Shown: positions 1 through 64,000 of the stretch, one piece after another
How positions within the stretch are numbered: position 1 is the stretch's first letter
Layout of the letters: the number at the start of each line of letters is the position of its first letter
Source of the DNA: an uncultured Candidatus Saccharibacteria bacterium
Lineage (GTDB): Bacteria; Patescibacteriota; Minisyncoccia; Phycocordibacterales; DATDWN01
Length of the DNA stretch: 64,000 bases
Direction of reading: 5' to 3'
Assembly (NCBI GenBank): GCA_964597675.1
Contig: CAZQYV010000004.1
Coordinates: 5,590-69,589, forward strand
Translations under genes and position numbers: made by a program
Notes under the pieces: generated by a model
Database searches by the model: none
Seen by the model: only the letters and a program-made list of their open reading frames with translations
What the model was told of the DNA's origin: nothing

Positions 1-69
1 ACGATTGATTTTTCGATACTTTTGTCACAGTGGGGAACAGTAGGTCTACGTTAGCGACATATAAATTAT

Positions 70-957
70 ATGAGCAGATCAAAAATACAACACATCATAA
101 TATTCTCACAATTATTAATTGCCTTTTTTGGATTTGTCTCATCTGCCAAAGCACTAACTGTATATGTTGATCAACCAAAAGGTGTTGTGCGAGCAGGGGA
201 CACGGTTTTAGTAAAGGTAGTCGTTGATACGGGAGATAAAGAGATAAATGCTGTCGAGGGTTCGATACGATTGTCAGATAATGTAAAAATACGAGGTGTC
301 GAGACTGGAGGATCTGTTTTTAGTATGTGGCCTGTTTACCCAGCTTATCAAAATGGTGTGATACATTTTGCTGGCGGTACACCATCTGGTGTGTTTGGTA
401 ATCGTATACACATTTTTTCATTTGCTGTAACGTCTGTGACTACAGGAGAGGTTACTTCACATGTATATGATGCTTCAGTATACCTTGCTGATGGCAAGGG
501 TACACGCGTCAATGTAGAGACACGAGACTCTTCTTTTATAATAAACGAGACATCAACATCACAACGTGATGATTTTACTTCATTACAGAAAAATGATACT
601 ACACCTCCAGAAAAATTTATAATTGAATATACCAAAGATCCAAGCGTATATGGCGGAAAGGCATTTATTAGTTTTGGTACTACAGATAAAGATTCGGGAG
701 TAAATAGATATGAGGTTACTGAAAATGGTGTTGTATATACTGTCAATAATGGAGTATATGTACTTCAGGATGAAAATAATTTACCTAATATTATAGTTAC
801 TGCGGTTGATTCAGCTGGCAACAAAAGATCAGTTGTACACAGCGTAACTTCACCTGACAGAACATATGCTGGTATACTGATATTAGTCGTTATAATATTT
901 ATTATTTACTACTTCTATAATAGAAGAAAGAGATATCATGCTCCTACAGAAATATAA
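70..957 (+). CDS. Cell-surface protein: signal peptide, beta-sandwich (cohesin/Ig-like) N-terminal domain, C-terminal TM anchor followed by a basic tail
   Basis: 295-aa ORF. The N-terminal hydrophobic signal (IIIFSQLLIAFFGFVSSA) is followed by a domain paralogous to the N-terminus of the next ORF, with shared TPP(D/E)xF ... AVDxAGN motifs. The C-terminus is a hydrophobic helix plus RRKRYH. Family assignment is by pattern only. Confidence 0.55.
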   Translation: MSRSKIQHIIIFSQLLIAFFGFVSSAKALTVYVDQPKGVVRAGDTVLVKVVVDTGDKEINAVEGSIRLSDNVKIRGVETGGSVFSMWPVYPAYQNGVIHFAGGTPSGVFGNRIHIFSFAVTSVTTGEVTSHVYDASVYLADGKGTRVNVETRDSSFIINETSTSQRDDFTSLQKNDTTPPEKFIIEYTKDPSVYGGKAFISFGTTDKDSGVNRYEVTENGVVYTVNNGVYVLQDENNLPNIIVTAVDSAGNKRSVVHSVTSPDRTYAGILILVVIIFIIYYFYNRRKRYHAPTEI

Positions 958-2674
958 AAAAATAGTTTTTATTTTCTTTTTGTGTCTAGTTTTTCCATAT
1001 CAATCTATTCATGCTGCATCATTATACATACAACCATCACAAGTCAATGTCGCAGCGGGCAATATAGTTAGTGTCTCAATACTTGTAGACACGTCTGGGC
1101 AAGCAATCAATTCCGCTGATATGACTATTCAGTTTCCGACAGACACACTCGAAGTGATGTCCATTTCTAGAACTGGTTCGATATTTCCAATATGGGTTGA
1201 GGAGCCAACTTTTTCAAACGCACAAGGGACAATATCGGTCAGCGGAGGACTCCCTGCACCAGGATACACAGGGTCAGCCGGTAAAATTGTTAGCATTGTA
1301 TTTACAGCAAAAAAGACCGGCACAGCATCAATTTTGATAAGTTCAGGGTCAATTCGAGCAAATGATGGCCTGGGTACTGATATTCTGACAAATAAAGGAT
1401 CTGCACAAGTTAACCTTGTTGCAGGTACAAAAGAAGTTGTTCAACCTAAAACTACTCAAGCAGCACCTACGTCAGTCACAAGTACATCTGCTCCGGTAAT
1501 TCAATCATCGAGCCATCCAGATCAAACAAAGTGGTATGGATTGAGAAATGTATCGGTTAGTTGGGATATACCACAGGGTGCAACAGCAATGAAAGTATCA
1601 TTAGATTCTCAAGCTAAAACAATCCCGGATGAGGATAGTCCTGTTGTATCGAGCAAGCAATTTACTGACGTTTCTGATGGAGTACGATATGTTCACGTGA
1701 GATTCCGTACGGCTTCAGGTTGGGGACAGACAGGACATCTTAAAGTGCAAATCGATGCTACGCCACCTGATCCATTTTCGATTAAATTTCCGCATGAGGC
1801 AACAAGCAGTGACCCTCGTCCCGTGATGCTTTTTAACACATCTGATAAAACTTCTGGTGTTGCCTATTACAATATCAAGATAGGTGATAAGGATTATATG
1901 TATATCGATCCGACATTAGTGACATCAAATCCATACACACCACCACCACAAAACCCTGGGCCGCATGAAGTCATTGTCGAGGCGGTTGATCGAGCTGGAA
2001 ATATATCGACAAATAAGGCGGGTTTTGAAATTGAAGCGATTACCGCACCAACAATCACATATTATACAGATGAGTTTGTTGAGGGAGATATATTGAAGGT
2101 TCGTGGAATTACTTATCCACTCGCTCAAGTTGAACTTATCTTACGTGACAAAAATAATAATACATATCAAGATTTTGCAAAAGCAAATTTAAGTGGTGAT
2201 TTTAGTATTGTATGGGCAAAACATGTTCCAGCAGGCACCTACAAGATGACCGCTATAGCGACAGACAGTCGAAATGCAAAAAGTCTTGAGACAGCACCGC
2301 TAACTGTTGTGGTTAGTAGTAAGCCACTTTTTGTCCTTGGTAAAATCATCGTAACATACACAAGTATTATTGTGTTTATTATATTCTGTTCACTACTTGT
2401 TTTCTTTGGGGCATGGTATATGTGGACAAAATTCAGATTATACAGAGCACGGATTAAAAATGAAATTGATGAAGTTGACCAGACCATACATAAAGCATTT
2501 GCATTATTGAGTCAGGACCTGGAGACAGAGATCAAGGCGCTAGAAAAGGTAAAACGTAAGAGAAGTCTGACTACAGAAGAGGAACGTATTATAAAAAGAT
2601 TCAGAAAGAGCTTTGCTGATGCAGAAAAGGTTCTCGAAAAGGAACTAAATGATATAGAGAAGGAGATGTTTTAG
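938..2674 (+). CDS. Cell-surface protein, paralog of the preceding gene, with a C-terminal TM helix and cytoplasmic coiled-coil tail
   Basis: 578-aa ORF overlapping the previous stop by 20 nt. It has a signal peptide and a cohesin-like block (SILVDTSGQAINSADMTIQFPTDTLEV...GKIVSIVFTAKKTGTASI). It shares the DATPPDPF ... VEAVDRAGN motifs with ORF 70-957. The TM segment lies near aa 470-495, followed by a K/E-rich tail. Confidence 0.6.
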   Translation: MLLQKYKKIVFIFFLCLVFPYQSIHAASLYIQPSQVNVAAGNIVSVSILVDTSGQAINSADMTIQFPTDTLEVMSISRTGSIFPIWVEEPTFSNAQGTISVSGGLPAPGYTGSAGKIVSIVFTAKKTGTASILISSGSIRANDGLGTDILTNKGSAQVNLVAGTKEVVQPKTTQAAPTSVTSTSAPVIQSSSHPDQTKWYGLRNVSVSWDIPQGATAMKVSLDSQAKTIPDEDSPVVSSKQFTDVSDGVRYVHVRFRTASGWGQTGHLKVQIDATPPDPFSIKFPHEATSSDPRPVMLFNTSDKTSGVAYYNIKIGDKDYMYIDPTLVTSNPYTPPPQNPGPHEVIVEAVDRAGNISTNKAGFEIEAITAPTITYYTDEFVEGDILKVRGITYPLAQVELILRDKNNNTYQDFAKANLSGDFSIVWAKHVPAGTYKMTAIATDSRNAKSLETAPLTVVVSSKPLFVLGKIIVTYTSIIVFIIFCSLLVFFGAWYMWTKFRLYRARIKNEIDEVDQTIHKAFALLSQDLETEIKALEKVKRKRSLTTEEERIIKRFRKSFADAEKVLEKELNDIEKEMF

Positions 2675-2714
2675 GCCAACATATCATCACACTTTTTGGA
2701 TCACAAACTATTTA

Positions 2715-3506
2715 CTAATAGTATCGTTTGATGTTTTTCTTGTGCTCATCATATGTTTTTGCACAATGAATTACACCTTTTTTATCGTGTAAGTAAAACA
2801 TACATGAGGTTTTTTGTGGGTTGTATGCTGCCTCTATAGCCGCAAGGCCAGGACTTGCAATAGGTGATGGTGGAAGCTCCGTGTACATGTATGTATTGTA
2901 TGGAGAGTCAATATATTTGTCTTTTGGGTCAACCTGTGGCCACCAATCACCTTCGTTGCCTTTTGCGTATTGGAGCGTGGCATCCATTTGTAGTTTCATG
3001 CCCTGGAAAATTCGATTCCAGATAATTCCCGAAATAAGACGCATGTCATTTTTGCCACCCGCCTCTCGTTGAATAATAGATGCTATCTTTAGTGCTGTCT
3101 CCTCGTTAATTATTTTTGTTGCCTTAGTTTTAGGTATATTTTTTGTTTGTTTTTTAAATTCGTTAACCATAATCCCACTGACTGCAAGTGGCTCATCGTC
3201 CTTATGGATCATATAACTTTTTGGGAAATAGTATCCTTCAAGATTTGTACGGTTGACAGCAATGTGAGCGTTTATAAAATCTCGCTTTTCTTTATCATCC
3301 CACCCCAGTTTTGAGCCAACAACGTCTGCTATTTCTTCTTTGCGGAGACCCTCTTGTATTTTTATTATGCGGACAGATGGATTGGCGAGGTTTTCATAAA
3401 AAGAAAGGGTCGCGAGGACGTCCCAGTCGAAGCCGTAATAACGGACAATACCACATAGCCCTCCTGCAACACACACAAAAAGGAATATAATTGTTTTCCA
3501 TTTCAT
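2715..3506 (-). CDS. mltG: Endolytic murein transglycosylase MltG (YceG-like), copy 1
   Basis: The C-terminal DSPYNTYMYTELPPSPIASPGLAAIEAA...YFYLHDKKGVIHCAKTYDEHKKN matches the YceG/MltG signature. The start was moved to the internal Met (MKWKTIIFLFVCVAGG, a TM anchor) because the upstream 21 codons look non-coding and would overlap the next gene. Confidence 0.75.
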   Translation of the reverse strand: MKWKTIIFLFVCVAGGLCGIVRYYGFDWDVLATLSFYENLANPSVRIIKIQEGLRKEEIADVVGSKLGWDDKEKRDFINAHIAVNRTNLEGYYFPKSYMIHKDDEPLAVSGIMVNEFKKQTKNIPKTKATKIINEETALKIASIIQREAGGKNDMRLISGIIWNRIFQGMKLQMDATLQYAKGNEGDWWPQVDPKDKYIDSPYNTYMYTELPPSPIASPGLAAIEAAYNPQKTSCMFYLHDKKGVIHCAKTYDEHKKNIKRYY

Positions 3507-3562
3507 ACTTGATTCTAGTATATCATATAGTATATGATAGGCGAATAACTCAATAATATAGT

Positions 3563-3787
3563 ATGTCAATCAAAACCTTTTTAATGAAAAAAATGCTTGC
3601 TTCACAGATGAAGGGTGTGCCACAGGCAGAGCAGGAAAAAATATTTACAATGATTGAAAAGAATCCAGATCTTTTTCAGAAAATTGGCAGTGAAGTGCAA
3701 GAAGAAATGAAAAAAGGCAAGGACCAGATGGCAGCAACGATGGAGGTGGTAAAGAGATACGAGTCTGATTTAAAAAAACTGGTCTAA
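3563..3787 (+). CDS. Hypothetical small charged helical protein (74 aa)
   Basis: The ORF has coding-like K/E-rich composition. There is no recognisable family and the SD is weak. Confidence 0.35.
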   Translation: MSIKTFLMKKMLASQMKGVPQAEQEKIFTMIEKNPDLFQKIGSEVQEEMKKGKDQMAATMEVVKRYESDLKKLV

Positions 3788-3823
3788 TTGTCCACATATT
3801 CTACATAGATTTTATTTGTTTTT

Positions 3824-4360
3824 ATGTTGCTATGTTATACTTATAGCATCATGGAAGAAAACATATATAACAATCCTCCACAATCACACAAATTGCGTAC
3901 AGCGCTATTACTGCTGACGTTTGTTGGCGCGATTGTAGGAGCGTACTCATATTTTTATCCACAACTTCGAAAAGAAATCACACCGGCACCTACTGTCGAG
4001 AAGCTTGCAGTAGATTTAGTCTCTAATGATCGTGGTCAAATACCTGTAGCATTTCCAAAGACTCTGGTTACAGAGAAAAACATTCGTGTGCTCGATAGTT
4101 ATGTTGCTACCACTCCACAAGGTGTAGAGCAGTCTACATTTCGATATATGTCTTCGATGAATTTTAAGCAAAATGTTGATTATTTTACACAGTATCTACA
4201 GAAAAATAAGTGGTCATATGTTACCCAGTCAAATGGTTTAGAATCTGCATCAATGGTTTACACAAAACAGATGGGTGGGACTATAACTATTAATATTAGT
4301 AAGAATCAATCATTACAGGCATATGTCGTAGATGTCACAATGGAAGTGTTAAAAAAATAA
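3824..4360 (+). CDS. Hypothetical membrane-anchored protein
   Basis: 178-aa ORF with a single TM segment (LLLLTFVGAIVGAYSYFY) and a soluble C-terminal domain. The alternative start is Met10 (nt 3851). Confidence 0.45.
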   Translation: MLLCYTYSIMEENIYNNPPQSHKLRTALLLLTFVGAIVGAYSYFYPQLRKEITPAPTVEKLAVDLVSNDRGQIPVAFPKTLVTEKNIRVLDSYVATTPQGVEQSTFRYMSSMNFKQNVDYFTQYLQKNKWSYVTQSNGLESASMVYTKQMGGTITINISKNQSLQAYVVDVTMEVLKK

Positions 4361-4364
4361 TACT

Positions 4365-7109
4365 ATGAAAAGAATTCTAATTATATGTTCATTTCTTTTT
4401 GCAATATCAATACCTGTAGCATATGCCGGGCAGATATTGTTTCAAATAAATTCTGCACCTGCTTATGGGTACACCGCATCATGTAATGCGCCGTATGACG
4501 ATGCTACAACTCAATGTATGCAACGAGGTGGAACTATTGGTGGAGGCTCTCCTATTGTTTATTATACACTTATGGGTCAGGCATGTGGTAATGGTAATAC
4601 CTCACTTGCCAACACTCATTCATGCAGTACTGCATATAGAAATAGCCAAGGTATGTGTGGGCAAGACTGCCTTGGAACACTAACCTATAATGGTGAATTG
4701 CTCAGCGCGTCTTCTTGTTCATTATCTGGCACCCCACCAACAGCATCATATAGTTGTCAGTTCTTCGGCGCTTGCCAGGTAGTTGTATATCCAGGAAATG
4801 ATTTTTGGGCATTTGTACCAAGTAGTGCGTGCACGACTGGAGGCGGTGGCAGTACTGGCTTCGCGTTAGGAGTTACACCATTACTCCGTACAATTAATCA
4901 GGGAGATACGACAACATATTCAGTGAATATATACAACCAATATTCAGGTACATTAAACCTATCAGTCACTGGATGTCCTCCTGGTGCATCATGTACGTTT
5001 TCAAGTTCTGCCCCAGTATTTACATCTGTTCCAACTGATGACAACATGACATTAACTTTGACAGTTTCAAACACATCCTCAATTCCATCAAATTTATATA
5101 CACTTAATGTTTCTGGGGTTACCAACAGTGTGACTGCAAATGCGGCCCCTGTACAGTTGCAGGTTAATTCTCTTCCTCCAAGTAATCCAGTCAACCCAAC
5201 AGGGACATCAAGTTCAGCTGCTGGTAATGCTGCTAGTTGTGCAAGTGTCAACTTGTCATGGGGAGCATCGACGGGTGGTTCCGGTGCTATCACATATACT
5301 ATTTTCAGAAATACAGTGAATTCAGCATTGAGTGCAACTCAAATTACAAATGGTTTGTCGGCAACCACATATACAAACTCATCGATCGCCGCCTCGACAT
5401 CATATTATTATTGGGTACAAGCAGTGTCTGGTGGTCAGACTAGTAGCATGGTTCCTTTTGGAGTTATCACAACCCCAGCATGTAGTGTCGCAGGTACCGC
5501 GCCTACCGTTTCTTTGAGTAGTAATCCAAGCGGTGGTACAGCACCAATGACGAGTACGATCACATGGACAACAAGCAATAGCCCGACATCATGTACCGCA
5601 AGTGGCGCTTGGTCTGGGTCAAAGACAACAAGTGGTGGTAGTCAGTCGGTTACAGGTATTCCTGCAGGTAGTAATACGTTCACGTTGTCGTGTACAAATG
5701 CATATGGTACAGGCTCTGCAAGTACAAATGTCACTGCTATTGCTGCTGATGCAGGTGCGCCCACAGTTACGGTCACTGCAAATCCAACATCTGGAGCAGT
5801 TGGTATGTCTACCATGGTTACATGGACAACAACAAACAGCCCAACAACGTGTACTGCATTTGATGACTGGTCAGGTGCAAAAGCGGTGGGCGGTGGAAGT
5901 CAGGTTATAACCAATCTTTCCAGTGGCGTTAAGAGATTTTCTATTCAATGTACAAATGCAAATGGTGGTTCCGTGGGAAGTGCGACTGTGACTGTTGGTA
6001 GTTCACCTACAACACCCACCGCTACGATTTCAGTTTCTCCATCTACTATTACGACTGGCAGTAACACAACGGTTATTTGGTCATCAACAAACTCAACTTC
6101 GTGTACTGCTTCTGGTGGTTGGTCAGGAACAAAAGCTGTCTCTGGTTCAGAAATTATGTATGGCCTTACGACAGATACAACCTATACAATAAACTGTACA
6201 AATGGAGTAACAAACAGTGGACCAATTTCTACGACTGTAACTGTTGTTCCTGTACAGGGTCAGTGTGGAGCCTATCCATATTATGGTTTTATATATGGAC
6301 CAACGGGAAATATACCAATTAACAGTAATTTCCAGGTGACCTGTGACTCAGGTATTGGTAATTATTTACCAAATAATCCTCCTCCAATTGTTGATAATCC
6401 ATATGTAGATGGTCATTGTACATTTTCAAACTGGAATGGTACTGGTGCTGTTTACAATTGTACTGCCCCAAGTAATCCTACTCGACAATGGATGACCTGT
6501 GGATGGAATAATTTACCAAGTCTCCCACAATGTACGACCGGAATGTTTTTGTACTACGGTAATACTGCGGACCCAATTGTTCCAACTCTTATAATAACTC
6601 CATCTTCTGGATCTGGTCCGTTTACATTTAGTTGGACTGTCTCTGGTGGTGCAACAGAATGTTCCGCATATGGTGATGGTTCTACATCATGGTCTGGATA
6701 CAAGAATCCTTTGAGTGGTAGTGAATCTGGTAAAACAATAACTGCAGGAACACACACATTTAGATTAGATTGTTTTGATACTAATCCATCGTATCAACGC
6801 TCTGGAAGTGGTAGCGCTACTGTCACTGTGTCTGGTGCATCAACTTCATATACACTCAATGTTTCCAAGACAATCGGTGGGTCAGTTAAGAGTGCTGATT
6901 CATTTATCAACTGTGGTGCTGCCTGTGCAAAGAGTTACAACCAGGGAACCGCAGTAACACTCAACGCGTATCCAGATTCAACCCAGTGGAAATTTGCTGG
7001 ATGGACAGGGGATTGTTCTGGAACAGGCACCTGTAACTTGATTATGAATGCAGCAAAATCTGTTAAAGCACTCTTTATTCTTCGGCCTCTGCTATATCAA
7101 GAATTTTAA
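4365..7109 (+). CDS. Large secreted Cys/Ser/Thr-rich surface protein with an FN3-like domain, three tandem ~84-aa Ig-like repeats and a C-terminal InlB B-repeat-like domain
   Basis: 914-aa ORF with a signal peptide (ILIICSFLFAISIPVAYAG). The FN3-like block is ITYTIFRNT...YYYWVQAVSGG. Three tandem repeats carry conserved TWTT(S/T)NSPT(S/T)CTA...SG(S/A)K...C(T/N)N. The C-terminal YTLNVSKTIGGSVKSADSFINCGAACAKSYNQGTAVTLNAYPDSTQWKFAGWTGDCSGTGTCNLIMNAAKSVKALF matches the InlB B-repeat pattern. Confidence 0.7.
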   Translation: MKRILIICSFLFAISIPVAYAGQILFQINSAPAYGYTASCNAPYDDATTQCMQRGGTIGGGSPIVYYTLMGQACGNGNTSLANTHSCSTAYRNSQGMCGQDCLGTLTYNGELLSASSCSLSGTPPTASYSCQFFGACQVVVYPGNDFWAFVPSSACTTGGGGSTGFALGVTPLLRTINQGDTTTYSVNIYNQYSGTLNLSVTGCPPGASCTFSSSAPVFTSVPTDDNMTLTLTVSNTSSIPSNLYTLNVSGVTNSVTANAAPVQLQVNSLPPSNPVNPTGTSSSAAGNAASCASVNLSWGASTGGSGAITYTIFRNTVNSALSATQITNGLSATTYTNSSIAASTSYYYWVQAVSGGQTSSMVPFGVITTPACSVAGTAPTVSLSSNPSGGTAPMTSTITWTTSNSPTSCTASGAWSGSKTTSGGSQSVTGIPAGSNTFTLSCTNAYGTGSASTNVTAIAADAGAPTVTVTANPTSGAVGMSTMVTWTTTNSPTTCTAFDDWSGAKAVGGGSQVITNLSSGVKRFSIQCTNANGGSVGSATVTVGSSPTTPTATISVSPSTITTGSNTTVIWSSTNSTSCTASGGWSGTKAVSGSEIMYGLTTDTTYTINCTNGVTNSGPISTTVTVVPVQGQCGAYPYYGFIYGPTGNIPINSNFQVTCDSGIGNYLPNNPPPIVDNPYVDGHCTFSNWNGTGAVYNCTAPSNPTRQWMTCGWNNLPSLPQCTTGMFLYYGNTADPIVPTLIITPSSGSGPFTFSWTVSGGATECSAYGDGSTSWSGYKNPLSGSESGKTITAGTHTFRLDCFDTNPSYQRSGSGSATVTVSGASTSYTLNVSKTIGGSVKSADSFINCGAACAKSYNQGTAVTLNAYPDSTQWKFAGWTGDCSGTGTCNLIMNAAKSVKALFILRPLLYQEF
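5499..6255 (+). repeat. Three in-frame tandem coding repeats (~258, 255 and 243 nt) inside the surface-protein gene
   Basis: The repeat units begin APTVSLSSNPSGG, APTVTVTANPTSG and TPTATISVSPSTI. Each contains TW(T/S)(T/S)TNS(P)T(S/T)CTA ... WSG(S/A/T)K ... (F/Y)(T/S)(L/I)(S/Q/N)CTN. Confidence 0.7.
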
Positions 7110-7164
7110 AGGAGATACGAAAAAAGCGGGCCCGATTGGGGTCCGCTTTTCATATTGAAAGGAC

Positions 7165-9237
7165 TCACTCCACAGTCTTTGGAGACGGTGGGGGATTTGT
7201 ATTGAACCAAAATACTCTCTCTGGCGGAGCAAACTTGATGTTGCTCCCATACCAGATTGTCTCCGGCATTACGAACTTGATTCGTTCAAGTCCTGGACGC
7301 TCGTCAGAGATGATCTCGTACTTCACCTCACGGTCGTCGATCGTGAGGACAAACTTTTCGGTCCCTCGACCGGTTACCCAACCTACGAGAGTATCGCCAG
7401 CATTCACTGGGTTGTCGCCCGTTACGAGCCCTTTCTCGTTAGCAACGAGAAAGTAGGTAGCATCATCTGGCAGACGTAGGAAAGTTGGTGCTGACGCGAC
7501 GATCTCTGTAGAGAAAGGCTTCGATCGGTTGATTAAAGCACCTTCAGTAGAGACCTTTTCAACGATCAGGTTGTGCTTTCCGAGCGAGATGTCGCTCGGC
7601 ATAACAAACGTAATTGTCGAACCACTCTCATTCGTCTTCACAGACTGCAGTGTGGAGGCGATACCTCCGACACGCACAATGCATCCAGTAATGCAAAGAT
7701 CTTGACCCTTGAGGATCATTATCTTGTTCGGTGCAGGGGACTCGACCTCACCGTACATAGAGACGATTTCTGAGATCGTTCCGACACGATAGAGTGGATC
7801 AGCGGAGACGACCAGAGTCATTTTTTCAGACTCAATCGTTTCTGAGATGTTTTTCAATCTCACGACAATAGTGTACTCACCCGGCTCGATTGGAGCCATG
7901 AAAGTGACCATACCGTTTTCGACAGTCGTTGGCACCTCAATGCCATCGACAAGGATTGTTGTCGTCGCTTTTTCAGCAACGAGCCCGACACCCATGACAA
8001 CCACAAGTGCCTCTGGGGCAACAGTGCCAAGGGTCTCAACCTTCGGCACCAAGAGTGGCGGAAGTGGTGGCAGAGAAATCTTGACCACCTTATCCTTGGT
8101 GCTGTCTTTTGGATCAGCAACAAGGATGTAAGTGGACCCTATGGCATCAATGGATGCCCAAAAGGGGTTCACCGCGGACTTCACAATTCCCGGTATCGTG
8201 GTTGGTCCGTAGACCGTCCAAGACTCCTTGGTCTCGATATCGAGAAGAACGAAGGAATCAGATTTCCCAGGAATCTCGATGCCGAGATACTCGTTCACAG
8301 CCAATAAGGTGTACGAGCCCCTTAGGGCGATAGGTCGCAGGTTCCAGCGCGTTGCGCTGTAAACTTCCTTCGGGCTGCCATCGGTAAGCACCACAACGTG
8401 GTACTTACCATCCTTATCCTTGTAACTAGCAATTCCTTGCCAGTTATCGGGGTCAAAGGCTAGATCACAACATACTGCAGTTGTGACCTTTGCGGGGCGC
8501 GACGAAGATAGTAAGACTGTTGAATCGCCGTTAGACGAAATTCGCACAATCTCTGTTTCAGTTGTCTGTGGGTTACGCGGAGACCTTTCCGCAAGAAATG
8601 TCCCAGATTTTTCCCGCCAGACCTGGATGAGTTGGAATTCTGGATCAGTGAGGATGAGTTCCTCGTTCAGTGCGCAAGCGAGCGATGCGGGATTCTCCTT
8701 GAATGAGTAAATCCCAACATCGCCTATCATGGCCAGTCCAGTGTAGTACACCTTCCCATCGAGGGAAGGAAACTCGCCATGAAATTCATCCAAAGCGAGA
8801 TTATTCATTGTTCCGATGCACGGATTGAACGTGCGTTCTGGCGACATCCGTGTTGCCGTATGGTTGGAGGCAGCGTATGCGGGCACCTTTTTATACGGGA
8901 ACCCAACGGATGAATACACCATGGTTCCCAAAGTAGGTAATGTCGTCTGGAGGATGGTTCCATCCTCTGCCGTCTTTTCAATCGGCGGCGGGACTATTAG
9001 AGGGAATCCATTCTGTACTTGTGGCACAGACCACACTTTTTTTTGTGGGTCATATCTCATACCCATAAAGTTGGGATACGTTGCCATGATTGCAATTTCT
9101 CCATTGGAGGTCGCAACCAGAAACTGAATGTAATTACTTGAGTGGCTCGGCAGGGCAGGCAACGTCTCGACGACGAGGCCTTGACCGCTACACACAACCA
9201 CCCACAAAACAATTGAGAGAATGATTTTCCAGGTCAT
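7165..9237 (-). CDS. Secreted protein with an N-terminal beta-rich region and three C-terminal IPT/TIG-like Ig domains
   Basis: 690-aa ORF with a signal peptide (MTWKIILSIVLWVVVCSGQG). C-terminal Ig-like blocks include TTILVDGIEVP...GEYTIVVRL, IMILKGQDLCITGC...HNLIVEKVS and DTLVGWVTGRGTEKFVLTIDDREV. G+C is visibly higher than in flanking housekeeping genes. Confidence 0.6.
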   Translation of the reverse strand: MTWKIILSIVLWVVVCSGQGLVVETLPALPSHSSNYIQFLVATSNGEIAIMATYPNFMGMRYDPQKKVWSVPQVQNGFPLIVPPPIEKTAEDGTILQTTLPTLGTMVYSSVGFPYKKVPAYAASNHTATRMSPERTFNPCIGTMNNLALDEFHGEFPSLDGKVYYTGLAMIGDVGIYSFKENPASLACALNEELILTDPEFQLIQVWREKSGTFLAERSPRNPQTTETEIVRISSNGDSTVLLSSSRPAKVTTAVCCDLAFDPDNWQGIASYKDKDGKYHVVVLTDGSPKEVYSATRWNLRPIALRGSYTLLAVNEYLGIEIPGKSDSFVLLDIETKESWTVYGPTTIPGIVKSAVNPFWASIDAIGSTYILVADPKDSTKDKVVKISLPPLPPLLVPKVETLGTVAPEALVVVMGVGLVAEKATTTILVDGIEVPTTVENGMVTFMAPIEPGEYTIVVRLKNISETIESEKMTLVVSADPLYRVGTISEIVSMYGEVESPAPNKIMILKGQDLCITGCIVRVGGIASTLQSVKTNESGSTITFVMPSDISLGKHNLIVEKVSTEGALINRSKPFSTEIVASAPTFLRLPDDATYFLVANEKGLVTGDNPVNAGDTLVGWVTGRGTEKFVLTIDDREVKYEIISDERPGLERIKFVMPETIWYGSNIKFAPPERVFWFNTNPPPSPKTVE

Positions 9238-9579
9238 TCGTTCGTTTCCCCTTTATAAAGACGTATTGTTCAATACAAATATGTAAAAGAACTTATGCCC
9301 CGAATTATACATCATATTTATAAATTTGTACAGCATATTATCCACACCCCTATGCTATAGTCATATTTCGTTATATATTGAATATATGTCACTATCCATC
9401 GGTATGGTGTGAACGCAGCACGACATTACCTCGGCGAGATAGGTTCCAAGTCTATTCCATTTATGTTTACTATCAAGCTACCTCCAGCACAAAAGTTATT
9501 TGGGAATAAGTAAGGGGTGGGAGGGGGAGGAAAAACGACCCCCCGTGCCTTTATACGAGGTAACAATGTATGGACCTTC

Positions 9580-9609
9580 AAAAAAAAGCCCGATCTCTAC
9601 GACCGGGCT
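9580..9609 (-). terminator. Intrinsic terminator (minus strand) after the DUF5680-like gene
   Basis: The minus-strand reading is AGCCCGGTCGTAGAGATCGGGCT followed by TTTTTTTT: a 6-bp GC stem, 11-nt loop and 8-T run, immediately 3' of the stop at 9639. Confidence 0.7.
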
Positions 9610-9638
9610 ACCTATATTTTGTCAGCTCTAGATTTTGT

Positions 9639-10112
9639 TTACGAAAGTTCGTCAATGAGACCGCCGTGGAATCTGGCATAATAAACTATCTCATTTTTGT
9701 AATAGATGAATTCCTCGCCCGAAAACTGGGAGAGATCGCCATCCATATGGCTTTCGTAAGTGAACACTTCCGTAGTCCAGTAATTCGGACCGCGAAACGG
9801 AGTACCGTCTTCGACACCAACCCGGAGAGCTTTCTTGAGAAAGCTGTACACTGACTTATGGTCCATGCCTTCTTTGGTAACACCTCCGTAGTAATTCATA
9901 CCCCAAACAGTCTGGTTAACAATCCTAACAATTTCTTCGCCGATAAATCGACGACCGCCGTAGTAGGAGTCAAGATACAACCACCCGGATTTGTAATGTT
10001 GAAAATCGATTGAACCCGGTCTGCTCGGCATAACCGGTCTGCTTGAATTGGAGGCATAGGTATTGGCATGTGCTTCCACCAAAAAACGTTTGAGTGTTTC
10101 CAGATCTATCAT
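9639..10112 (-). CDS. DUF5680-like protein
   Basis: MIDLETLKRFLVEAHANTYAS...YLDSYYGGRRFIGEEIV...WGMNYYGG resembles the DUF5680 family, recalled from memory. The start was set at the internal Met; the 39 codons upstream are AT-rich and contain the complement of the neighbouring gene's SD. Higher G+C. Confidence 0.5.
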   Translation of the reverse strand: MIDLETLKRFLVEAHANTYASNSSRPVMPSRPGSIDFQHYKSGWLYLDSYYGGRRFIGEEIVRIVNQTVWGMNYYGGVTKEGMDHKSVYSFLKKALRVGVEDGTPFRGPNYWTTEVFTYESHMDGDLSQFSGEEFIYYKNEIVYYARFHGGLIDELS

Positions 10113-10162
10113 TTTGACCGCCTTTCTGAGGTTTATATAACCATATTTTTGTATGTATTGCA

Positions 10163-10204
10163 ATAGTTCGTAAAATATGGTTATATAGTGGCGGAGGTAA
10201 CTGT
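10163..10204 (+). promoter_or_regulatory. Conserved promoter(-10)/SD motif, copy 1: cGTAAAATATGgTTaTAtagTGgCGGAGGTAA
   Basis: About 24 of 31 nt are identical to 12765-12795. It contains a TAAAAT -10-like hexamer and a GGAGG SD 8 nt before the ATG of gene 10205. It sits in a divergent intergenic region. Confidence 0.4.
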
Positions 10205-10426
10205 ATGCCAGCAGGTTGTAAGAAAGCATATATCGCTAAAGGAACAGTGCGGATTGGATTTGGAGGTGATCACGAAGATGTGGACAAGGAGTATGTCTTT
10301 CTCGCTTGGGGAGATGATCATGCTCCCACTGTAGCAAGAGAACTTGCTCACAACGAGGAACTCAACCTCCAGAAAGTTTTCCGAGTTTCAGATGTCAACG
10401 GCTACGTAGAGATTCCACTAAGCTAA
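10205..10426 (+). CDS. Hypothetical small protein (73 aa)
   Basis: Strong SD (GGAGG 8 nt upstream of the ATG). G+C-elevated island. No family recognised. Confidence 0.4.
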   Translation: MPAGCKKAYIAKGTVRIGFGGDHEDVDKEYVFLAWGDDHAPTVARELAHNEELNLQKVFRVSDVNGYVEIPLS

Positions 10427-10441
10427 TAAGGAGAAGAAAGT

Positions 10442-10825
10442 ATGTTTCCACGAGGAAGAATGGTTCCGATCGAAAGTCGGAGAGAGAAGCACATTTTTCG
10501 GGGACTGGTTACAGAACACCTGAACCATACGACTGGTCGTTGGTTCTGGAAGAAGTACTTTCCCTCAATCAAAGTTCAATTTTTTGAGGCAGAACATCGC
10601 CGTCTCATGCAGGTCTGCGAAAACACAACCTATTCGGCTCCGAATCCTTCCAATTTCGTGGAGATCGGATTCAAGAAAGCCGAAGAACGAGCCGAGTATC
10701 CGGTCGGGACAGTGGTTGAGGTTACACTCAGCACCTCGAATCAGATTGATGAATTTTTCACTGGAGCGGATCTGTTCCGGTGGGACGGAGTGAAGAAAGC
10801 ATACTACACATCCCATGCTCTTTAA
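10442..10825 (+). CDS. Hypothetical protein (127 aa)
   Basis: AAGGAG SD. Co-directional and tightly spaced with 10205 and 10932. Confidence 0.4.
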   Translation: MFPRGRMVPIESRREKHIFRGLVTEHLNHTTGRWFWKKYFPSIKVQFFEAEHRRLMQVCENTTYSAPNPSNFVEIGFKKAEERAEYPVGTVVEVTLSTSNQIDEFFTGADLFRWDGVKKAYYTSHAL

Positions 10826-10931
10826 TTTCAGAAAGCCTGATCAGCAACACTCGATCGGGCCCTTCTCTGGGTTCGCACTGAAGTTTAGTGTTGATCCAGT
10901 AAAAGGTAGTTCTTTTGAAAAGGAGAATATC

Positions 10932-11171
10932 ATGAGTCATCGTTTTCTTTCGCCACTGGAAGTTGCACGAATGATGGAGTTAGCGGACAAACCGTATCGT
11001 CCGCCTCAAATCATTGAACTCAAAGAAAAAATCGAGAACGAAACAAAGGCGGCAGAGCTCAGAGCTTCTATCACCGGTGTCATCGACGAAGAAAGTGTTC
11101 AAAGAATTGTTGCCATGAGACTTGAACTCGATGTTCTCTACGGCAAGTGGACCATTGGAGAACTGAAATAA
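10932..11171 (+). CDS. Hypothetical protein (79 aa)
   Basis: An internal Met (MSHRFLSPLEV...) preceded by AAAAGGAGAATATC was chosen as the start; the upstream in-frame extension overlaps the previous gene. Confidence 0.35.
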   Translation: MSHRFLSPLEVARMMELADKPYRPPQIIELKEKIENETKAAELRASITGVIDEESVQRIVAMRLELDVLYGKWTIGELK

Positions 11172-11502
11172 TAAAATTATTCAGATTTTAGCGACCGACT
11201 GAGAAATCATAGGCCGCTTTCTTTTCTGTCAAAAATGGAATAAATTGGTCATACATAACCGTTGGAAGGGTAGATAGATTAATTTTACTTTCTCTCACTT
11301 TTCATATATCTTTAAAACATGTCACAGCTTTCTATAGGCACGGGAAGGACGCAACCTCACTTTTTGGTTACTCAAGCAATTCAAAGCAAATTCCGTTTTA
11401 TTTTGAGATAAAACTACCTCCGCCTTTGCGTAGGGGAATCGACTACGGCTTCACCAAGGAGAACTATTGGACCGTTACAACCGACAATTCGAGTAAGGTA
11501 TA

Positions 11503-11529
11503 GAAAAAGCCCGATCTCTGCGACCGGGC
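11503..11529 (-). terminator. Intrinsic terminator (minus strand), near-identical copy of the 9580-9609 terminator
   Basis: The minus-strand reading is AGCCCGGTCGCAGAGATCGGGCT followed by TTTTTC. It is 25/26 nt identical to the terminator at 9580-9609 and sits immediately 3' of the stop at 11555. Confidence 0.65.
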
Positions 11530-11554
11530 TTGCCTGAATACAGGCTTTTGTACA

Positions 11555-12676
11555 TCAAACTTCGGCAGGTGTTTTGGTTCTTGGTCGACCCCTCCCATAA
11601 TGTGTCTTTTTCTGAGGAAGCAGAGCTTTGAACTTCTTGTGCACTTCACTTTCCGGCTCTGTGCATTTAACAATCCACTCGCAGTTAACTTGAACATACC
11701 CAGGATTTTTGATTTCCTCGGTATGGTCAACAACAAACTGGAATGTCTTGTTGGCGACTTCCTGATCTCCGTATTTGCTGGCTAAATCAGAGATATGATG
11801 AAGTTCATACATGCCGTGTTGCGGATTACAACTGCCAGCACGAAGTTCTCGGAGGATCTCACTGGCAATGACACCCCGATGAAGACATGGCCAGTCGAAA
11901 TCCCGATAGAGTCTGTTCAACTCACCCCACGTGTTCTTGCCTGTGAGGGCGTCTCGCAATTCGATTTCCAGAAACTTTGCGTAGTATGCGTGGTCTTCTG
12001 GAAATCTCTTTCCGAGATTTTTGATCTCCTCGTCAGACGGATTGTCGGAGAGGATTTTTTCGGCGACTTCTACGTACTGTCTGGCGGTCAAAGCACCTTT
12101 TGTTTCGGAGCGTTGTCTGCCGACTGGACTGTAGTAGAACGGTCCATCGAAAAGCGAGAGAAAACCGTAGTCCTGCCGAGTACTTGCAAAAGGGTAGGCT
12201 CTTTGAACAAGATCTCTCCTGTTTATGCGGCACTCATCCCTTTGTTTACTACCAGCACCGTTACGCCAGTTCTCATCGAATCGCAAATCGAAGAACTCGA
12301 TGATCGAGCGCCAGTCGGCGAAATTTGTCGCCGTCAGCTTCATTCGGTCAAAGCTCATCGTTCGCCAGTCGTACCAGTATTTTGCCTGGATGTACCACCG
12401 TCTCGCAGTGAGAAAGTCTGCTTGAGCGAGAATGGCAAGAACTCTTTCTTTGGCCTTATCGACAGTGACATCGGAAGGTTTTACACTTCCAATTCTGTCA
12501 ATAATTTTCTCACCCATGTTGTCCTGATTGAAAAACGCACCTTCGCTCGTAATACGAAGGAAAGTAAAGCATTGTTCCATCGTAGCAGTGTGCCAAAAGT
12601 TTTCCGGCAGTTCATTCTCATAGAGGAGAACTGCCAGAGTGAAGCCGATACGTTCGACGGCGATGGTGAAATCCAT
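11555..12676 (-). CDS. Hypothetical protein (373 aa) with an Arg/Lys-rich C-terminal tail (GRGRPRTKTP)
   Basis: Coding-like composition (W/Y/D/E-rich). The start was set at MDFTIAVERIG, preceded by GAGGAGAT; the tool's upstream extension is low-complexity. It is followed by a terminator. No family recognised. The opposite-strand ORF 11795-12691 is judged spurious. Confidence 0.5.
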   Translation of the reverse strand: MDFTIAVERIGFTLAVLLYENELPENFWHTATMEQCFTFLRITSEGAFFNQDNMGEKIIDRIGSVKPSDVTVDKAKERVLAILAQADFLTARRWYIQAKYWYDWRTMSFDRMKLTATNFADWRSIIEFFDLRFDENWRNGAGSKQRDECRINRRDLVQRAYPFASTRQDYGFLSLFDGPFYYSPVGRQRSETKGALTARQYVEVAEKILSDNPSDEEIKNLGKRFPEDHAYYAKFLEIELRDALTGKNTWGELNRLYRDFDWPCLHRGVIASEILRELRAGSCNPQHGMYELHHISDLASKYGDQEVANKTFQFVVDHTEEIKNPGYVQVNCEWIVKCTEPESEVHKKFKALLPQKKTHYGRGRPRTKTPAEV

Positions 12677-12764
12677 AGAAATCTCCTCTGAAGTTGATGA
12701 TTGCAAGGTGCTTAAATCCGAGGAGAGGATAACATAATTAGGAAGATTAGTCAATTTGCCAAGT

Positions 12765-12801
12765 TATGTAAAATATGATTGAATGTTGACGGAGGTAAAT
12801 C
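12765..12801 (+). promoter_or_regulatory. Conserved promoter(-10)/SD motif, copy 2: tGTAAAATATGaTTgAAtgtTGaCGGAGGTAA
   Basis: Paralogous to the motif at 10163-10204 and in the same position relative to a divergent gene pair. Confidence 0.4.
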
Positions 12802-13272
12802 ATGGAACTGATTGAACTGCTCGTTGAATTCTACAAAGAAGACCGTGCTACCGATCAAGCCCGTAGTTTAACAAGTCAGATTAGGGAGTATGGCTCAGCG
12901 ATTGTGGATGAGTACACCCGCTTCTTTAACAACTATAAGCCAAAGTATCAGGAGGCTGAGTGGCATTTCTGGTGGATATTTGCCGCCATTCCACTCAAGG
13001 ACCAACTGTACATGGTGGAAAAAGCCATGAATTCTGCTGGAGTAGATCGGACACGTCTGGAAAGGAGAATTGTGAACGAAAAACAACTTCTCGAACTTTT
13101 CCAGATTCCGGAGGATTCTCCACACAAGACTCTGATGAAGATGCTTGCATTCGGATGGTATCGCTATATTTCCGTCTGCTCTCCTTCAGAGGATGGATCG
13201 GCATCTCATCTTCGTGATCTGATTCCGTTTCTCAAGACTCTTTTGCTCAACCAACAAGGAGATGCGAAATGA
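12802..13272 (+). CDS. Hypothetical protein (156 aa)
   Basis: GGAGG SD. G+C-elevated island. Confidence 0.45.
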   Translation: MELIELLVEFYKEDRATDQARSLTSQIREYGSAIVDEYTRFFNNYKPKYQEAEWHFWWIFAAIPLKDQLYMVEKAMNSAGVDRTRLERRIVNEKQLLELFQIPEDSPHKTLMKMLAFGWYRYISVCSPSEDGSASHLRDLIPFLKTLLLNQQGDAK

Positions 13273-13574
13273 AAATTTTCACGCTTGCCTTTACGCTGAT
13301 CAGCGTCATTTTCGGCGGTCTTCTCTGGCTCATGAAGCCGGACAGGGTTGTCGAGATCGCAGATTCCGAAGGAACTGTCACAGTGTCGGTTTACGGACAA
13401 ACAATCCACGTCGATCCGGGACCAGCGGGCTACAAGCATGTCTTCTACGACAGAAACAGCAGCAAGCTGAAGACGACTCTTGTCACCGGTATCCCTCGTC
13501 GAGGACTAATGCTTACCTTCACGAAGGAATCAAATGCTCGTGAGACAAGGATCTGGCATGCTGTATTCAAGTAG
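13269..13574 (+). CDS. Hypothetical protein with an N-terminal TM helix (101 aa)
   Basis: ATGA start/stop overlap with the previous gene implies translational coupling. AAGGAG SD. N-terminal FTLAFTLISVIFGGLLWLM. Confidence 0.45.
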   Translation: MKIFTLAFTLISVIFGGLLWLMKPDRVVEIADSEGTVTVSVYGQTIHVDPGPAGYKHVFYDRNSSKLKTTLVTGIPRRGLMLTFTKESNARETRIWHAVFK

Positions 13575-13580
13575 ATACAA

Positions 13581-13626
13581 ACCGCCCCGAGAGCCGCTCG
13601 CTCTCCGGGCGGCTTTCATTTTTTTA
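13581..13626 (+). terminator. Intrinsic terminator ending the island's plus-strand operon
   Basis: CCGCCCCGAGAG-CCGCTCG-CTCTCCGGGCGG followed by CTTTCATTTTTTT. Confidence 0.6.
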
Positions 13627-13648
13627 GAAATTAAATTAAACTGATGGT

Positions 13649-14176
13649 ATGGGATTAATGGCTCCAAAAATCGAAAGCGCAGAGGCATTAAAAACTCTGG
13701 CAAAAGAAACCAGCAAACCTTGGTATAAAAAAGCAGAGGTATGGATTGGCGTTATTGCAAATGCAATTGCAATTTTTGGTTTGTTTTTCTCTGTTGTTCA
13801 GATCAAAGATATCAAAAATAATCAAAGTGATAGGCAGACTGATTTAATGTTCAGATATGATGATAAACTAAACTTTGGAACCAATGCAAAATTATTCAGT
13901 GCCATCGATAGAAATAAACCAATTTTATATAAAAACGGCGGTAAGTTTAGTGAAGATGATCTCGACTACTTTTTGGGGTTGCTAAACCAAATGTATGAAT
14001 CAAACCAAAACAAACTTTTGAGCGATGATATGATCCAGAGTAATTTCAGTTATCTATTAGAAAAAACTTATAAAAATAAAGAGGTTCAGGATTATTTGAA
14101 GGAAATCAGGAAAGAAGACGAAAGTTTTTTCGTTGGTTTTGATGAACTGGCAGAATCTCAAATATCGAGTAATTAG
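13649..14176 (+). CDS. Hypothetical membrane protein (175 aa) in an AT-rich patch
   Basis: One TM segment (VWIGVIANAIAIFGLFFSVV) and a K/N/D-rich soluble part. Composition differs from both flanks. Confidence 0.4.
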   Translation: MGLMAPKIESAEALKTLAKETSKPWYKKAEVWIGVIANAIAIFGLFFSVVQIKDIKNNQSDRQTDLMFRYDDKLNFGTNAKLFSAIDRNKPILYKNGGKFSEDDLDYFLGLLNQMYESNQNKLLSDDMIQSNFSYLLEKTYKNKEVQDYLKEIRKEDESFFVGFDELAESQISSN

Positions 14177-14183
14177 AAATTAT

Positions 14184-14549
14184 TTATAATTCACACGAAG
14201 GACTTTTGATACGATCATACTTAGCAAGGAGAGCTTCAAGGGTGTCAAAGGATTTCAAATAGCTTGAGCTGAGGGTTTTCCAACCATCACAGGACTCGGG
14301 ATAGTAATACTTTGCACTATAATGCGATGAAGTATAAAATTTTCCACTTGATTGGGTTGTTGCGGTCGGAGTAGTTTGAGTTTGCGAAGCGGAGTTTGTA
14401 GTGTCGCCGTTGCAGGTAGTCGGGGACCAAAGACCCAATTGGTTTGTCTGAGCGGATTTTTGTGCGGCCTTAAATTCTGCTTGGTATTTATAAGGAGTGT
14501 TGTAAGTATATTCGTGAGCATAACCTTGTTGGTTGAGCAAAAGAGGCAA
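14184..14549 (-). pseudogene. Thermonuclease (SNase)-like gene remnant: only the last ~40 aa of the nuclease fold plus a C-terminal Cys-flanked domain
   Basis: QGYAHEYTYNTPYKYQAEFKAAQKSAQTNQLGLWS aligns with the C-terminal end of staphylococcal-nuclease-like proteins (...[30 protein letters not shown]). An in-frame TAA lies immediately upstream of the TTG start, so the catalytic N-terminal part is absent. The C-terminal YYYPESCDGWKTLSSSYLKSFDTLEALLAKYDRIKSPSC resembles the small Cys-flanked DNA-binding-like modules often appended to nucleases. Confidence 0.4.
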
Positions 14550-14681
14550 CAGAGAAACTTAAAAAATTGAAATTCGAGCAAAAACGTGCGATAATGTTAA
14601 GTGTAATAGACAAAATTATCGGAAGCCAGACAAAACTTCAGGTTTATGGATACATTCCGGTAAATAACCAATTAAATAAAA

Positions 14682-15788
14682 ATGTCACATTGTGTTCTAA
14701 GCATCGGTATTGTAGGGCTTCCAAACGTCGGTAAATCAACATTATTTAATGCACTGACAAAAAAGTCAGTTTCTGCTGAAAATTATCCATTTTGTACGAT
14801 TGATCCGTCTGTTGGTATTGTGCCAGTACCTGATAACAGACTATGGAAATTATCGGCATTTTCACATTCAAAAAAAACTGTTCCTGCTGTTGTCGAATTT
14901 GTTGATATTGCAGGGCTTGTCAAAGGTGCGTCTCTTGGTGAGGGACTCGGTAATAAATTTTTGCAAAATATTCGTGAAGTAGACGCGATTGTCGAGGTTG
15001 TGCGTATTTTTGAGGACGATAAAGTGATTCATGTTCATAATCAAGTAGATCCAGTCAGTGACATCGAAGTCATTAACCTTGAACTTGTTCTGGCTGATCA
15101 AGAAACTGTCACTAAACGTATTAGCAATATACAAAAGGATGTTAAAGCTGGCAAAAAAGAGGCAATATTTGAGGAGAGTGTCTTGAAAAAAGTTGATGCA
15201 GTTTTGCAGGCAGGTGGTATGGCAAATACATTGTCCCTTGGTGAAAATGAATTGGTTGTACTAAAAAGTCTCCACCTTCTTTCTGCAAAACCAATAATGT
15301 ATGCACTCAATAAAAAAGCAGGTGGTAAAAATCTTGATGAAATTGGAGATGAAAGATATGCAAAACTTTTAGAATTTTTAAAACAAAATAATTTCCAACA
15401 TGTTATCGTGGATGCAAAAATTGAGGATGAACTGAAGGAAATGGAGGGCGAAGAGAAAGAAATGTTTCGCACAGAATTAGGTGGAACAGATGATGGTATT
15501 GATCATTTGATTAAAGCAGGGTACTCGTTGCTTAATTTAATTACATATTTTACAACAGGTGAGGATGAGTCTCGAGCCTGGACTATTTTAAAGGGTTCGA
15601 CTGCACCTGTGGCTGGTATGGCAATACATACTGATTTCAAGGATAAGTTTATTCGTGCTGAGGTAGTGCACTGGGACGAGCTTTTGAATGCTGGTTCATA
15701 TGGTACCGCTCGAGAAAAAGGGCTAGTCCGCACAGAGGGAAAGGAATATATCGTGAAAGATGGGGATGTCATTGAGTTTAAAATCTGA
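14682..15788 (+). CDS. ychF: Ribosome-binding ATPase YchF (Obg-family GTPase)
   Basis: GIVGLPNVGKSTLFNALT P-loop; C-terminal TGS domain (KAGYSLLNLITYFTTGEDESRAWT...EVVHWDEL). Confidence 0.9.
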   Translation: MSHCVLSIGIVGLPNVGKSTLFNALTKKSVSAENYPFCTIDPSVGIVPVPDNRLWKLSAFSHSKKTVPAVVEFVDIAGLVKGASLGEGLGNKFLQNIREVDAIVEVVRIFEDDKVIHVHNQVDPVSDIEVINLELVLADQETVTKRISNIQKDVKAGKKEAIFEESVLKKVDAVLQAGGMANTLSLGENELVVLKSLHLLSAKPIMYALNKKAGGKNLDEIGDERYAKLLEFLKQNNFQHVIVDAKIEDELKEMEGEEKEMFRTELGGTDDGIDHLIKAGYSLLNLITYFTTGEDESRAWTILKGSTAPVAGMAIHTDFKDKFIRAEVVHWDELLNAGSYGTAREKGLVRTEGKEYIVKDGDVIEFKI

Positions 15789-15862
15789 CCACTTGACAAT
15801 ATTATAAATCTCGTATATAATACCATAGAAACAGTTCTACAATCAATCCAAGAAGGAGAAAT

Positions 15863-16321
15863 ATGTTCGAGAAAATCGACCGTAAGTCACCCGAAATCAT
15901 GACCGCATTGGCCGAGGCACCCATCTTCAAGAAGCAGGGTAACGTGCAAGCACGGCCCGCTGTCGAAGGAGAACAGATTGTCACCAAGCTCGCCAGTGGC
16001 GCGGAGGAGACGACCAACACCGCAAAGGCGAACGACTGGGTAATGACGAATCCGTCTGGTGAACAGTACATCATCGGGAAGGAGAAGTTCTTCGGTCGGT
16101 ACGAGCCATCCGATACGGATGGCACTTACCATGCCAAGGGCTACTGCCGCGCGATCCAGAACCCGTTCGGGAAACCGATCGAGATAATGGCTTCGTGGGG
16201 CTCACCCCAAACCGGTGATGAAAATTGCTTGATCGCAGATACCTGCGATGAGAGCGGCGAGAACATGGGCGGCGAGCCCTATCTCATAGACGGCAAGGCA
16301 TTCGCCGAGACCTACGCCTAG
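15863..16321 (+). CDS. Hypothetical protein (152 aa), G+C-rich orphan
   Basis: AAGGAG SD. Noticeably G+C-rich, Gly/Glu/Asp/Cys-containing protein. Followed by a T-rich terminator-like stretch. Confidence 0.45.
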   Translation: MFEKIDRKSPEIMTALAEAPIFKKQGNVQARPAVEGEQIVTKLASGAEETTNTAKANDWVMTNPSGEQYIIGKEKFFGRYEPSDTDGTYHAKGYCRAIQNPFGKPIEIMASWGSPQTGDENCLIADTCDESGENMGGEPYLIDGKAFAETYA

Positions 16322-16663
16322 AGATTTTTTTCAGAGCAACATCGAGAGTCACCACCTAAGACGTGTGTGGCTCTTTCTTTTTTATTTGATACTAACTGCT
16401 ATTATCTGCTATACGATATATATCAGATAACTTGCTATATAAAACTCATTGCTTATAATAAAAATATCGACGTTCTAATAGTTGGGAGATGGTAGTGTGA
16501 TAGAGTTTAGGATTTAGGTACGAAAATGCCTCGGAAGATTGCTCATCCGAGGCACCCCTTGCGGGGTATTATAACACATTTTGTGTGATTTGTACCTATA
16601 TCTTAGCATACTGCCGTTTATATGTCAAGTCTGATTGAGAAGGGTAAATAATATTAAATTATC

Positions 16664-17113
16664 ATGATAGATACAAAGCAAAGAATAAGAGAGATTCTCG
16701 AAAAGGGATACTTGTTAAGTCTCGCAACAGCCGATCAAAATGGTCCATGGGTTTCTGATGTGAGATATGTATCTGATGATGACTTCACAATATACTGGAT
16801 GTCTGATCCAAACTGTAGACACTCAAAAACTATAGATCAAAACTCGTTAGTAGCAGCGACTATTGAATTAAATTATAATTTTGGAACGCCTAATCTTGGT
16901 TTACAAATTTCTGGCTACGCAAAAAAATTGAGTGTATTACGTGTTGATTTGGCTATTAAATACGTAACACGAAGAGGAAAGCCAACGCCATCACAAATAT
17001 CGAATATATTAAAAAATGGCTATTCATGGTATGAATTGAAGCCATCCTTTATTGAACTTAATGATGAGGAAAATTTTGGCTTTGATAATAAACAGAAGAT
17101 AGTAATCTCATAA
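16664..17113 (+). CDS. Pyridoxamine 5'-phosphate oxidase-like FMN-binding split-barrel protein
   Basis: KQRIREILEKGYLLSLATADQNGPWVSDVRYVSDDDFTIYWMSD is the typical PNPOx-family N-terminal pattern. Confidence 0.55.
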   Translation: MIDTKQRIREILEKGYLLSLATADQNGPWVSDVRYVSDDDFTIYWMSDPNCRHSKTIDQNSLVAATIELNYNFGTPNLGLQISGYAKKLSVLRVDLAIKYVTRRGKPTPSQISNILKNGYSWYELKPSFIELNDEENFGFDNKQKIVIS

Positions 17114-17182
17114 ATCTTGATTCATACCTCTTGAATCCATATCCATGGTATAATACTTTTGTTATTCAATAACTACATATCT

Positions 17183-18124
17183 ATGGAACCAAATCAATCA
17201 CAAACACAAGTAAGTGGAAAAGCTACTGCAAAAGATTTTTTCCTCAACCTCGGAGCAATTGTTGCATTGTACACCACAGTTGTATCACTTTTAAATCTGT
17301 TATTTACGGTTATAAATAAAGCTTACCCACAGATTACTAGCTACTATTATTCAACAGGCAGTCAGTCGATTAGTTTTCCTGTTGCAACACTCATTATTTT
17401 CTTCCCGATCTATGTATTGCTCATGTGGATTCTTGAAAAAGGTTTTGTGACAGAACCAGAAAAGCGCCATGTTGCAGTTCGTCGATGGCTGACATATATC
17501 ACCTTATTTATTACAGGTCTAGTTTTGGCAGGAGATCTTGTGTATATTCTCTACAAATTTCTTGACGGTCAGGAAATGACAGTGGCATTTTTGCTCAAGG
17601 CGCTTTCTGTACTTGTAGTCTCTCTCGGTATCTTTATGTACTACATATCTGATATTCGTGATCGACTTACAAAATCAAAGCGACGCATCTGGCTTGGAGT
17701 GGTGCTACTCGTCATCATTGCGTCTATAACATGGGGTTTTGTTGTTATTGGTTCACCTCGTACACAACAGTTGCTCAAGTATGATATGCAGAAAGTATCA
17801 GGTCTTCAAAATATTGATGGTCAGGTACAGATGTATTATCAGACTAAGGGTACATTACCCGAGACAATATCGGATATTGCAGCAATGGCATACTACATCG
17901 ATATAAATGATCCACAGACAGCGACACCGTATGAATACAAAAAAACCGGAGCACTTGAGTATCAATTGTGTGCAACATTTAACACAGATTCTGTTTATGC
18001 TAGTGAACTAGCGTCGAATCCAAAAATGCAGTTAAATAGTGAAGCAATGTGGACACATTCAGCGGGCCCCTACTGTTTCAAACGAGCTGTGGATGCACGT
18101 ATCGCTCCAAAACCAGTCAGATAG
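17183..18124 (+). CDS. Multi-pass membrane protein (DUF5671-like) with a pilin-like C-terminal segment
   Basis: Four or five TM helices are followed by QVQMYYQTKGTLPETISDI...ATPYEYKKTGALEYQLCATFNTDS. The architecture is common in CPR genomes (from memory). The start was set at MEPNQ. Confidence 0.45.
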   Translation: MEPNQSQTQVSGKATAKDFFLNLGAIVALYTTVVSLLNLLFTVINKAYPQITSYYYSTGSQSISFPVATLIIFFPIYVLLMWILEKGFVTEPEKRHVAVRRWLTYITLFITGLVLAGDLVYILYKFLDGQEMTVAFLLKALSVLVVSLGIFMYYISDIRDRLTKSKRRIWLGVVLLVIIASITWGFVVIGSPRTQQLLKYDMQKVSGLQNIDGQVQMYYQTKGTLPETISDIAAMAYYIDINDPQTATPYEYKKTGALEYQLCATFNTDSVYASELASNPKMQLNSEAMWTHSAGPYCFKRAVDARIAPKPVR

Positions 18125-18152
18125 AAAGATGTAACAGATTGTCATTTTCAAA

Positions 18153-18181
18153 AATCCAAGGGCATCCCTTGGATTTTTTGC
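18153..18181 (+). terminator. Intrinsic terminator made of the 19-nt palindrome TCCAAGGGCATCCCTTGGA plus a T-run
   Basis: ATCCAAGGG-CAT-CCCTTGGAT followed by TTTTTT, downstream of the stop at 18124. The same 19-mer recurs inside mnmA (26383-26401). Confidence 0.7.
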
Positions 18182-18214
18182 CAGAGGGTGATTTATGATG
18201 TATGATGGTGAAAT

Positions 18215-21118
18215 ATGAAGGAATATAACCATCTAAAAATAGAAAAAAAATGGCAATCGGTATGGGAGAAGAAAAAGATATTTCAGGCAAAGGATTCTGG
18301 CAAGAAAAAATTTTATGGTTTAATCGAGTTTCCATACCCCTCTGGTGATGGGCTCCATGTCGGACATGTACGAAGTAATACAGCGATGGATATTATTGCC
18401 CGTAAGCGCCGTATGGAGGGCTACAACGTGTTGTATCCCATCGGCTGGGATGCATTCGGCCTACCGACAGAAAACTATGCAATCAAGACAGGTATTGCTC
18501 CAGACAAGGTTACCAAGAAAAATACAGACACATTTAGACGGCAATTAAAGTCTTTGGGTTTTTCGTTTGATTGGTCTCGGGAAATAAACACAACTGATCC
18601 AAAATACTACAAATGGACACAGTGGTTGTTTTTGCAATTTTTGAAACATGATTTGGCATACAAGGCAAAAATAAATATCAATTGGTGTCCAAAAGATAAA
18701 ATCGGTTTGGCAAATGAAGAGGTGGTCAATGGGTGTTGCGAGAGATGTGGTACGCCAGTGGAAAAGAGAGAAAAGGAACAGTGGATGCTTCGTATTACAA
18801 AATACGCAGATCGACTTGATAAAGATCTCGACACAGTTGATTATCTTGAAAAGATCAAAGTGCAACAGAGAAATTGGATTGGGCGATCCGAGGGAGCAGA
18901 AATTGAATTCAAAATTAAAAAATCAAAAGTTAAAGATGGGGAATCCGATGAGATGATTGGAAAGGTTACAGTATTTACAACCCGCCCAGATACAATATAT
19001 GGAGCGACATATTTGGTTTTGGCACCAGAAGTTGCAGAGGGATTTATGATTCAGGATTCAGGATTTAGGAGTGGGGTCAGGAATGCAGATGAGTTGAAAA
19101 AATATATTCGTGATGCACGAGCAAAAAGTGATATAGAACGTGGAGATGGTAGTAAAGAAAAAACTGGTGTGGAAATAAAAGGGATTACTGCTATCAATCC
19201 AGTAAATAATGAAGAGATTCCTGTCTTTATTGCTGACTACGTCCTTGCGACATATGGTACGGGTGCAGTTATGGCTGTCCCTGCCCACGACGAACGTGAT
19301 TTTGCTTTTGCTAAGAAATATAATCTGCCAATACGACAGGTTATTGCACAATATATAGTTGATAAGAAATTTCCTCCAGTTAAAGAACAAAAAAATGTTG
19401 CCCGAAGTACAGTTCATGCAATTGTAAGAAATCCAAAAACAAATATGTATTTATGTTTGGAATGGAAGCATTTTCCATGGACCACATTTATTGTTGGTGG
19501 TGTAGAGGATGGTGAAAGTGCTATTGAGGCAGCACAGCGAGAGGTGTATGAAGAGACTGGTTATAAAAATATAAAAGTAACATACGACTTTTCAGATATT
19601 GTCTGTACGACATATAATGCCGCACATAAGAAAGAGAATCGTATTGCATACACCACATGTGTGTTTTTTGATCTAGTAAATGAGGAAAAAGATGAAATTG
19701 ATGTTGCTGAGAGTGATAAGCATGCACCCATCTGGCTTGAGCGTAAGGACATTACTGAAGCACGAATGACATGTGCTGAATTGCCGGTCTGGTTACATTA
19801 TATTGATACTAAAAACACACCTGTATACACAGGTTCTGGTGTCTTAATAAATTCGGGGGAACTTACTGGTGTATCGTCTGAAAAAGCCACCAATGAAATT
19901 ATAAAGCATGTTGGTGGCAAAGTCGTCACTAAATTCAAACTTCGAGATTGGGTATTTTCACGCCAGCGATACTGGGGTGATCCAATACCTGTGGTGCATT
20001 GTGAAAAATGTGGAATCGTACCACTACCTGAAAAGGATCTACCACTGAAACTTCCAAAAGTAAAAAAATATCAACCAACTGATACGGGTGAGTCGCCACT
20101 TGCTGGTATCGTATCGTGGGTTAATACAAAATGTCCAAAATGCAAAGGTAAGGCAAAACGTGAGACAGATACTATGCCCCAATGGGCTGGGTCATCATGG
20201 TATTTTCTTCGATATGCTGATCCAAAAAACAGCAAGAAATTTGCCGACCCAAAGAAATTAAAGTATTTCACTCCTGTAGACTGGTACAATGGTGGTATGG
20301 AGCACACTACTCTCCACTTACTTTACTCACGTTTCTGGCATAAGTTTTTGTATGATTTAGAACTGGTGCCAACTTCTGAGCCGTATCTAAAACGGACATC
20401 ACATGGGATGATATTGGCTGGCGGGGGGGAAAAGATGTCAAAATCAAAAGGTAATGTAATCAACCCAGACACAATTGTTAAAACATATGGTGCAGATACC
20501 CTACGAATGTACGAAATGTTCATGGGGCCATTTGATCAACCGATTCCATGGGCCGAGGAAAATATTATCGGGGTTCGTCGTTTTATCGAGCGTCTTTTCC
20601 GCTTGGAAAGAAAACTAGGTACATCAAAAAAAATTTTTGACACTGCATCATATAAAAAATTAGAAAACACACTTCACAAAACAATTGAAAAAGTTGGAAC
20701 AGATATAGAAAGTATGTCATTTAATACTGCTATTTCATCCATGATGATTTTGGTTAATGAAATGGAGAAAGCAGAGATGATAAGAACAAAAGATTTTGAA
20801 TTGCTTATTCGTATTATTTCTCCGTTTGCACCACACGTTGCAGAGGAAATGTGGTCACTACTTGGGCATAAAACACTTCTCGCCCTAGAAAAATGGCCAG
20901 AGGCAGATAGGGCAAAAATGGTTGATTCGGAGATGACAATCGCTATTCAAATCAATGGCAAAATTCGGGCAGAATTGACTGTTTCGGCTGATGCTACGGA
21001 AGCAGAGATTGTGGATAAGTCAAAAGAGATCCCGGAGGTTTCCAAGTGGTTTGTGGGCAAAGAGGTCAAGAAGGTCATTTATGTGCCTAAAAGACTGGTA
21101 AATTTCGTTATTTTGTAA
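18215..21118 (+). CDS. leuS: Leucyl-tRNA synthetase with an inserted NUDIX hydrolase domain (aa ~378-540)
   Basis: Class I aaRS motifs are present (HVGH, KMSKSKGN). The CP1/editing region is present. A ~160-aa insert between ...YNLPIRQVI and SGVLINSGEL carries a perfect Nudix box, GGVEDGESAIEAAQREVYEETGY. The C-terminal anticodon-binding region is intact. Confidence 0.9.
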   Translation: MKEYNHLKIEKKWQSVWEKKKIFQAKDSGKKKFYGLIEFPYPSGDGLHVGHVRSNTAMDIIARKRRMEGYNVLYPIGWDAFGLPTENYAIKTGIAPDKVTKKNTDTFRRQLKSLGFSFDWSREINTTDPKYYKWTQWLFLQFLKHDLAYKAKININWCPKDKIGLANEEVVNGCCERCGTPVEKREKEQWMLRITKYADRLDKDLDTVDYLEKIKVQQRNWIGRSEGAEIEFKIKKSKVKDGESDEMIGKVTVFTTRPDTIYGATYLVLAPEVAEGFMIQDSGFRSGVRNADELKKYIRDARAKSDIERGDGSKEKTGVEIKGITAINPVNNEEIPVFIADYVLATYGTGAVMAVPAHDERDFAFAKKYNLPIRQVIAQYIVDKKFPPVKEQKNVARSTVHAIVRNPKTNMYLCLEWKHFPWTTFIVGGVEDGESAIEAAQREVYEETGYKNIKVTYDFSDIVCTTYNAAHKKENRIAYTTCVFFDLVNEEKDEIDVAESDKHAPIWLERKDITEARMTCAELPVWLHYIDTKNTPVYTGSGVLINSGELTGVSSEKATNEIIKHVGGKVVTKFKLRDWVFSRQRYWGDPIPVVHCEKCGIVPLPEKDLPLKLPKVKKYQPTDTGESPLAGIVSWVNTKCPKCKGKAKRETDTMPQWAGSSWYFLRYADPKNSKKFADPKKLKYFTPVDWYNGGMEHTTLHLLYSRFWHKFLYDLELVPTSEPYLKRTSHGMILAGGGEKMSKSKGNVINPDTIVKTYGADTLRMYEMFMGPFDQPIPWAEENIIGVRRFIERLFRLERKLGTSKKIFDTASYKKLENTLHKTIEKVGTDIESMSFNTAISSMMILVNEMEKAEMIRTKDFELLIRIISPFAPHVAEEMWSLLGHKTLLALEKWPEADRAKMVDSEMTIAIQINGKIRAELTVSADATEAEIVDKSKEIPEVSKWFVGKEVKKVIYVPKRLVNFVIL

Positions 21119-21217
21119 AGTCTTGACTAAAAGACTGAATAATGATACAAATAAATAAACATTCGTTGCTTCTACACCGCCTAGGCGGACTATTAGGGGG
21201 ACTATTCAATAAAAATT

Positions 21218-22255
21218 ATGAGTGAAAAAATAACAATCACATTTAAACCAAAGCAGGTTACAAAGCGTTTAATTTCTGTTTTGTCAGCTCGTGCACAAGA
21301 CGTCGTTACGGGTCGTTTTGGCCTTGGTGCTGATACAAAACGTATGACTCTCGAGGCAATTGGTAAGAAATACAAGATTACTCGGGAACGTGTACGTCAG
21401 ATCGAAAACTATTCAATTGCAAATGTCCGAAAGTCAAAGGAATATGCAAAAGAAAAAGCTGTCTTTGACGAAATTAAAGCGATTGTTACAACACTCGGTT
21501 CAATCATTTCAGAAGAGGAATTGCTAAACTATCTTGCAAAAGATCGCGCAACACAGAATCATATTCATTTCCTATTGGTAGTTGGTGAAGATTTTACAAA
21601 AGAAAAAGAGGATGTCGAATTTAAGCATCGATGGCATGTGGACAAGGAACTATCAAAGAAAATTCACGAGTCACTCCGCAAATTATATAGCACACTTTCT
21701 GATGATCAGATTCTCCTCGAGTCAGACATGATCGAAAAGTTTCTAGAGCACGTCAAAGATGTTTCTGATAAATACAAAAATGAGGAAATCGCAAAGCGAT
21801 GGCTTACACTTTCTAAACTGATAGACAAAAATCCACTCGGCGAATGGGGTAAATCTGATTCTCCAAACATCAACGCAAAAGGTATGCGAGATTACGCATT
21901 TCTAGTAATCCGACGTCATGGTTCACCAATTCATTTTCGGGAGGTTGCAAAATCAATTACTGAATTGTTCAAGAAAAAAGCCCATGTTGCTACGACCCAC
22001 AACGAGCTGATCAAGGATCCACGGTTTGTACTTGTCGGACGAGGGCTGTATGCACTAGCAGAGTGGGGATACATGTCTGGCGTTGTCAAAGATGTAATCC
22101 GAGGTGTTATCGAGAAAAATGGACCTTTGACAAAAGAGGATATCATCAAGAAGGTTTTGAAAGAAAGATACGTCAAAGAAAACACGATCATGGTCAATCT
22201 CCAGAATCCAAAATTCTTTAAAAAGCAAAAGGACGGAACATACGCAATCGCTTAG
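21218..22255 (+). CDS. Sigma-70 region-4-like HTH protein with a C-terminal winged-helix-like domain
   Basis: LSARAQDVVTGRFGLGADTKRMTLEAIGKKYKITRERVRQIENYSIANVRK is the region 4.2 (-35-binding) signature. Confidence 0.5.
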   Translation: MSEKITITFKPKQVTKRLISVLSARAQDVVTGRFGLGADTKRMTLEAIGKKYKITRERVRQIENYSIANVRKSKEYAKEKAVFDEIKAIVTTLGSIISEEELLNYLAKDRATQNHIHFLLVVGEDFTKEKEDVEFKHRWHVDKELSKKIHESLRKLYSTLSDDQILLESDMIEKFLEHVKDVSDKYKNEEIAKRWLTLSKLIDKNPLGEWGKSDSPNINAKGMRDYAFLVIRRHGSPIHFREVAKSITELFKKKAHVATTHNELIKDPRFVLVGRGLYALAEWGYMSGVVKDVIRGVIEKNGPLTKEDIIKKVLKERYVKENTIMVNLQNPKFFKKQKDGTYAIA

Positions 22256-22264
22256 TCACAGAAA

Positions 22265-22290
22265 GCCACCCAGACAAGGGTGGTTTTTTG
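22265..22290 (+). terminator. Intrinsic terminator
   Basis: GCCACCC-AGACAA-GGGTGG followed by TTTTTT. Confidence 0.65.
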
Positions 22291-22294
22291 TTTT

Positions 22295-23563
22295 ATGATT
22301 GGATATACTATACATATGTTTGAGTCAATCTTTGGTATATTCCAGCACCCAACATTTGTTCTTGTATTTCGTGTCTTGTACTACACTTCATTTGTGTGGT
22401 TACCGGTTATTTTATTGATTGGACTCCGCGACCTTTTTCTCAACTACAGACGAGCACAGTTTTTCTCAAAACAAAAAAATGTCCTGCTTGAAATACGACT
22501 ACCACGCGAGATATTTAAATCACCACAAGCTATGGAGTTTTTTATTGCGGGTCTTTACCAACCATTTGGTGATGCCAATTGGTATGAAAAATATTGGAAA
22601 GGCGCCACTATTCCAAGCTTCTCCTTGGAGATTGTATCGATTGAAGGAGAGATACATTTTTTTATTTGGACAAGGGAGGGGCATCGAAATAGAATCGAGG
22701 CAAACTTATACTCACAATATCCGGGCATAGAAATATATACCGTGCCCGATTATACTTTACCTGTCTCATACGACCCGACCATTCACGGTATGTGGACTTC
22801 GGAATTTAGTCTGACCAAATCTGATGCGTTTCCAATTAAAACATATATTGACTATAAACTCGACAAGGATCCGAAAGAGGAATATAAGATTGATCCACTG
22901 ACGCCTCTTATAGAATTTCTAGGTACTTTAGGTCGTGGCGAGCAGGCATGGCTACAGATTATTATACGTGCACACAGGAATGAGGATAAAGATCCAAAGA
23001 CAGGAGAAAAAATTGATTTAAAATGGAAAAAGGCGGCAGAGGAGGAAAAGGAGAAAATTTTGAAAAAATCAAAAGGTGAAAAAGGTCCTGACGATAAAAT
23101 AATTCCTGGAACTAGCCGATTTTTGACAGATGGGGAGACAGAAACAGTCAAGGCACTGGAACGAAGCATATCAAAGACCGGCTTTGATGTTGGTATGCGT
23201 GCAGTATATATTGCACCCAAAGATACATTTAATCCAGGGAATATTGGCGGCATAATCGGTGGTGTGACCCATTTCAATTCATCACTCAACGGCTTCAAGC
23301 CATCTGGCATGTCCACGCCAAAGTACAAATATTTCCCATGGAAAGATCGCAACCCAAAGGTGATTAATTGGGAGAAACAAGATATGCTGGATGCATACAA
23401 GCGTCGGGCGTATTTTTACCCACCATACAAACGCCCACATTTTGTACTCAATACTGAAGAGCTTGCGACGCTATTTCATTTCCCTGGAGGAGTTTCAACT
23501 ACACCTACATTTGCACGCATTGGTTCCAAGAAATCAGACGCACCAAGCAATTTGCCTATTTAA
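22295..23563 (+). CDS. Hypothetical membrane protein (423 aa)
   Basis: Two N-terminal TM helices and a large K/E-rich soluble domain. ATG start placed just after the terminator. No family recognised. Confidence 0.5.
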   Translation: MIGYTIHMFESIFGIFQHPTFVLVFRVLYYTSFVWLPVILLIGLRDLFLNYRRAQFFSKQKNVLLEIRLPREIFKSPQAMEFFIAGLYQPFGDANWYEKYWKGATIPSFSLEIVSIEGEIHFFIWTREGHRNRIEANLYSQYPGIEIYTVPDYTLPVSYDPTIHGMWTSEFSLTKSDAFPIKTYIDYKLDKDPKEEYKIDPLTPLIEFLGTLGRGEQAWLQIIIRAHRNEDKDPKTGEKIDLKWKKAAEEEKEKILKKSKGEKGPDDKIIPGTSRFLTDGETETVKALERSISKTGFDVGMRAVYIAPKDTFNPGNIGGIIGGVTHFNSSLNGFKPSGMSTPKYKYFPWKDRNPKVINWEKQDMLDAYKRRAYFYPPYKRPHFVLNTEELATLFHFPGGVSTTPTFARIGSKKSDAPSNLPI

Positions 23564-23571
23564 CACACAAC

Positions 23572-24570
23572 ATGGACGAAATGCCACAGACACAAACTGG
23601 TTGGAAAGACAGCGTATATTTATTTTTTTCTCGCACAAGAGTATCAGTTTGGGTAGCATTGTGTCTCGCTCTCGTGTTTATTGGCTTTGCATATTACGGT
23701 TGCTGTGTTATACCAGCCGGTTTTCCTGTGGGCAGTGCGGTTATACTAAAGCCGGGGGAATCATTGCAAACTGTCACTACTCAATTACATGACGCACAGG
23801 TTATACAATCACCATTCGTCTTTCGTTCTCTAGTCATCCTCTTTGGAGGCGAGAAAAAAGTGATTGCTGGGGATTATCTTTTGGATCATAGAGAGGGGAT
23901 GTTTTCGCTGGCCTATCGCTTTTCGCATGGACGTTTTGGTATTGATCTAGTGCGGCTAACTATTCCAGAAGGATGGAGTGTTAAAGATATTGCAACATAT
24001 ATCACGAAAACAATGCCACAATTTAATACTAGTGAATTTTTGACCCTTGCCACGCAAAAAGAGGGGTATTTATTTCCTGATACGTATTTTGTCACACCAT
24101 CAGTCCAGCCAGCAGCACTCATTACCATGATGGAAAATAATTTTGCTGCACAGATAAAAACAATACCAGACATCGCATCATCGCAAAAATCGTTGCATGA
24201 TATTCTCGTAATGGCATCAATTCTTGAGGGTGAAGCCCTACCAAAAGATCGTGCTACCGTTGCGGGTATTTTATGGAAAAGATTGTCGCTCAGTATTCCA
24301 CTCCAAGTTGATTCAACATTCAAATATATCAATGGCAAGGATACGTACACTTTGACTAAAAAAGATTTGGCGATTGATTCGCCGTACAATACGTATAAGT
24401 ATCGTGGTTTGCCACCGGGGCCGATTAATAACCCCGGTATTGATGCCATTAAAGCAGCATTACATCCTGTCACATCATCATATCTATATTTTCTAACAGA
24501 TAGGCAAGGAAATATATACTACGCCGAAACATTCGACCAACATAAACGAAACAAAGAGAGGTATCTGTAA
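23572..24570 (+). CDS. mltG: Endolytic murein transglycosylase MltG (YceG-like), copy 2
   Basis: N-terminal TM anchor. DSPYNTYKYRGLPPGPINNPGIDAIKAAL...YLYFLTDRQGNIYYAETFDQHKRN. Confidence 0.8.
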   Translation: MDEMPQTQTGWKDSVYLFFSRTRVSVWVALCLALVFIGFAYYGCCVIPAGFPVGSAVILKPGESLQTVTTQLHDAQVIQSPFVFRSLVILFGGEKKVIAGDYLLDHREGMFSLAYRFSHGRFGIDLVRLTIPEGWSVKDIATYITKTMPQFNTSEFLTLATQKEGYLFPDTYFVTPSVQPAALITMMENNFAAQIKTIPDIASSQKSLHDILVMASILEGEALPKDRATVAGILWKRLSLSIPLQVDSTFKYINGKDTYTLTKKDLAIDSPYNTYKYRGLPPGPINNPGIDAIKAALHPVTSSYLYFLTDRQGNIYYAETFDQHKRNKERYL

Positions 24571-24622
24571 ATATTGACTATTTATAATATTTAGTGTATA
24601 AAGTAAGCGGAGGTTTTAAACT

Positions 24623-25000
24623 ATGTGTGAGAGAATTGTTATCGATGAATTTTTTATCGATGAATGCTGGCAATCCAGTGTGATGAGCCCGATGCTATGT
24701 GGAGAGGTTTTTCGTTCCGCTCGTCGGTACAATATGCGAATTAAAAATGGAATGTCAAAATCGACAAGATTTTTCTTTTTGACTTTTCGCACAGGACAGA
24801 TGATCAGTAACAAAAAATCTGTTCAAGTTTTTGTCGACAAGACAGTCATCAATCATGGCATCATAGTGCTGGGTGTGGTAGTTGAGAAATTTCAATTATC
24901 AATTTTCCCTATCAATCGTATGGAAGGGGATGTTTTGACTGGTCTTGAGGTCAAGTATGATGAATCCATATGTCAATGGAAGTTGAGGAGTGAGGTATAG
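24623..25000 (+). CDS. Hypothetical protein (125 aa)
   Basis: GGAGG SD 8 nt upstream of the ATG. The stop is immediately followed by a strong terminator. Composition is only moderately protein-like. Confidence 0.35.
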   Translation: MCERIVIDEFFIDECWQSSVMSPMLCGEVFRSARRYNMRIKNGMSKSTRFFFLTFRTGQMISNKKSVQVFVDKTVINHGIIVLGVVVEKFQLSIFPINRMEGDVLTGLEVKYDESICQWKLRSEV

Positions 25001-25010
25001 AATTTTATGA

Positions 25011-25040
25011 CCCGCACGGAGACGTGCGGGTTGATTTTTT
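25011..25040 (+). terminator. Intrinsic terminator
   Basis: CCCGCACG-GAGA-CGTGCGGG followed by TTGATTTTTT. Confidence 0.7.
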
Positions 25041-25149
25041 ATAACGAAAACACCGAGCAGATTTGCTCGATGTGTGTGGGAGTGTGGAGTTTCACAAAAT
25101 ACAAAGCTCATTCACAGTCCATCAATTATAAAACCTGTGATATAAGTGT

Positions 25150-25385
25150 AATTTTGACAAAACCCACCACACTCCCGATTGCCCTGCCCGTGTAAACGGG
25201 GAGGAATGAGGACTCTTGGTTCTCATGGTTGTGTGGGGTTTACTCTGATCGCCAGAGAAGCCTCACAAAAGAGATGCGCCTGTTGGTACGACCCAGACAG
25301 GATTATGTACTAGCCTGGTTCAGCGCCAGAACTGGCGCCCTGCCGACCAGCCGAAAATGACATACTGCAATAAGTATAGCATACT
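25150..25385 (+). ncRNA. Candidate structured non-coding RNA (family not identified), G+C-rich island upstream of mnmA
   Basis: A ~200-nt stretch, markedly G+C-richer than its surroundings, has no credible ORF. It contains a GNRA hairpin (CCCGU-GUAA-ACGGG), a perfect 7-bp hairpin (GCGCCAG-AA-CUGGCGC), and nested helices CUCUG/CAGAG, CCUGU/ACAGG and CUGGU/ACCAG. Strand is uncertain; plus is favoured by the GUAA loop. Confidence 0.4.
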
Positions 25386-25464
25386 ACGTGATTTCTGTCA
25401 AGCAATTTAATATTTTCATATTGCATTTTGTTAATTTATGTTGTAAAATAAGGATATTATAGAT

Positions 25465-26589
25465 ATGGAACAAAAAAGGAAAAAAGTCTATGTCGGCGTT
25501 TCTGGAGGGGTAGATTCCTCTGTTGCTTTGGCGTTGCTCAAGGAGGAAGGATATGACGTTACTGGAGTATTTCTCAAAGTGTGGCATCCGGATTTTCTGT
25601 CGTGTGACTGGCGAGAGGAACGTAGAAGTGCAATGCGAGTCTGTGCCACACTAGGCGTGCCATTTATTACACTCGATTGCGAGGCCGAATACAAGAAAGA
25701 AGTTGCGGATTATATGATAAATGAGTATCGTGCAGGGCGGACGCCGAATCCGGATATTTTTTGCAACAAGTATGTTAAGTTTGGAGTTTTTCTAAACAAG
25801 GCGCGTGAGATGGGTGCGGATTATATTGCTACGGGGCATTATGCAAGAATAGATGAAGGAATAATGAATAATGAATTAGGAATAATAAATTATAAACTTC
25901 ATGAGTCGGTTGATCAGAATAAAGATCAGTCATATTTTTTATATACATTAAATCAGGAGCAACTTGCCCACACTTTATTTCCAATTGGAGGCATGACAAA
26001 ACCAGAGGTGCGTTTGCTCGCAAAAAAGTATGGACTATCTACTGCTACAAAAAAAGACAGTCAGGGTGTGTGTTTCCTAGGCAAACTAGATATGAAAGAA
26101 TTCTTGTCACATTATGTTGATTCAAAGCGTGGGGATGTGCTCGATACATCTGGAGAAGTGGTCGGTTATCATGATGGAGCGATTTTTTATACAATTGGAC
26201 AGCGTCATGGATTTACCATAACCAAAAAAGGGTCAGACGACCCACGATTTTTTGTCGTATCAAAGAATATTGATCATAATACGATTACTGTGGCTGATAA
26301 GAAATCAAAAAATGATGTAGTGTATTCCATAAAAGAGGTGGTTATAAAGGATCTCCATATTATCCAAGGGATGCCCTTGGATTCCAAGGGCATCCCTTGG
26401 AATAAAATTACCTGTACAGTTAGGATTCGATACAGACAAGAAAAGCAGAAGTGTGTAGTGAAGAAAAAAGATGATGGGTGGCATGTTATTTTCGATCTGC
26501 CACAAAATGGCGTTGCGGTCGGTCAATCTGCTGTGCTCTATCATGATACAGAATGTCTTGGTGGTGGAATTATTGAAAAAACTATATAA
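25465..26589 (+). CDS. mnmA: tRNA-specific 2-thiouridylase MnmA, with a short palindrome-encoded insert
   Basis: PP-loop SGGVDSS. The C-terminal ...RYRQ...GQSAVLYHDTECLGGGIIE matches MnmA. The segment QGMPLDSKGIPWNK is encoded by a 40-nt perfect double hairpin. Confidence 0.9.
   Translation: MEQKRKKVYVGVSGGVDSSVALALLKEEGYDVTGVFLKVWHPDFLSCDWREERRSAMRVCATLGVPFITLDCEAEYKKEVADYMINEYRAGRTPNPDIFCNKYVKFGVFLNKAREMGADYIATGHYARIDEGIMNNELGIINYKLHESVDQNKDQSYFLYTLNQEQLAHTLFPIGGMTKPEVRLLAKKYGLSTATKKDSQGVCFLGKLDMKEFLSHYVDSKRGDVLDTSGEVVGYHDGAIFYTIGQRHGFTITKKGSDDPRFFVVSKNIDHNTITVADKKSKNDVVYSIKEVVIKDLHIIQGMPLDSKGIPWNKITCTVRIRYRQEKQKCVVKKKDDGWHVIFDLPQNGVAVGQSAVLYHDTECLGGGIIEKTI
26363..26401. repeat. Two inverted copies of the 19-nt palindrome TCCAAGGG(ATG/CAT)CCCTTGGA inside the mnmA ORF
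   Basis: 26363-26381 is TCCAAGGGATGCCCTTGGA and 26383-26401 is TCCAAGGGCATCCCTTGGA. The second is identical to the leuS-upstream terminator stem-loop at 18156-18174. Confidence 0.8.
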
Positions 26590-26678
26590 TTTGCGACAAA
26601 TTTTATATATGCGATAATGGACAATGGTTGCATACATAGCGCAACAATTCATTTAGCAAAATTAATTCCATTAACAGG

Positions 26679-27515
26679 ATGAATACTGAACCAATATATA
26701 TTGTAAAGTCGGATGGTACACGAGAAATATTTGATATTAAAAAATTAGAGTTTTCACTCAAGCGTGCGGGTGCAAGTAGTGCGGTAACAGATGGTATTGT
26801 CAGTACAATTACTGATAGTCTAACCGACGGCATGACTACTCATGACATCTATACACGCGCATTTGAACTGCTACATACCGATGAGCATCCTGTGGCGCTT
26901 AAATACTCACTAAAACGGGCTATTATGGAGCTCGGCCCATCTGGTTTTCCATTTGAGGACTATGTTGCAGAGATTTTTAAGTATAAAGGATTTGAAACAC
27001 TGACTGGACAAGTGGTCAAAGGCAAGTTTGTCGAGCACGAGATTGATGTCGTGGCATGGAATGATGAGAAATTGATTATGGTTGAGGCAAAATTTCATAA
27101 TCAACTTGGTGTAAAGTCAGACCTAAAAATTGCATTGTATGTCAAAGAACGTTTCGATGATTTAAGCGAGCAAACATTTCATTATGGCAAGGATAGAAAA
27201 CTTGATGAGGGTTGGCTTGTGACAAATACAAAATTTACTACAACTGCTATTGAGTATGGGTCACACCAAGGCAAGAGATTGGTAATGATTGGCTGGAATT
27301 ATCCTGAACACGGAAGTCTTCACGACATGATTCTCGAGGCAAAACTCCATCCACTGACATGTCTTACAACGCTAGATGGTCGTCAGAAAAAAACACTGCT
27401 CGAGCAGGGTATTGTCTTGTGCAAGACACTTGTTGAACGACCTGAACTACTAGTTGGGCTCGGACTCCCATCCGAGACAATTGCCAAAGTGACAGAAGAA
27501 ATACAGGCGCTATAA
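26679..27515 (+). CDS. ATP-cone domain fused to a restriction-endonuclease-like (PD-(D/E)xK, Mrr-cat-like) domain
   Basis: N-terminal IYIVKSDGTREIFDIKKLEFSLKRAG is an ATP-cone. The central HEIDVVAWNDEKLIMVEAKF is a PD-(D/E)xK core. Confidence 0.55.
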   Translation: MNTEPIYIVKSDGTREIFDIKKLEFSLKRAGASSAVTDGIVSTITDSLTDGMTTHDIYTRAFELLHTDEHPVALKYSLKRAIMELGPSGFPFEDYVAEIFKYKGFETLTGQVVKGKFVEHEIDVVAWNDEKLIMVEAKFHNQLGVKSDLKIALYVKERFDDLSEQTFHYGKDRKLDEGWLVTNTKFTTTAIEYGSHQGKRLVMIGWNYPEHGSLHDMILEAKLHPLTCLTTLDGRQKKTLLEQGIVLCKTLVERPELLVGLGLPSETIAKVTEEIQAL

Positions 27516-27522
27516 TACAGGT

Positions 27523-28140
27523 ATGAAAAAAATACAGAAGAAGAAACAAAAAATACTGCCAGAATACATGTCAGTAGCGAATTTTTTGTTTGAGGTTGGT
27601 ATTCTTGCAAAAACTCCGCGGAGTGGATTTCATTTCCTCGGCACAGGTGATCAGTCTGTGGCCGAGCATATTAACCGAGTTGGGTTTATTGCTTATGCTC
27701 TAGCCCAAATGGACGGAACTGTTGATATGGCCAAGGTTTTGAGTATGGCACTTTTTCACGATATATCAGAGACAAGAATTTCTGATCTAAATTATGTTCA
27801 CCAAAAGTATGTCGAGCGCAAGGAGCACGATGCGGTAAAGGATATCTCTGATAGTGTCACTTTTGGCAAACATATGTTCGCCTCGCTTGCTGAATATGAG
27901 GAGCGACAATCTCGTGAATCACAGTTGGTAAAAGATGCAGATAATCTGGAATGGATACTCGCATTGAAGGAGGAAGTGGACACTGGAAATACTCGGGCAC
28001 TTGAGTGGATTGTGCCTGCAACACAACGCCTCAAGACACCACATGCTAAAAAAATTGCAGAGGCAATTATGGTGACTGATTCAAACGATTGGTGGTTTAA
28101 TAAGGAGAGTCCGTGGTGGATTAATCGTAATAAAAAATGA
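27523..28140 (+). CDS. HD-domain phosphohydrolase (YfbR-like 5'-deoxynucleotidase family)
   Basis: The H...HD metal motif is present: VAEHINRVGFIAY ... ALFHDISETRISDLNYV. Confidence 0.6.
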   Translation: MKKIQKKKQKILPEYMSVANFLFEVGILAKTPRSGFHFLGTGDQSVAEHINRVGFIAYALAQMDGTVDMAKVLSMALFHDISETRISDLNYVHQKYVERKEHDAVKDISDSVTFGKHMFASLAEYEERQSRESQLVKDADNLEWILALKEEVDTGNTRALEWIVPATQRLKTPHAKKIAEAIMVTDSNDWWFNKESPWWINRNKK

Positions 28141-28748
28141 TGCCACTCTTGACTGATGAGAAGCATGAAAAGATGAAAGAGATATATGAAGAGTTGCTTG
28201 TTCTTACCGAGTCTCCGCTTTATACCTACCGTGTAGAAAATAATTATTTTCCAGTAATTGGAGAGGGAAGTTTAGATGCACATATCATGTTTATTGGGGA
28301 AGCACCGGGAAAAAATGAAGCGGAAACTGCTCGGCCGTTTTGTGGTCGATCAGGAAAATTGCTTGATGAAATGGTTGCATCCATCGGTTTAGAGCGAAAA
28401 GATGTCTATATAACAAACATAGTCAAAGACCGTCCACCAGAAAATCGCGACCCGAATCAAGAAGAGATAGATCTCTACGCACCATTTCTCGATCGTCAAA
28501 TAGAAATCATACAGCCACAAGTCTTGGCGACTCTCGGACGATTTTCTATGGTATATATTATGAATCGCCTCGGATGCGGTGACAAAGTAAAACCTATTGG
28601 TGAAATGCATGGCACTACATGTGTTGCAAAAACCACGTACGGCGATATTACTATCGTACCTTTGTACCATCCCGCTGTTGCATTGTATAACGGTAGTAAC
28701 AAGGCCACATTGATTAATGATTTTCAGGTTTTAAAACAATATATATAA
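28137..28748 (+). CDS. Uracil-DNA glycosylase, family 4
   Basis: GEAPGKNE (the GEAPG motif), FCGRSGKLLD, and a C-terminal HP motif. 4-nt overlap with the HD gene. Confidence 0.8.
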   Translation: MMPLLTDEKHEKMKEIYEELLVLTESPLYTYRVENNYFPVIGEGSLDAHIMFIGEAPGKNEAETARPFCGRSGKLLDEMVASIGLERKDVYITNIVKDRPPENRDPNQEEIDLYAPFLDRQIEIIQPQVLATLGRFSMVYIMNRLGCGDKVKPIGEMHGTTCVAKTTYGDITIVPLYHPAVALYNGSNKATLINDFQVLKQYI

Positions 28749-28788
28749 GAGTCTTTGATTTTAGGCCTAGATATGGCATTATTGATAT

Positions 28789-30636
28789 ATGAAATCATCA
28801 GACATTCGAGACAAATATCTTAATTTCTTTAAAAAACAGGGGCATGTCATTGTACCTTCCTCTCCTTTGGTGCCCGAAAATGATCCAACAACACTCTTTA
28901 CCGGATCTGGCATGCAACCAATGGTGCCATATCTCCTTGGTACACCACACCCCCTCGGTACACGTATTGCTGACTCGCAAAAATCATTTCGTACAGGAGA
29001 CATAGAAGATATTGGCGATAATAGGCACACGACCTTTTTCGAGATGCTCGGCAACTGGTCACTAGGTGACTATTTTAAACAGGAACAAATAAAGTGGATG
29101 TTTGCCTTTTTGGTAGATGAGCTCGGTCTTGATCCAAATAAATTGTACGTCACAGTTTTTATAGGTGATGAGAAAAATAATATTCCAAAAGACACCGAAG
29201 CAGCTGAGCTATGGAAAGAGTTGTTTATTTCAAAAGGCATCGAGGCGCAGGATATTGAAATTGGCAGCGAAAATGATGGATACATGAAGGGTATGCAGGG
29301 TGGCAGAATCTTTTACTATGATGCGGGTAAAAATTGGTGGTCACGTGCAGGAATCCCAGAAAAGATGCCAGCAGGCGAGCCAGGAGGGCCTGATTCCGAA
29401 ATGTTCTATGAGTTTACAGATATAAAGCACGATCCAAAATTTGGAAAATACTGTCATCCAAACTGCGATTGTGGGCGTTTTCTCGAGATCGGAAACAATG
29501 TTTTCATGGAATACAAGAAAAATCCAGATGGTACATTTTCTAAATTGCCACAAAAAAATGTTGATTTTGGTGGGGGATTCGAGCGTCTCGCTGTCGCCTC
29601 AATCAATACCCCTGACGTCTTTAAAATTGATATTTTTGAGCAAGTTATCAGAACACTTGAGCAACTATCGGGCAAACAATATGACGATTCTAAATATACT
29701 GCTTCATTTCGTATTATTGCTGATCATCTCCGCGCATCAGCATTCCTGATTGGTGATGGTGTGTTGCCAAGCAATAGTGACCAAGGCTATTTTGTCCGTC
29801 GATTGATTCGTCGTGCTGTACGATATTGGGATAAACTTGGAATCACAACAGATGGACTTTCGACTCTTGTCGATCCAGTATTACAATCCTACAATGACGC
29901 TTACCCAGAAACATATAACCAAAAGGATTTTATTAAAGAAGAGATAAGAAAAGAAGAAGAGAGATTTAGAAAAACACTTCAGAGCGGTTTGAAGGAATTT
30001 GAAAAGGGAGTAGATCCATTTATTCTTTTTACTACATTTGGTTTCCCTTTTGAACTGACAGTAGAATTGGCCAAAGAAAAGGGTATTGTGTTGGACGAGG
30101 AAAAATTTCATGAGGATTTAAAAAAGCACCAGGAGCTGTCTCGTGTCGGAAGCGAGCATAAATTTAAGGGAGGTCTGGGCAGTACAGGTGAAATGGAGAC
30201 AAAATATCACACCACAACACACATACTGCATCAGGCCCTTCGCGATGTACTTGGAAATGCAGTTTCACAAAAAGGAAGTAATATTACGGCAGAACGTCTG
30301 CGTTTTGACTTTACTCATGGATCAAAAATGACTGATGAGGAAAAAAGACTAGTCGAGGATATTGTGAATGAAAAGATAAAACAAGGTCTGCCTGTGCAAA
30401 AGGTTGTACTGAAAAAAGATGAGGCAGAAAAAACAGGTGCACTTCACTTTTTTGGTGACAAATACGGAGACGAAGTAAATGTTTATTACGTTGGAAATTC
30501 TATCGAAACAGCATACTCAAAAGAATTTTGTGGCGGTCCTCATGTCGAAAACACAGCAATGCTTGGACATTTCAAAATAATAAAAGAGGAAGCGATTTCT
30601 GCAGGTATCCGTCGTATAAAAGCAGTATTGGAATAA
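28789..30636 (+). CDS. alaS: Alanyl-tRNA synthetase, short form without the C-Ala domain
   Basis: The N-terminus matches AlaRS (KSSDIRDKYLNFFKKQGHVIVPSSPLVPENDPTTLFTGSGMQP). Editing-domain motifs HTTTHILHQALRDVLG and CGGPHV are present. The ORF ends right after the editing core at 615 aa. Confidence 0.85.
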   Translation: MKSSDIRDKYLNFFKKQGHVIVPSSPLVPENDPTTLFTGSGMQPMVPYLLGTPHPLGTRIADSQKSFRTGDIEDIGDNRHTTFFEMLGNWSLGDYFKQEQIKWMFAFLVDELGLDPNKLYVTVFIGDEKNNIPKDTEAAELWKELFISKGIEAQDIEIGSENDGYMKGMQGGRIFYYDAGKNWWSRAGIPEKMPAGEPGGPDSEMFYEFTDIKHDPKFGKYCHPNCDCGRFLEIGNNVFMEYKKNPDGTFSKLPQKNVDFGGGFERLAVASINTPDVFKIDIFEQVIRTLEQLSGKQYDDSKYTASFRIIADHLRASAFLIGDGVLPSNSDQGYFVRRLIRRAVRYWDKLGITTDGLSTLVDPVLQSYNDAYPETYNQKDFIKEEIRKEEERFRKTLQSGLKEFEKGVDPFILFTTFGFPFELTVELAKEKGIVLDEEKFHEDLKKHQELSRVGSEHKFKGGLGSTGEMETKYHTTTHILHQALRDVLGNAVSQKGSNITAERLRFDFTHGSKMTDEEKRLVEDIVNEKIKQGLPVQKVVLKKDEAEKTGALHFFGDKYGDEVNVYYVGNSIETAYSKEFCGGPHVENTAMLGHFKIIKEEAISAGIRRIKAVLE

Positions 30637-30661
30637 GTATTACGCGTGATATAATCTAATT

Positions 30662-31882
30662 ATGTTTTCATTCTCAAAAAAAGAGGAGTATGTTTCCTTG
30701 CTCGTTGATATAGGTAATGGAAATGTCTCTGCAAGTCTAGTGGTTTTTTCAATTACAAAAAAACCATTTATATTTTGCACCACTCAAAGTCCAATTTCTA
30801 TTGCATTAGAACCGCGCGCAGATGCTTTGTTATCCTCCATGATTGCTACAGTTGATGCCGTTGTTGGGGAGGTTCTCTCTTTGGGTTTTACTCACACTTA
30901 TTGGAAAGGAAAAGAGAAAAAAATACACGATGCACTATTGTCATTTTCATCACCGTGGTTTCTATCTCAATCGAAACGCATCCACATTGCAGAGGAAAAA
31001 GCATTTGTTATTACAGAACGTTTCCTACATGACATAATGGAAAAAGAGCGTGATTTATTTGAAAAGGAAGTCTCTCCACAAGGAGCTAAAGGTGTTTCGA
31101 GTGCATCTGTAGTTACTCTGGAGCAGGCGGTGACTAATACAAAGATCAATGGTTATCCACTCGACAATAGTATCGGAAAAAAGACAAAACTATTTGATAT
31201 TTCATTATATACATCATGTGCGCCAAATCAGGTTGTGGATGGGGTATTTCAAGTAATATCTAAGCATACCCATCTCTCGCACGATAAAGTGTACGCACAC
31301 ACATTTCCATTTATCACACATTCAGTTTTAGATATTATATATCCGAGATTGTCAGACTATCTGATTATGGATGTCACTGGCGAGGTGACGGACATTACTC
31401 TTGTCAAAGATAACTCGCTTGCCAAGACTGTTTCTTTTCCATCCGGTAGAAATTTGATGATACGCCAGATTGGCACGACATGTGGTGTCTCTCCTGAAAT
31501 TGCAGAATCTATCTTACATATATATACAGGAGGAAAAGGGGATGAGAGTGTAGCAAGACAAATGGAAGAGGTCTGTCGTAATGTAGGTCGTGAGTGGGAT
31601 GTTTATTTTAATGAAGCTCTGACGGGTCTTTCGGAAAAGGCAGATTTGCCTCCACGAGTATTTATTACAGCAGACAAGGACATGTCACAGTTTAGTATCA
31701 ATTTTCTAAACCTAATGAAACGTGACTCTACAGATACGTTCAAAAAAAATGTTGATCCGGTATATGTAGATGAGTCAGTATTCAAAACATTATGCACAAG
31801 AGACTCCCGACTACCAGAAAATGAATTTATTTCGCTACTTTCAGTTTTCTATGATGTATTTCTTAAAAAAGATAATAAGTAA
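30662..31882 (+). CDS. Actin-fold ATPase-like protein (FtsA/PilM-like)
   Basis: Phosphate-1-like LLVDIGNGNVSASLVVF and phosphate-2-like YLIMDVTGEVTDITLVKDNSL. The length of 406 aa is compatible with FtsA or PilM. Assignment is tentative. Confidence 0.4.
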   Translation: MFSFSKKEEYVSLLVDIGNGNVSASLVVFSITKKPFIFCTTQSPISIALEPRADALLSSMIATVDAVVGEVLSLGFTHTYWKGKEKKIHDALLSFSSPWFLSQSKRIHIAEEKAFVITERFLHDIMEKERDLFEKEVSPQGAKGVSSASVVTLEQAVTNTKINGYPLDNSIGKKTKLFDISLYTSCAPNQVVDGVFQVISKHTHLSHDKVYAHTFPFITHSVLDIIYPRLSDYLIMDVTGEVTDITLVKDNSLAKTVSFPSGRNLMIRQIGTTCGVSPEIAESILHIYTGGKGDESVARQMEEVCRNVGREWDVYFNEALTGLSEKADLPPRVFITADKDMSQFSINFLNLMKRDSTDTFKKNVDPVYVDESVFKTLCTRDSRLPENEFISLLSVFYDVFLKKDNK

Positions 31883-31934
31883 TCAACAGTTATTTTTGCA
31901 AAGTAAGTAAAATAGGGTACAATACAAAGAGGTT

Positions 31935-33335
31935 ATGGTAAATGAACGAAACAAAAAAATAGTTCAGGATATTATTCCAAACAAACGATCTATTCGTGAT
32001 GTCTCTCTACCGTCCCGCTCAGAGAGAGTGTCTGATAAAAAGAAACTTCCAGTCGACGAGTACTCTACTCCTATTTCAATGTATAAAGAGGCAGACGATG
32101 AGACTCCAATTGTTGGGGATATTTCTCCTGCACCTCTAGCATCACCAACACGGTCACCTATTGCGCCACCCTCATATCGGTATGAATACGACGAGCCACA
32201 AAAAAAATCACGTAAAATGCTGTATTCGGCAGTCATTGTGTTGGTTATCGCATCACTTTTTGGCATTTCAGCTTTTTTCAAAAGCGCAAAGGTCTCTGTT
32301 ACACCTAGGTACATATCAAAGACAATAAATGAGACATTTGTTGCAAAAAAAGATGAAGCAGGGAGTGATCTCGGTTTTCAGATAGTTACAATTACAAAAG
32401 ATGCAGAAAAATCTGTACCTGCAACAAGTGAACAGCAGGTGGATATAAAAGCACAGGGTACTATTGTTGTATTCAACAATACAACTGCATCACAGGTGCT
32501 AATACCGACAACACGTTTTCAAACACCGGGCGGACTTATTTATAAGTTGGTTAGTGGTACGACAGTACCTGCCAGACAGGTCAAAAATGGTAAAACTGTG
32601 CCGGGAAGTGTCGAGGTTATAGTACAGGCAGAATCAATTGGTGAAAAATACAATATTGGCTTATCCGACTTTACTATCCCAGGATTTAAGGGTGGCTCAA
32701 AATATACACAGATATATGCTCGATCAAAGACAAGCATGACAGGTGGTTTTTCTGGTATGCAAAAAGTAATTTCAAAAGAGGTGCTCGCCTCATCTGAAAC
32801 TGAACTTGATGCACAATTAAAATCTGCATTGATCGCTGATGTCGAAGCGCAAATTCCATCAAATTTTATGCTGTATCCGCAAGGTATTTCATACTCATTG
32901 GGTGCAGTTGTTCAGTCTACAGGTGGGTCTGATACTGCTATATTGAAAAAGAAAGGGACAATTACTGCTATTATCTTTGACAGAGGTTCGCTTTCTCGAG
33001 CAATTATACAAAAAATAATGCCTGATGTTTCCAATGATTTGGTAAAGATAACAAATCTTGGGGCTCAAACATTCTCACTAACATCTGACAATCTCGATAT
33101 AGGAAATGTAGAGTCTCTGACATTTAGATTGACTGGTAACACTGATTTTATATGGATTTTTGATGAAAATAAACTGAAAAGCGATATCCTAGGACTTTCT
33201 AGGGCACAAGCCACAGCCGTTATTGCTACATATACAGCAGTACAAGAAGCATGGATCGAGACTCAACCATTTTGGAATAAAACTGTCCCAAAAGACTCTA
33301 AAAAAGTCACTATTATAAATACTGTTGAAAAATAG
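31935..33335 (+). CDS. Bitopic membrane protein (Pro-rich cytoplasmic N-terminus, single TM, large extracytoplasmic domain)
   Basis: The TM segment is LYSAVIVLVIASLFGISAFF. It lies immediately downstream of the FtsA/PilM-like gene. No family recognised. Confidence 0.45.
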   Translation: MVNERNKKIVQDIIPNKRSIRDVSLPSRSERVSDKKKLPVDEYSTPISMYKEADDETPIVGDISPAPLASPTRSPIAPPSYRYEYDEPQKKSRKMLYSAVIVLVIASLFGISAFFKSAKVSVTPRYISKTINETFVAKKDEAGSDLGFQIVTITKDAEKSVPATSEQQVDIKAQGTIVVFNNTTASQVLIPTTRFQTPGGLIYKLVSGTTVPARQVKNGKTVPGSVEVIVQAESIGEKYNIGLSDFTIPGFKGGSKYTQIYARSKTSMTGGFSGMQKVISKEVLASSETELDAQLKSALIADVEAQIPSNFMLYPQGISYSLGAVVQSTGGSDTAILKKKGTITAIIFDRGSLSRAIIQKIMPDVSNDLVKITNLGAQTFSLTSDNLDIGNVESLTFRLTGNTDFIWIFDENKLKSDILGLSRAQATAVIATYTAVQEAWIETQPFWNKTVPKDSKKVTIINTVEK

Positions 33336-33406
33336 GCCCTGCTCAAGGAGTGGGGTTGACGAAGTGGCCTCTCATCTGCTAGTATATAACCCATTGATTA
33401 AAAGTA

Positions 33407-33628
33407 ATGCACGATCAGAACAAAAAAGACACGGCGGTCTCTGGTATTGTTACCGAGGCGTTACCAAACACCTTCTTTAAGGTGCGACGCGACGACACAG
33501 GTGAAGAGATGCTAACCTATCTTTCTGGTAAAATGAGACTGCATCGAATACGCGTTTTGATTGGAGACAAGGTCCTTGTCGAGATCGACCCGTATGGTGG
33601 AAAGGGACGAATTGTTAAACGAGGATAA
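33407..33628 (+). CDS. infA: Translation initiation factor IF-1
   Basis: S1-like fold sequence: [58 protein letters not shown]. Confidence 0.9.
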
Positions 33629-33635
33629 TAATACT

Positions 33636-33752
33636 ATGAAAGTTAAATCATCAGTAAAAAAAATTTGCTCACAATGCCAAGTGGTCCGACGAAAGGGACA
33701 CGTATATGTTGTATGCAAAGCAAACGCACGCCATAAACAACGACAAGGATAA
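33636..33752 (+). CDS. rpmJ: 50S ribosomal protein L36
   Basis: [38 protein letters not shown]. The start was moved to the ATG at 33636 (38 aa). Confidence 0.85.
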
Positions 33753-33762
33753 TTAATTACAT

Positions 33763-34143
33763 ATGAGAATACTTGGAATCACACTACCAGAAGAAAAGCG
33801 TATTGAAATTGGCATGACCGTGCTATATGGCATTGGACGACCCCTAGCCATTACTATCCTAAAGAAAGCAGGTGTTTCTGTTGGATTAAAACCAAAGGAT
33901 CTGACTGTAGATCAGGAAAATGCTATTCGAAAAATGATCGAGGAATATAAAATCGAGGGTGATTTGAAGCGAGAGGTCGCAGGAAACATAAAAAGATTAA
34001 AAGACATCAAGGCATATCGTGGCTCACGACATGCTCGAGGTCTGCCATCCCGAGGACAGCGTACAAAGACAAATTCACGAACACGACGAGGTAATGTTCG
34101 AAAGACTATGGGTACAGGACGAAAGGTTGCCGACAAGAAATAA
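33763..34143 (+). CDS. rpsM: 30S ribosomal protein S13
   Basis: [25 protein letters not shown]...[20 protein letters not shown]. Confidence 0.9.
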
Positions 34144-34171
34144 TCGCCATCATAAATCAAATTTAAACAAC

Positions 34172-34603
34172 ATGGGTAAAAAACGAATTGTAACAACAGG
34201 TGAATCAGGAGATACTGAGAAGAAATCATCTCAGGTTTCTGCAGTTTCAAAGAAAAAAGCTGATATCGGCATGCTTTTTGTACAGTCAACCTATAACAAC
34301 ACCAAAATTGTTTTGACAGACACAAAGGGTAACGTTCTTGCAACATCATCATCTGGCTCAATAGGATTTAAGGGTGCAAAAAAGGGTACTCCGTTTGCTG
34401 CAGCAAAGGTTGGTGAAATTATTGGCGGAAAGGCAAGTACAATGGGTATGCGCGAAGTTGCAGTTGTAGTAAAAGGTGTTGGATCTGGACGAGAATCTGG
34501 AATTCGAGGATTCATTTCAAAGGGAGTAAATATTACATCTATCAAGGATGTTACAGCTGTTCCACATAACGGACCAAAACCAAAGAAGCCACGACGAGTT
34601 TAA
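34172..34603 (+). CDS. rpsK: 30S ribosomal protein S11
   Basis: The start was set at MGKKRIV. GMLFVQSTYNNTKIVLTDTKGNVLATSSSGSIGFKGAKKGTPFAA. Confidence 0.9.
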   Translation: MGKKRIVTTGESGDTEKKSSQVSAVSKKKADIGMLFVQSTYNNTKIVLTDTKGNVLATSSSGSIGFKGAKKGTPFAAAKVGEIIGGKASTMGMREVAVVVKGVGSGRESGIRGFISKGVNITSIKDVTAVPHNGPKPKKPRRV

Positions 34604-34684
34604 AACAAAAGGTAAAAAGTAAGAAGTAATAAGTAAAAAATTACATCTTACTCATTACATACTTACATATTACATATTAAAATT

Positions 34685-35293
34685 ATGATTACTGGACCAA
34701 AATACAAAATTGCACGACGACTTGGAGCTCCTATTTTTGAGAAAACTCAGACTCAAAAATACGTGCTTCATACAGAGCGAAGAGGCAAGAAACGTGGCTT
34801 TTCAAAACCAAAGTCAGAGTATGGTATTCAGATGAATGAAAAGCAAAAAGCTCGTTTTACCTACGGCCTTTCTGAGCGACAATTTTCAAATTACGTAAAA
34901 GCTGCACTCGAGAAAAAATCAACACATGCTGTCGGCGCGATTTTCCACTCACTCGAATCACGTTTAGACAATGTTGTATACCGCCTCGGTTTATCTAAAA
35001 CACGTCTCGGTAGTCGCCAGATGGTTTCTCATGGACATATTCTTGTCAATGGACGACGTGGAACTGCACCATCTCGACAGCTTGTCGTAGGGGATACAGT
35101 AGAAATACGTGCAGGATCTTTGGGACGCGGAATTTTCGCAAATCTAGAAGAGAATCTGAAAAACACAACTGTTCCATCATGGATTTCGTTTGATATAACA
35201 AAAAAGACAGCAAAAATAGTCGGCGCACCACTATGGGTACCATCTGATAACATGTTTGATCTCAATGCGGTTGTTGAATTCTATAGCCGATAG
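34685..35293 (+). CDS. rpsD: 30S ribosomal protein S4
   Basis: Pattern ...YGLSERQF...RLDNVVYRLGLSKTRLGSRQMVSHGHILVNGRR (S4 domain). Confidence 0.9.
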   Translation: MITGPKYKIARRLGAPIFEKTQTQKYVLHTERRGKKRGFSKPKSEYGIQMNEKQKARFTYGLSERQFSNYVKAALEKKSTHAVGAIFHSLESRLDNVVYRLGLSKTRLGSRQMVSHGHILVNGRRGTAPSRQLVVGDTVEIRAGSLGRGIFANLEENLKNTTVPSWISFDITKKTAKIVGAPLWVPSDNMFDLNAVVEFYSR

Positions 35294-35359
35294 CAGAAGG
35301 TGTTGATTTATTTCATTAATTAAGGTATAATTTAAAAATTAAATTTTTAACGCATTACT

Positions 35360-36322
35360 ATGTCTGACTACACAATCGTATTGCCATCAAAGCCAAAAAT
35401 CGTCTCCGAAGCCGATTTTACTGGCTCATATGAGATTGATGGTCTGTACCCAGGGTACGGACACACACTTGGTAACTCTCTCCGGCGTATTATCTTGTCA
35501 TCACTACCAGGAGCTGCTATTACGAGTGTCAAAATCACTGGTGTAGAGCACGAGTTTTCAGTTGTTCCGGGTATGAAGGAAGATGCTATTACTGTTTTAC
35601 TTAACCTCAAGCGAGTTCGTATCCGAATGGTTGGCGACGAACCACAGGTTTTGACATTGAAAGTAAAGGGTGTAAAAGAAGTGACTGCGGGGGACATCAA
35701 ACTTCCCGGTGGTGTCGAAATTCTTAATCCAGAGTTGGTTATCGCAACTCTAGTAGACAAAACTGCAGAGCTTGATATGGAGATTACTGCTGAAAAGGGC
35801 CTCGGCTTTGTATCAAAAGAAGTACTTCAGAAAAATCGTGTTGATATTGGCCAAATCACTCTCGACGCAATCTTTACTCCTATCCGACGCGTAAGTTACG
35901 AAGTAGAAAATATGCGTGTTGGTGACCGAACAGATTTCAACCGATTAAAGTTGTTTATCGAAACTGACGGGACAATTGATCCAAAAGATGCGCTTGAAAA
36001 GTCAATCGAAGTTATGATTAGCCAACTAAAAGCGATCATTGGTTTCAAAGAAGAGGATGTGCTCATGCCAACCGCAAACCACAACAAGGCAGATGCAGAG
36101 GAAAAAAGTGATGAGGTTGACGAAGATGTTTTGAAAACACGAATCGAGACACTTGATCTTTCTGCTAGAACACTTAACGCACTTTCAAATGCAAATATCC
36201 GAACTGTCGGAGGTTTGGCTCGAAAGAAAGAGAAAGACATTCTAGAAATCGACGGACTTGGTTCAAAAGGCCTAAATGAAATCAAAGCGGTCTTGGAAAC
36301 ATTTGATATTACATTAAAATAA
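35360..36322 (+). CDS. rpoA: DNA-directed RNA polymerase subunit alpha
   Basis: GYGHTLGNSLRRIILSSLPGAAITSVKI and a C-terminal alphaCTD helix-hairpin-helix (LDLSARTLNALSNANIRTVGGL). Confidence 0.9.
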   Translation: MSDYTIVLPSKPKIVSEADFTGSYEIDGLYPGYGHTLGNSLRRIILSSLPGAAITSVKITGVEHEFSVVPGMKEDAITVLLNLKRVRIRMVGDEPQVLTLKVKGVKEVTAGDIKLPGGVEILNPELVIATLVDKTAELDMEITAEKGLGFVSKEVLQKNRVDIGQITLDAIFTPIRRVSYEVENMRVGDRTDFNRLKLFIETDGTIDPKDALEKSIEVMISQLKAIIGFKEEDVLMPTANHNKADAEEKSDEVDEDVLKTRIETLDLSARTLNALSNANIRTVGGLARKKEKDILEIDGLGSKGLNEIKAVLETFDITLK

Positions 36323-36339
36323 CAGCTTAACGGACGAGT

Positions 36340-36687
36340 ATGAATCACCACAACACAAACAGAAAATTTGGACGAGTACGAAAGGTACGAAATGCATTGC
36401 TCAAGTCTCTTGCGCTTTCTTTGGTGCTTCATGGAAAAATCACAACAACAGATGCAAAAGCACGTGAACTTCGTCCATATGCTGAAAAAATGGTTACACA
36501 AGGACGATCTGATACTGTTACAGCACGACGTTTGTTGTCAGCAAAAATTGGTCTCCCTGGAACACTAAAACTTATCAAAGATATATCTCCACGATATGCG
36601 AAACGTGCTGGTGGATACACTCGTATCACCAAATTGCCACGACGAAAAAGTGATGGCAGTCTAATGGCGGTTATTGAATTTGTATAA
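36340..36687 (+). CDS. rplQ: 50S ribosomal protein L17
   Basis: RKFGRVRKVRNALLKSLALSLVLHGKITTTDAKARELRPYAEKMVT. Confidence 0.9.
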   Translation: MNHHNTNRKFGRVRKVRNALLKSLALSLVLHGKITTTDAKARELRPYAEKMVTQGRSDTVTARRLLSAKIGLPGTLKLIKDISPRYAKRAGGYTRITKLPRRKSDGSLMAVIEFV

Positions 36688-36727
36688 GGTTGTAAATTCT
36701 AACGTTCTGTGGTAATAATATAAAATC

Positions 36728-37072
36728 ATGAAATACGTACTAGATGCAGAAAACAAACGAATCGGACGCATTGCCACACAGGCTGCGGTATTTCTAATGG
36801 GCAAAAATACTCCAGAGTTTAAGCGTAACGCAATCCCTCAGATTGTGGTAGAAATCAAGAATACATCAAAAGCATTGATAGACGAGCGAAAGCTCGACCA
36901 GAAGCGATATAGCCGATATTCTGGCTATCCAGGAGGCCTCAAGCAACCTACAATGAAGCAGGTGATTGATAAAAAGGGCTACAACGAGCTTTTCCGTGAG
37001 GCAGTTTCAGGAATGCTTCCAAAAAACAAACTTCGATCAAAAATGATGCTTAATTTAATTATTACAGAATAA
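36728..37072 (+). CDS. rplM: 50S ribosomal protein L13 (short form)
   Basis: LDAENKRIGRIATQAAVFLMGKNTPEF ... YSRYSGYPGGLK. Confidence 0.85.
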   Translation: MKYVLDAENKRIGRIATQAAVFLMGKNTPEFKRNAIPQIVVEIKNTSKALIDERKLDQKRYSRYSGYPGGLKQPTMKQVIDKKGYNELFREAVSGMLPKNKLRSKMMLNLIITE

Positions 37073-37077
37073 TAGAC

Positions 37078-37476
37078 ATGACTGATACAAAAGAAAAATA
37101 CATAGAGGCGGTAGGACGACGAAAGACATCTGTTGCTCGCGTTCGTATTACTCCAGGATCAAAAATGTCATTTACAGTCAATGACAAGGATGTTCATGAC
37201 TATTTTCCGCTCGCTGATATGCATGGTATCGTCAAACAACCATTTACAGATATCGCTGAAAAATTTAAAGTTACCGCTCACATTGTCGGTGGTGGCATCC
37301 ACTCACAATCAGAAGCAATGCGACACGGTATTGCACGAGCACTTGTTGCATACAATATGGATTTTCGCCGACCACTCAAGAAAGAGGGAATGCTCAAACG
37401 AGATCCTCGCATGAAGGAGCGACGAAAGTTCGGCTTGAAGAAAGCTCGAAAATCTCCTCAATGGAGTAAGCGTTAA
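37078..37476 (+). CDS. rpsI: 30S ribosomal protein S9
   Basis: GRRKTSVARVRITPG ... the GGGIHSQSEAMRHGIARAL region ... RDPRMKERRKFGLKKARKSPQWSKR. Confidence 0.9.
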   Translation: MTDTKEKYIEAVGRRKTSVARVRITPGSKMSFTVNDKDVHDYFPLADMHGIVKQPFTDIAEKFKVTAHIVGGGIHSQSEAMRHGIARALVAYNMDFRRPLKKEGMLKRDPRMKERRKFGLKKARKSPQWSKR

Positions 37477-37492
37477 AACTTCGACTCCATAC

Positions 37493-37642
37493 TATTTTCT
37501 CACCGTCCTCGTCTTTTGTTGGATGAAGCGTATTTTGACCGGCCTTCCGCAGACTCCCTTTGGTCGCCCTTTCAGGGCACGTGCTCACGGCCAGTCAAAA
37601 TACTGTCATCCATGACAAAAGTCTGCGAATGGTGATAAAATA
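37493..37642 (+). repeat. ~150-nt structured repeat element, copy A (between rpsI and grpE)
   Basis: Homologous to 41119-41272 over its full length (blocks CCGTCCTCG, GCCTT-CGCAGA-TCC-TT, GGGCACGTGC-CACGGC, CTGCGAATG). The ends are inverted (TATTTTCTCACC ... GGTGATAAAATA). The internal hairpin CCCT-TTC-AGGG corresponds to CCCC-TGC-GGGG in copy B, a compensatory change. Confidence 0.6.
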
Positions 37643-37685
37643 CTATGGAATCTACGTATGACTAGACTAATATAGATAAAACAAC

Positions 37686-38285
37686 ATGATTGACGAAGAT
37701 ACAATAATTAATACTTCGGAGAATGAACCCGAGGTCGATACCGACCCAGGGGATGATGTTATTTTTGAGGAAAATACAGAAGTGACTGGTGTTGATTGTG
37801 CACAGAAGGTTAAAAAATTAAAGGATAGGATAAAGGAACTGGAAAAGAAAAATGCGGACCTTCTCGACTCATGGCAGAGAGATAAGGCGGATTTTTTGAA
37901 CGCACGTCGTTTGGATGCTGAAAATCAAAAAAACTTTGCAATGTTTGCAAAGGAAGATATTGCCACAGAAATTATTCCCGTTCTTGATTCATTTGAATCA
38001 GCGTTTAAAAACAAAGAAGCTTGGGAAAAAGTTGATAAAAACTGGCGTACAGGGGTTGAATACATTCACTCACAGCTTGTTGGAGTACTTGGAAATCATG
38101 GCGTGACAGTTATAAATCCTATTGGTGATATGTTTGATCACAATCGTGATGAAGCTATTGAAAATGTATCCGTGGAAAACAAAAATGATGATGGAAAAAT
38201 AATGGAGGTGGTGAGTGTGGGGTATAAATTACAGAATAAAATTATACGAGCACCGAAGGTGAAGGTGGGGAAAATAAGCGAGTAA
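37686..38285 (+). CDS. grpE: Nucleotide exchange factor GrpE
   Basis: Coiled-coil N-terminus. ...IIPVLDSFESAF...GVEYIHSQLVGVLGNHGVTVINPIGDMFDHNRDEAI.... Confidence 0.85.
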   Translation: MIDEDTIINTSENEPEVDTDPGDDVIFEENTEVTGVDCAQKVKKLKDRIKELEKKNADLLDSWQRDKADFLNARRLDAENQKNFAMFAKEDIATEIIPVLDSFESAFKNKEAWEKVDKNWRTGVEYIHSQLVGVLGNHGVTVINPIGDMFDHNRDEAIENVSVENKNDDGKIMEVVSVGYKLQNKIIRAPKVKVGKISE

Positions 38286-38303
38286 ACGGTAAGAGGTAAG
38301 GAG

Positions 38304-38333
38304 TAAAAAATCCCGACCAGAGCGCTGGTCGGG
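38304..38333 (-). terminator. Intrinsic terminator for the minus-strand small-peptide genes (the hairpin also lies just 3' of grpE)
   Basis: CCCGACCAG-AGCG-CTGGTCGGG. The T-run (TTTTTT) is present only on the minus-strand reading. Confidence 0.55.
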
Positions 38334-38342
38334 AATCGTTGA

Positions 38343-38432
38343 TTAGAAATCATCATAATCACCTGGCATTGGTTGTGTCATCAGAACAACCATCAAGATG
38401 ACAAATAGAAGTAAACCTATTACAGGTTCCAT
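38343..38432 (-). CDS. Small hydrophobic peptide (29 aa), not in the ORF track
   Basis: MEPVIGLLLFVILMVVLMTQPMPGDYDDF. A strong SD (GAGGAAG) lies 4-5 nt upstream of the ATG, and the stop is followed by the terminator at 38304-38333. Confidence 0.4.
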   Translation of the reverse strand: MEPVIGLLLFVILMVVLMTQPMPGDYDDF

Positions 38433-38505
38433 ACATCTTCCTCTAATTCTATTGTAATAGAAAAACCGCCAGCTGTCGACGGTCTTTCCGTCGCCTATTG
38501 GCGGG

Positions 38506-38688
38506 TCATAGAAACAGGTACTTCGTGGCTACTGATATACTGATTGACAGTATGCACACACGAAACCACTTTGTCATAACATCCTCTGTTGTGGCTGATT
38601 TTTGAGTGGCTACCACGAAGCCAAATGTCAAGATAATTGCCAGCACCCAAAAGGACATTATCACCAGTCTGAATACCTCATTTGGCAT
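38506..38688 (-). CDS. Small two-TM membrane protein (60 aa)
   Basis: The internal Met of tool ORF 38506-38751 was used: MPNEVFRLVIMSFWVLAIILTFGFVVATQKSATTEDVMTKWFRVCILSISISVATKYLFL. It is preceded by AGGAGAG at the ideal distance and followed by a structured hairpin plus T-run. Confidence 0.45.
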   Translation of the reverse strand: MPNEVFRLVIMSFWVLAIILTFGFVVATQKSATTEDVMTKWFRVCILSISISVATKYLFL

Positions 38689-39069
38689 TTTTACTCTCCT
38701 ATCACTATTATAGCAAATAATAGTATGAATGTCAAGTGCACAAATGAGCACAGAAACTGTATAATTTCATACACAAAACATGAATATCACACCAGCACGA
38801 GGTAATTTCATAGAAAAAATCGTCCGTGACCAACAGGGGCGACTTGTTCGTGCAACTTTTTGTGTGTATGAGTGTGGTGGGCGTGTAAAAGCTCGTCTGG
38901 TACAGGCCACAGTAATTGACGATATATCTACGTCTGAGACACCTGTTCTGTCAGCGTATATTCCACAGATTATTTTTGAAACAGCACTTTTTGAATCTCG
39001 TCTTGTTTCACCATATTTTTCTTCCAATACATTATATTTTTCTGGTTCAAAACCACGAGCTCCCACATA

Positions 39070-39160
39070 TACGAAATAACGAATAAAAACACGAATAACT
39101 ACGAATAAGAAGTTTTATTATTCGTATTAATTCGTAACCAATTCGTTACTTCGTATTTTT
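39070..39160. promoter_or_regulatory. Dyad-symmetric array of ACGAATAA half-sites upstream of dnaK, including a perfect 9-N9-9 inverted repeat TACGAATAA-N9-TTATTCGTA (39100-39126)
   Basis: Three direct half-sites (aACGAATAA, cACGAATAA, tACGAATAA) are mirrored by three inverted ones (TTATTCGTa, aATTCGTAa, aATTCGTTa), centred ~80 nt upstream of the dnaK ATG. The geometry is identical to CIRCE (9-N9-9) but the sequence is different. Confidence 0.5.
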
Positions 39161-39192
39161 TATTTAATAATACTTAACTACAAAACAAACAC

Positions 39193-41118
39193 ATGAGTAA
39201 AATTATAGGAATTGATCTTGGTACAACCAACTCGGCTGTTGCAGTTATGGAGGTTGGCCAACCAAAAATACTTGAAAACAGTGAAGGTGCACGTACAACA
39301 CCATCTATTATTGCAGTCTCTAAAACTGGCGAGCGACTTGTTGGTCTTTTGGCACGACGTCAGGCGGTAACAAATCCAAAAAATACCATCTTTGGTATCA
39401 AGCGATTTATTGGCCACACATTTGATGATGTCGCGGTTCAAAAAGATAAAGCAATTGTTCCATTTGAAGTTTTAAAATCTGCAACAAACGGTGTAAAAGT
39501 AAAAATGAATGACCCTTCAAATCCTTCAGGGCAGGCAAGAGAGTATACACCTGAGGAGATTTCAGCAATGGTTATTGGTAAATTGAAAGCTGATGCAGAA
39601 GCAAAGGTTGGTGAAAAAATAACTCAGGCAATTATTACTGTCCCTGCATATTTTAACGATTCACAACGACAGGCAACAAAGGACGCTGGTCAGATTGCTG
39701 GTCTTGAAGTATTGCGTATTATAAACGAGCCAACTGCAGCAGCGCTTGCATACGGATTTGATAAGGATCGAAAAGATGAAAAGATTGTGGTCTTTGACTT
39801 TGGAGGTGGTACATTCGATGTCTCTGTCTTGGAGGTTGATGTTGATGAGGTTGGTGGAGATATTAAGGTAAAGGCAACAGACGGTGACTCACATTTGGGA
39901 GGCAAGGATATTGATCAAAAAATCATCAATTATCTTGCTGATGAGTTTAAAAAAGAGACGGGTATCGATCTTCGTGGAGACACGTTGGCACTCCAGCGTC
40001 TTGATGAAGCGGCAGAAAAAGCAAAAATTGAACTCTCTAGTGCAATGGAGTCAGAAATAAATATTCCATTCATCACATCTGATTCATCAGGGCCACGACA
40101 CCTTTTGATCAAACTTTCACGAGCAAGACTTGAGGAATTGACCGAAGAGTTTATTGAACGAGCAATGGCAATCACAAAGCGCGCTATGGATGCATCGGGC
40201 TTTAGTACATCGCAAATCAATGAGGTGATTTTAGTTGGTGGGCAAACTCGCATGCCAAAAATGGCTGAAAAAGTGAAAGCATTTTTTGGCAAGGAGCCAA
40301 ACAAATCAATTAACCCAGATGAAGTTGTTGCTCTCGGTGCTGCAATTCAAGGTGGTATCCTAGCAGGGGATGTCAAAGATGTTCTATTGCTCGATGTTAT
40401 ACCGCTTTCTCTAGGTATTGAAACAATGGGAGGCGTTGCAACAAAGTTGATTGAACGAAACACCACAATCCCTGCTTCTCGATCACAGGTATTCTCGACC
40501 GCTGCAGATAACCAAACATCAGTAGAAATTCATATTGTGCAGGGTGAACGTGCAATGGCAGGGGATAACAAATCACTTGGGCGATTTATTCTCGACGGTA
40601 TTCCACCAGCACCACGAGGTATGCCACAAGTAGAGGTGACCTTTGATGTAGATGCAAACGGTATTTTGGCTGTCAAAGCAAAGGACAAAGCAACAAATAA
40701 AGAGCAATCTATTCGCATCGAGGCAAGATCAGGGCTATCAAAGGAAGATATCGAAAAGATGCAGAAAGATGCAGAGGCACATAGTGCAGAGGATCAAAAG
40801 AAAAAAGATTTGGTAGAGGTCAAAAACATTGCAGAGCAACTGATCTACACATCAGAGAAATCTCTTCGCGACGCTGGTGAGAAGGTTCCCGCAGATCTCC
40901 GAGTCTCTATTGAAAACATGATTACTGATTTGAAAAAATCAAAGGATGGGGATGATATGGAGCAGATAAAGAAACAGACATCTGATCTGTCTTCGGAACT
41001 TTCGAAGATTGGGGAGATATTAAATAAATCTGCACAGACAGAAACACCTCCACAGGGTGAAAACACTGATGGTCCGGTGCGTGAAGCTGAATTCGAGGAG
41101 AAAAAGGATTCTCAATAA
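39193..41118 (+). CDS. dnaK: Chaperone DnaK (Hsp70)
   Basis: [18 protein letters not shown], and the [11 protein letters not shown] signatures. Confidence 0.95.
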
Positions 41119-41272
41119 TATTTTCTTCCATCGTCCTCGAATTTTGTAAAATGCACCATACTTTTTTCTGCCTTACGCAGATTCCTTTCAGTCACCCCTG
41201 CGGGGCACGTGCCCACGGCTAGAAAAAAGTATGAGCATTTTTAACAAAATCCTGCGAATGATTCAGAAAATA
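41119..41272 (+). repeat. ~150-nt structured repeat element, copy B (between dnaK and dnaJ)
   Basis: See copy A. Same orientation. It has inverted ends (TATTTTCT ... AGAAAATA) and a perfect 12-nt palindrome GGGCACGTGCCC. Confidence 0.6.
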
Positions 41273-41390
41273 TTATTGAGAATTAAGTGACTGTGAAAGA
41301 CCTTAGCATCTGCTAAGGTCTTTCAAACAACACTTGTAATATGCTATTTAGTCAAGTATACTAATCAAGTAAAAAAACTATAATATACCT

Positions 41391-42488
41391 ATGCAAAATA
41401 AAGACTATTATGAATCTCTTGGTGTAGATAAAAAAGCTTCAAAAGAGGATATAAAAAAGGCCTTTCGAACACTTGCTCATAAATACCACCCAGATAAAAA
41501 AGGTGGTGATGATGCTAAATTCAAAGAAATCAACGAGGCCTATTCGATCCTTTCTGATGATAAAAAGCGTGCAGAGTATGATTCGTATGGAAGAGTCTTT
41601 TCGGGTAACGGTGGGCCACAGGGAGGCGCAGGAGGCCAAGGGTTCGGCGGGTTTGATGGTTTTGATTTCTCACAATTCACACATGGCGCACAAGGTCAGG
41701 GATTCGAATTCGATCTCGGAGACATCTTTGGTGATGTTTTTGGTGGTGGACGCCGTGGACAGGCAAAAAGAGGACGTGATATCTCTATTGATGTCGAGCT
41801 TTCATTTGAGGAATCTGTTTTTGGTGTAGAGCGAACTATTGTCCTCAATAAAACATCTACTTGTGACCATTGCAAAGGTACTGGTGCAGAAAAAGGTAGC
41901 GAAATGTCAACATGTAGTACATGTAATGGCAAGGGTAGTATCCGTGAGGTTAAACAATCATTTTTTGGTCAGTTTGAATCTACTAGTACTTGTACTACCT
42001 GCCATGGATCGGGCAAGGTACCAAAATTAAAATGTAGTGTTTGCCACGGTCAAGGAATATACAAAAAAGAAAGTGAGATTAAAGTAAAAATACCCGCAGG
42101 GATTGATAATGGCGAAATGATCAGATTGACTGGCGCAGGAGAAGTAATAAGTGGTGGGCAAGCAGGGGATTTGTATATCCGTGTATACGTGAAAAAACAT
42201 GCATTGTTCCGAAGAGATGGACACAACCTCGTCATGGATCTCAACATAAAATTATCAGACGCCCTTTTGGGTGGGGAATACGCTATTCATTCACTCGATG
42301 GAGATATTACACTGAAAATTCCAGAGGGTGTGACGTTTGGTGAGGTGCTCCGAGTAAAAAATAAAGGTGTTGTCTATGAACATACAAAACGTGGGGATAT
42401 TTTGGTCAAAATACATATTAATATACCAAAAAAACTATCGAAGGATGTTAAGAAAATAGTGGAAAATCTCAAGAAAGAGGGAATATAG
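41391..42488 (+). CDS. dnaJ: Chaperone DnaJ
   Basis: J-domain with HPD (YYESLGV...AHKYHPDKK), a G/F-rich region, and four CxxCxGxG zinc-finger repeats. Confidence 0.9.
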
Positions 42489-42532
42489 CCCTGTGGATTT
42501 GTTCTACATCCTAAAAATGCTATACTGTTTAT

Positions 42533-43018
42533 ATGACACAGTTCTTGCAACATAGCGTATCTCTATCAACAGATATTATTGCTATTTGTGTGCTCTTTAT
42601 ACTTCTATTTGCATATGGCATGTACTTTGGCAAAAGCTATCTGGTCTCTCTAGTGCTTACATTTTATCCAGCGCGATTTCTCTTTGAACATTTTCCTTTT
42701 GTAGACAAGCTAATTTTCCTAAAAGGGGATATGTTACTGACCCTAAATAAAGTAGGTATATTTATACTATTTCTCATTCCAGTTCACATACTGATCGGGC
42801 GATATGTCTTTTCAGAGTCCGGATATGGCGCAGAGAGGATGTTTCGTACAGCAGGGCTAGCAATAGCCGGTGTTATTTCTGTACTTGTGTTCAATTATGG
42901 TGTTATTAATCTCGATTTACTCTATAATTTCACTCCAGTTATTGATGTTTTGTTCTCCGGAGCAGATAAATTGTTCTATTGGAGTCTGGCTCCGCTCGTT
43001 ATCCTATTTGTCCTATAG
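42533..43018 (+). CDS. Hypothetical multi-pass membrane protein (161 aa)
   Basis: Four predicted TM helices. No family recognised. Confidence 0.45.
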   Translation: MTQFLQHSVSLSTDIIAICVLFILLFAYGMYFGKSYLVSLVLTFYPARFLFEHFPFVDKLIFLKGDMLLTLNKVGIFILFLIPVHILIGRYVFSESGYGAERMFRTAGLAIAGVISVLVFNYGVINLDLLYNFTPVIDVLFSGADKLFYWSLAPLVILFVL

Positions 43019-43124
43019 ATTGCTTGATTTTCGTTGATTTTAAGGTCTACTATATTTCGTAAATCTGTGGCTTTATATAGCCATATAATTCTCTTTCCAT
43101 ACCCTCATTTTCGTGTTATAACCA

Positions 43125-43154
43125 TTGACAGGTGATAGGTAAGTATGATAGAAT
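43125..43154 (+). promoter_or_regulatory. Candidate sigma-70-type promoter (TTGACA-18 nt-TAGAAT) followed by two CAGTAG-loop hairpins in the leader of the SLT-domain gene
   Basis: TTGACA at 43125-30 and TAGAAT at 43149-54. Downstream are ACTCAGTAGAACTGAGTTTTT and GTTCAGTAGTTGAGAAC. Confidence 0.3.
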
Positions 43155-43287
43155 ATACATGACTCAGTAGAACTGAGTTTTTCATTTGGAGACAGTTCAG
43201 TAGTTGAGAACATACTCCATATCTACCGTATTCCTTACAGAATTATAACTTAAAGGTAAGCATATTTTAAATTTTACAGCAGCAAGT

Positions 43288-43734
43288 TTGTTCATGGTTC
43301 TTTCTACAGCAGGAGGTTTCCAAAGCCCAGTTGTGGTGACTGAAGTACCGAAAATTGAGCAACAGAACGTTGTCAAAGAAATATCAAAAGATGATATTGA
43401 ACACATGATGGGTACTGAGCAATATGTACGTAAGTACTTTGCAGATGTTCCGATCATGATTCAGATCGCAAAGTGTGAATCTCATTTCCGACAGCTTGAT
43501 GAGGATGGCAGTATCCACCGTGGTGTTGTCAACAATAAAGACGTCGGTGTTATGCAGATTAACGAATTCTATCACCTAGATACGGCTGAAAAGAAAGACT
43601 ACAATATCTACACACTCGAAGGTAACACGGCCTACGCCCGAAATCTCTATGAAAGAGAGGGTACACGGCCATGGGCATCTTCAAAAGCATGTTGGGGAAA
43701 GTATGAAAGTAAATCCCTGGCAGTGAACAAATAA
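43288..43734 (+). CDS. Lysozyme-like / lytic transglycosylase (SLT, GH23-like) domain protein
   Basis: IAKCESHF (catalytic Glu-Ser) ... GVMQINEFYH ... YNIYTLEGNTAYARNLY is the GH23 SLT pattern. Confidence 0.55.
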   Translation: MFMVLSTAGGFQSPVVVTEVPKIEQQNVVKEISKDDIEHMMGTEQYVRKYFADVPIMIQIAKCESHFRQLDEDGSIHRGVVNNKDVGVMQINEFYHLDTAEKKDYNIYTLEGNTAYARNLYEREGTRPWASSKACWGKYESKSLAVNK

Positions 43735-43743
43735 ATAGCACAA

Positions 43744-43769
43744 ACGACCACCCATACGGTGGTCGTTTT
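43744..43769 (+). terminator. Intrinsic terminator
   Basis: CGACCACCC-ATAC-GGTGGTCG followed by TTTTG. Confidence 0.65.
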
Positions 43770-43814
43770 GCTTTTGTGATAGTCTGTGGTAGTCTAGCAC
43801 TTGGAGGTTACAAA

Positions 43815-44267
43815 ATGACACGAATCCATTTTGATATTGATGATGAGCTCTCTAAAAGAAGGCATGAATCCAGCCCGGAAATTGTGCTGGAGATGGCCAA
43901 CAAAATCCTAAAATTGTGCATACTGTCAAAATTGTCTGGTAAGGATAATCTTGCAGGGTATTTATCTCCAATAGGTAATGTCCTAATACTTTATAATCTT
44001 GAAGTAACTGGGATAACTCATGAGGATCTGGTTAACCTTCGGAAACACTATGAGCTGTCACCGCGGATAACCATATTTGTCAGAAAAAATGGCCGCCGTA
44101 TAAACAAGGATAATGGTGTAAATGGTGTTGTCATCCCATGTATCGTTCAACTAAGGTTTACACCAGGACGCGCTGATCAAAATGTTTTTGTCTATGAATT
44201 TACATGCCATGCTTCACAAAGGGGCATGTCAGTGGCTAGACTGACGAGATCACCAAAATCAAGATAG
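43815..44267 (+). CDS. Hypothetical protein (150 aa)
   Basis: The start was set at MTRIHFDIDDE. No family recognised. Followed by a strong terminator. Confidence 0.4.
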   Translation: MTRIHFDIDDELSKRRHESSPEIVLEMANKILKLCILSKLSGKDNLAGYLSPIGNVLILYNLEVTGITHEDLVNLRKHYELSPRITIFVRKNGRRINKDNGVNGVVIPCIVQLRFTPGRADQNVFVYEFTCHASQRGMSVARLTRSPKSR

Positions 44268-44285
44268 ATTGAAATAGTTTTCAGA

Positions 44286-44323
44286 AACTCTCACCACCCA
44301 TTGGGGCAGGTGAGAGTTTTTTT
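44286..44323 (+). terminator. Intrinsic terminator
   Basis: AACTCTCACC-loop-GGTGAGAGTT followed by TTTTT. Confidence 0.7.
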
Positions 44324-44365
44324 GACAAAAGAAGTTTTCAATGTAGTATTACATGTGGAGGCAAA

Positions 44366-44617
44366 ATGGCAATTTCAGTGACATTTTTTCCCGATAGCGA
44401 TCATCAATATGCTGTCAAAATCACATCAGATTGCAGTCAGGTTCTTGTTAGTTTGAATGGCACGGAATCACAATTCCGCCCCACATCAAACACATACCAG
44501 TATTGCAATTACATTATAGATGATAATTTTGTCGTCCCAGTAGGGATGACCGAAAATGAGGCAATCATTGAGCGCCTCAAAAAACTGATATTGGAGACTA
44601 CACCAATATACAGATGA
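44366..44617 (+). CDS. Hypothetical small protein (83 aa)
   Basis: GGAGG SD. Followed by a terminator. Confidence 0.4.
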   Translation: MAISVTFFPDSDHQYAVKITSDCSQVLVSLNGTESQFRPTSNTYQYCNYIIDDNFVVPVGMTENEAIIERLKKLILETTPIYR

Positions 44618-44633
44618 GCGAATGGATGAAGGT

Positions 44634-44664
44634 CCGCCACACCCACACTGGCGGCCTTTTATTT
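44634..44664 (+). terminator. Intrinsic terminator
   Basis: CCGCCA-CACCCACAC-TGGCGG followed by CCTTTTATTTG. Confidence 0.6.
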
Positions 44665-45028
44665 GTCTCTCTATATAGAGGGGAGTAGGATATAACAATG
44701 TCGCACCACAGGAGTACTAGTACTACTCTAAGTACCTAGTAGGGCACTAAGAGTAGTATGTCGCACAATATATCTTTCGGTAGGCACACCTAGGAGTACA
44801 TCTAGGGTTCTATTGATTTAAATCAATTTGCAATATTACCTAAAAGTGTCCCTTAATCATTAATATTTCAAAAAAACGAGCTCGTAAAATGCCCGAGGTT
44901 GAGTCTTCCCTTGCTTCGACCTACCATACATCATTCAAATAGCATCTTAAAAAATAATTCCCGATAGGGGATTCTAGCAAACAAAATTTAAAATTAAAAT
45001 GCGCACTCTCCCCTATTTGCATTACATT

Positions 45029-46303
45029 TTAAATATTTGGAAGATAAGCAAGTGGATCAAGATATGCTTTAATGTCAGCCAGAGGAATAACTGCTTGTTT
45101 GCACCCACGACTGTTTACATACTGCTCGATTCGAACACCCTGAGTAGCATATAAGCCGAGGTGAAGATGCGGCCCTGTAGAATATCCAGTATTACCACTA
45201 AAACCAAGAAGGTCTCCTGTCTTCACATCTTGTCCTTGGCTGACACTTATCACAGAAAGGTGTCCATATATACTAGATAATCCATTTTTATGTTTTACCA
45301 TGACCCATTTTCCAAATGAGTAGCACCCCGGATATTGATCAGTATTACCTGTACCAGTAACTACACCATCTAGAACGCTCTTCACTTTTGTTCCTATACT
45401 GGCTCGAAAATCTACACCATTATGTGATCCTGATGTATACAGTTTTTCTGCACCGACGGTCTTACCAAATTTTTGAGTGACATAGGCATCATCAAGTGGC
45501 CACGACAAGATACCTGCTCTTGGTGCAGGATACCCTCCCTTATCAACGGTCAGATTTAATTGTGATTCAAAATCATACAGTTCTTTTTCAAATTGGGCTT
45601 TTTGCTGTTCACGAGTTTTAATAAGATCCCTATAGGCCTGCTCTTTATTTTTAGTTTGCACAAGCAGTGTGGATTTCTCCTGTTGACTATATTCAACCGC
45701 CAATTTTTTGCCACCTAGATCCTGTTTCAGGCCAACTAACTGATTTTTCTGAACAGAAAGTGAGTCCTGCTTTTCTTCCAAATCATCCTTTAATTCTCTT
45801 AACTCATTTGATTTGTCACGAATTTGTAATTGCACTCGACGAATATCATCGATATCAGACCATATTTCCTGTATATTTTTTCCACCAAGTATATATGCCA
45901 CAACATTTGTATCTTCAAGATACCGTGTATTTTGGATAAGGGTGGTAATCGCTTTCTTATTACGAGCAATTGTGCCTGTAGTGCTACCGATACCAATGTT
46001 AATTTGGTCTATTGTTAGTTCGGTTTTATTTATCTTACGCTCAGTCAATGTTAAATCAGTTGTAATTTTCTTTTTAGAAAGATCTAGTACCTTGATTGTA
46101 TTTTGAAGTGTTTTGGCCTGTGCATTCACAGTATTGACCTCTTTATTATACTGTTTGATTTCTTCCTCTAACTTTTTAATTTGGCTAGTACGATCCTCTA
46201 TTTTGTTAATTAAATCATCAGCAGTATCCGCTTGCACAAAACCCACCCCCCCAACCAAAAGGAGAAAAAAGAAAATTGAAATGTATTTCTTTTGTATTGT
46301 CAT
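45029..46303 (-). CDS. M23-family peptidoglycan endopeptidase with an N-terminal coiled-coil (EnvC-like)
   Basis: Signal peptide, a long coiled-coil, and a C-terminal HxxxD...HLH motif (SGSHNGVDFRASIGTKV ... GNTGYSTGPHLHLGLY). Confidence 0.8.
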   Translation of the reverse strand: MTIQKKYISIFFFLLLVGGVGFVQADTADDLINKIEDRTSQIKKLEEEIKQYNKEVNTVNAQAKTLQNTIKVLDLSKKKITTDLTLTERKINKTELTIDQINIGIGSTTGTIARNKKAITTLIQNTRYLEDTNVVAYILGGKNIQEIWSDIDDIRRVQLQIRDKSNELRELKDDLEEKQDSLSVQKNQLVGLKQDLGGKKLAVEYSQQEKSTLLVQTKNKEQAYRDLIKTREQQKAQFEKELYDFESQLNLTVDKGGYPAPRAGILSWPLDDAYVTQKFGKTVGAEKLYTSGSHNGVDFRASIGTKVKSVLDGVVTGTGNTDQYPGCYSFGKWVMVKHKNGLSSIYGHLSVISVSQGQDVKTGDLLGFSGNTGYSTGPHLHLGLYATQGVRIEQYVNSRGCKQAVIPLADIKAYLDPLAYLPNI

Positions 46304-46330
46304 TATGATTCACAATCTTAATCTTGTTGA

Positions 46331-46423
46331 ATTATAATGATTTTAGAGACTTCGCAAGGCGGGTAGCCGAGACTTGAGGAATTTTTCAGCAGAAAAATAT
46401 CCGTGCTCTAAAATCATTATAAT
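46331..46423. repeat. Hairpin-bounded intergenic repeat, copy C (18-bp perfect outer inverted repeat and a conserved ~57-nt core)
   Basis: The outer IR is ATTATAATGATTTTAGAG / CTCTAAAATCATTATAAT. The core is ACTTCGCAAGGCGGGTAGCCGAGACTTGAGGAATTTTTCAGCAGAAAAATATCCGTG. It lies between gltX and the M23-peptidase gene. Confidence 0.6.
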
Positions 46424-46443
46424 GAATAAAAGATTAAGATTGA

Positions 46444-47931
46444 TTATTTTATTTTTTCTACCGCATCATTTATGCGCCCCACCGCCTCCTCCTTCCCGAG
46501 GACAAAAGCGAGGGTAAAGGGGTCAGGGCTTTTTTCTTTTCCTGATAGGGCGACACGAAGTGGCCAGAGGACGTTCCCTCTCCCCTCCTGTGTTGCATAG
46601 TCAAACACAATAGATTTTACTGTTTCAGAATTCATAAAATTATCTGCACTAGCATTATCAAATATATTTTTTACAAAGATAAGATGTTTTTTTACATCAG
46701 TAGATGGTGTATCTTTCCATGCAAGTAGTGTGGGCTCATATACTGGCTTTGAAAAGAAATATGACAATTCGCCATCTTTAATGAGTGCATCAATGTCACC
46801 CCATTTTGAAATGCGATCAAAAATAATTGGATATAATTTTGACATAAAGTCATCATTAGATGCCATTTCATTTTTGGCGATCTCGTCATTCATTAAAAGT
46901 CTTTTCTTGATCTCAACTTCCCTATCAATGTCCGACATTAATTTCATATGCTCCTTGTTCATCCAATCTAGTTTGTCATCATTCCATTGTGCGCCAGATT
47001 TATGCACCTTCTCAAAGTCAAAAACTTCTATAAGCTCTTCAACAGTGAAAATCTCTTTCTCACCCCCAGGATTAAAGCCGAGAAAAGTCAAAAAATTAAT
47101 CATCGTGTCAGGTAAGTATCCTTCTTTTTCATAATCCAAAATATCTTTTGCTCCATCACGCTTGCCGAGTTTTCGTTTTCCATCCTCGCCCATAATTGGT
47201 GGTGCAGTTACATATAGTGGTTCCGTTGCTCCAAGTGCCTCATATACAGCAATATAGTTTGGTGTCGATGAGATAAACTCTTGGCCTCTGACTACATGTG
47301 TCACTCCCATTTCTATATCATCAACTATGTGTGCAAAATTATATGTAGGATACCCATCACTTTTAATCAAAATGAAATCATCGAGGGCCTCTGGTCCAGC
47401 AGAAAGTTCACCACGAACAACATCCTGCCAGACAGTACGTTTCAATTCTCGTATCTTAAAGCGGAGTGGAATACCTTGTGTCCATGCTGGAGTATTTTCT
47501 GGGCGATGTTCACGATATAAAAAAGGTCTTTTTTCATCATCTGCTTTTTTTCTCAAAACATCTAGTTCCTCTTCAGATTTTGTATCTGCATATGCAAAAC
47601 CTTTTTCGATTAATTTTTCTGCATATTTCTGATATATATTCAGTTCCCTCATTCTCTCTGATTGTATGTACGGTGCAAAAGGACCTCCAATATCTGGTCC
47701 CTGATCCCACTCTAAACCAAGCCATTTAAGGGATTTCATAATATGTTCGAGTGAGCCCTCCACTTCGCGTTTTTGGTCTGTGTCCTCGATTCTTAAAATA
47801 AATTGACCCTTGTGTTTTCGCGCAAAGAGCCATGCATAAAGAGCAGTACGAACACCACCTACGTGCATAAAACCTGTAGGCGATGGTGCAAATCGTGTCA
47901 CTATATTAGTTTGGTTTGTATTTTCATCCAT
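46444..47931 (-). CDS. gltX: Glutamyl-tRNA synthetase
   Basis: HVGGVRTALYAWLFA (HIGH-type) and ...KLGKRDGA (KMSKS-type) motifs. The length of 495 aa is typical. Confidence 0.9.
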   Translation of the reverse strand: MDENTNQTNIVTRFAPSPTGFMHVGGVRTALYAWLFARKHKGQFILRIEDTDQKREVEGSLEHIMKSLKWLGLEWDQGPDIGGPFAPYIQSERMRELNIYQKYAEKLIEKGFAYADTKSEEELDVLRKKADDEKRPFLYREHRPENTPAWTQGIPLRFKIRELKRTVWQDVVRGELSAGPEALDDFILIKSDGYPTYNFAHIVDDIEMGVTHVVRGQEFISSTPNYIAVYEALGATEPLYVTAPPIMGEDGKRKLGKRDGAKDILDYEKEGYLPDTMINFLTFLGFNPGGEKEIFTVEELIEVFDFEKVHKSGAQWNDDKLDWMNKEHMKLMSDIDREVEIKKRLLMNDEIAKNEMASNDDFMSKLYPIIFDRISKWGDIDALIKDGELSYFFSKPVYEPTLLAWKDTPSTDVKKHLIFVKNIFDNASADNFMNSETVKSIVFDYATQEGRGNVLWPLRVALSGKEKSPDPFTLAFVLGKEEAVGRINDAVEKIK

Positions 47932-47957
47932 AATTTTTTATAACAACCTTTAGAAAA

Positions 47958-49085
47958 CTATTGCTCGTGTGAAAGAGTAATATTCAAAACTTGTTCTGCA
48001 ATAAGTCGCGCAGAATCTCTCCTTGCAAAACCTAGTGCCGCTTTTTTCATCTTTTCCTTTTCATCAGGGTTAGTCATGATGCGATTTATCTCAGCAATAA
48101 GTATATGACCATTGAGGTTTTTCTCCTCTATTACAACTGCCGCTCCTGTTCGTGCGTATGAATAGGCATTCATTCTCTGATGATCACCATTTGATTTTGT
48201 AATCGGAATAATAATGCTTGGTCTACCCCATGAGGCAATTTCAAAAATTGTTGAACCTGCCCGAGATATAACAATATCAGATGCCCCAGCAGTCATTCTC
48301 TGTTGTAGTAGATCAAGATAGTCATATGGTTTATAACGATTCTTGTTTACACTGTCATGCAAAATTAGTTCAGATGTCTCTTTCATAACACCAATATTTG
48401 CCTTACCTGTTTGATGGATAACATTGTATGATTTTACAAGTTCTGGTAGTGCATCCATAATTACATCATTGATCATCTGAGCGCCCTGTGACCCGCCACG
48501 AATCAAAATAGACGGTACGCTTGCATCAAGGCCAAGATATTCATAAGCGCCATTTGATAATGCATCCATAATCTCCCTTCTTACAGGGTTACCTGTATGT
48601 GCGACTTTGCCTACTGGAAAATGTTTTGCTGCCTCGGGATATGACACTGCGATACGTACAGCAAATTTGCCTGCCCATTTATTTACCATGCCAGGCACTG
48701 AATCAGATTCGTGTATTACCACAGGGATACGTAGAATTCTAGCCGCAAACAAAGCAGGAAAACTTGCAAAGCCACCTTTACCGAAAACCACATCTGGGTA
48801 AATAGAAAACAAAGCCCAGAGCGCTCGAAATGAACCCCATACAATTTTAAACAAATCAAAAAAATTAAGGATAGAAAAATATCGCCTAATTTTTCCTGCA
48901 GTTATTTGTCTAAATTCAACATTATTATCAAATAACAACCCCTCATTGTAGGGTTCTGTAGAAAGATAATACATTTTTGGTTCGATCAAGTGGTTTTCTT
49001 TGACAAGAGCATTTATTTCCTGTGCCACCGCAATGATTGGATAAAAATGCCCGCCTGATCCACCTCCTGTGAGTACAATTTTCAT
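47958..49085 (-). CDS. murG: Lipid II synthase MurG (undecaprenyldiphospho-muramoylpentapeptide beta-N-acetylglucosaminyltransferase)
   Basis: MKIVLTGGGSGGHFYPIIAV (G-loop 1) and a C-terminal GT-B domain. Confidence 0.9.
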   Translation of the reverse strand: MKIVLTGGGSGGHFYPIIAVAQEINALVKENHLIEPKMYYLSTEPYNEGLLFDNNVEFRQITAGKIRRYFSILNFFDLFKIVWGSFRALWALFSIYPDVVFGKGGFASFPALFAARILRIPVVIHESDSVPGMVNKWAGKFAVRIAVSYPEAAKHFPVGKVAHTGNPVRREIMDALSNGAYEYLGLDASVPSILIRGGSQGAQMINDVIMDALPELVKSYNVIHQTGKANIGVMKETSELILHDSVNKNRYKPYDYLDLLQQRMTAGASDIVISRAGSTIFEIASWGRPSIIIPITKSNGDHQRMNAYSYARTGAAVVIEEKNLNGHILIAEINRIMTNPDEKEKMKKAALGFARRDSARLIAEQVLNITLSHEQ

Positions 49086-49089
49086 ATTA

Positions 49090-50199
49090 TTATTTTTTAG
49101 CAGACAGCTTTGCAGTTTTTGATATATTTAGAATAATTCCAACCTCAGCAAGTACCATAAAAAGGGCTGTACCACCATGACTAATAAATGGCAATGTAAT
49201 ACCCGATAGTGGTAATACACCTACCATAGCTGCTATATTTACGAATGCTTGCGATACAATCATTATAACAATTCCAACGGTCAGTAGTCTACCAAAGGTA
49301 TCTGGTGTATGTGTTGCAATTTTGAGCCCCCGAAAAGCAAAAAATATAAACAAAAGGATGATCCCGACTGCACCGAGAAAGCCAAATTCCTCGCTTGCGA
49401 CAGCAAATATCGAGTCTCCAATTGGCTCTGGTAAATAATTAAATTTCTGAATACTTTGACCAAATCCGCGACCAGAAAGACCACCCGAACCAATAGCGAT
49501 TAGAGATTGTTGTATCTGGTATCCACTACCAAGTGAGTTTTCGCTTGGATGAAGGAATGTTGTAATACGACTCATAACATATGGGCGCTCATAAGCAATA
49601 ATACCCAGCCCAATAATTCCAGAAAAAAGGAGTATAAAAAAGTACCTCCACTTCCCTCCCCCCGCGATGAACATAGCTATTCCAGCAAAAAAAGTAATAG
49701 CAAATGTGTCAGTATCAGGTTGCTTTAGTAGAACTATACCAACGATTGATGTGATTATAATGAAAGGAATAAATCCGTAACGGATTGTTGTCACTCTGTC
49801 CTTGACTGATGCCAACCATGCGGCAAGATATATGATATATGCTATCTTCAATAATTCAGAGGGTTGGAATGTAGTGGCCCCCAAATCTATCCAACGATAC
49901 GCACCTCCATGCTGAATACCGATTTTTGGAACGAAAACTAGAAGTGTTACAACAATTGCTACGCAAAAAAAGTAAAATGCATATTTTCTATATTTTTTAA
50001 AATCAAAATTTGATGTAATGATACAAGCAATAATTCCAAGAAATAGACCGAAAAAAGTTTGGTTGAATGAGACGTTTGCATATTTTACACTCTGATTTGA
50101 TAATAGACCCAGAGATGCTGATGTAAATATCAAGAAACCGCCAATTACGAGAATTGCGATTGATATAAAAAACGGTATGTCGATTTTTATTTTTTTCAT
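49090..50199 (-). CDS. ftsW: SEDS-family peptidoglycan glycosyltransferase (FtsW/RodA)
   Basis: Ten TM helices with conserved blocks (...PSELLKIAYIIYLAAWL..., ...GSGGLSGRGFGQS...). Confidence 0.8.
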   Translation of the reverse strand: MKKIKIDIPFFISIAILVIGGFLIFTSASLGLLSNQSVKYANVSFNQTFFGLFLGIIACIITSNFDFKKYRKYAFYFFCVAIVVTLLVFVPKIGIQHGGAYRWIDLGATTFQPSELLKIAYIIYLAAWLASVKDRVTTIRYGFIPFIIITSIVGIVLLKQPDTDTFAITFFAGIAMFIAGGGKWRYFFILLFSGIIGLGIIAYERPYVMSRITTFLHPSENSLGSGYQIQQSLIAIGSGGLSGRGFGQSIQKFNYLPEPIGDSIFAVASEEFGFLGAVGIILLFIFFAFRGLKIATHTPDTFGRLLTVGIVIMIVSQAFVNIAAMVGVLPLSGITLPFISHGGTALFMVLAEVGIILNISKTAKLSAKK

Positions 50200-50230
50200 T
50201 GTACTGATAGAATTTTAAATTCTTGGCTCA

Positions 50231-50320
50231 GTGTGTCTTTCTCCTCACACACATAAAAGTCTACTGACTTTTTGCTCTGCTCGGCCCGTCGGCCTGCGCA
50301 AGGTTCGGATAAAGACACAC
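50231..50320. repeat. Hairpin-bounded intergenic repeat, copy E (inverted orientation relative to C and D)
   Basis: The outer IR is GTGTGTCTTTCTCC / GGATAAAGACACAC. The reverse complement of the core (..CGCAGGCCGACGGGC..AAAAAGTC-AGTAG-GACTTTT..) matches the cores of copies C and D. It lies between mraY and ftsW. Confidence 0.5.
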
Positions 50321-50342
50321 CTTCGCCGTAATTTAAAACATA

Positions 50343-51398
50343 TTAACTGACAAGTGCAAAAATCACACCGACAATTGCAAAGACGACACTGACAATCCAA
50401 TATCTCATGACCACTTTTTCCTTTGACCAACCAATTGCTTCGAAATGATGATGCAGTGGTGCCACACGAAAGACTCGTCTTTTTCCAAAATATTTATACG
50501 AAATCATTTGTATAATGACAGACAATGAGGTCAGGACGAGTGGCAATGCGATAATTGGCAATACCAAAACTGAATTTGTTAGGAATGCAATAACAGCAAG
50601 TGTAATTGTTAGACCAAGCATGCCCGTCTCGCCCATGTAAAATCTAGCTGGCGGTATGTTAAACCACAGAAATGCAAGCGTCCCTCCAGCAATAACGGCA
50701 CACAATGCCGCTATATCTATCTGGTTGTTTACAAAAGCAATAATAGCATATGCAGTAAATATAGATGTCAGTACTCCACCAGACAAACCATCGATGCCAT
50801 CAATAACGCTTGTTGAAAAAACTGCAAGCATAACTAGAATAAATAGTGGAATAAACCAAAGACCAATGTAAATATCTCCACCAAATGGGATATGCAATGT
50901 ATTCATATCAAGTTTGAAGTAAAACCATGATGAAATTGCAAGTCCAATGAGACATACTGTAAATATTTTTACCTTTCTATAAATAATATTGTCCTTGGCA
51001 TATGATCCGGTACCAAAAATTTGCATAAAATCATCTGCAAGACCAATAAGGGAAGCCAGAAGAAGTGTGCCTAGTGGAACCAACGTCTGACTACGAGAGA
51101 AAAAGTTGAGTTTCTCTGTCAATTCACTTGGAAAAAGTATATACATTACATAAATAAAAAATACAGTCAATGAGACTGAAACCCAAATTATAACTCCCCC
51201 AACTCGTGGAGTAGATAATTCACCTTTTGTATTATGTATCTTTGCAAAATCGTCGGTAGTAATATCCCCTGTCTCTGTTCGTGGGCTTTTCTTCCACATT
51301 CTATATTTGTAGAAAATATCGGTGAAAAAGGGTGTAATCAACACTCCTAGAAAAAAAGTTAGAACAGATGGTATAACGATTTTGATGACATCAATCAT
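50343..51398 (-). CDS. mraY: Phospho-N-acetylmuramoyl-pentapeptide transferase MraY
   Basis: Multi-TM protein with conserved blocks DDFMQIFG, ...IDGIDGL..., and HHHFE.... Confidence 0.9.
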   Translation of the reverse strand: MIDVIKIVIPSVLTFFLGVLITPFFTDIFYKYRMWKKSPRTETGDITTDDFAKIHNTKGELSTPRVGGVIIWVSVSLTVFFIYVMYILFPSELTEKLNFFSRSQTLVPLGTLLLASLIGLADDFMQIFGTGSYAKDNIIYRKVKIFTVCLIGLAISSWFYFKLDMNTLHIPFGGDIYIGLWFIPLFILVMLAVFSTSVIDGIDGLSGGVLTSIFTAYAIIAFVNNQIDIAALCAVIAGGTLAFLWFNIPPARFYMGETGMLGLTITLAVIAFLTNSVLVLPIIALPLVLTSLSVIIQMISYKYFGKRRVFRVAPLHHHFEAIGWSKEKVVMRYWIVSVVFAIVGVIFALVS

Positions 51399-53230
51399 AT
51401 TTTTTCCTTATCTATGAACGTATTATACCACAATGCGAGCATCAAAAGTAGGTAAATCTTTCTTGAATTATCCTCACTCTTATTTATGTGTTTTTCTACA
51501 AGATTTCTAATATGACCCATTTCCATGTGTGTCTGGATGTATTTGTTTGTATATATTATTTCGTAAATCTCTGCCCTCTCGCTTGTAAACCAATCACGAA
51601 CAGGTGTTGGAAAACCAAGCTTTTTACGATTACGTGTTGATTCAGGGATTATTTTTTCAAATGCTTTTCTAAGCAAATACTTTGTCGTGTATCCCCGCCA
51701 TTTAAACCTATCAGGCAATGTCGAGGCGAGACGTGCAACTTCAATATCTAGAAATGGTACTCGAAGTTCGAGCGAGTGAGCCATGGTCATTTTATCGGCT
51801 TTTGCCAAAATATCACCGACAAGCCAAGTATGTATATCAATATATTCCATCTGGACAGACTGGCTTAAATTTGCTACGTCAGCATATAGTCCATTTAGTG
51901 TGAATGCAGTCTGTTCTGGTGCCTTCCATAATCTGCAAATTTCATCTTGTTTAAAAATCGATGCATTGCCAATATACCAATCAGACAAACGAGAGACTGC
52001 ACGACGAATATAATTTTTACCAAAAAACTCAAATGGAATATTAAGAAACAATTTTAGAATTGAATGTGGTATCCAAGCAATATTTTTGCGTGCAAATGGC
52101 TCGAGATATATATTATAACCACCAAATAGCTCATCTGATCCCTCACCTGATAATACAACCGTAACATGTTTTCGCGCCTCACGTGAGACAAAATATAGAC
52201 CAATTGCTGATGGATCAGCTACGGGCTCATCAAAATGCCAAACCGCCTTTGGTAATACAGAAAAATATTCATCGGGGCCAATAGTAATTTCAGTATGATC
52301 TGTTCCAAGAAAATCAGCTGTTTCTCGTGCCTCTACACCTTCAGTTAGAGTATTAAACCCAACAGTAAATGTTTTAATTTTTTTAGTCCCTCGAATAGTC
52401 TGCATCATTGTCGCTATAATGCTACTGTCGACACCACCAGAAAGAAATGAGCCCACTGGAACATCGGCTATCATATGGTGTGCTACCGAGTCACGTATAG
52501 TATCTTGTATATCTTTTGTCGTCCTCTCTTCATCAAGATTTTCATCTGGTCTAAATGTAAACGACCAATATTTTTTTATAGTGAATGTGCCCGTAGTGCA
52601 ATCAATTGACATGCAATGTCCCGGAGGAAGTTTATACGCATCTTTGAAAAATGTCTCTGTCAGCGGGTTGTACTGATAAGAAAGATAATTGTAGACTGCA
52701 GTATCATTTACTACTGGTACATAGTCTGGTATTGAAAAAAAACTTTTTATTTCAGAGCCAAAGGCAATAAACTTGCTGTCTTGCACATAATAGTATAGTG
52801 GCTTTATACCAAAATGATCACGTGCGATAAAAAGAGTGTGTTTTTCTACATCATAGATAGAAAAAGCAAACATTCCCCGTAGTCGGCTGAGTGCTGTGTC
52901 ACCATACTCCTCATACATTTGTAAAATAACCTCTGTATCCGATGCTGTGTGAAATATTCGTCCCTTATTTTCTAATTCATTTTTTAGTTCCTTGTAGTTA
53001 TAAATTTCGCCATTAAAAAAAATACACCTTGACTTGTCCTGTGACCATATAGGTTGGGTGCCGGTTGAAAGGTCAATGATTGAGAGACGACGCATTCCTA
53101 GTCCAACATATTCATCCGAAAAAAAGCCATCCTGATCTGGCCCACGATGTACAATTGTTTCAGTCATAGCGCGTATGACCGTGTCTGTTATCCCCTTATT
53201 TTTCCCAATAATTCCGGTAATGCCACACAT
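51395..53230 (-). CDS. asnB: Asparagine synthetase (glutamine-hydrolysing) family amidotransferase
   Basis: N-terminal MCGITGI (class II GATase Cys2), the SGGVDSS PP-loop, and 611 aa. A 4-nt overlap with mraY suggests it belongs to the cell-wall operon. Confidence 0.85.
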   Translation of the reverse strand: MCGITGIIGKNKGITDTVIRAMTETIVHRGPDQDGFFSDEYVGLGMRRLSIIDLSTGTQPIWSQDKSRCIFFNGEIYNYKELKNELENKGRIFHTASDTEVILQMYEEYGDTALSRLRGMFAFSIYDVEKHTLFIARDHFGIKPLYYYVQDSKFIAFGSEIKSFFSIPDYVPVVNDTAVYNYLSYQYNPLTETFFKDAYKLPPGHCMSIDCTTGTFTIKKYWSFTFRPDENLDEERTTKDIQDTIRDSVAHHMIADVPVGSFLSGGVDSSIIATMMQTIRGTKKIKTFTVGFNTLTEGVEARETADFLGTDHTEITIGPDEYFSVLPKAVWHFDEPVADPSAIGLYFVSREARKHVTVVLSGEGSDELFGGYNIYLEPFARKNIAWIPHSILKLFLNIPFEFFGKNYIRRAVSRLSDWYIGNASIFKQDEICRLWKAPEQTAFTLNGLYADVANLSQSVQMEYIDIHTWLVGDILAKADKMTMAHSLELRVPFLDIEVARLASTLPDRFKWRGYTTKYLLRKAFEKIIPESTRNRKKLGFPTPVRDWFTSERAEIYEIIYTNKYIQTHMEMGHIRNLVEKHINKSEDNSRKIYLLLMLALWYNTFIDKEKI

Positions 53231-53281
53231 ATTCCCAGTATACTCAAAGGAGGTGATTTTGTCTAAAGAAGGTGTTTAAAA

Positions 53282-54232
53282 CTATTGCTGTAGAGACAGC
53301 AAGGTTGCATTTACAAGTGAGTGCACATCACTAAACCTACCGTCTATGGTTGAGCCAAGGACCACGACAGCGACAGGCCTGCCGAGCCCTGCATCGAACA
53401 CAACCGCAAGATTACCCCCAGCAAGAGCCGTATACCCTGTTTTAGAGGCAATTAGCCCTGGTATTTTCGAGATATCTTTGTTGGTATTTTCGATATTATG
53501 ATTCTTTGATAGTGATGAAACAGTAGCTCCTGTATATTTTGTTGCTTCAAGTATTTCTGGGTGAGTGTTCAATATTACTCCGAGTAGTTGTGCTACATTT
53601 TCAGCACTGCCGTATCCCCCACTCTGTTGAATGCCTTCATCGAGGCCACTTTCGTTTATAAAATATGTTTGTGATAAACCAAGTCGTGTTGCCTCCGTGT
53701 TCATTTTTTCTATAAAGTCTTTTCGCCCGACAGTATAGTTACCTGTTTGTGCCTGGGTTGCACCTATAACCGAAGCAACGGAACGAGCACCGTCATTTGA
53801 TGATGTCACAAGTGAAAAATCAAGGAGATCCTTTAATTTCCATGTTTCTTGCGATAATAGACCGTTATCTCCTTCTGTATTTAAAAACTCTTTTTTAATT
53901 GTTACTTGTGTATTTGCTGGCGCAAGATTTGTGGCAACAAATGCAGTCATAAGTTTTGTTAGTGAAGCAAGTGGTAATTGTGCAGTCTCATTTTTTTGGT
54001 ATAGAACTGTTTTGGTTGCAATATCGTAGACATATACTGCCTTTGCTTGGACTACCACATCTGCAAAAGCCCGCGTATTTACAACTACTGTTCCACCTCT
54101 ATCATTTTTCTTAATTGTCGTCTTATGCAATAAACCATACGCCATAAAGATAAGGCCAATAAGCCCACACAAGAGTGCTAGATTCAGTGCAAAAAGCGGT
54201 ATACTAATTTTTTGTTGGTCATTATTCTCCAT
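53282..54232 (-). CDS. D-alanyl-D-alanine carboxypeptidase (S11 / PBP5-like serine peptidase)
   Basis: SxxK (ASLTKLMTAFVA), SxN (SSNDGA) and KTG (SKTGYT) motifs with an N-terminal TM/signal anchor. Confidence 0.75.
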   Translation of the reverse strand: MENNDQQKISIPLFALNLALLCGLIGLIFMAYGLLHKTTIKKNDRGGTVVVNTRAFADVVVQAKAVYVYDIATKTVLYQKNETAQLPLASLTKLMTAFVATNLAPANTQVTIKKEFLNTEGDNGLLSQETWKLKDLLDFSLVTSSNDGARSVASVIGATQAQTGNYTVGRKDFIEKMNTEATRLGLSQTYFINESGLDEGIQQSGGYGSAENVAQLLGVILNTHPEILEATKYTGATVSSLSKNHNIENTNKDISKIPGLIASKTGYTALAGGNLAVVFDAGLGRPVAVVVLGSTIDGRFSDVHSLVNATLLSLQQ

Positions 54233-54770
54233 CTGTTTCGGTTGGTGTATTATCTACAAGCAATTGTTCTGTAATAGATTGATACTCTGGCAAATCCTCT
54301 ATTCGCTCTAATCCAAGATGCATCAAAGCATCGGTAGTAATAGTATACACCATGACACGCTCATCACGCTCGTGGGTTTTTTTATCAATAAGACCTCTCA
54401 GTAAAAGATTTCGTAATGCAAATTGAGAATTTACTCCTCGAATATAATCGATTTCTTTTCGACTAACAGGACCTTTGTATGCAACTATCGAAAGTGTTTC
54501 TAGACCTGCTCGGCCCAAATCCCGTTCACGCTCCTCACGTATAACCATATCAACCGTCTCTGAAAGTGCAGGAGCAGTGACCAATGCCACAGTATTGTTG
54601 TGCTCAACAAGCCGAATACCTCTATCTGCAAGTGACTCGTGTAAAAGCGAAATTGAATGTTGTACGTCACTAGCCGAGACATTAAGTATTTTTGCCAAGT
54701 CTTTGTAAGTGGTTGGTTCAGCAAGATAAAAGAGAATCGCTTCGATTTTCTGTGGTAATAATGAATCCAT
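54222..54770 (-). CDS. scpB: Segregation and condensation protein B
   Basis: Two winged-helix repeats: ...LSIVAYKGPVSRKEIDYIRGVNSQFALRNLLLRGLI.... Confidence 0.8.
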   Translation of the reverse strand: MDSLLPQKIEAILFYLAEPTTYKDLAKILNVSASDVQHSISLLHESLADRGIRLVEHNNTVALVTAPALSETVDMVIREERERDLGRAGLETLSIVAYKGPVSRKEIDYIRGVNSQFALRNLLLRGLIDKKTHERDERVMVYTITTDALMHLGLERIEDLPEYQSITEQLLVDNTPTETDGE

Positions 54771-54998
54771 AGTATTAGTTTAGCACGGAATGCGAGCAGA
54801 GAAATCCACAGAAAAATACAAATTGACGGCGAAGATATATAATTTTTGGAGCCTTTCGCAGAAGTTTAGAAAACAAGGAGGTATTCCGACATTGTTTTCT
54901 TGAACGACGAGAAGTTCGCTAGCCCAGCAGGGCTAGACAGATTGCTCCAAAAATTATGTATCAAGCCAAGTAATTTGTATTTTTACAAGATATATTAT

Positions 54999-55736
54999 CT
55001 ACATAGTCTCATATCGTGGAACACCGACAGAGTGTGTCTCCATTTCTATGTCGTGAAAATCTTTATCTTGCCGAACATGGATTATTCCCTGCTTGACCAA
55101 CTCAAGCATGGCCAAGAAACTGACAATTACAGAGACTTTCTCCTCTCTTCCAATTCCTGAAAAATCCTTGAAACTCATACGCAGTGTACTTGTGATGCGA
55201 TGTGTAAGCCGTTCGATTGTCTCCTCGAGTGAGACAACCTGCTTGACCACCGCCTTTGGTACTGCTTCTAGCTTTGGCAGATTCTGTATGACATCGCGAA
55301 TAGTTTGGTGTATTCGCTCAATATTTGTATTTTTATCTGGTGTAAAAAGAATTTTTTTATCCTTTGACTGTAGTCTAATATATGACATGTGAATTCCGAA
55401 CCTACTTCGCAGGTGCTCGCTTAGTGCCTTATATTTTTGATATTGCCGAAGTCGATCTTCAAGGTCAGTAATATTACCTTGCTCTTCTTCCGAAAGTGTT
55501 AGATCTGGAAGAAGAGACTTTGACTTGATCAAAACAAGAGTAGATGCAATCAAAATAAAATGTGCGGAATCAGCAATTGGAAAATCCTCCAAACTTTTTA
55601 CATATGCAATATAATCATCTGCAACTTGGGCAAGCGAAATGTCGTTGATAAACAATTTACGCTTTTCAATAAGCGCAAGGAGTGTATCGAGAGGCCCCTC
55701 GAATATGTGAGTTTTGATAGTGTACTGGCTATCCAT
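54999..55736 (-). CDS. scpA: Segregation and condensation protein A
   Basis: The start was set at MDSQYTIKTHIFEGPLDTLLALIEKRKL (ScpA N-terminal signature). The tool's upstream extension is discarded. Confidence 0.75.
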   Translation of the reverse strand: MDSQYTIKTHIFEGPLDTLLALIEKRKLFINDISLAQVADDYIAYVKSLEDFPIADSAHFILIASTLVLIKSKSLLPDLTLSEEEQGNITDLEDRLRQYQKYKALSEHLRSRFGIHMSYIRLQSKDKKILFTPDKNTNIERIHQTIRDVIQNLPKLEAVPKAVVKQVVSLEETIERLTHRITSTLRMSFKDFSGIGREEKVSVIVSFLAMLELVKQGIIHVRQDKDFHDIEMETHSVGVPRYETM

Positions 55737-56011
55737 AGCACCATTATAGCAGGTTTTCTTATCCACAGTCATGGTATTGACAAAAATGATTCGTGGGTGT
55801 ATTATAATTAAAGAATCCTCTATCAAAGGGGTGTGTGCATACAGTGGTAGTTTATCTCCTTGCTTCCCCCGCCGCACATACCCACAAACATGTCCTTTCC
55901 TCCAAAAAACCTCAGACAGTTAGGCCCTGACTCATGTAAATCCTCAGAAGAGGTAAAGAGCACAGGGCCTGTTTTTTTATCAAAAAATCCTCTTGCGAGG
56001 ATATTTTGCTT

Positions 56012-57421
56012 TTATTTCTCCTTCTTTTTTACAAGTGAGATATTTAACTCCGCCAATTGTTCAGTAGAAATCTCTGCAGGTGAATTCATCATGAGGTCTC
56101 TCCCCTCGCCTGTTTTTGCGAATGGTATAACCTCGCGAATGTTTGGTTCATTTTGTAATAGCATCATCAAGCGATCAAGCCCCCATGCAATACCTCCATG
56201 TGGTGGCGTGCCAAGTGAAAAAGCAGTCAGCATATGTCCAAAGTTTCTTTGAATATCATCCAGCTTGTGTCCCATAATTTCAAAAACTTTCTCAAGTGCT
56301 TTTGGATCATGATTTCTGATACTGCCCCCGCCAATCTCATAGCCGTTTAAAGCGACATCATATTGAGTAGTTAAAATCTCACCAACATGACTCTTTTCAA
56401 TAAGCCATGGCAAATGTGCTGGTTGTGGACGGGAAAATGGATTGTGTGTAAATGTCCAACCACCCTCATCAGTTTTCTCAAAGAAAGGAAAATCTACAAC
56501 CCAACAAAACGCTAGCAAATTTGGATCACTTTTATCCTCTCGAATATCTGGCTTATCTGAATTGTATTTCTCCATTGCCTCCGCATATGAAAATCTTGGA
56601 AATGGAATCTGCTGGATACGTTTTTCTGGGTATAATCTCTGTACCAATGCAATCAACAGTTTTTCATTAAGTTCCATTACATCTTCACGCTCTACAAAAC
56701 TCATCTCGAGGTCAAGTTGTGTAAATTCTGGCTGGCGGTCACCTCGAGTGTCCTCGTCTCGCATACATCGTGCAATCTGGAAATATTTTTCCATACCAGC
56801 AGTCATCAGTAGTTGTTTGTACTGCTGCGGAGATTGCGGAAGTGCATAAAACATACCGGGGTAGAGACGTGCAGGGACCACGTAGTCGCGTGACCCTTCT
56901 GGTGTTGATTTTGTAAGTAGTGGAGTCTCGATTTCGATAAAACCTTCTGCATCAAGGTAATCTCGAATAAACTTAATCACCTTGTGACGGTTGCGTACGT
57001 TTTTCTGCATGCGATCGCTACGTAGATCAATATAGCGGTATTTCAGGCGTACATCTTCACCAATTTCTCGTGTATCACCTGATATTTCAAATGGTAATAC
57101 ATCTGTCTTATTCAAAATTTCAATTGCTTGTATTTCAAGTTCGATATCGCCATTTATAATCCCCTCTTTGATATTTCTCTCTGGTCGTTTATTGACCATA
57201 CCAGTTATTGCAACTACCCATTCGGTGCGCATTTCCTTGGCTGTCTCAATCGCTTCTGAATTCGGCAGCACAACCCCCTGTACCACTCCTGATGCATCGC
57301 GAACATCAACAAAAACCATTTTACCTTGATCACGTCGTACAGCGATCCACCCTTTCACCACAACTTGCTGACCAACATATTTACTTAATTCATTTATGTG
57401 TATTCGTTTCATAGTAATCAA
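56012..57421 (-). CDS. aspS: Aspartyl-tRNA synthetase, short (archaeal/eukaryote-like length, no GAD insertion)
   Basis: N-terminal OB fold. The flipping loop FYALPQSPQQYKQLL is the AspRS hallmark. Class II motifs 2 and 3 are present. 469 aa. Confidence 0.85.
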   Translation of the reverse strand: MITMKRIHINELSKYVGQQVVVKGWIAVRRDQGKMVFVDVRDASGVVQGVVLPNSEAIETAKEMRTEWVVAITGMVNKRPERNIKEGIINGDIELEIQAIEILNKTDVLPFEISGDTREIGEDVRLKYRYIDLRSDRMQKNVRNRHKVIKFIRDYLDAEGFIEIETPLLTKSTPEGSRDYVVPARLYPGMFYALPQSPQQYKQLLMTAGMEKYFQIARCMRDEDTRGDRQPEFTQLDLEMSFVEREDVMELNEKLLIALVQRLYPEKRIQQIPFPRFSYAEAMEKYNSDKPDIREDKSDPNLLAFCWVVDFPFFEKTDEGGWTFTHNPFSRPQPAHLPWLIEKSHVGEILTTQYDVALNGYEIGGGSIRNHDPKALEKVFEIMGHKLDDIQRNFGHMLTAFSLGTPPHGGIAWGLDRLMMLLQNEPNIREVIPFAKTGEGRDLMMNSPAEISTEQLAELNISLVKKKEK

Positions 57422-58399
57422 TTAATATAGCTTTACACCAATCGCTTCACGTACCAGTTCCATCTTTTTCTCGGCCTTTTGCTGTGCACGTTTACCACCT
57501 TCACGTAAAATATCAAGCACGTAATCTCGATCATCTGCCAGTTGTGCTCGTTTCTCACGTAAAGGCGCACAGAATAATTCGATTTTTTCGATCAATGTTT
57601 CCTTTGCCTCTTTGTAGCCCAATCCACCATTAGTGTAGCGAGAAGCGAGAGCAAGTCGTTCATCATCTGTCGCAAACAATTTATATAACTTAAATATAGT
57701 ATCTTCCTCTGGATTTTTTGGCTCATCCACACCTCTTGAATCAGTCGGTATAGCCATTACAGCTTTTTTGATTTCATCGTGTGTTGCAAAAAGTGGAATT
57801 GTATTACCATAACTTTTGCTCATCTTGCGTCCATCGGTACCCGGTACAACAGCAACTTCTTCAAGAATTTTTGCTTCTGGTAATTTGAAAACGTCACCAA
57901 ATATACGATTAAATTTTTCTGCAGTATCCCTCGCATATTCAACATGCTGTTTTTGATCCTGACCAACGGGTACAATATCTGTATCGTATATCAAAATATC
58001 TGATGCCATAAGCATTGGATAATTAAAAGTACCGACTGAAATTTCCTTGTCCTTTGCTTCAGCATCTTTATAGGCATGGGCACGCATGAGGTAAGGCATT
58101 GTTGTTATTGTGTCAAAAATCCAGGCCAACTCTGTGTGCTCGGAAACATCTGATTGTTTGAAAATAACAGATTCTTTTGGATTGAGACCCAATGCCAAAT
58201 AGTCTAAAGCAACATCAAAAACACCCTGAGACATTTCATCCTTGTTTTGAATAAAATTAAGCGCATGATAGTCGGGAATAAAGAAATAGCAATTGTAGTC
58301 CTTTTGCATATTTACAAACTGTCTCATTGCCCCGAAATAATTGCCAATATGAGGCCGGCCTGTTGGCTTGACCCCAGATAGCAGTGTTTTTTTAGTCAT
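57422..58399 (-). CDS. trpS: Tryptophanyl-tRNA synthetase
   Basis: LSGVKPTGRPHIGNYFGA (HIGH-type) and GRKMSKSYGN (KMSKS) motifs. 325 aa. Confidence 0.9.
   Translation of the reverse strand: MTKKTLLSGVKPTGRPHIGNYFGAMRQFVNMQKDYNCYFFIPDYHALNFIQNKDEMSQGVFDVALDYLALGLNPKESVIFKQSDVSEHTELAWIFDTITTMPYLMRAHAYKDAEAKDKEISVGTFNYPMLMASDILIYDTDIVPVGQDQKQHVEYARDTAEKFNRIFGDVFKLPEAKILEEVAVVPGTDGRKMSKSYGNTIPLFATHDEIKKAVMAIPTDSRGVDEPKNPEEDTIFKLYKLFATDDERLALASRYTNGGLGYKEAKETLIEKIELFCAPLREKRAQLADDRDYVLDILREGGKRAQQKAEKKMELVREAIGVKLY
58297..58365. repeat. 69-nt direct repeat, copy 1 (the genuine trpS codons ~11-33)
   Basis: AGTCCTTTTGCATATTTACAAACTGTCTCATTGCCCCGAAATAATTGCCAATATGAGGCCGGCCTGTTG. It is 66/69 nt identical to 60339-60407. 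Confidence 0.8.
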
Positions 58400-58425
58400 G
58401 TAGATATTCTAGCAAAAATCACCCT

Positions 58426-60252
58426 TTATTCAAAGTCTCTCTTTTGTTTTTGAAAAGCTTCAGAATACCTCCCACCCAAACTCAAAAGTTCCTGATGTTT
58501 GCCTTTTTCAACGACTTTACCTTCATGCAATACAATTATTTCATCAGCTCGTTTTATTGTTGCAAAATTGTGCGAAATTAAAATTGCTGATGTGGTATCT
58601 GGTAAATTTTCTATTTCATTAAAAATAATTTCTGCAGAATCAGAATCAATCGAAGCAGTTGGCTCATCCAAAACAAGAAACCTTTTACCTTTATAGAATG
58701 CCCTAGCAATAGCCAACTTTTGTCTCTGCCCTTTTGATGGCTCTACCCCACCAAATTCAACACCGATCATGTGGTCATATTTACCAGTTAACTCTTCTAT
58801 AAATCCACTAGTTGTACTTTTGTCTGCTGAACCTTTAACATTCTCCATGTCTATTTCCGCAACATTTTGTCCAACAGCAATCGATTCTTTAGCTGAAAAA
58901 TTATACGTGGTAAAGTCTTGCAATAATACCCCAAGGTATTTCCACCATTCATTTATATCAACATCTCTTAAATCAATCCCGTTTACTGTAATTTTTCCTT
59001 CAACAGGATCATGAATACGAAGCAACAAGCGAACAAGAGTCGACTTACCGGCTGCATTGTTTCCAACCAAACCTATTTTCTGTCCAGGCATTATTTTAAA
59101 AGAAATATTTTCAAGAGCCCATTTTTCTTGTCCTGGATACCTGAAGGAAACATTGTCAAAAACAACAGTCGGGGCTAAATCAAGGTTTAATTTTTTTGGA
59201 TTTTTTGAATACTCAAGAACTGTTGTCTCATCGAGAACAGCCAGAATATCTGTGGCGTATAAATTCCTCTCAAGTAATCTTGCGGTATTAGAAAGCAGAC
59301 TTGATATCCACCCACTTACCCGATTTAATGCTTGAAACGCAAAAACCACTGTTCCAATAGCTATCATGCCAGCAATTGCCTCATTTATTATCACAGCGGT
59401 ACCAACAAACAAACCTATGGCCGCAAAAATACTTGCACTTACTTTTGCTATTGTTCTCCAATTTTCTGTTGATAGTTGTTCATTTCTAAATTTATCTAGA
59501 ATATCCTTAATATCCGTCAAAAATTTTCCACCAGCTTGATAGAGTCTGCTGTCGATAACTGAAACCTTGCTACTAAAAAATCTTCTTAAGTCCTGATATC
59601 TTCTCTGCTCAGGACTGTTTTTTGCCCATATTCCCCAAATTCTCCCACCATATTTTATTTCAATCCAAAAATCAGGAATTGAGGTTACAAAAACAAGAAT
59701 AAATACTCGCCAATCAATAAAAGCAGCGGCAATAGCACCAACTACTATTCCACAGAATATTTCTAAATTAGAAAACTGCATATCGACTACGTTTATGATT
59801 GGATAAATACCATTATTGAATGCCCTTTGAAGTCTGTCTTGAAACTTTGGGTCTTCATATTGGGCAATATCAAATGATCCTCGTTTTCTTAGCGCCATTA
59901 AATCAAACAAATCCTGCATTTTTAAATATAAATGACGGTCAAGAAACGATCGAACATTTCTTATCACCGTGGGAACAGCAGTTAAAACAGCAAACATAAT
60001 TAATGCTGGATAGGTTACGGTAATATCCTGCATTTTGACACCTTCGATAATTTTATCAATTAAAATACCAAGGGCCCTTGCAGAAAAAATAGGAACTACA
60101 CCAATAATGACAGTCAATAATATCATCGTGCCGGTAAGCCACGGCATTTCATTAATTAAAATTCTAAAAATTCTGATTGTATTTCTAGCCAGGTCCTTAA
60201 AATTTTCTATACTACTTTTTGCCTTTACCTCATCAGATTTAGTTGTCTCCAT
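58426..60252 (-). CDS. ABC exporter, fused permease/ATPase (MsbA/lipid-A-exporter-like)
   Basis: Six N-terminal TM helices. Walker A (GNNAAGKST), the ABC signature (SKGQRQKLAIARA) and Walker B (FLVLDEPTASID). Confidence 0.8.
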   Translation of the reverse strand: METTKSDEVKAKSSIENFKDLARNTIRIFRILINEMPWLTGTMILLTVIIGVVPIFSARALGILIDKIIEGVKMQDITVTYPALIMFAVLTAVPTVIRNVRSFLDRHLYLKMQDLFDLMALRKRGSFDIAQYEDPKFQDRLQRAFNNGIYPIINVVDMQFSNLEIFCGIVVGAIAAAFIDWRVFILVFVTSIPDFWIEIKYGGRIWGIWAKNSPEQRRYQDLRRFFSSKVSVIDSRLYQAGGKFLTDIKDILDKFRNEQLSTENWRTIAKVSASIFAAIGLFVGTAVIINEAIAGMIAIGTVVFAFQALNRVSGWISSLLSNTARLLERNLYATDILAVLDETTVLEYSKNPKKLNLDLAPTVVFDNVSFRYPGQEKWALENISFKIMPGQKIGLVGNNAAGKSTLVRLLLRIHDPVEGKITVNGIDLRDVDINEWWKYLGVLLQDFTTYNFSAKESIAVGQNVAEIDMENVKGSADKSTTSGFIEELTGKYDHMIGVEFGGVEPSKGQRQKLAIARAFYKGKRFLVLDEPTASIDSDSAEIIFNEIENLPDTTSAILISHNFATIKRADEIIVLHEGKVVEKGKHQELLSLGGRYSEAFQKQKRDFE

Positions 60253-60338
60253 AGATTTTAATTATACCAGAGTTTATGCTTTAGTATATAGTACAAGTAT
60301 AAGCCCGTAGGATTAATATGTTATTAATCAACTAAGAG

Positions 60339-60407
60339 AGTCTTTTTGCATATTTACAAACTGTCTCATCGCCCCGAAATAATTGCCAATGTGAGGCCGG
60401 CCTGTTG
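60339..60407. repeat. 69-nt direct repeat, copy 2: a trpS 5'-coding fragment abutting the stop codon of the LUD-domain gene
   Basis: AGTCTTTTTGCATATTTACAAACTGTCTCATCGCCCCGAAATAATTGCCAATGTGAGGCCGGCCTGTTG. The two internal differences from copy 1 are synonymous in the trpS frame (GCA->GCG Ala, CAT->CAC His). Confidence 0.8.
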
Positions 60408-60408
60408 T

Positions 60409-61026
60409 CTAAAAGCCAAGTGGTTCTTCGACGAGAATGACAGTGATTTTTCGTCCTATCATAGGATTTTCTTTATGTAGAATAAGTGTCTTAGCATATG
60501 TTGTGCCAAATCCATATACGCTTTTCAATCGCTCATCCTCGAGTGGTATAACATATTCCTCTACTCGATGTAGTGCACTAGTGGTATCTGGTGTGATCTT
60601 CTGAGCACCGACAACAAAGATCAGGTTTGGCGAGGTAAAAACAATGTGAGGCAACTGACTGCCTGTGTTTGAAACAATAACAAGCTCGCCCGTTTCTGTC
60701 AGAGCATGAGCACTACCCAGATAATAATCCGATAGAACAGATTGTCGTCTAAGTAACATCTGCTTTTCAGGATCTTTCTCATTTACAATATCGGCATGTA
60801 AATTCTTCCATCCGTGTGTGCCTGATTTTAGATAATCAATATAACCAATCTCTTCCAATGTTCTTGACGAGCCATTCATTACCGACACTCCGGTTGGTAT
60901 CATTTTTTTAATTTCTGCCAATGCATCTTCCTTTGTATGTACAACTATCGGGGTAAAATTATTCGCTTGTAATGCGTCTGTTACCTTTTTAATACTTTCA
61001 TTTGTTGCGATTTGTGAATAATCCAT
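60409..61026 (-). CDS. LUD (lactate-utilisation LutC / YkgG-like, DUF162) domain protein
   Basis: 205 aa. ...LGSAHALTETGELVIVSNTGSQLPHIVFTSPNLIFVVGAQKI... is the typical LUD-domain core. Confidence 0.55.
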   Translation of the reverse strand: MDYSQIATNESIKKVTDALQANNFTPIVVHTKEDALAEIKKMIPTGVSVMNGSSRTLEEIGYIDYLKSGTHGWKNLHADIVNEKDPEKQMLLRRQSVLSDYYLGSAHALTETGELVIVSNTGSQLPHIVFTSPNLIFVVGAQKITPDTTSALHRVEEYVIPLEDERLKSVYGFGTTYAKTLILHKENPMIGRKITVILVEEPLGF

Positions 61027-61128
61027 ATATGCCTGATTAAATGTATAATTATGTATAATGAGAGTGTACCAGTTTATACTTTACTTTGTAAAGTGGTCAA
61101 TTACAAAAAATTGTGGTACAGTAAGTAC

Positions 61129-61416
61129 ATGAAGGAAAAAGGCTCATGCCCTGTTACAAAAGCAGCACATTTGATGTCTGATACATGGACAATGCTTATT
61201 ATGCATGCACTTATAACACGGCCAAAACGATTTTGTGAGATCGAGCGATCCCTTGATGGTATTTCGACACGTACCCTTACCCTAAAACTTATTTCCCTAC
61301 AAGAAGACAATCTTATCGAAAAAACTGATGATGGCTATTATGCAGCAACAGAAAAGGGTCTAGGTCTCAGACACGTGGAAAATGCAATGCGACGCTACGC
61401 CTTGAAATATCTTTAA
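61129..61416 (+). CDS. HxlR-family winged-helix transcriptional regulator
   Basis: CPVTKAAHLMSDTWTMLIMHALITRPKRFCEIERSLDGISTRTLTLKLISLQEDNLIEK. The start was set at MKEKGSCP. Confidence 0.6.
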   Translation: MKEKGSCPVTKAAHLMSDTWTMLIMHALITRPKRFCEIERSLDGISTRTLTLKLISLQEDNLIEKTDDGYYAATEKGLGLRHVENAMRRYALKYL

Positions 61417-61424
61417 CGGGGATA

Positions 61425-62108
61425 CTATTTTTTCATATAGATAATCCAAAAATTTCTTTTATAAGGGCGACCGTCCATAATTGAATAATTTGTCTTTTTT
61501 TCCATATGAATAATTGAAAAGAATGGTGAATATGTTTCAACAAAATCTTGCTTACTCCACACACGTTCCATTATCCCTATCTTTGGCATTATGTATGTAT
61601 CTTTTTCAAGGCAAGCATTATGCTTCAGGAGATACTTTGCATTTTCATCGCCATCCTTACATAATGCCTTTACAAAAAAATAACCATCATCTCGTAATAC
61701 TCTATTTGTTTCAGATAAATATACTATTCTCTCATCTTCGCTCAGTGAATTTGAAGATGTAATATCGAGAGCGATATCAACTGATGCACTAACGCATGGG
61801 AATGATTCACCTATACTTTGTTTTTTGTATACAACATCAAATTTTGTCCCAACTAAATTGTTTCTAGCAATTCCACATGCAGTTTCAGATATCTCCAAAC
61901 CGACAACATGAGCACCGTGCTCTGCAAAATAATATGAATTCCTACCTGTTCCAGATCCAAGATCAAGCACAGAAAGGCCTTCTGGCACTATCCCCTTTTC
62001 CTTTTTAAGGAAATTAACAAAACGCACCACATCTTGTTGCGGTTTATTATCCCTTGTTAAAAATGTTGGATTGCGATATTCATTATCCCAAACTTTTTCT
62101 TGTGACAT
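61425..62108 (-). CDS. Class I SAM-dependent methyltransferase
   Basis: Motif I, VLDLGSGTGRNSYYFAEHGAHVVGLEIS. Confidence 0.7.
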   Translation of the reverse strand: MSQEKVWDNEYRNPTFLTRDNKPQQDVVRFVNFLKKEKGIVPEGLSVLDLGSGTGRNSYYFAEHGAHVVGLEISETACGIARNNLVGTKFDVVYKKQSIGESFPCVSASVDIALDITSSNSLSEDERIVYLSETNRVLRDDGYFFVKALCKDGDENAKYLLKHNACLEKDTYIMPKIGIMERVWSKQDFVETYSPFFSIIHMEKKTNYSIMDGRPYKRNFWIIYMKK

Positions 62109-62137
62109 ATATATTATACAAAACTACGGCGCACGTG

Positions 62138-62223
62138 TACCTTTTGAGGAGACTTCGCAAGGCCGACGGGCAGAGACTTGATAAATTTTTCAGCAGAAAA
62201 ATATTCGTGCTCCTCAAAAGGTA
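62138..62223. repeat. Hairpin-bounded intergenic repeat, copy D
   Basis: The outer IR is TACCTTTTGAGGAG / CTCCTCAAAAGGTA. The core ACTTCGCAAGGCCGACGGGCAGAGACTTGATAAATTTTTCAGCAGAAAAATATTCGTG is ~85% identical to copy C. It lies between the histidine-kinase and methyltransferase genes. Confidence 0.6.
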
Positions 62224-62252
62224 TGCGAAGCCAAGAGTTTTGCTAGGTAGTC

Positions 62253-63890
62253 CTACTTATTTTCAGGTAACTCAATAAAGAAAGTCGACCCTTTACCCAC
62301 TCCGGCTGATTCAACCCACACCCTGCCTCCTTGGGCTTCTATCATCTGTTTTGCTACGTAGAGGCCGAGGCCTGTTCCAATAACATTTGTACGAAAGGCA
62401 TCTTTTGCTCGACTAAACTTGCCAAACAATTTAGGAATATCGTCTGGGGCAATGCCTATACCAGTGTCTTTGATTGTTATACGTATCTTACCGCTGTTAC
62501 ATCTTAATCCGACGACAATGCCTCCATGTGGTGTGTATTTAATTGAGTTATCAATTAGATTTCCAATAACTTGCTTTAACTTACCCATATCCGCATTTAC
62601 TATATAGTTTTCATCCTTCTCTATATCAAAATCAACCGAGAGACCCGCTTTATCAAGATTTGGTTTTAATTCAGTCACAATATCTGTCAGTAATTGTTGG
62701 ACATCAAATGTTGTTAAATCATATTTCATTCTCCCCTGTTCAATACGGGAGATATCCAAAAATTCATTTACAATAACAACAAGATTTTGTGTCGAATTAA
62801 ATATAACCTGTACAGCACCTTTTGTTTTTTCGGTTATTTTACCGTAGTCGCCATCCAAAATAAGTGACGCGTATCCTTTGATGGCAGTCAGTGGTCCCCG
62901 AATTTGATGTGTAGCAAGTGAAAGAAACTCTGATTTTAATTGATCGAGACTTTTCAATCGATCATTGGCTTTTTCTAGATCGCGATTAACAGTCTCAAGA
63001 TCGGTTGCAAGTTTTTGAATGTTTTCTCGTAGTTGAATCTCCTTTATAACACTCCTGATTAGGAAAATACCAGCAACAATCATAAACAGCAATAATGTAA
63101 TATTAATAAATCTGTCTGAATTATCAGTTGATGTAATGATACGCACAAGAAATGCTATCCATATAATAAAAACTAGTAATTCGGTAGCAATTACTTTCAC
63201 ATCAAACAACTGATACCTAAAGATTGCATAACCACTCACTGCAGGATACAGAGCAAATAAAATTAATGGATAAGGAAGTATTGGAATGTTGAATGTCAAA
63301 AAGAAAACACTTCCGCCTCCAGCGAAGCCAAATATAGTAAATAAAATAATATATTTATATCTTTGGATTTGTATTGGATTAGTTTCAGTCCTTAATTTTC
63401 TGAATACTATAGAAAGTGCATATAGAACAACCAAGAAAAAATAAATGGTGTAATAAATATAGAGTGGACCTGCATCACATACAAAATTGAAATGAGCTTT
63501 TGGTATTACATCTCGTACATACCATGCAGTTGGGACAAACATAAGAAAAACGAAACCAAAAAGTGCTGATACCAATATTTGTCTTTTATACCTTTGATAT
63601 GTATCAGTTATAAAAGCAATCGAAAGGAAATAACACACAGGAATATAAATAGATGCCATGTGTAAAATCCAATTACTCCACAAAGCAAGGTCGTGTGTTT
63701 TTGAATTAATCATCACAAAATATCCGAAACTCCAGATTGCTGATGTAAGATTGGACAGCAACCATGCAATATTTTCGGATTTCTTTCGATTATGTATAAA
63801 AACAACAAAACCAGATAGAAGCGCAGTAAAACCACCAAGAAGTAGAGTGATGCTAAAGTAATCAAGATTTATATTAAAACCACCTAGCAT
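62253..63890 (-). CDS. Sensor histidine kinase with a 7-TM N-terminal sensor region
   Basis: Seven or more TM helices and a coiled-coil. H-box (FLSLATHQIRGPLTAIKGY), N, G1 and G2 boxes (GTGLGLYVAKQMIEAQGGRVWVES). Confidence 0.8.
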   Translation of the reverse strand: MLGGFNINLDYFSITLLLGGFTALLSGFVVFIHNRKKSENIAWLLSNLTSAIWSFGYFVMINSKTHDLALWSNWILHMASIYIPVCYFLSIAFITDTYQRYKRQILVSALFGFVFLMFVPTAWYVRDVIPKAHFNFVCDAGPLYIYYTIYFFLVVLYALSIVFRKLRTETNPIQIQRYKYIILFTIFGFAGGGSVFFLTFNIPILPYPLILFALYPAVSGYAIFRYQLFDVKVIATELLVFIIWIAFLVRIITSTDNSDRFINITLLLFMIVAGIFLIRSVIKEIQLRENIQKLATDLETVNRDLEKANDRLKSLDQLKSEFLSLATHQIRGPLTAIKGYASLILDGDYGKITEKTKGAVQVIFNSTQNLVVIVNEFLDISRIEQGRMKYDLTTFDVQQLLTDIVTELKPNLDKAGLSVDFDIEKDENYIVNADMGKLKQVIGNLIDNSIKYTPHGGIVVGLRCNSGKIRITIKDTGIGIAPDDIPKLFGKFSRAKDAFRTNVIGTGLGLYVAKQMIEAQGGRVWVESAGVGKGSTFFIELPENK

Positions 63891-64000
63891 ATATAATCAT
63901 TATATAAGTAGTAATAGGAATTTCCAAGCATTGATGCCTCCTTGTCCTCCAGTAAATAATTTGCAAGATCCTTCACTGATGTGTAGCAAATATTTGTACC
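63884..64000 (-). CDS. 3' end of an unidentified upstream ORF (partial; runs off the window)
   Basis: An open frame ends with ...VKDLANYLLEDKEASMLGNSYYYLYNDYIC*. Its stop overlaps the histidine-kinase start in an ATGCTAG arrangement. Too short to assign. Confidence 0.25.
   Translation of the reverse strand, partial: GTNICYTSVKDLANYLLEDKEASMLGNSYYYLYNDYIC

Follow-up and report, generated by a model that had tools for sequence, protein, structure and literature searches.

What is a 6.5-kb stretch of compositionally foreign DNA doing between two housekeeping genes of a Paceibacteria-like CPR bacterium, and how is it built? Within the 64,000-nt stretch analysed here (the window), the host backbone reads yceG-ychF-DUF5671-leuS, and the closest relatives by ychF are Patescibacteria/Paceibacterota MAGs at ≤70% identity. 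Compositionally, region 7110-13630 has 46.6% G+C versus 39.0% for the remaining window, with abrupt changes at 7.1 and 13.6 kb; its genes have GC3 values of 0.38-0.60 versus 0.21-0.36 in flanking genes, the rise residing in GC3 and not in GC2, and its tetranucleotide L1 distance is 0.338, compared with 0.132 ± 0.017 for 29 controls of equal size (z = 12.4). All three measures confirm the G+C-elevated island that a first-pass annotation had proposed from rough counts. Comparison of synteny, which that annotation had suggested, placed yceG and ychF 330-2575 nt apart in six relatives (0.3-2.6 kb), versus 11 kb here, and island genes were found in none of ~45 Patescibacteria relatives whose ychF is 56-70% identical; the interval is a variable spot, or hot spot. 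The window has no gene for a recombinase, transposase, integrase or tRNA, nor direct repeats at the flanks, and thus gives no hint of how the DNA arrived.

Table 1. Features of the island and its right edge (window positions).
Feature	Position	Strand	Remarks
690-aa secreted protein	7165..9237	-	N-terminal signal peptide
Y-c1, degenerate copy of gene Y	9388..9513	+	ATG MSLSIGMV*, then GTG 9409 MNAARHYLGEIGSKSIPFMFTIKLPPAQKLFGNK*
Intrinsic-terminator hairpin 3' of DUF5680	9587..9609	-	AGCCCGGUC-GUAGA-GAUCGGGCU then U8; predicted
DUF5680 protein, 157 aa	9639..10112	-	Pfam PF18931, E = 4e-32
Bidirectional promoter region, unit 1	10113..10204		consensus only
p73	10205-10426	+	first of three small genes (10205..11171)
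p127	10442-10825	+	second of three small genes
p79	10932-11171	+	third of three small genes
Y-c2, gene Y	11319..11503	+	ATG frame MSQLSIGTGRTQPHF, C_TTT_TTG at 11360-11366, -1 frame ...FGYSSNSKQIPFYFEIKLPPPLRRGIDYGFTKENYWTVTTDNSSKV*
Twin-hairpin bidirectional terminator	11505..11550		between gene Y (+) and 373-aa gene (-); predicted
373-aa protein	11555..12676	-	all-helical; conserved C-terminal RGRPR (AT-hook-like) tail
Bidirectional promoter region, unit 2	12677..12801		consensus only
p156	12802-13272	+	translationally coupled to p101
Segment with 28-nt inverted repeat ends	13238..14545		repeats 13238-13265 and 14518-14545, 26/28
p101	13269-13574	+	N-terminal transmembrane or signal segment; coupled to p156
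Intrinsic terminator closing G+C-rich segment	13589..13617	+	unrelated to other hairpins; predicted
5'-truncated SNase gene fragment	14184-14549	-	SNase profile positions 68-106/107 only
PGDYG-family gene	15863..16321	+	PF14083; separate G+C-rich insertion

Structurally, the two similarly organised cassettes described earlier survive as divergent units with shared signals, but the layout is rather a chain of alternating bidirectional promoters and terminators, with a duplicated small gene in the gaps and a 690-aa gene that seems separate (Table 1). In G+C content (0.500, GC3 0.544) the latter exceeds every other part of the island; its IPT label was not reproduced with Pfam, where it had no match, and residues 491-625 instead matched only TIGR03437 'Soli_cterm' (E = 3e-10). 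Since it is missing at the equivalent position in contig L094, where a p914-like gene directly abuts gene Y (described below) and DUF5680, it looks like a separate insertion. The DUF5680 identity held up against Pfam, the gene starting at ATG 10112 and not farther upstream (gene call P0007 is likewise 157 aa), and a 42%-identical relative overlaps a MarR gene at an ordinary chromosomal locus. Upstream lies a 54-nt palindrome (10134-10187) centred on a shared palindromic TTGCAA at 10158-10163; the region carries an SD sequence, GGCGGAGG, and the core motif AAAATATGGTTATAT on both strands, its minus-strand copy (10135-10149, the third in the island) lying inside the palindrome upstream of DUF5680. 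In unit 2, the minus strand has the 373-aa gene's own predicted promoter and a ~55-nt conserved leader, and the plus strand an outward motif, TTGCCA-N17-...AAAATATGATTGAATGTTGACGGAGGT, nearly identical in contigs L006-L011. The twin terminator comprises hairpin 2 (11508-11530) and hairpin 1 (11532-11545, GCCTG-AATA-CAGGC).

Functionally, none of the five small proteins (p73, p127, p79, p156 and p101) matched a family in Pfam, PHROG, PADLOC and TIGR profile searches; a search of 1.84 billion proteins gave 26 representatives of p127, whose AF2 model (pLDDT 89) has only weak OB-fold-like matches (E > 0.05), and p156 matched only itself among 5.8 billion clusters. The 373-aa protein has just five homologue clusters among 5.8 billion and was modelled (AF2, pLDDT 78) as a helical solenoid with no fold match in PDB or BFVD. 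Its family N-terminus is invariant in alignment (MDFxxAVERIGFxLAVLLYENELPENxW), as is a stem-loop within the coding region, CTGGCAGTTC...GAACTGCCGG, synonymous sites included, and its AT-hook-like tail may bind DNA. An all-against-all BLASTP found no paralogues among the island proteins, in agreement with the first-pass annotation.

What the units share is their non-coding frame. The hairpins at 9583-9609 and 11504-11530 are 26/27 identical (previously given as 25/26), and the promoter/SD motifs at 10170-10200 and 12768-12798 are 25/31 identical (previously ~24/31); the 23-nt hairpin core occurs only twice in the window, in these two hairpins (0 expected by chance), and neither it nor the promoter motif is found in the other 57 kb. 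Across genomes, the hairpin that ends DUF5680 also lies 3' of DUF5680 homologues (L094, L096) and of a 373-aa homologue (L099), and the twin hairpin is kept after every 373-aa homologue examined (L003, L006, L093 and L099), its core 23/23 identical in L093. Modules with common regulatory signals, as first suggested, are thus supported, and the sharing extends further: promoter/SD motif, leader and terminator accompany homologues just 30-40% identical in protein, for which, relative to the window, the first 84 nt of the 373-aa coding sequence are 80-89% identical and the 3' UTR 80-87% (its twin-hairpin terminator 78-87%), versus 58-63% for the body of the coding sequence. Stem positions of the twin hairpin are 95.8% paired versus 14-50% once partners are slid, a formal covariation count on a MAFFT alignment gave zero double-sided changes, and only alignment by eye reveals a single swap, in L003, from U-A to A-U. 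The outward motif, TAAAATATGATTGAATGTTG.YGGAGGT, precedes p156 in the window, a 99/110-aa gene in L006 and a secreted 87+-aa protein in L094, with a sister copy before p73; these small genes, at four loci, are not homologous to one another. L094 is itself a mosaic, combining a 77%-identical DUF5680 gene with a 202-nt segment 90% identical to window DNA adjoining the 373-aa gene. Judged from sequence, these parts would act as promoters and terminators.

That 202-nt segment contains a gene. The two ~400-nt gaps that seemed non-coding (9238-9638 and 11172-11554) each hold a small conserved gene, Y, converging on the hairpin. Copy Y-c1 is disrupted by a G-rich insert after MNAARHYLGEIGSKSIPFMFTIKLPPAQKLFGNK*, and Y-c2 ends with a stop codon 4 nt ahead of its hairpin. 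Compared with L094, its -1 frame past the T-run shows 13 synonymous versus 3 conservative changes (5/13 and 2/17 in the other frames), and L046 and L055 have the same two-frame layout upstream of ychF; gene Y thus carries a conserved sequence signature of -1 frameshifting. It is probably native to the yceG-ychF neighbourhood, and part of the island would therefore be host DNA interleaved with imports.

At the right edge, segment 13238..14545, comprising p101, the terminator, a low-G+C membrane protein (p175) and the SNase fragment, is bounded by an inverted repeat of exactly 28 nt that is unique in the window (0 expected). Beyond ychF, the supposed second orphan at 15863-16321 is indeed G+C-rich (G+C 0.564, GC3 0.725), but as a PGDYG-family member it is no orphan; it is preceded by a perfect TTGACA-17-TATAAT promoter consensus (15793-15821), and relatives lack it in the interval from ychF to DUF5671.

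Homologues of the 373-aa gene occupy at least four different genomic settings, with a local G+C of 0.47-0.50 wherever DNA was available. In L003 the homologue lies in a G+C-rich orphan cluster (0.44-0.52; host 0.36-0.37) adjoining an HTH_38/rve_3 IS30-like transposase gene; in L006-L011 it lies inside a block with genes for a 538-aa large serine recombinase, a DnaG zinc-ribbon primase and XRE-type HTH proteins, between a tRNA_bind gene and rpsT; in L099 it lies between dnaB and recR, with a downstream flank that L093 shares; and on contig P0003 it again occupies the yceG-ychF interval, next to a Fic/RhuM gene, in the same position and divergent layout at 40% identity. In the last case, unit 2 could have been resident for long and inherited vertically, and not acquired repeatedly.

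From the foreign composition, the absence from relatives and the 373-aa family's unrelated settings beside mobility genes, we conclude, with a probability of roughly two in three, that this is a horizontally acquired, mosaic accessory island of moron-like units on a shared promoter-terminator chassis at the yceG-ychF spot. We posit that each large gene (DUF5680, 373-aa) would bring along a sigma-70-type promoter and a leader of its own and, at its end, a G+C-rich intrinsic terminator hairpin, while an outward promoter/SD module, back-to-back with the large-gene promoter, would drive whichever small genes adjoin. The chassis may belong to a gene pool exchanged among Patescibacteria, its units sometimes carried by integrative elements and insertion sequences, and recombination within the conserved non-coding parts would exchange the coding cargo, which would account for near-identical signals in two units whose proteins are unrelated.

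Horizontal acquisition and shared signals were part of the original interpretation, which also raised a possible phage-derived or defence/anti-defence origin; this part was not supported. Lysogenic-conversion or immunity genes left over from a CPR phage that lost its structural and integration genes would fit the moron-like anatomy of the units, the recombinase-, primase- and XRE-bearing element around the 373-aa relative, the Fic/RhuM gene on P0003, and two faint signals, an Abi_alpha match adjoining a DUF5680 relative in L096 (E = 0.036) and a holin PHROG match of p175 (E = 0.008). However, no island protein had a meaningful PHROG match or any match in PADLOC, INPHARED or IMG/VR (the last also negative for both motifs), the window has no capsid, tail, terminase or integrase gene, the L006 element contains no virion genes, and DUF5680 is found in plain chromosomal operons too, which makes this origin unlikely.

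Somewhat less likely still is that the non-coding frames are themselves recombination or mobility sites of a cassette-exchange or transposon-like system in which the AT-hook protein would act on DNA. Their conservation above that of coding parts would be expected, the 373-aa coding sequence is bracketed by an 11-21-nt inverted repeat, three contigs (L003-L005) break 22 nt past the hairpin, and in L093 a perfect 17-nt inverted repeat encloses the 373-aa unit (88% copy in L099); the same pair also lies upstream of dnaK in the window, 56 nt apart and without an interruption. Yet that repeat is not found in the window island, L003 or L006 and may be a mere host palindrome into which the unit inserted; the hairpin with its T-run is a textbook terminator, strand-asymmetric (G.U versus A.C; at 9587..9609 only the minus strand pairs perfectly along the stem, one pair being G.U); the solenoid model is unlike any recombinase or transposase fold; and no target-site duplications were seen.

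A native, vertically inherited segment, its composition set by amino-acid content or expression level, is largely refuted. The gene of the neighbouring 914-aa surface protein does owe its 0.43 G+C solely to the second codon position of its many Thr/Ser/Gly codons (GC2 0.61, GC3 0.27), and the P0003 homologue is syntenic beside ychF, but the island's rise lies in GC3, its tetranucleotide z is 12, and its genes are missing from all relatives compared, and the 373-aa family occurs at unrelated loci elsewhere. A chimera of two organisms' DNA from assembly or binning, which the metagenome source and sharp G+C steps might suggest, can practically be dismissed, the same island and junctions recurring in independent assemblies (island-p175-SNase-ychF-PGDYG in L002, from NCBI; the internal junctions in L001, from Logan) and L094 independently connecting the p914-like gene, gene Y and DUF5680.

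Among known systems, integron gene cassettes are likewise swappable single-gene units whose 3' boundary is a conserved imperfect palindrome, but the island units have their own promoters and both orientations, their palindrome is a 23-nt G+C-rich stem with a T-run (a terminator) instead of a 60-140-nt attC site, and no IntI integrase accompanies them. Start-associated sequences and stoperators of mycobacteriophages place a short conserved motif directly upstream of the start codons of unrelated genes within one mobile gene pool; the island motif, by contrast, has just three copies, on a cellular chromosome, without an identified cognate repressor. Gene Y resembles dnaX-type -1 frameshifting: its candidate slippery site is U-rich (T_TTT_TTG in L046), GGAAGGA, which is SD-like, lies ~11 nt upstream in the window, and in four genomes the frame under purifying selection changes from 0 to -1 at the T-run. 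It differs in that the shift would be required for the main product, a ~60-aa protein, and the window heptamer, C_TTT_TTG, is an imperfect candidate site. In Patescibacteria, genomic islands are documented, as is transfer that stays mostly within the phylum (PMC12455944), and this compositionally atypical acquired block in an aquifer-type CPR genome, probably transferred within the phylum, fits that picture, except that it has no integrase, tRNA target or flanking repeats, and sits in the yceG-ychF hot spot with nearly all families counting 1 to 26 known members. Phage morons (HK97/HK022; PMC3594210) are independent transcription units as well, each having a promoter and a factor-independent terminator of its own; they too have a G+C unlike their neighbours', horizontal spread and cargo often of unknown function. 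The island, however, has no surrounding prophage, chains several units through bidirectional promoters and terminators, and, beyond the definition of a moron, builds them from regulatory parts that form one conserved family across unrelated cargo.

Compositionally, the island (7110-13630) differs from its surroundings, with a G+C content of 0.466 versus 0.390 in the remainder of the window; the sliding profile runs at 0.43-0.53 over ~7.0-13.7 kb, versus ~0.31-0.40 immediately downstream and 0.39 in the rest of the window. The difference is located at third codon positions, where island genes have a G+C content of 0.38-0.60 versus 0.21-0.36 in flanking genes. The tetranucleotide distance between island and rest is 0.338, against 0.132 ± 0.017 in 29 equal-sized control segments (z = 12.4), and three parts each exceed the largest 2-kb control: the 690-aa secreted protein gene, unit 1 (the DUF5680 gene, back-to-back with p73-p127-p79) and unit 2 (the gene for a 373-aa protein, back-to-back with p156-p101). 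The G+C-elevated island of the first-pass annotation is thus borne out; the second G+C-rich gene that it placed beyond ychF is indeed G+C-rich, but with its PGDYG match is not the orphan it was taken for.

Syntenically, the closest relatives of the adjacent YchF are Patescibacteria/Paceibacterota MAGs (≤70% identity), with the backbone order yceG-ychF-DUF5671-leuS. The synteny comparison around ychF revealed a yceG-ychF gap of 330-2575 nt in six relatives versus 11 kb in the window, and tblastn with all yceG-ychF genes plus PGDYG and PNPOx found no match in ~45 Patescibacteria relatives (ychF 56-70% identical), save a weak SNase in one of them (L054). The relative closest by yceG (L030) carries other accessory genes in the gap, including its own G+C-rich secreted protein, and the gap is therefore a variable hot spot. 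The junctions recur unchanged in L002, an NCBI assembly made independently, and in the Logan assembly L001, so an assembly artefact was rejected. In its atypical composition and its absence from close relatives, the segment bears two classical marks of a genomic island; a tRNA, a recombinase domain in or beside the island and a flanking direct repeat were not found, and a tRNA/tmRNA scan of the window was empty.

The neighbourhood showed further peculiarities. The 914-aa Thr/Ser/Gly-rich surface protein before the island (4365-7109) has a GC2 of 0.61 and a GC3 of 0.27; its gene and the preceding 178-aa gene are absent from relatives' ychF-linked loci, so the variable region is wider than its G+C-rich part. 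A 68%-identical C-terminal homologue of this protein adjoins gene Y (a small gene in the island gaps) and DUF5680 in another genome, L094. A PGDYG-family gene (GC3 0.725; 15793-16321 with promoter), behind a predicted perfect TTGACA-17-TATAAT promoter, and a PNPOx-like gene (16664-17113) are inserted between ychF and the DUF5671 gene, neighbours in several relatives. In the leucyl-tRNA synthetase (18215-21118) the editing domain is accompanied by a NUDIX domain (residues 397-513).

Functionally, searches of Pfam, PHROGs, PADLOC and NCBIfam with all island proteins matched only DUF5680, PGDYG and Soli_cterm. The DUF5680 assignment holds far above the gathering score, and the island proteins share no paralogy with one another, as previously claimed; the IPT domain assigned to the 690-aa protein found no Pfam match, and as TIGR03437 alone was matched, that label is unconfirmed. 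The DUF5680, 373-aa and 690-aa proteins had no match in a PDB sequence search. With zero homologues found for p156, and for p127 26 representatives among 1.84 billion proteins and a model whose fold-search matches to OB-fold proteins (PriB, SSB, RPA; E = 0.06 or higher) are not significant, we infer gene function solely at the level of architecture. DUF5680 per se is not specific to mobile elements; one relative, 42% identical, sits in an ordinary operon, where it overlaps a MarR gene.

Coordinates, contexts and motifs of island features and related loci (window positions unless a locus is named)
Feature	Position	Description
DUF5680 protein	9639-10112	157 aa; Pfam PF18931, 111 bits against a gathering cut-off of 25
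PGDYG gene	15863-16321	Separate from island; Pfam match
Hairpin after DUF5680 gene	9583-9609	
Hairpin after 373-aa gene	11504-11530	
Chassis hairpin motif		AAAGCCTGTATTCAGGCAAGCCCG...CGGGCTT
Outward chassis motif		TAAAATATGRTTRWATGTTG.YGGAGGT
Gene Y, intact	11319-11503	
Gene Y, degenerate	9388-9513	First gap
Gene Y, L094	889-1085 (-)	
Gene Y, L046	~5620-5770	
Gene Y, L055	~8060-8230	
373-aa homologue, L003		Orphan G+C-rich cluster beside IS30-like HTH_38/rve_3 gene; host G+C 0.36-0.37
373-aa homologue, L006-L011		Block with 538-aa large serine recombinase, DnaG-type zinc-ribbon primase and XRE-type HTH genes; between tRNA_bind gene and rpsT
373-aa homologue, L099		Between dnaB and recR
373-aa homologue, L093		Downstream flank common to L093 and L099
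373-aa homologue, P0003 contig		Between yceG and ychF again, beside Fic/RhuM gene
17-nt inverted repeat, L093	134-150 and 1376-1392	AATACGAAATAACGAAT, perfect
17-nt inverted repeat, L099	2787-2803 and 4792-4808	88% copy
17-nt repeat pair, window	39068-39157	Uninterrupted, 56 nt apart
dnaK	39193-41118	
28-nt inverted repeat	13238-13265 / 14518-14545	26/28; unique in window

The two units share a chassis of putative promoter/leader, outward promoter/SD module and 3' terminator hairpin. Their hairpins are 26/27 identical and their promoter/SD stretches 25/31 identical, upholding the similarities first put at 25/26 and ~24/31; the 23-nt hairpin core occurs only twice in 64 kb, with none expected by chance. 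Within the twin hairpin behind the 373-aa gene, the second hairpin is a predicted textbook intrinsic terminator on the gene strand, its stem perfect apart from one G.U pair and leading into a T-run; the first, with TTTTG on the opposite strand, could serve a convergent transcript, and the most plausible reading of the pair is thus a putative bidirectional terminator. The 9-10-bp G+C-rich stem and T-run after both the DUF5680 and the 373-aa genes agree with the factor-independent terminator of a moron. The hairpin is conserved in eight loci, with 95.8% of stem cells paired versus 14-50% in slid controls; a candidate compensatory change in L006 proved to be the same stem from the other strand, and a formal count over the eight loci gave no double-sided covariation. 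When the terminator was looked for in related genomes, it was present after 373-aa homologues and also 3' of DUF5680 homologues (L094 and L096).

Upstream of DUF5680, the 373-aa gene, p73 and p156, putative sigma-70-like -35/-10 elements with a TG extension are readable and kept across loci. The core AAAATATGGTTATAT has three copies in the window, all in the island: the pair that separates DUF5680 from p73 forms a palindrome centred on TTGCAA, and the third copy precedes p156. A near-identical module, TTGCAA...TAAAATATGATTGAATGTTGGTGGAGGT, stands back-to-back with the 38%-identical 373-aa homologue of L006-L011, preceding an unrelated 99/110-aa gene and then HTH genes, with expression from it predicted; in L094/L095 an 83%-identical DUF5680 gene has the module (AAAATATGGTTATATGATGTCGGAGGT) back-to-back with it, facing an unrelated secreted protein. 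A common chassis therefore has either DUF5680 or the 373-aa gene as its neighbour on one side, and the opposite side faces four different small genes.

Evolutionarily, the non-coding parts of the 373-aa unit are more conserved than the protein. Every 373-aa homologue examined retains the leader ...TTTAAG..GG.TTTAGCAC.TTGTAAT.ATCAACTTCAGAGGAGAT..ATGGATTTC, a stem-loop within the coding region (CTGGCAGTTC...GAACTGCCGG) and the twin hairpin directly past the stop (AAAGCCTGTATTCAGGC AAGCCCG...CGGGCTT); between 30-40%-identical homologues and the window copy, nucleotide identity is 69-73% in the 5' region, 80-89% in CDS nt 1-84, 58-63% in the CDS body and 80-87% in the 3' UTR. The first 28 codons (12590-12676, minus strand; L003, L006, L093, L099) are invariant despite proteins 35-40% identical, including synonymous sites of CTGGCAGTTCTCCTCT..GAACTGCCGG, a pair forming a 9-11-bp stem; TCTCCTCT is complementary to the SD AGAGGAGA, and an 11-21-nt inverted repeat (..CATCAAACTTC / GAAGTTTGATG..) brackets the CDS.

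The family is rare (five clusters of homologues in 5.8 billion, and one additional metagenome copy), always accompanies the chassis, and has a G+C content of 0.47-0.50 wherever DNA was obtained, in lower-G+C hosts. The modelled protein (pLDDT 78) folds into a solenoid made entirely of helices, without a meaningful PDB or BFVD match. Conserved in the family are the first 28 residues and a C-terminal, AT-hook-like RGRPR motif; with its R-G-R-P core and basic flanks, GRGRPRTK has the sequence pattern of AT-hook DNA-binding proteins, RGRPR being kept in 4/5 members. Three contigs from three sequencing runs (L003 11174-11196, L004, L005) end 22 nt past the terminator hairpin of an 83%-identical homologue, which suggests a repeat or strain-variable junction there. 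Directly against the leader of the L003 373-aa gene lies the IS30-like gene (HTH_38/rve_3); inverted repeats accompany it at ~8181-8200 and 9936-9955.

The island gaps hold gene Y. In L094, the DUF5680 gene, whose nucleotides match those of its window counterpart at 77%, is joined to a 202-nt stretch with 90% identity to window 11331-11532, which in the window adjoins the 373-aa gene instead. In one plus-strand frame the differences fall at third codon positions: 13 are synonymous, besides a stop-to-stop change, versus 3 conservative, and the other two frames give 5/13 and 2/17. This downstream frame is open over 11213-11503 with no ATG, GTG or TTG before 11426, and the ATG at 11319 opens the +1 frame (MSQLSIGTGRTQPHF...), which reaches C_TTT_TTG at 11360-11366. 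The same layout recurs between genes upstream of ychF in another two genomes of Paceibacterota, L046 with MSLSIGTTRTQHDF and T_TTT_TTG, and L055 with ATTTTTC; set against the canonical X_XXY_YYZ, the window and L094 share C_TTT_TTG, and for a downstream stimulator the fold z-scores reach only -1.4 to -2.0. The unannotated ATG frame reads MS(Q)LSIGTxRTQ..F up to the T-run, with frame-0 synonymous multi-nucleotide changes (TCT -> AGT, AGG -> CGA), and is followed by the -1 frame ...K(Q/G)IPFxFxIxLPxP... (..KQIPFxFxIxLPxP...). Selection thus moves from the 0 to the -1 frame at the slippery run in several species, as in a frameshift gene, and the pattern reads as the signature of a predicted conserved -1 frameshift yielding a ~60-aa protein. 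A structured RNA at 11325-11560 was rejected, with fold z-scores of only -1.4 and -2.0 and substitutions whose 3-nt periodicity marks the region as coding; an Rfam search of the entire window with gathering thresholds, and of 9200-13700 at E <= 1, gave nothing relevant. The degenerate copy keeps MSLSIG and ...SIPFMFTIKLPP; its T-run is lost and a G-rich insert breaks the remainder. Gene Y is probably native to the neighbourhood rather than imported. In L094 the p914-like gene is followed directly by gene Y and DUF5680, so the 690-aa gene is a separate insertion in the window lineage or was deleted in L094.

The 17-nt inverted repeat flanks the 373-aa unit in L093 and the unit plus a 205-aa gene in L099, and the same pair lies uninterrupted upstream of dnaK; this looks like insertion into a host palindrome, a transposon-like end being less probable. 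The dnaK-upstream palindrome is ACGAAT-rich, with arms AATACGAARTAACGAAT, and forms an 'empty site against filled site' pattern with L093/L099; it could be a MITE-like remnant, or else an operator or palindrome of the host that served as a target for insertion. From these flanks and the uninterrupted pair one might suppose that the promoter-leader-hairpin frame is the working part of an undescribed CPR gene-shuffling or mobility system, in which the 373-aa AT-hook solenoid recognises frame palindromes and units insert into host palindromes, exchanging unrelated cargo genes at fixed non-coding joints; we consider this improbable. At the island's right edge, the 28-nt inverted repeat links the end of p156 (final codons ..LLLNQQGDAK) with an SNase gene fragment truncated at its 5' end (first codons MPLLLNQQGYAH..) and brackets p101, a terminator and the low-G+C membrane protein p175; it points to rearrangement there and may mark a segment able to invert, or be the scar of an inversion or recombination. 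The 373-aa unit is unlikely to be an IS element with 17-nt repeat ends, the repeats being missing in three of five contexts and the protein fold not transposase-like. A phage-derived or defence/anti-defence origin, suggested earlier, drew no positive support: PHROG gave no significant match for island proteins, PADLOC-DB defence models 0 matches for 10 proteins, INPHARED tblastn no match, and IMG/VR scans with the 373-aa family, DUF5680, hairpin and promoter motif no match; one 373-aa relative lies in an integrative element, itself without virion genes.

Horizontal acquisition of modules with shared regulatory signals, as the first-pass annotation proposed, is supported and extended by the foreign composition, the absence in relatives, the varied 373-aa contexts and the chassis shared across loci. 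The evidence fits a mosaic accessory island in which autonomous units of moron-like type would have been put together on a shared regulatory chassis, with the duplicated, probably native gene Y interspersed among them. Unexpected here are a portable regulatory chassis more conserved than its genes and a hidden, predicted frameshifted small gene. CPR/Patescibacteria genomes are tiny; to our knowledge, little has been learnt about how they acquire new genes and express them, and experimental data on their promoters and terminators are almost absent. At this locus, acquired genes are predicted to arrive as ready-to-run units with portable promoter, leader and terminator; the same chassis precedes unrelated cargo in several groundwater genomes, and offers concrete sequences for testing as CPR promoters and terminators. 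Gene Y indicates that 'intergenic' CPR DNA can conceal conserved coding sequence missed by standard gene callers.

Among known systems, an integron cassette array, with its attC sites and IntI tyrosine recombinase, is a poor match: no recombinase is present, the 3' palindrome here is a short terminator hairpin, and the units have predicted promoters and both orientations. By definition a moron has a promoter and a terminator of its own and deviates in G+C content (PMC3594210), and a G+C content unlike that of the neighbours is also true of the island genes; phage genes, and hence the phage or prophage location of a moron, are absent from the window. For Patescibacteria, both genomic islands and transfer within the phylum are on record (PMC12455944). 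The locus differs from morons and from such islands in lacking an integrase and an enclosing prophage, and in that its regulatory frame is itself a conserved family, common to unrelated cargo.

Follow-up and report, generated by a model that had tools for sequence, protein, structure and literature searches.

Among the small dispersed repeats described in bacteria, REP/REPIN, BOX, RUP and SPRITE elements are intergenic hairpins found in 3′ UTRs and showing compensatory stem changes (PMC3116915, PMC3049150, PMC3184786). Other analogues are Correia elements (with RNase III), ERIC elements (with RNase E), RPE, and QMITE2 in 3′ UTRs: Correia hairpins are cut by RNase III and Correia can create promoters, ERIC (or IRU) elements can alter mRNA stability, and RPE can extend into coding sequence (PMC10969869). 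Hairpins with apparently compensatory changes can also be created and maintained by template switching (PMC8794818).

Here we discuss two long hairpins, W1 and W2 (copies A and B), which lie on either side of grpE and dnaK in a stretch of 64 000 nt, referred to below as the window. They are probably copies, old and by now diverged, of a palindromic (fold-back) repeat that is non-autonomous and belongs to a Patescibacteria (Paceibacteria/Minisyncoccia-like) genome; a third sequence, L017, would be a recent copy. The repeat is best read as resembling the ERIC, Correia or RPE elements and as being co-transcribed with genes as part of their 3′ UTRs.

W1 occupies the rpsI–grpE spacer (full hairpin 37487–37648, + strand), starting 10 nt past the rpsI stop codon (37474–37476) and ending 37 nt before the grpE ATG (37686). 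W2 lies in the dnaK–dnaJ spacer (41108–41283, +), from 8 nt before the dnaK stop codon (41116–41118) to 107 nt before the dnaJ ATG (41391), and its outer stem (ATTCTCAATAATATTTTCT/AGAAAATATTATTGAGAAT) covers the final 11 nt of dnaK, including the stop codon; the same DSQ* ending is found in the relative L004, so what W2 contributed to the 3′ end of dnaK is uncertain. A preliminary description of this DNA had reported two homologous copies in the same orientation, which is borne out by sequence alignment (about 73% identity) and by blastn within the 64-kb window (72% over 163 nt, E=5e-8; the copies are 3628 nt apart); the extents proposed then (37493–37642 and 41119–41272) locate the elements correctly, but stop short of the full hairpins. 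The elements are about 150–175 nt long and have no conserved ORF in common, and nhmmer and blastn found no further copy of this type in the window.

From the outside inwards, inverted termini are exact in W2 (TATTTTCT/AGAAAATA) and match at seven of eight positions in W1 (TATTTTCT/ATAAAATA), so that in W1 the inversion originally described is imperfect. A 5′ junction motif, CGTCCTCG, identical in W1 (37504–37511, +), W2 (41132–41139, +) and L017, abuts the long stem on its 5′ side. The stem itself is formed in W1 by a 5′ arm (37513–37544, +), where most compensatory differences between W1 and W2 fall, and a 3′ arm (37589–37621, +), and in W2 by arms at 41140–41172 and 41217–41250 (both +). Directly 3′ of it are the junction motifs TCTGCGAATGG (W1, 37622–37632, +) and CCTGCGAATG (W2, 41251–41260, +). 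The apical domain (37545–37588 and 41173–41216, both +) is the best-conserved part, and contains the small hairpin singled out in the preliminary description (CCCT-TTC-AGGG at 37567–37577 in W1, CCCC-TGC-GGGG at 41195–41205 in W2), a true compensatory change of U-A to C-G, as well as the palindrome GCACGTGC, rightly said to be present in both (37577–37584 and 41205–41212). An inverted second 3′ motif, TCTGCGGAAGG in W1 (37553→37543, −) and TCTGCGTAAGG in W2 (41181→41171, −), is shared between the 5′ edge of the apex and the adjoining end of the 5′ arm. A promoter-like sequence, ATGACA-18-TAAAAT (37612–37641, +; a consensus match only), lies in the 3′ arm of W1 and faces grpE. Between W1 and W2 the 44 apical nucleotides and the two junction motifs are far better kept than the stem, which points to a sequence-specific constraint that a purely selfish hairpin would not need. 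This conservation is counted against the palindromic-repeat reading, in which mobility is inferred.

Each element folds into a single long, almost fully paired hairpin (−62.2 kcal/mol for W1 and −66.4 kcal/mol for W2); over the shorter extents first described, the RNA minimum free energies are −61.5 (A) and −46.1 (B) kcal/mol, with z-scores against shuffled sequences of −7.4 and −5.9. In the W1/W2 consensus of 45 pairs, both sides have changed in 11 and 100% of cells are still paired, compared with 0–3 pairs changed on both sides in slid controls. The argument for a conserved secondary structure is therefore much stronger than when it was first made from a single compensatory pair. Is the pairing kept in RNA or in DNA? 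Among some 1170 pairs, G.T pairs number 38 on the element strand and 49 on the opposite strand, and the helices are about 93% Watson–Crick; this lack of strand bias suggests that pairing may be maintained at the level of DNA, and leaves a function in RNA unproven.

A model built from A and B (R1; 184.6 bits for W1 and 194.4 bits for W2) was used together with a metagenome scan to look for the element elsewhere. The model search proposed earlier was productive in one respect: a third copy (L017, 167.7 bits) was found between dnaB and recR. It is about 98% identical to W2 over a 150-nt unit (41121–41270, +), with differences at only three positions from TTTTCYTCCATCG through GATTCAGAAAA; the similarity ends abruptly on both sides, and the outer flanks of L017 are unrelated to those of W2. 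The same metagenome yielded L013, which has a single difference from the window over an aligned rpsI–grpE stretch of about 230 nt. In the other respect the search was negative, R1 having no match in the orthologous grpE–dnaK loci L004–L011, the set to which it was applied. In all the collections scanned, three copies of the W1/W2 type were found, at rpsI|grpE, dnaK|dnaJ and dnaB|recR: the element is dispersed, and its position is immediately after a stop codon, in a 3′ UTR or a spacer between cistrons.

How might such a repeat spread and persist? It may have spread as DNA by a step requiring the hairpin, or have been copied and corrected by intrastrand template switching; either would explain the joint change of both arms without a wobble strand bias. 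New copies, or their interiors, may land inside existing palindromes, which would explain why a 98%-identical unit is enclosed by unrelated, self-complementary outer stems. Transcription of rpsI and dnaK would then place a near-perfect RNA hairpin of 60–75 bp at the end of the message, where it could be a 3′ stabiliser, a barrier or a target of RNase III, as for Correia and ERIC. A weak promoter facing outwards may be a further contribution of the element. If the expression of grpE, dnaK or dnaJ is affected, this would be a by-product of the landing site rather than part of a heat-shock circuit.

The same genome region contains a second, larger family of long hairpins (the a/b family), nearly all co-oriented with genes. 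Four members, W3–W6, supported by the models R2 and R3, lie in the window between unrelated housekeeping genes. W3 (46327–46420, −; R2/R3 E about 1e-19 to 1e-25) is co-oriented with its neighbours gltX and an M23 peptidase gene, and W6 (62119–62242, −; R2/R3 E about 1e-18 to 1e-24) lies between genes for a histidine kinase and a methyltransferase, ending 11 nt before the downstream ATG; both belong to the three seed sequences of R2 (alignment A7), so their scores arise by construction. W4 (50226–50335, +), between a GT4 (MraY-like) gene and ftsW and antisense to both, has E=0.009 with R2 and 2e-13 with R3, of which the R2 match is the independent evidence, W4 being part of the alignment (A8) from which R3 was made. 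W5 (54822–54975, −), of subfamily b and with a long P3, lies between scpA and scpB (R3, E=4.7e-5 with filters off). The two models join W3–W6 with 11 copies in relatives (E 1e-25 to 3e-3; W3, W6 and L007_A, which have the strongest values, are R2's own seeds, and the R3 values of A8 members are by construction). A8 has 20 pairs, of which 14 co-vary, and 91% of its cells are paired; the genes adjoining the family are housekeeping genes with no relation to heat shock. Seventeen of 19 elements have the orientation of their genes, the antisense copies being W4 and one in L007 (5220→5080); this bias, equally expected of a selected RNA, is counted against the palindromic-repeat reading.

The a/b family resembles W1/W2 in its genome, in the type of slot occupied, in its long closing hairpin, and in having an internal helix bordered immediately on its 5′ side by YCTCG and immediately on its 3′ side by CYTGCG(N)AAKG (in W1, CGTCCTCG and TCTGCGAATGG; in W2, CGTCCTCG and CCTGCGAATG). 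It differs in architecture: a/b elements have a closing stem (P1), a junction helix and a hairpin (P2) whose loop is U(G/A)CU, whereas W1/W2 have no such hairpin and possess their own conserved apical domain. W5 is the best of the weak HMM matches to W1/W2 in the window, and, with filters off, neither R2 nor R3 matches W1 or W2 at thresholds of E≤5 to 10. As the motifs are short, they are only suggestive of a shared origin.

In relatives, many long hairpins of the a/b kind surround grpE–dnaK and turn over rapidly. In the rpsI–grpE slot, L009 and L010 have subfamily b, L005 and L011 type 2, L007 and L032 subfamily a and L034 a remnant, and L004 and L029 have nothing; in L035 the gene upstream is a different one, at a distance of 7 nt from grpE. 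Among the closest relatives, the sequence upstream of grpE holds a different element (L009), none (L004) or another gene (L035). After dnaK, L007 and L010 have orthologous flanks with differing interiors, and dnaJ is not downstream in either, although an element follows dnaK. Whether or not elements are present, the rpsI–grpE–orf–dnaK synteny is ancestral in most of the lineages fetched, L035 being the exception. Element slots thus turn over quickly between relatives, and those around grpE–dnaK are strikingly dense in elements in ten lineages, a density that is also counted against the palindromic-repeat reading.

We turn to the alternatives, of which the most credible, though unlikely, is that these are structured RNAs selected by the host, serving as processing sites, 3′-end stabilisers or unconventional terminators in polycistronic or 3′-terminal mRNAs, with a conserved factor that recognises them by conserved loops and by the junction motifs YCUCG and CYUGCG(N)AAKG, and with W1/W2 as composites. 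It would account for the extensive covariation, for the high occupancy of the grpE–dnaK slots in ten lineages, and for a/b junction and loop sequences kept across genera in which GrpE is only 65–75% identical; moreover, W6, L017, W3 and W4 stop only 11–30 nt before the next start codon, and so must be co-transcribed. The agreement of 17 of 19 copies with their flanking genes also favours it, but gene orientation here is confounded with the direction of replication, so this bias is not specific to RNA. Wobble pairs without strand asymmetry in helices so largely Watson–Crick would be unusual for selected RNAs, two copies are antisense, occupants of the same slot are exchanged between families or lost in close relatives, and Rfam has no match: a search of the window with Rfam 15 gave none at the gathering threshold, and E-value mode only sub-threshold, miRNA-like hairpin noise. 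Intrinsic terminators consist of a short GC-rich stem followed by a U tract, and a scan found none at the 3′ ends of W1 and W2 (flanks ...AAAATACTATGG and ...TATTGAGAAT).

It is rather unlikely, too, that we are dealing not with selfish DNA but with a structured signal specific to Patescibacteria, made of short, conserved junction motifs and loops on freely co-varying, sometimes nested helices and read by a dedicated factor. That factor may be a protein that punctuates operons, either an RNase or an RNA-binding protein, or else a single-strand DNA transposase or recombinase, and W1/W2 may be composite members whose apical domain has an inverted second core.

A functional site in DNA, with the hairpin or cruciform serving protein binding, recombination or a replication-fork or terminus function, appears improbable. 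Pairing is symmetric on the two strands, conservation extends to the junction motifs and to the palindromic core GCACGTGC, and the six window elements extend from 7 kb before to 18 kb after a switch in GC skew and gene orientation that looks like a replication terminus. Yet no known type of site matches, the rapid turnover of slots argues against an essential chromosomal role, and, like selfish repeats, the elements keep out of coding sequence but otherwise show no avoidance.

The preliminary description had favoured a heat-shock cis-regulatory RNA located in the grpE and dnaJ 5′ leaders and acting as a thermometer or in processing or stability, which now seems very improbable. Both copies do flank chaperone genes, palindromic elements are frequent around grpE–dnaK in relatives, and the promoter-like site of W1 faces grpE. 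RNA thermometers such as ROSE and FourU, though, lie in the 5′ UTR, pair with the Shine–Dalgarno sequence or start codon and melt at about 30–45 °C. The hairpins of W1 and W2 neither include nor approach a ribosome-binding site or start codon; given the distances of 37 and 107 nt to the next ATG, and another palindrome and promoter-like boxes (for example TATAAT, 41379–41384) between W2 and dnaJ, no Shine–Dalgarno sequence is occluded, and neither element pairs with the start region. With about 57–66 pairs and the free energies given above, they are far too stable for thermal melting. A leader restricted to heat-shock or virulence genes and conserved in orthologues also does not fit the near-identical copy between dnaB and recR, on account of which W1/W2 are not taken for a heat-shock control element; nor does it fit the lack of an orthologue in L004–L011 or the elements that follow dnaK in L007 and L010. 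The CIRCE operator of HrcA (TTAGCACTC-N9-GAGTGCTAA) is found upstream of dnaK or groE operons, and has no match in the window with up to three mismatches; nor did any Rfam thermoregulator rise above noise.

Least credible is a scar left by segmental duplication or insertion of the 3.6-kb grpE–dnaK segment, for although W1 and W2 bracket it as direct repeats, and the window does contain a true case (a 72-nt trpS fragment at 58297–58368 and 60339–60410), the ancestral synteny and the copy at an unrelated locus contradict it and, as had already been argued from covariation, the preservation of every pair despite 27% divergence is not the neutral decay of a scar.

This returns us to the palindromic repeat and its place among known mobile sequences. 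The MITE-like direct repeats that the preliminary description offered as its second choice came nearer the mark, with a copy beside unrelated genes at dnaB|recR; the idea of a bracket around grpE–dnaK was not upheld. MITEs are small (about 50–500 bp) and non-coding, with terminal inverted repeats, dispersed copies bounded by target-site duplications, and a parent insertion sequence or transposase whose ends match; here the elements are 158–176 nt, begin and end TTTTCT...AGAAAA, form one inverted repeat throughout, and are present at three unrelated loci. No target-site duplication was found at the three copies: the TA/TA that borders W1 and W2 is uninformative, TA being itself palindromic, and L017 has CT/AG, so that the flanks are inverted rather than direct repeats. 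No transposase or other mobility gene was detected among the approximately 50 window ORFs scanned against Pfam, nor was any pair of empty and filled sites seen at strain level. The lack of a target-site duplication and of a mobility gene, and a total of only three copies, are counted against the palindromic-repeat reading.

REP units are 20–40 nt, GC-rich, very numerous and associated with a RAYT transposase, none of which is seen here, and REP/REPIN (often inverted doublets, in hundreds of copies) can be set aside on size, composition and the three copies found. Pneumococcal BOX elements are similar in their modular build. Correia (NEMIS) elements of Neisseria are closer, being 100–155 nt long, with inverted ends, and co-transcribed with their neighbours, and the promoter-like site of W1 parallels their ability to create promoters; their terminal inverted repeats are of 26 bp, they duplicate a TA target and they number hundreds of near-identical copies, whereas W1/W2 are palindromic over their full length, with no clear target duplication and few, divergent copies. 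RPE of Rickettsia are likewise palindromic, measure about 150 nt and belong to a genome that is reduced and host-dependent, and the outer stem of W2, covering the stop codon of dnaK and the three codons before it, recalls their extension into coding sequence, although RPE typically lie in frame inside genes and W2 overlaps only the extreme 3′ end. W1/W2 differ from ERIC (IRU) elements of enterobacteria in sequence, phylum and very low copy number (three found), and in locus-specific outer stems that suggest nesting; they resemble them in being imperfect palindromes (about 127–150 nt in ERIC) with pairing preserved, found only in transcribed regions between genes, frequently where a gene ends, and present or absent at orthologous sites.

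The two homologous elements that bracket grpE and dnaK, A and B, lie at the coordinates first assigned to them and in the same orientation, and can be aligned from end to end with about 73% identity (an in-window blastn match with E=5e-8); an in-window search of the 64 kb found no third copy of this type. RNA folding gives one long hairpin apiece. These hairpins are real, but the ~150-nt extents of the preliminary description (fold energies of -61.5 kcal/mol for A and -46.1 kcal/mol for B; z-scores of -7.4 and -5.9 against dinucleotide shuffles) stopped short at the ends, as the helices reach further out: the full hairpins occupy 37487-37648 (A, -62.2 kcal/mol) and 41108-41283 (B, -66.4 kcal/mol), and the outer stem of B (ATTCTCAATAATATTTTCT / AGAAAATATTATTGAGAAT) takes in the stop of dnaK and the codons just before it. 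Between A and B, conservation is far higher in the 44-nt apex and in two short motifs beside the long stem (CGTCCTCG at the 5'-side junction and YCTGCGAATG at the 3'-side junction) than in the stem itself, and the apex of each carries a second, inverted copy of the 3' motif.

The genome, whose GrpE homologues are found in MAGs named as Patescibacteria, Paceibacterota, Minisyncoccia and Zambryskibacteria (G+C of the window 39.8%), has the order rplM, rpsI, [A], grpE, a 900-nt spacer with a conserved 99-aa ORF, dnaK, [B], dnaJ. Element A starts 10 nt past the rpsI stop and ends 37 nt short of the grpE ATG, and B starts within the 3' end of dnaK and ends 107 nt short of the dnaJ ATG. Placed thus, directly after stop codons and away from the next starts, they are 3' trailers of rpsI and dnaK, not leaders contacting a ribosome-binding site. 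The 3' arm of A includes a promoter-like site directed at grpE, and the interval between B and dnaJ contains promoter-like boxes, one of them TATAAT at 41379-41384, and a separate perfect palindrome (GAAAGACCTTAGCA-TC-TGCTAAGGTCTTTC, 41295-41324).

Several other features of this neighbourhood deserve mention. Hairpins of the form GACCTT...AAGGTC, related to the 41295-41324 palindrome, precede grpE in two relatives (L007, about 3612-3645; L009, 1885-1910); this type, which is not CIRCE, could be an operator of the chaperone genes. TATAAT boxes lie ~7-10 nt before start codons at 41379-41384 in the window and at grpE and asnB in L004, L007, L009 and L010, in start regions with no obvious Shine-Dalgarno sequence, which suggests leaderless or very short-leader mRNAs in the clade. 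A conserved ORF of 99-103 aa (window 38780-39079, +), with no Pfam match, separates grpE from dnaK in most of the loci extending to that region; with it occur a bidirectional terminator (38311-38334) and, on the other strand, small membrane-like ORFs. AT-rich spacers of short CGAATAA / TTCGTA-type repeats precede dnaK in the window (39080-39192), and similar repeats occur in a Zambryskibacteria ribosomal-protein operon spacer (L029, 3640-3752). Finally, DnaK ends ...EEKKDSQ* in the window (41108-41118) and in L004 (9420-9446), and ...EEKK* or ...KKPEDNK* in other relatives; both genomes with DSQ* have TATTTTC... (the start of a B-type unit) right after the dnaK stop, and the last three codons may have been supplied by an old element insertion.

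Does the pairing serve RNA or DNA? Two-sided changes affect 11 of the 45 consensus pairs of A and B, all cells still being standard pairs, as against 0-3 in slid-partner controls, and the change from CCCT/AGGG to CCCC/GGGG noticed at the outset is genuine, being one of these eleven. Selected RNAs usually show a clear G.T excess on the transcribed strand. The helices are ~93% Watson-Crick, with G.T pairs balanced (38 on the element strand vs 49 on the opposite strand only), and the antisense strand often folds better, by 5-14 kcal/mol. Covariation had been taken to argue for a conserved structure, and pairing has indeed been maintained, but both strands pair equally well, and so an RNA as the selected product is unproven. 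Intrastrand template switching in replication can both create and maintain hairpins, giving apparent compensatory changes in the two arms at a single stroke (PMC8794818). What the covariation proves is thus maintained pairing, not an RNA product, and the general lesson is that RNA function is not proved by compensatory changes between two copies in one genome. Element direction agrees with that of the flanking genes in 17 of 19 catalogued elements, a bias that fits either transcription or replication, because gene orientation (from + to -, convergent) and the sign of GC skew change at the same place, about 44-45 kb (44000-45100). This switch looks like a replication terminus. All six palindromic elements of the window fall within 37.5-62.2 kb; the stretch 1-37 kb has none.

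Copies elsewhere were sought with a pattern drawn from the conserved apex, in the contigs of one genome per species and then in metagenomes, a covariance model built from A and B (R1) serving as confirmation. The one-genome-per-species scan gave three chance matches, all in high-GC genomes and none confirmed by R1. Among 17 metagenome stretches that matched, R1 confirmed two. One, L013, spans rpsI-grpE and differs from the window at a single position in a ~230-nt alignment through the element, which makes the same strain probable. The other, L017, from the same metagenome, carries between the dnaB stop and the recR start a B-like copy with three differences over about 150 nt (TTTTCYTCCATCG...GATTCAGAAAA). 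Beyond these 150 nt the likeness to B ends abruptly, and the flanks are self-complementary at each locus (CTCAATAATA/TATTATTGAG vs CTTCAGTTTTCCT/AGAAAACTGAAG), with no direct target-site duplication found around either copy. The A/B element is thus a dispersed, non-coding palindromic repeat with a recent copy at an unrelated locus.

The element would spread, or be copied, as DNA in a process that depends on the hairpin, frequently inside palindromes already present or into them, which would explain why the self-complementary outer stems are unrelated and the interiors swapped. If co-transcribed with rpsI or dnaK, it would place an RNA duplex of 60-75 bp at the message's 3' end, where the duplex might stabilise the message, block read-through or be a substrate for RNase III; RNA-level effects of this kind are documented for Correia and ERIC elements (PMC10969869). 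The MITE-like alternative raised in the preliminary description agrees with dispersal at unrelated loci, but the label is not fully earned, as neither a target duplication nor, in the window, a transposase was found.

The window contains four elements of a second, larger family, recognised by eye first and by covariance models afterwards: W3 (46420-46327, -, between gltX and an M23 peptidase gene), W4 (50226-50335, +, between a GT4 gene and ftsW and antisense to both), W5 (54975-54822, -, between scpA and scpB) and W6 (62242-62119, -, between a histidine-kinase gene and a methyltransferase gene). MAFFT gave no alignment across its subfamilies, a and b, and a model was therefore seeded with three well-aligned copies and iterated. 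The seed model (R2) found eight further copies at E<0.01, including W4; the derived alignment has 91% paired cells, and two-sided changes at 14 of its 20 pairs, vs 4-9 in slid controls. The iterated model (R3) extends to subfamily b, W5 included. The common plan comprises a closing stem, a hairpin whose loop reads U(G/A)CU, the motif YCTCG, a short (GGCC-CGTC-GGCC) or long helix, and CYTGCG(N)AAKG; outer-stem modules recur among the elements. Neither R2 nor R3 detected A or B, and an nhmmer HMM of A and B gave only weak matches in relatives, two of the top four falling on elements; A and B carry the same two motifs directly beside the long stem, and this likeness of sequence is only suggestive of a common origin.

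Eleven grpE loci of relatives were compared, R1 being run on L004-L011, and L029-L035 being covered by eye and with R2 and R3 only. A search of related loci had been proposed as a check, and R1 found no ortholog of A or B in L004-L011; its sole match, in L004, was weak (E=0.77) and proved to be an a/b-family element. Upstream of grpE, L009 (GrpE 89% identical) has a different long-hairpin element, with a relative of it in L010; L005 and L011 have a third type (type 2), and L007 and L032 a fourth (subfamily a). In L034 there is a decayed 5' remnant, in L004 and L029 a terminator only, and in L035 (86% identical) another gene, 7 nt before grpE. Behind dnaK, the flanks in L007 and L010 are orthologous and the interiors unrelated, the outermost stem showing one compensatory change from G...C to A...T, and in neither is dnaJ downstream of the element. 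Turnover, then, rather than conservation is what the orthologous slots display: the elements occupy tight spacers between cistrons and sites just after stop codons, and occupancy changes rapidly. In the Zambryskibacteria locus L029, unrelated long AT-rich hairpins (1273-1410, 1843-1960, 3640-3752 and 8082-8615) fill nearly every spacer of the rpsM-rplQ operon and a site after dnaK, and these genomes seem in general to carry long palindromes in their intergenic regions.

The conserved apical domain, the conserved junction motifs common to both families, and the way these elements are nested and crowd around grpE-dnaK in ten lineages keep alive the idea of a dedicated recognition system, which we nevertheless consider unlikely. 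The heat-shock cis-regulatory RNA originally envisaged should be dropped: the covarying structure does stand beside grpE, dnaK and dnaJ, but it has a near-identical copy between dnaB and recR, no ortholog in L004-L011 and no contact with a ribosome-binding site. No CIRCE was found in the window. Rfam (at gathering thresholds and in E-value mode) gave no genuine match and has no family for these elements, no tRNA or tmRNA-like genes were found, and phage and plasmid collections contained nothing similar. Hammerhead or twister-type ribozymes, kink-turns, T-loops, integron attC, Xer/dif sites, IS200/IS605 ends, retron msr/msd, DGR template/variable repeats, TIGR arrays and DNA uptake sequences were dropped, their defining motifs (by consensus sequence) or neighbour genes being absent.

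Elsewhere in the window, a 72-nt direct repeat (58297-58368 and 60339-60410, 94% identical) brackets an ABC-transporter gene (58426-60252, -); the first copy is the HIGH-motif region of a class I W/Y aminoacyl-tRNA synthetase gene (57422-58399, -) and the second an intergenic fragment, the pair being scar-like, as from insertion or duplication. The leucyl-tRNA synthetase (18215-21118, +) has a NUDIX domain inserted at residues 397-513. Three non-coding gaps of 380-460 nt (25001-25464, 9238-9638 and 11172-11554), with G+C at least the window average, a structured look and no Rfam or tRNA match, could be unrecognised RNAs.

Patescibacteria genomes of this clade are streamlined, at about 1 Mb. 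They hold several families of long, nested palindromic repeats in operon spacers and 3' UTRs, with fast turnover and clustering in particular slots, and a tempting wrong annotation, that of a heat-shock riboregulator, has been removed. If the elements shape mRNA ends or operon structure, they would be relevant to annotation and to an understanding of how genes are expressed in organisms that do not grow in culture by themselves. No account of such elements in CPR bacteria came up in our literature search. ERIC, Correia, RPE and BOX/REP-type repeats are the nearest analogues, though the elements have no sequence relationship to them; it is with these known kinds of palindromic repeat that they belong, as a new member.

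Follow-up and report, generated by a model that had tools for sequence, protein, structure and literature searches.

Multi-copy intergenic hairpin repeats with a conserved three-way-junction tip in Patescibacteria/CPR genomes

Hairpin-bounded repeats with a conserved core and dissimilar outer stems lie in several intergenic gaps of a 64,000-nucleotide stretch of DNA from an uncultured Candidatus Saccharibacteria bacterium (hereafter, the window), raising the question of whether they are a palindromic DNA element, a functional RNA, or both. The original prediction listed three copies of about 90 nt. We recovered all three at their predicted positions (46331-46423, 62138-62223 and, inverted, 50231-50320), with sequence patterns, covariance scores and a shared fold in agreement, and detected a fourth, divergent copy, making four copies of the family in the window rather than three.

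Copy 1 (plus strand; covariance model 104 bits, E 1e-29) extends over 46313-46442 and comprises an outer stem (46313-46325 / 46430-46442), an internal loop (GTTGA / GAATAAA), an 18-bp stem (P1) with perfect 18-nt arms (46331-46348 / 46406-46423), and a tip containing a three-way junction (46349-46405) that is, letter for letter, the most frequent form in the family. Copy 2 (62119-62242, plus strand; 89 bits, E 1e-24) has the outer stem AAAACT / AGTTTT, the internal loop ACGGCGCA / AAGCCAAG, a P1 stem at 62134-62151 / 62210-62227 within which 14-nt arms are perfect (62138-62151 / 62210-62223), and a tip (62152-62209) with the hairpin P2 variant GGCCGACGGGC. The 90-nt boundaries were thus too short, omitting the internal loop and the further outer stem of both copies. 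Copy 3, which is divergent and inverted (50215-50335, minus strand; 55 bits, E 5e-14), has 14-nt arms that are 93% complementary (50231-50244 / 50307-50320) and the flanking loop motifs ACGGCG (50324-50329) and AGCCAAG (50222-50228). The additional divergent copy 4 (54820-54975, plus strand; 31 bits, E 2e-6 for 54837-54960), located between scpA and scpB, has the same frame as copy 3 (ACGGCG at 54826, AGCCAAG at 54964, arms at 54834-54852 / 54944-54962), with an enlarged P2, a G+C-rich hairpin P3 and a retained AGCA loop. The window contains two occurrences of the core pattern CTTCGCAAGGC..GC.GAGACTTGA, where none was expected from 100 shuffles, and copies 1, 2 and 3 share one three-way-junction fold with z-scores of -4.4 to -5.6. 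A core common to the copies, as predicted, was borne out except in one detail: GGCCGACGGGC is limited to copies 2 and 3, and in copy 1 this small hairpin reads GGCGGGTAGCC, with covarying changes.

Pfam matches agreed with the predicted neighbors of copies 1-3 (the gltX|M23 peptidase, mraY|ftsW and histidine kinase|methyltransferase gaps, all between minus-strand genes). Copies occupy the whole gap from the stop codon to the TATAAT box of the following gene, and all four kinds of gene context are used. The strand reading GACTTCG is antisense to co-directional genes in a ratio of 20:9, that is, biased relative to replication. No consistent promoter directed into the element was found. An intrinsic (Rho-independent) terminator was rejected, as P1 presents a T run on its 5' side and an A run on its 3' side on both strands; a terminator scan did not call copies 1 and 2, and a U-tract terminator signature was absent. 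Ordinary terminators are present elsewhere in the window.

The window also contains two copies of a related second hairpin family, type D, both on the plus strand: one in the rpsI-grpE gap (37486-37649) and one, with a perfect 17-bp outer stem, in the dnaK-dnaJ gap (41107-41285). The former is laid out like the main family, its outer stems being long, its internal loop reading GTCCTCG / CTGCGAAT, and its tip running from CCTTCCGCAGA to CACGTGCTCACGG; another type D copy was found in contig L015.

Searches for exact matches to a 21-base pattern, together with a covariance model, confirmed that the repeats form a dispersed family. A genome scan yielded 26 loci, with at most five exact copies per MAG, and a metagenome scan added 20; the covariance model placed the total at about 60 copies, spread over about 45 contigs (372 kb), with as many as four within 14 kb. 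In some CPR genomes, the element makes up 1-3% of the sequence. All named contigs were from Patescibacteria/CPR MAGs except for one Verrucomicrobiales MAG (L007, 13.9 bits), which was a chance match, and the single match among 2.9 million viral contigs was spurious. No Rfam 15 family, whether hammerhead, twister, twister-sister, pistol, hatchet, Y RNA, 6S, STAXI or any other, matched anywhere in the window at the gathering threshold, and the family was not found in RNA databases or the searchable literature. The original prediction had proposed that its mobile-element interpretation would fail if these were the only copies and the core matched a known RNA family; instead, there are many further copies and no such match. 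Together, these results establish a multi-copy family of hairpin repeats that occupies intergenic sites in Patescibacteria/CPR genomes.

Each member of the family is an imperfect hairpin of 110-170 nt that consists, from the base upward, of outer stems that either are unique to the locus or diverge slowly, a purine-rich internal loop that is conserved (consensus CGUYGAA / GAGAAAG), the 18-bp stem P1 followed by A.G, A.A and G.G positions, and the tip. The internal loop lies exactly 18 bp from the core in about 35 of the 49 distinct copies. An inner stretch of about 8-9 bp, UUUUNGGAG / CUCCNAAAA, is semi-conserved (59% identity), and the true ends of the copies vary. The original prediction that outer stems differ between copies held, although they are not arbitrary and mostly lie within a conserved architecture of 150-170 nt. 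The tip, about 59 nt in length, forms an asymmetric three-way junction (GACUUCGCAAGG - hairpin P2 - GAGACUUGA - hairpin P3 - CGUGC), almost invariant across copies, genomes and CPR classes. One 59-mer was letter-identical at 12 loci, comprising the window and MAGs labelled Saccharibacteria, Parcubacteria, Minisyncoccia and Zambryskiibacteriota, an identity across classes that is inflated by ascertainment because the search pattern fixed 21 of the 59 nt. Pairing was maintained in 95% of cases in P1 and 98.7% in P3, with both-sided changes at every pair of the two stems; these values were reached by none of 500 shuffles, and structures slid by 1-3 columns scored much lower. P2, which is dissimilar to P3, was backed by RNAalifold and by the variants GGC/GCC to GAC/GUC and GCUC/GAGC. 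Such covarying stems should be read with caution, as selection on RNA is not their only potential source: correction of one arm by the other on the DNA can also produce them.

The composition of the stems bears on which strand and which nucleic acid are constrained. In P1, G.U pairs outnumbered A.C combinations by 42 to 12, and some variants of P2a are maintained solely via G.U pairs, suggesting a constraint on a single RNA strand; a purely DNA-level palindrome would lack such a bias. Two observations count against the reading that we favor below: a single conserved position contributes 17 of the 42 G.U pairs in P1, and in the outer stems A.C combinations instead outnumber G.U pairs (76 versus 42). 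Alternatively, the element could act as single-stranded DNA or a cruciform that offers proteins of replication, repair or recombination a site on one strand, with the bias reflecting G.T pairs in a DNA hairpin. DNA hairpins likewise tolerate strand-specific wobble, the 20:9 strand bias of GACTTCG is relative to replication, inversions and arm homogenisation (see below) take place on DNA, and GCGAAG on the complementary strand may resemble the very stable d(GCGAAGC) mini-hairpin. However, the favored strand, judged from skew and orientations, would mostly be the leading-strand template and hence rarely single-stranded, a polarity relative to the fork would be lost upon inversion in place, and purine-rich internal loops combined with short G.U-dependent helices are typical of RNA. 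We consider this DNA-based explanation very unlikely.

A catalytic RNA within the repeat, such as a novel self-cleaving ribozyme, would account for a small three-way junction whose nucleotides next to the junction are invariant and whose peripheral helices covary, and a multi-copy occurrence in any orientation to genes is a trait common to hammerhead and twister repeats. Nevertheless, Rfam searches of copy 1, the L015 element and type D at E<=10 returned just plant/animal miRNA-precursor and snoRNA noise and no ribozyme family, the junction may be nearly all base-paired, with few free conserved nucleotides, and a closing stem of 30-45 bp would be atypical. We regard catalysis as highly improbable.

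Comparisons between relatives revealed how individual sites change. At the copy 2 site, 108 of the 183 columns of the window and L047 matched in reverse complement only, between collinear flanks, and inversion in place was also seen between L012 and L048 (116 of 132 columns). Both orientations do occur, as predicted, but they result, at least in part, from flipping of the complete element at its site and not from two-way insertion; such inversion also suggests that orientation, and hence a cis-acting RNA role, is not critical. In strain L030, another module replaces P3 at the copy 2 site between flanks that are 100% identical. The copy 3 site is hypervariable in strain L002 (73/157 nt differ in the element versus 2/1462 in the flanks), and the copy 4 site is frozen in strain L031 (0/228 versus 21/1012). 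A canonical copy in the orientation of copy 4 is present at the scpA|scpB site of L027. Between L019 and L033, one copy was truncated and a short hairpin took the place of a copy. No copies were present in 91 kb from two relatives (regions fetched via methyltransferase homologs); the better sampled of these includes a 20-kb region with the gene order of the window and has a plain perfect hairpin directly upstream of the methyltransferase gene, that is, in the slot of copy 2. Neither a clean empty site nor a donor-recipient pair proving gene conversion was recovered. The contig breaks (contigs frequently terminate within copies, as in L001, L023 and L030), mosaic modules, and gain, loss and decay at syntenic sites support the predicted REP/BIME/Correia-like behavior.

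A copy persists at scpA|scpB among relatives with 77% DNA identity, and copy 4 is maintained between strains; selfish DNA would explain this less well than a host function. The element might be a structured RNA that serves the host, either cis-regulatory or part of a ribonucleoprotein and vertically inherited at each site, in which the junction would bind a conserved CPR protein or machine, the 18-bp stem and loop would form a measuring or recognition module, and repeat behavior would be secondary. This explanation accommodates the extreme conservation of the tip over CPR classes, the constant 18-bp spacing of the conserved purine-rich internal loop, the G.U bias of P1 with a wobble-dependent P2a, the maintained site and orientation in L027, and the invariance of copy 4 despite 1.7% flank divergence. 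It is less easily reconciled with the missing copies in 91 kb of two relatives, including the 20 kb with conserved gene order, with truncated or replaced copies, with inversions that ignore neighboring genes, with the use of every one of the four gene contexts, with the failure to find a promoter, and with composite copies that hold modules in both orientations, and we regard it as plausible but rather unlikely.

Conversely, the family could be a MITE-like non-autonomous mobile element, with its enzyme encoded elsewhere, that targets the tips or centers of palindromic intergenic hairpins, a preference that would explain perfect inverted flanks that differ from copy to copy. Consistent with this, unrelated perfect stems of 27-38 bp lie beyond a common TTTTTGGAG...CTCCAAAAA boundary in L005, L009, L013, L024 and L033, internally identical paralogous copies differ in short palindromic extensions (gtatc/gatac, tacat/atgta and catg/catg), a module (X) is nested in both orientations, and plain long perfect hairpins, which are frequent in these genomes, include the one in the equivalent slot of a relative. 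However, no transposase, integrase or HUH protein was found among the 57 ORFs of the 64-kb window. The direct target-site duplication of a MITE such as Correia, ERIC or Nezha was not seen, the flanks of paralogous copies being inverted complements (gtatc...gatac, tacat...atgta) that continue the palindrome, and conserved long terminal repeats were not seen in the family. The missing empty site and the single spurious match among viral contigs also argue against such mobility, and outer stems and loops are homologous in most copies, in which the unit would thus be the full 150 nt. We judge this possibility to be unlikely.

We tentatively favor the reading that the family is a non-autonomous repeat spread by recombination that fills the hairpin slot between transcription units, and whose tip is constrained as a strand-specific RNA of putative function. 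The spreading unit would be the conserved tip with about 9 bp of stem, propagated by recombination or gene conversion among copies, and the tips of ordinary intergenic hairpins may also capture it, with no enzyme encoded by the element taking part. The long arms may stay complementary partly because each serves as a template for repair of the other and the two recombine as DNA, which would generate inversions too. When transcribed, the element would form a very stable hairpin at a transcription-unit boundary that could stop read-through, offer a processing site for a double-strand RNase, or shield 3' ends, and the tip, constrained as RNA on the GACUUCG strand, would probably be a docking site for a conserved CPR factor. 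Points against this favored reading are the position of 10 of the 46 copies between divergent genes, where read-through is not expected, the absence of a consistent inward promoter and of a U-tract signature, the inversions in place, the lack of a clean empty site or of a proven donor-recipient pair, the ascertainment effect on tip identity, and the copies conserved at scpA|scpB. A more far-reaching version, to which we assign little probability, holds that the tip is a strand-specific functional RNA (a protein-docking three-way junction or a ribozyme) on a self-flipping palindrome, in which invertase-free arm recombination switches the transcribed strand.

The CPR repeat is an addition to the REP/BOX/Correia-like kind of repeat. 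Like the REP/BIME elements of enterobacteria and pseudomonads, it is intergenic and palindromic, lies at transcription-unit ends in both orientations, and forms mosaic combinations, and the roles suggested for those elements (mRNA stabilisation, attenuation and protein binding) are similar to those proposed here. In contrast, the conserved unit of REPs is a palindrome of 20-40 nt with a GTAG-type head, whereas the CPR repeat is four times longer, with variable arms and a conserved asymmetric center; copies are about 92% alike in the center and about 40% in the outer 10 nt of the arm, a distribution on which a REP/BIME palindrome was rejected. REPs are mobilised by RAYT, a Y1 transposase, of which none occurs among the ORFs of the window. 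BOX (Streptococcus pneumoniae), ERIC and Correia elements are, like the CPR repeat, modular (boxA-B-C) repeats of 100-170 nt that form long RNA hairpins; they affect the expression of neighboring genes, and Correia elements are processed by RNase III. They have conserved terminal inverted repeats, with a TA target duplication in Correia elements, whereas the ends of the CPR repeat are its least conserved part.

Invertons and the flip/flop termini of parvoviruses and poxviruses share with the CPR repeat an asymmetric segment between inverted arms that occurs in both orientations at a locus, but the CPR repeats are chromosomal and internal rather than terminal, and their inversion was seen between relatives and not in one population. 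A phase-variable inverton was rejected, as the window encodes no recombinase and the best internal promoter match (9/12) has a -10 region that covaries as the P3 stem. Integron attC sites are likewise strand-specific folded hairpins (60-140 nt) that keep structure rather than sequence, with a tip that can be variable and sometimes branched; however, they conserve the outer R boxes (RYYYAAC / GTTRRRY) and vary centrally, the reverse of the CPR repeat, whose neighbors are housekeeping genes (gltX, mraY, ftsW and scpAB) and not cassettes, with no integrase in the window. An IS200/IS605-derived element, which would have a pair of similar subterminal hairpins and a TnpA(Y1) partner and insert 3' of a fixed tetra- or pentanucleotide, was rejected on the unlike P2 and P3, the lack of a fixed flanking motif, and the lack of a Y1_Tnp match in the window. 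TIGR arrays of Tas systems (CPR and phages), in which short repeat-spacer units stand in tandem beside a tas gene, were rejected because our copies are dispersed singletons between housekeeping genes.

For RNA biology, the family provides a well-supported three-way-junction motif that is absent from Rfam and open to testing, and for genome biology, a natural example in which palindromes flip, trade modules and keep their arms alike. The repeats also offer an explanation for recurring contig breaks in CPR bins during metagenome assembly. If the self-flipping version were true, it would mean a genome-wide flip-flop control of transcript boundaries at dozens of sites in organisms with leaderless-type genes. 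A large part of bacterial diversity belongs to CPR/Patescibacteria, whose genomes are tiny and streamlined, and in such genomes this repeat load and a tip shared across classes are unexpected.

The copies originally predicted at 46331-46423, 62138-62223 and, inverted, 50231-50320 (copies 1, 2 and 3) were all present, and Pfam assignments agreed with the gene pairs named for them, gltX|M23 peptidase, histidine kinase (HK)|methyltransferase and mraY|ftsW, respectively, all on the minus strand. The proposed outer inverted repeats were perfect in two copies (18 nt and 14 nt) and 93% complementary over 14 nt in the third, but the hairpins were longer than claimed: with their internal loop and further outer stem, copy 1 spans 46313-46442 and copy 2 spans 62119-62242. 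All three folded alike (z-scores -4.4 to -5.6), with a long closing stem, P1, carrying two small hairpins, P2 (GGC..GCC) and P3 (A/U-rich). Copy 4, a divergent one, was found in the scpA|scpB gap (54837-54960; 31 bits, E 2e-6). The pattern of the shared core occurred twice in the window and in none of 100 shuffles.

With the exact 21-base pattern GACTTCGCAAGG-N6-14-GAGACTTGA, a scan across 185,579 species, each represented by a single genome, returned 26 loci, confirming that many further copies exist. All the named loci but one belonged to Patescibacteria (CPR) MAGs, labelled among others as Saccharibacteria, Taylorbacteria, Zambryskiibacteriota, Minisyncoccia and the Parcubacteria group, with up to five exact copies in one MAG. 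A match on a Verrucomicrobiales contig scored 13.9 bits with the covariance model and was attributed to chance; a scan of viral contigs gave one spurious match of the same 13.9-bit class, and a phage-borne element was rejected. A metagenome scan added 20 loci, and the covariance model, built from 28 copies, detected about 60 copies in 372 kb, at the densest four in 14 kb. The shuffles, the genome scan and the covariance-model matches together exclude chance or local convergence as the source of the copies. Contigs often ended inside copies (as in the compared contigs L001, L023 and L030), as expected since the element is a repeat. The window organism itself is poorly sampled; its methyltransferase has its nearest matches among Parcubacteria/Paceibacterota proteins, none above 70% identity. 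Within these scans the family is large and confined to CPR bacteria. The element matched no Rfam 15 family at the gathering threshold or at E<=10, which excludes a known RNA family, and no tRNA or tmRNA kinship was found within the window. Full-text literature searches yielded nothing on such repeats in CPR; the element is without description in Rfam 15 and the literature searched, and is akin to known intergenic repeat families.

Over 70 distinct sequences, pairing reached 95% in P1 and 98.7% in P3, with both-sided changes at all pairs of these stems; none of 500 shuffles reached the observed values, and structures shifted by 1-3 columns scored far lower, statistics that are valid for P1 and P3 only, as the P2 pairs lie one column off register in the model. 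P2 was backed by RNAalifold and by the variants GGC/GCC, GAC/GUC, GUC/GAC and GCUC/GAGC. P1 comprises 18 bp and is bordered directly outside by A.G, A.A and G.G. Of the 49 distinct copies, about 35 continue from there into a conserved internal loop rich in purines, 5' CGUYGAA / 3' GAGAAAG (5' ACGGCGCA / 3' AAGCCAAG in the window lineage), beyond which lies a 6-7-bp stem, AAAAYU / ARUUUU, often with a further stem, GAAUUACGAAAU. In copies without the conserved loop, the sequence beyond a common UUUUUGGAG / CUCCAAAAA boundary forms perfect, unrelated stems (27-38 bp). Twelve loci, drawn from the window and from MAGs carrying four CPR lineage labels, shared one 59-nt tip letter for letter, where 21 of the 59 positions were preset by the search pattern and 38 were free to vary. 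The outer arms, unlike the tip, were only about 40% alike between copies. The predicted likeness to REP/BIME and Correia repeats holds in part: the element behaves like these and like BOX and ERIC, but departs from their defining traits, its centre rather than its ends being conserved. Its conservation pattern is the reverse of that of attC sites.

On the GACUUCG strand, P1 contained 42 G.U pairs versus 12 A.C mismatches (17 of the 42 from one conserved position), and certain P2a variants were paired through G.U alone; in the outer stems the bias was reversed (42 versus 76). The G.U count over the whole structure was equal on both strands (114 versus 115) and was discarded as a strand test, the inner-stem bias being visible only in the position-resolved count. 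These counts are suggestive but not decisive evidence that the inner stem and tip are under strand-specific constraint, most simply as RNA, while evolution of the outer arms seems close to neutral, with a mutation bias set by their usual orientation. A constrained single strand could also be a single-stranded-DNA site, a reading that we consider quite improbable. A new ribozyme is the least probable of the alternatives by our estimate.

In most window genes the ATG is preceded at 6-12 nt by a TATAAT-like box (for example at 17159, 27523, 30662, 41391, 58426-60252 and 61425-62108), and few of the genes have Shine-Dalgarno sites, which suggests that most are transcribed leaderless or nearly so. 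The elements occupy the gap between the upstream stop codon and this box. Both neighbouring genes were called for 46 copies; of these, the copies between co-directional genes were antisense in 20 cases and sense in 9; 10 lay between divergent and 7 between convergent genes. No consistent -10 box was found at any fixed distance upstream of the hairpin in about 50 copies, and a promoter inside the tip was rejected as weak (9/12), its -10 region covarying as a stem. The signature of a U-tract terminator was not seen at the element; ordinary terminators are present elsewhere in the window. A canonical TTGACA-N17-TATAAT promoter, reading away from the element, directly adjoins its 3' end in one sublineage (contigs L037, 230-270; L043, 1467-1500; L051, 4805-4840; L040, ~7780-7818). 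Separately, in a 761-nt gap at ~44268-45028 of the window, the gene strand switches from plus to minus and cumulative GC skew peaks, probably marking the replication terminus.

Comparison of related loci was the most informative part of the analysis. At the HK|methyltransferase site, the whole element, including its internal loop, was inverted in place in the relative L047, with flanks about 93% identical and break points within the outermost 6-bp stem; L012 and L048 differed by a second, independent inversion. Assembly k-mers greatly exceed the break points in length, so the inversion is no artefact of assembly ambiguity. In-place inversion is shared with invertons, but the element has no promoter in the flipped segment and no invertase nearby. 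Strain L030 matches the window over its flanks at 100% identity and carries, in place of P3 and the 3' junction, the reverse complement of another unit, module X. At the mraY|ftsW site, 73 of 157 positions separate the element of strain L002 from copy 3, many of the changes being compensatory, versus 2 of 1462 in the flanks; the differences extended beyond A positions and across the whole gap, excluding DGR-type adenine-specific mutagenesis. L019 had just the 5' half of a copy that is whole in L033, and the site of a whole L019 copy is occupied in L033 by a short hairpin alone. No copy was found in 91 kb from two relatives reached through methyltransferase homologs. The better-sampled one (six overlapping contigs, L052-L057, ~20 kb) has the gene order of the window, with a NUDIX gene in place of the histidine kinase upstream of the methyltransferase gene and a plain perfect 14-bp hairpin just upstream of the latter, in the slot of copy 2. 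A conventional mobile element aimed at hairpins is improbable; a conventional MITE is disfavoured by the lack of any transposase in the window, by the variable outermost ends and by the lack of direct target duplications.

Module X is a 70-85-nt unit, TGAGAAR-hairpin-TTCGCAAGAYC...GTRTACWG-CCTGTAAGG, ending in the CCTGTAAGG hairpin and with a stem-loop between TTCGCAAGAYC and GTRTACWG. It replaces P2 or P3 of main-family copies in direct (L018, 392-485; L022, 4464-4540; L024, 6530-6600) or reverse-complement orientation (L042; L047, 440-530; L030, 1-28), and also occurs on its own hairpin scaffold (L044, ~3480-3570; L048, ~2950-3040). Type D, a second hairpin family with members of 160-200 nt, has the layout of the main family (window 37486-37649 and 41107-41285; L015, 5113-5263); its tip, CCTTNCGCRGAYTCCTTT...CACGYGC.C.CGG, and internal loop, GTCCTCG / CTGCGAAT, are unlike those of the main family, and CGCAG/CGUGC and CGCGG/CGCGC covary between copies. 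A heat-shock link (grpE, dnaK and dnaJ in the window) was rejected, the L015 copy adjoining an M50 peptidase instead. Between genes, these CPR genomes commonly carry plain perfect hairpins with arms of 19-26 bp and loops of 1-6 nt (L009, 3100-3153; L020, 360-413; L004, 6492-6544; window 26363-26401). At L010 4144-4235 and L017 952-1047, a small hairpin and then an inverted T-arm complement come after a tRNA 3' end (TTCGAATCC...CCA), an arrangement that may represent convergent tRNA genes or a tRNA-anchored hairpin. A 464-nt G+C-rich inter-ORF gap at window 25001-25464 folds very strongly, at -75 kcal/mol over 170 nt, had no Rfam match at E<=1 and may be an unrecognised structured RNA. The leucyl-tRNA synthetase (window 18215-21118) has a NUDIX domain at residues 397-513, beside its editing domain.

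Some copies were stable: copy 4 was unchanged in strain L031, whose flanks differ by 1.7%, and a canonical copy occupied the same scpA|scpB site and orientation in a relative with 77% DNA identity. This conservation, the fixed 18-bp stem, the purine loop and the wobble bias suggest that an RNA-level constraint also acts on the inner part. A purely host-functional RNA is the less likely reading. The scattered occurrence, turnover and mosaic make-up of the element, the contig breaks and the identity of the tip across classes speak for a repeat that spreads and is homogenised by recombination, and fit an ancient essential RNA less well. We tentatively favour a repeat propagated by recombination that also plays a role, at the RNA level, at the boundaries of genes. 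Its long inverted arms would serve as substrates for recombination and templated arm-to-arm correction, which could generate inversions, perfect arms of unique sequence and short palindromic extensions outside otherwise identical paralogues, the correction also producing 'compensatory' changes in one step. Placed at a transcript boundary, such a hairpin would affect read-through, processing and stability.
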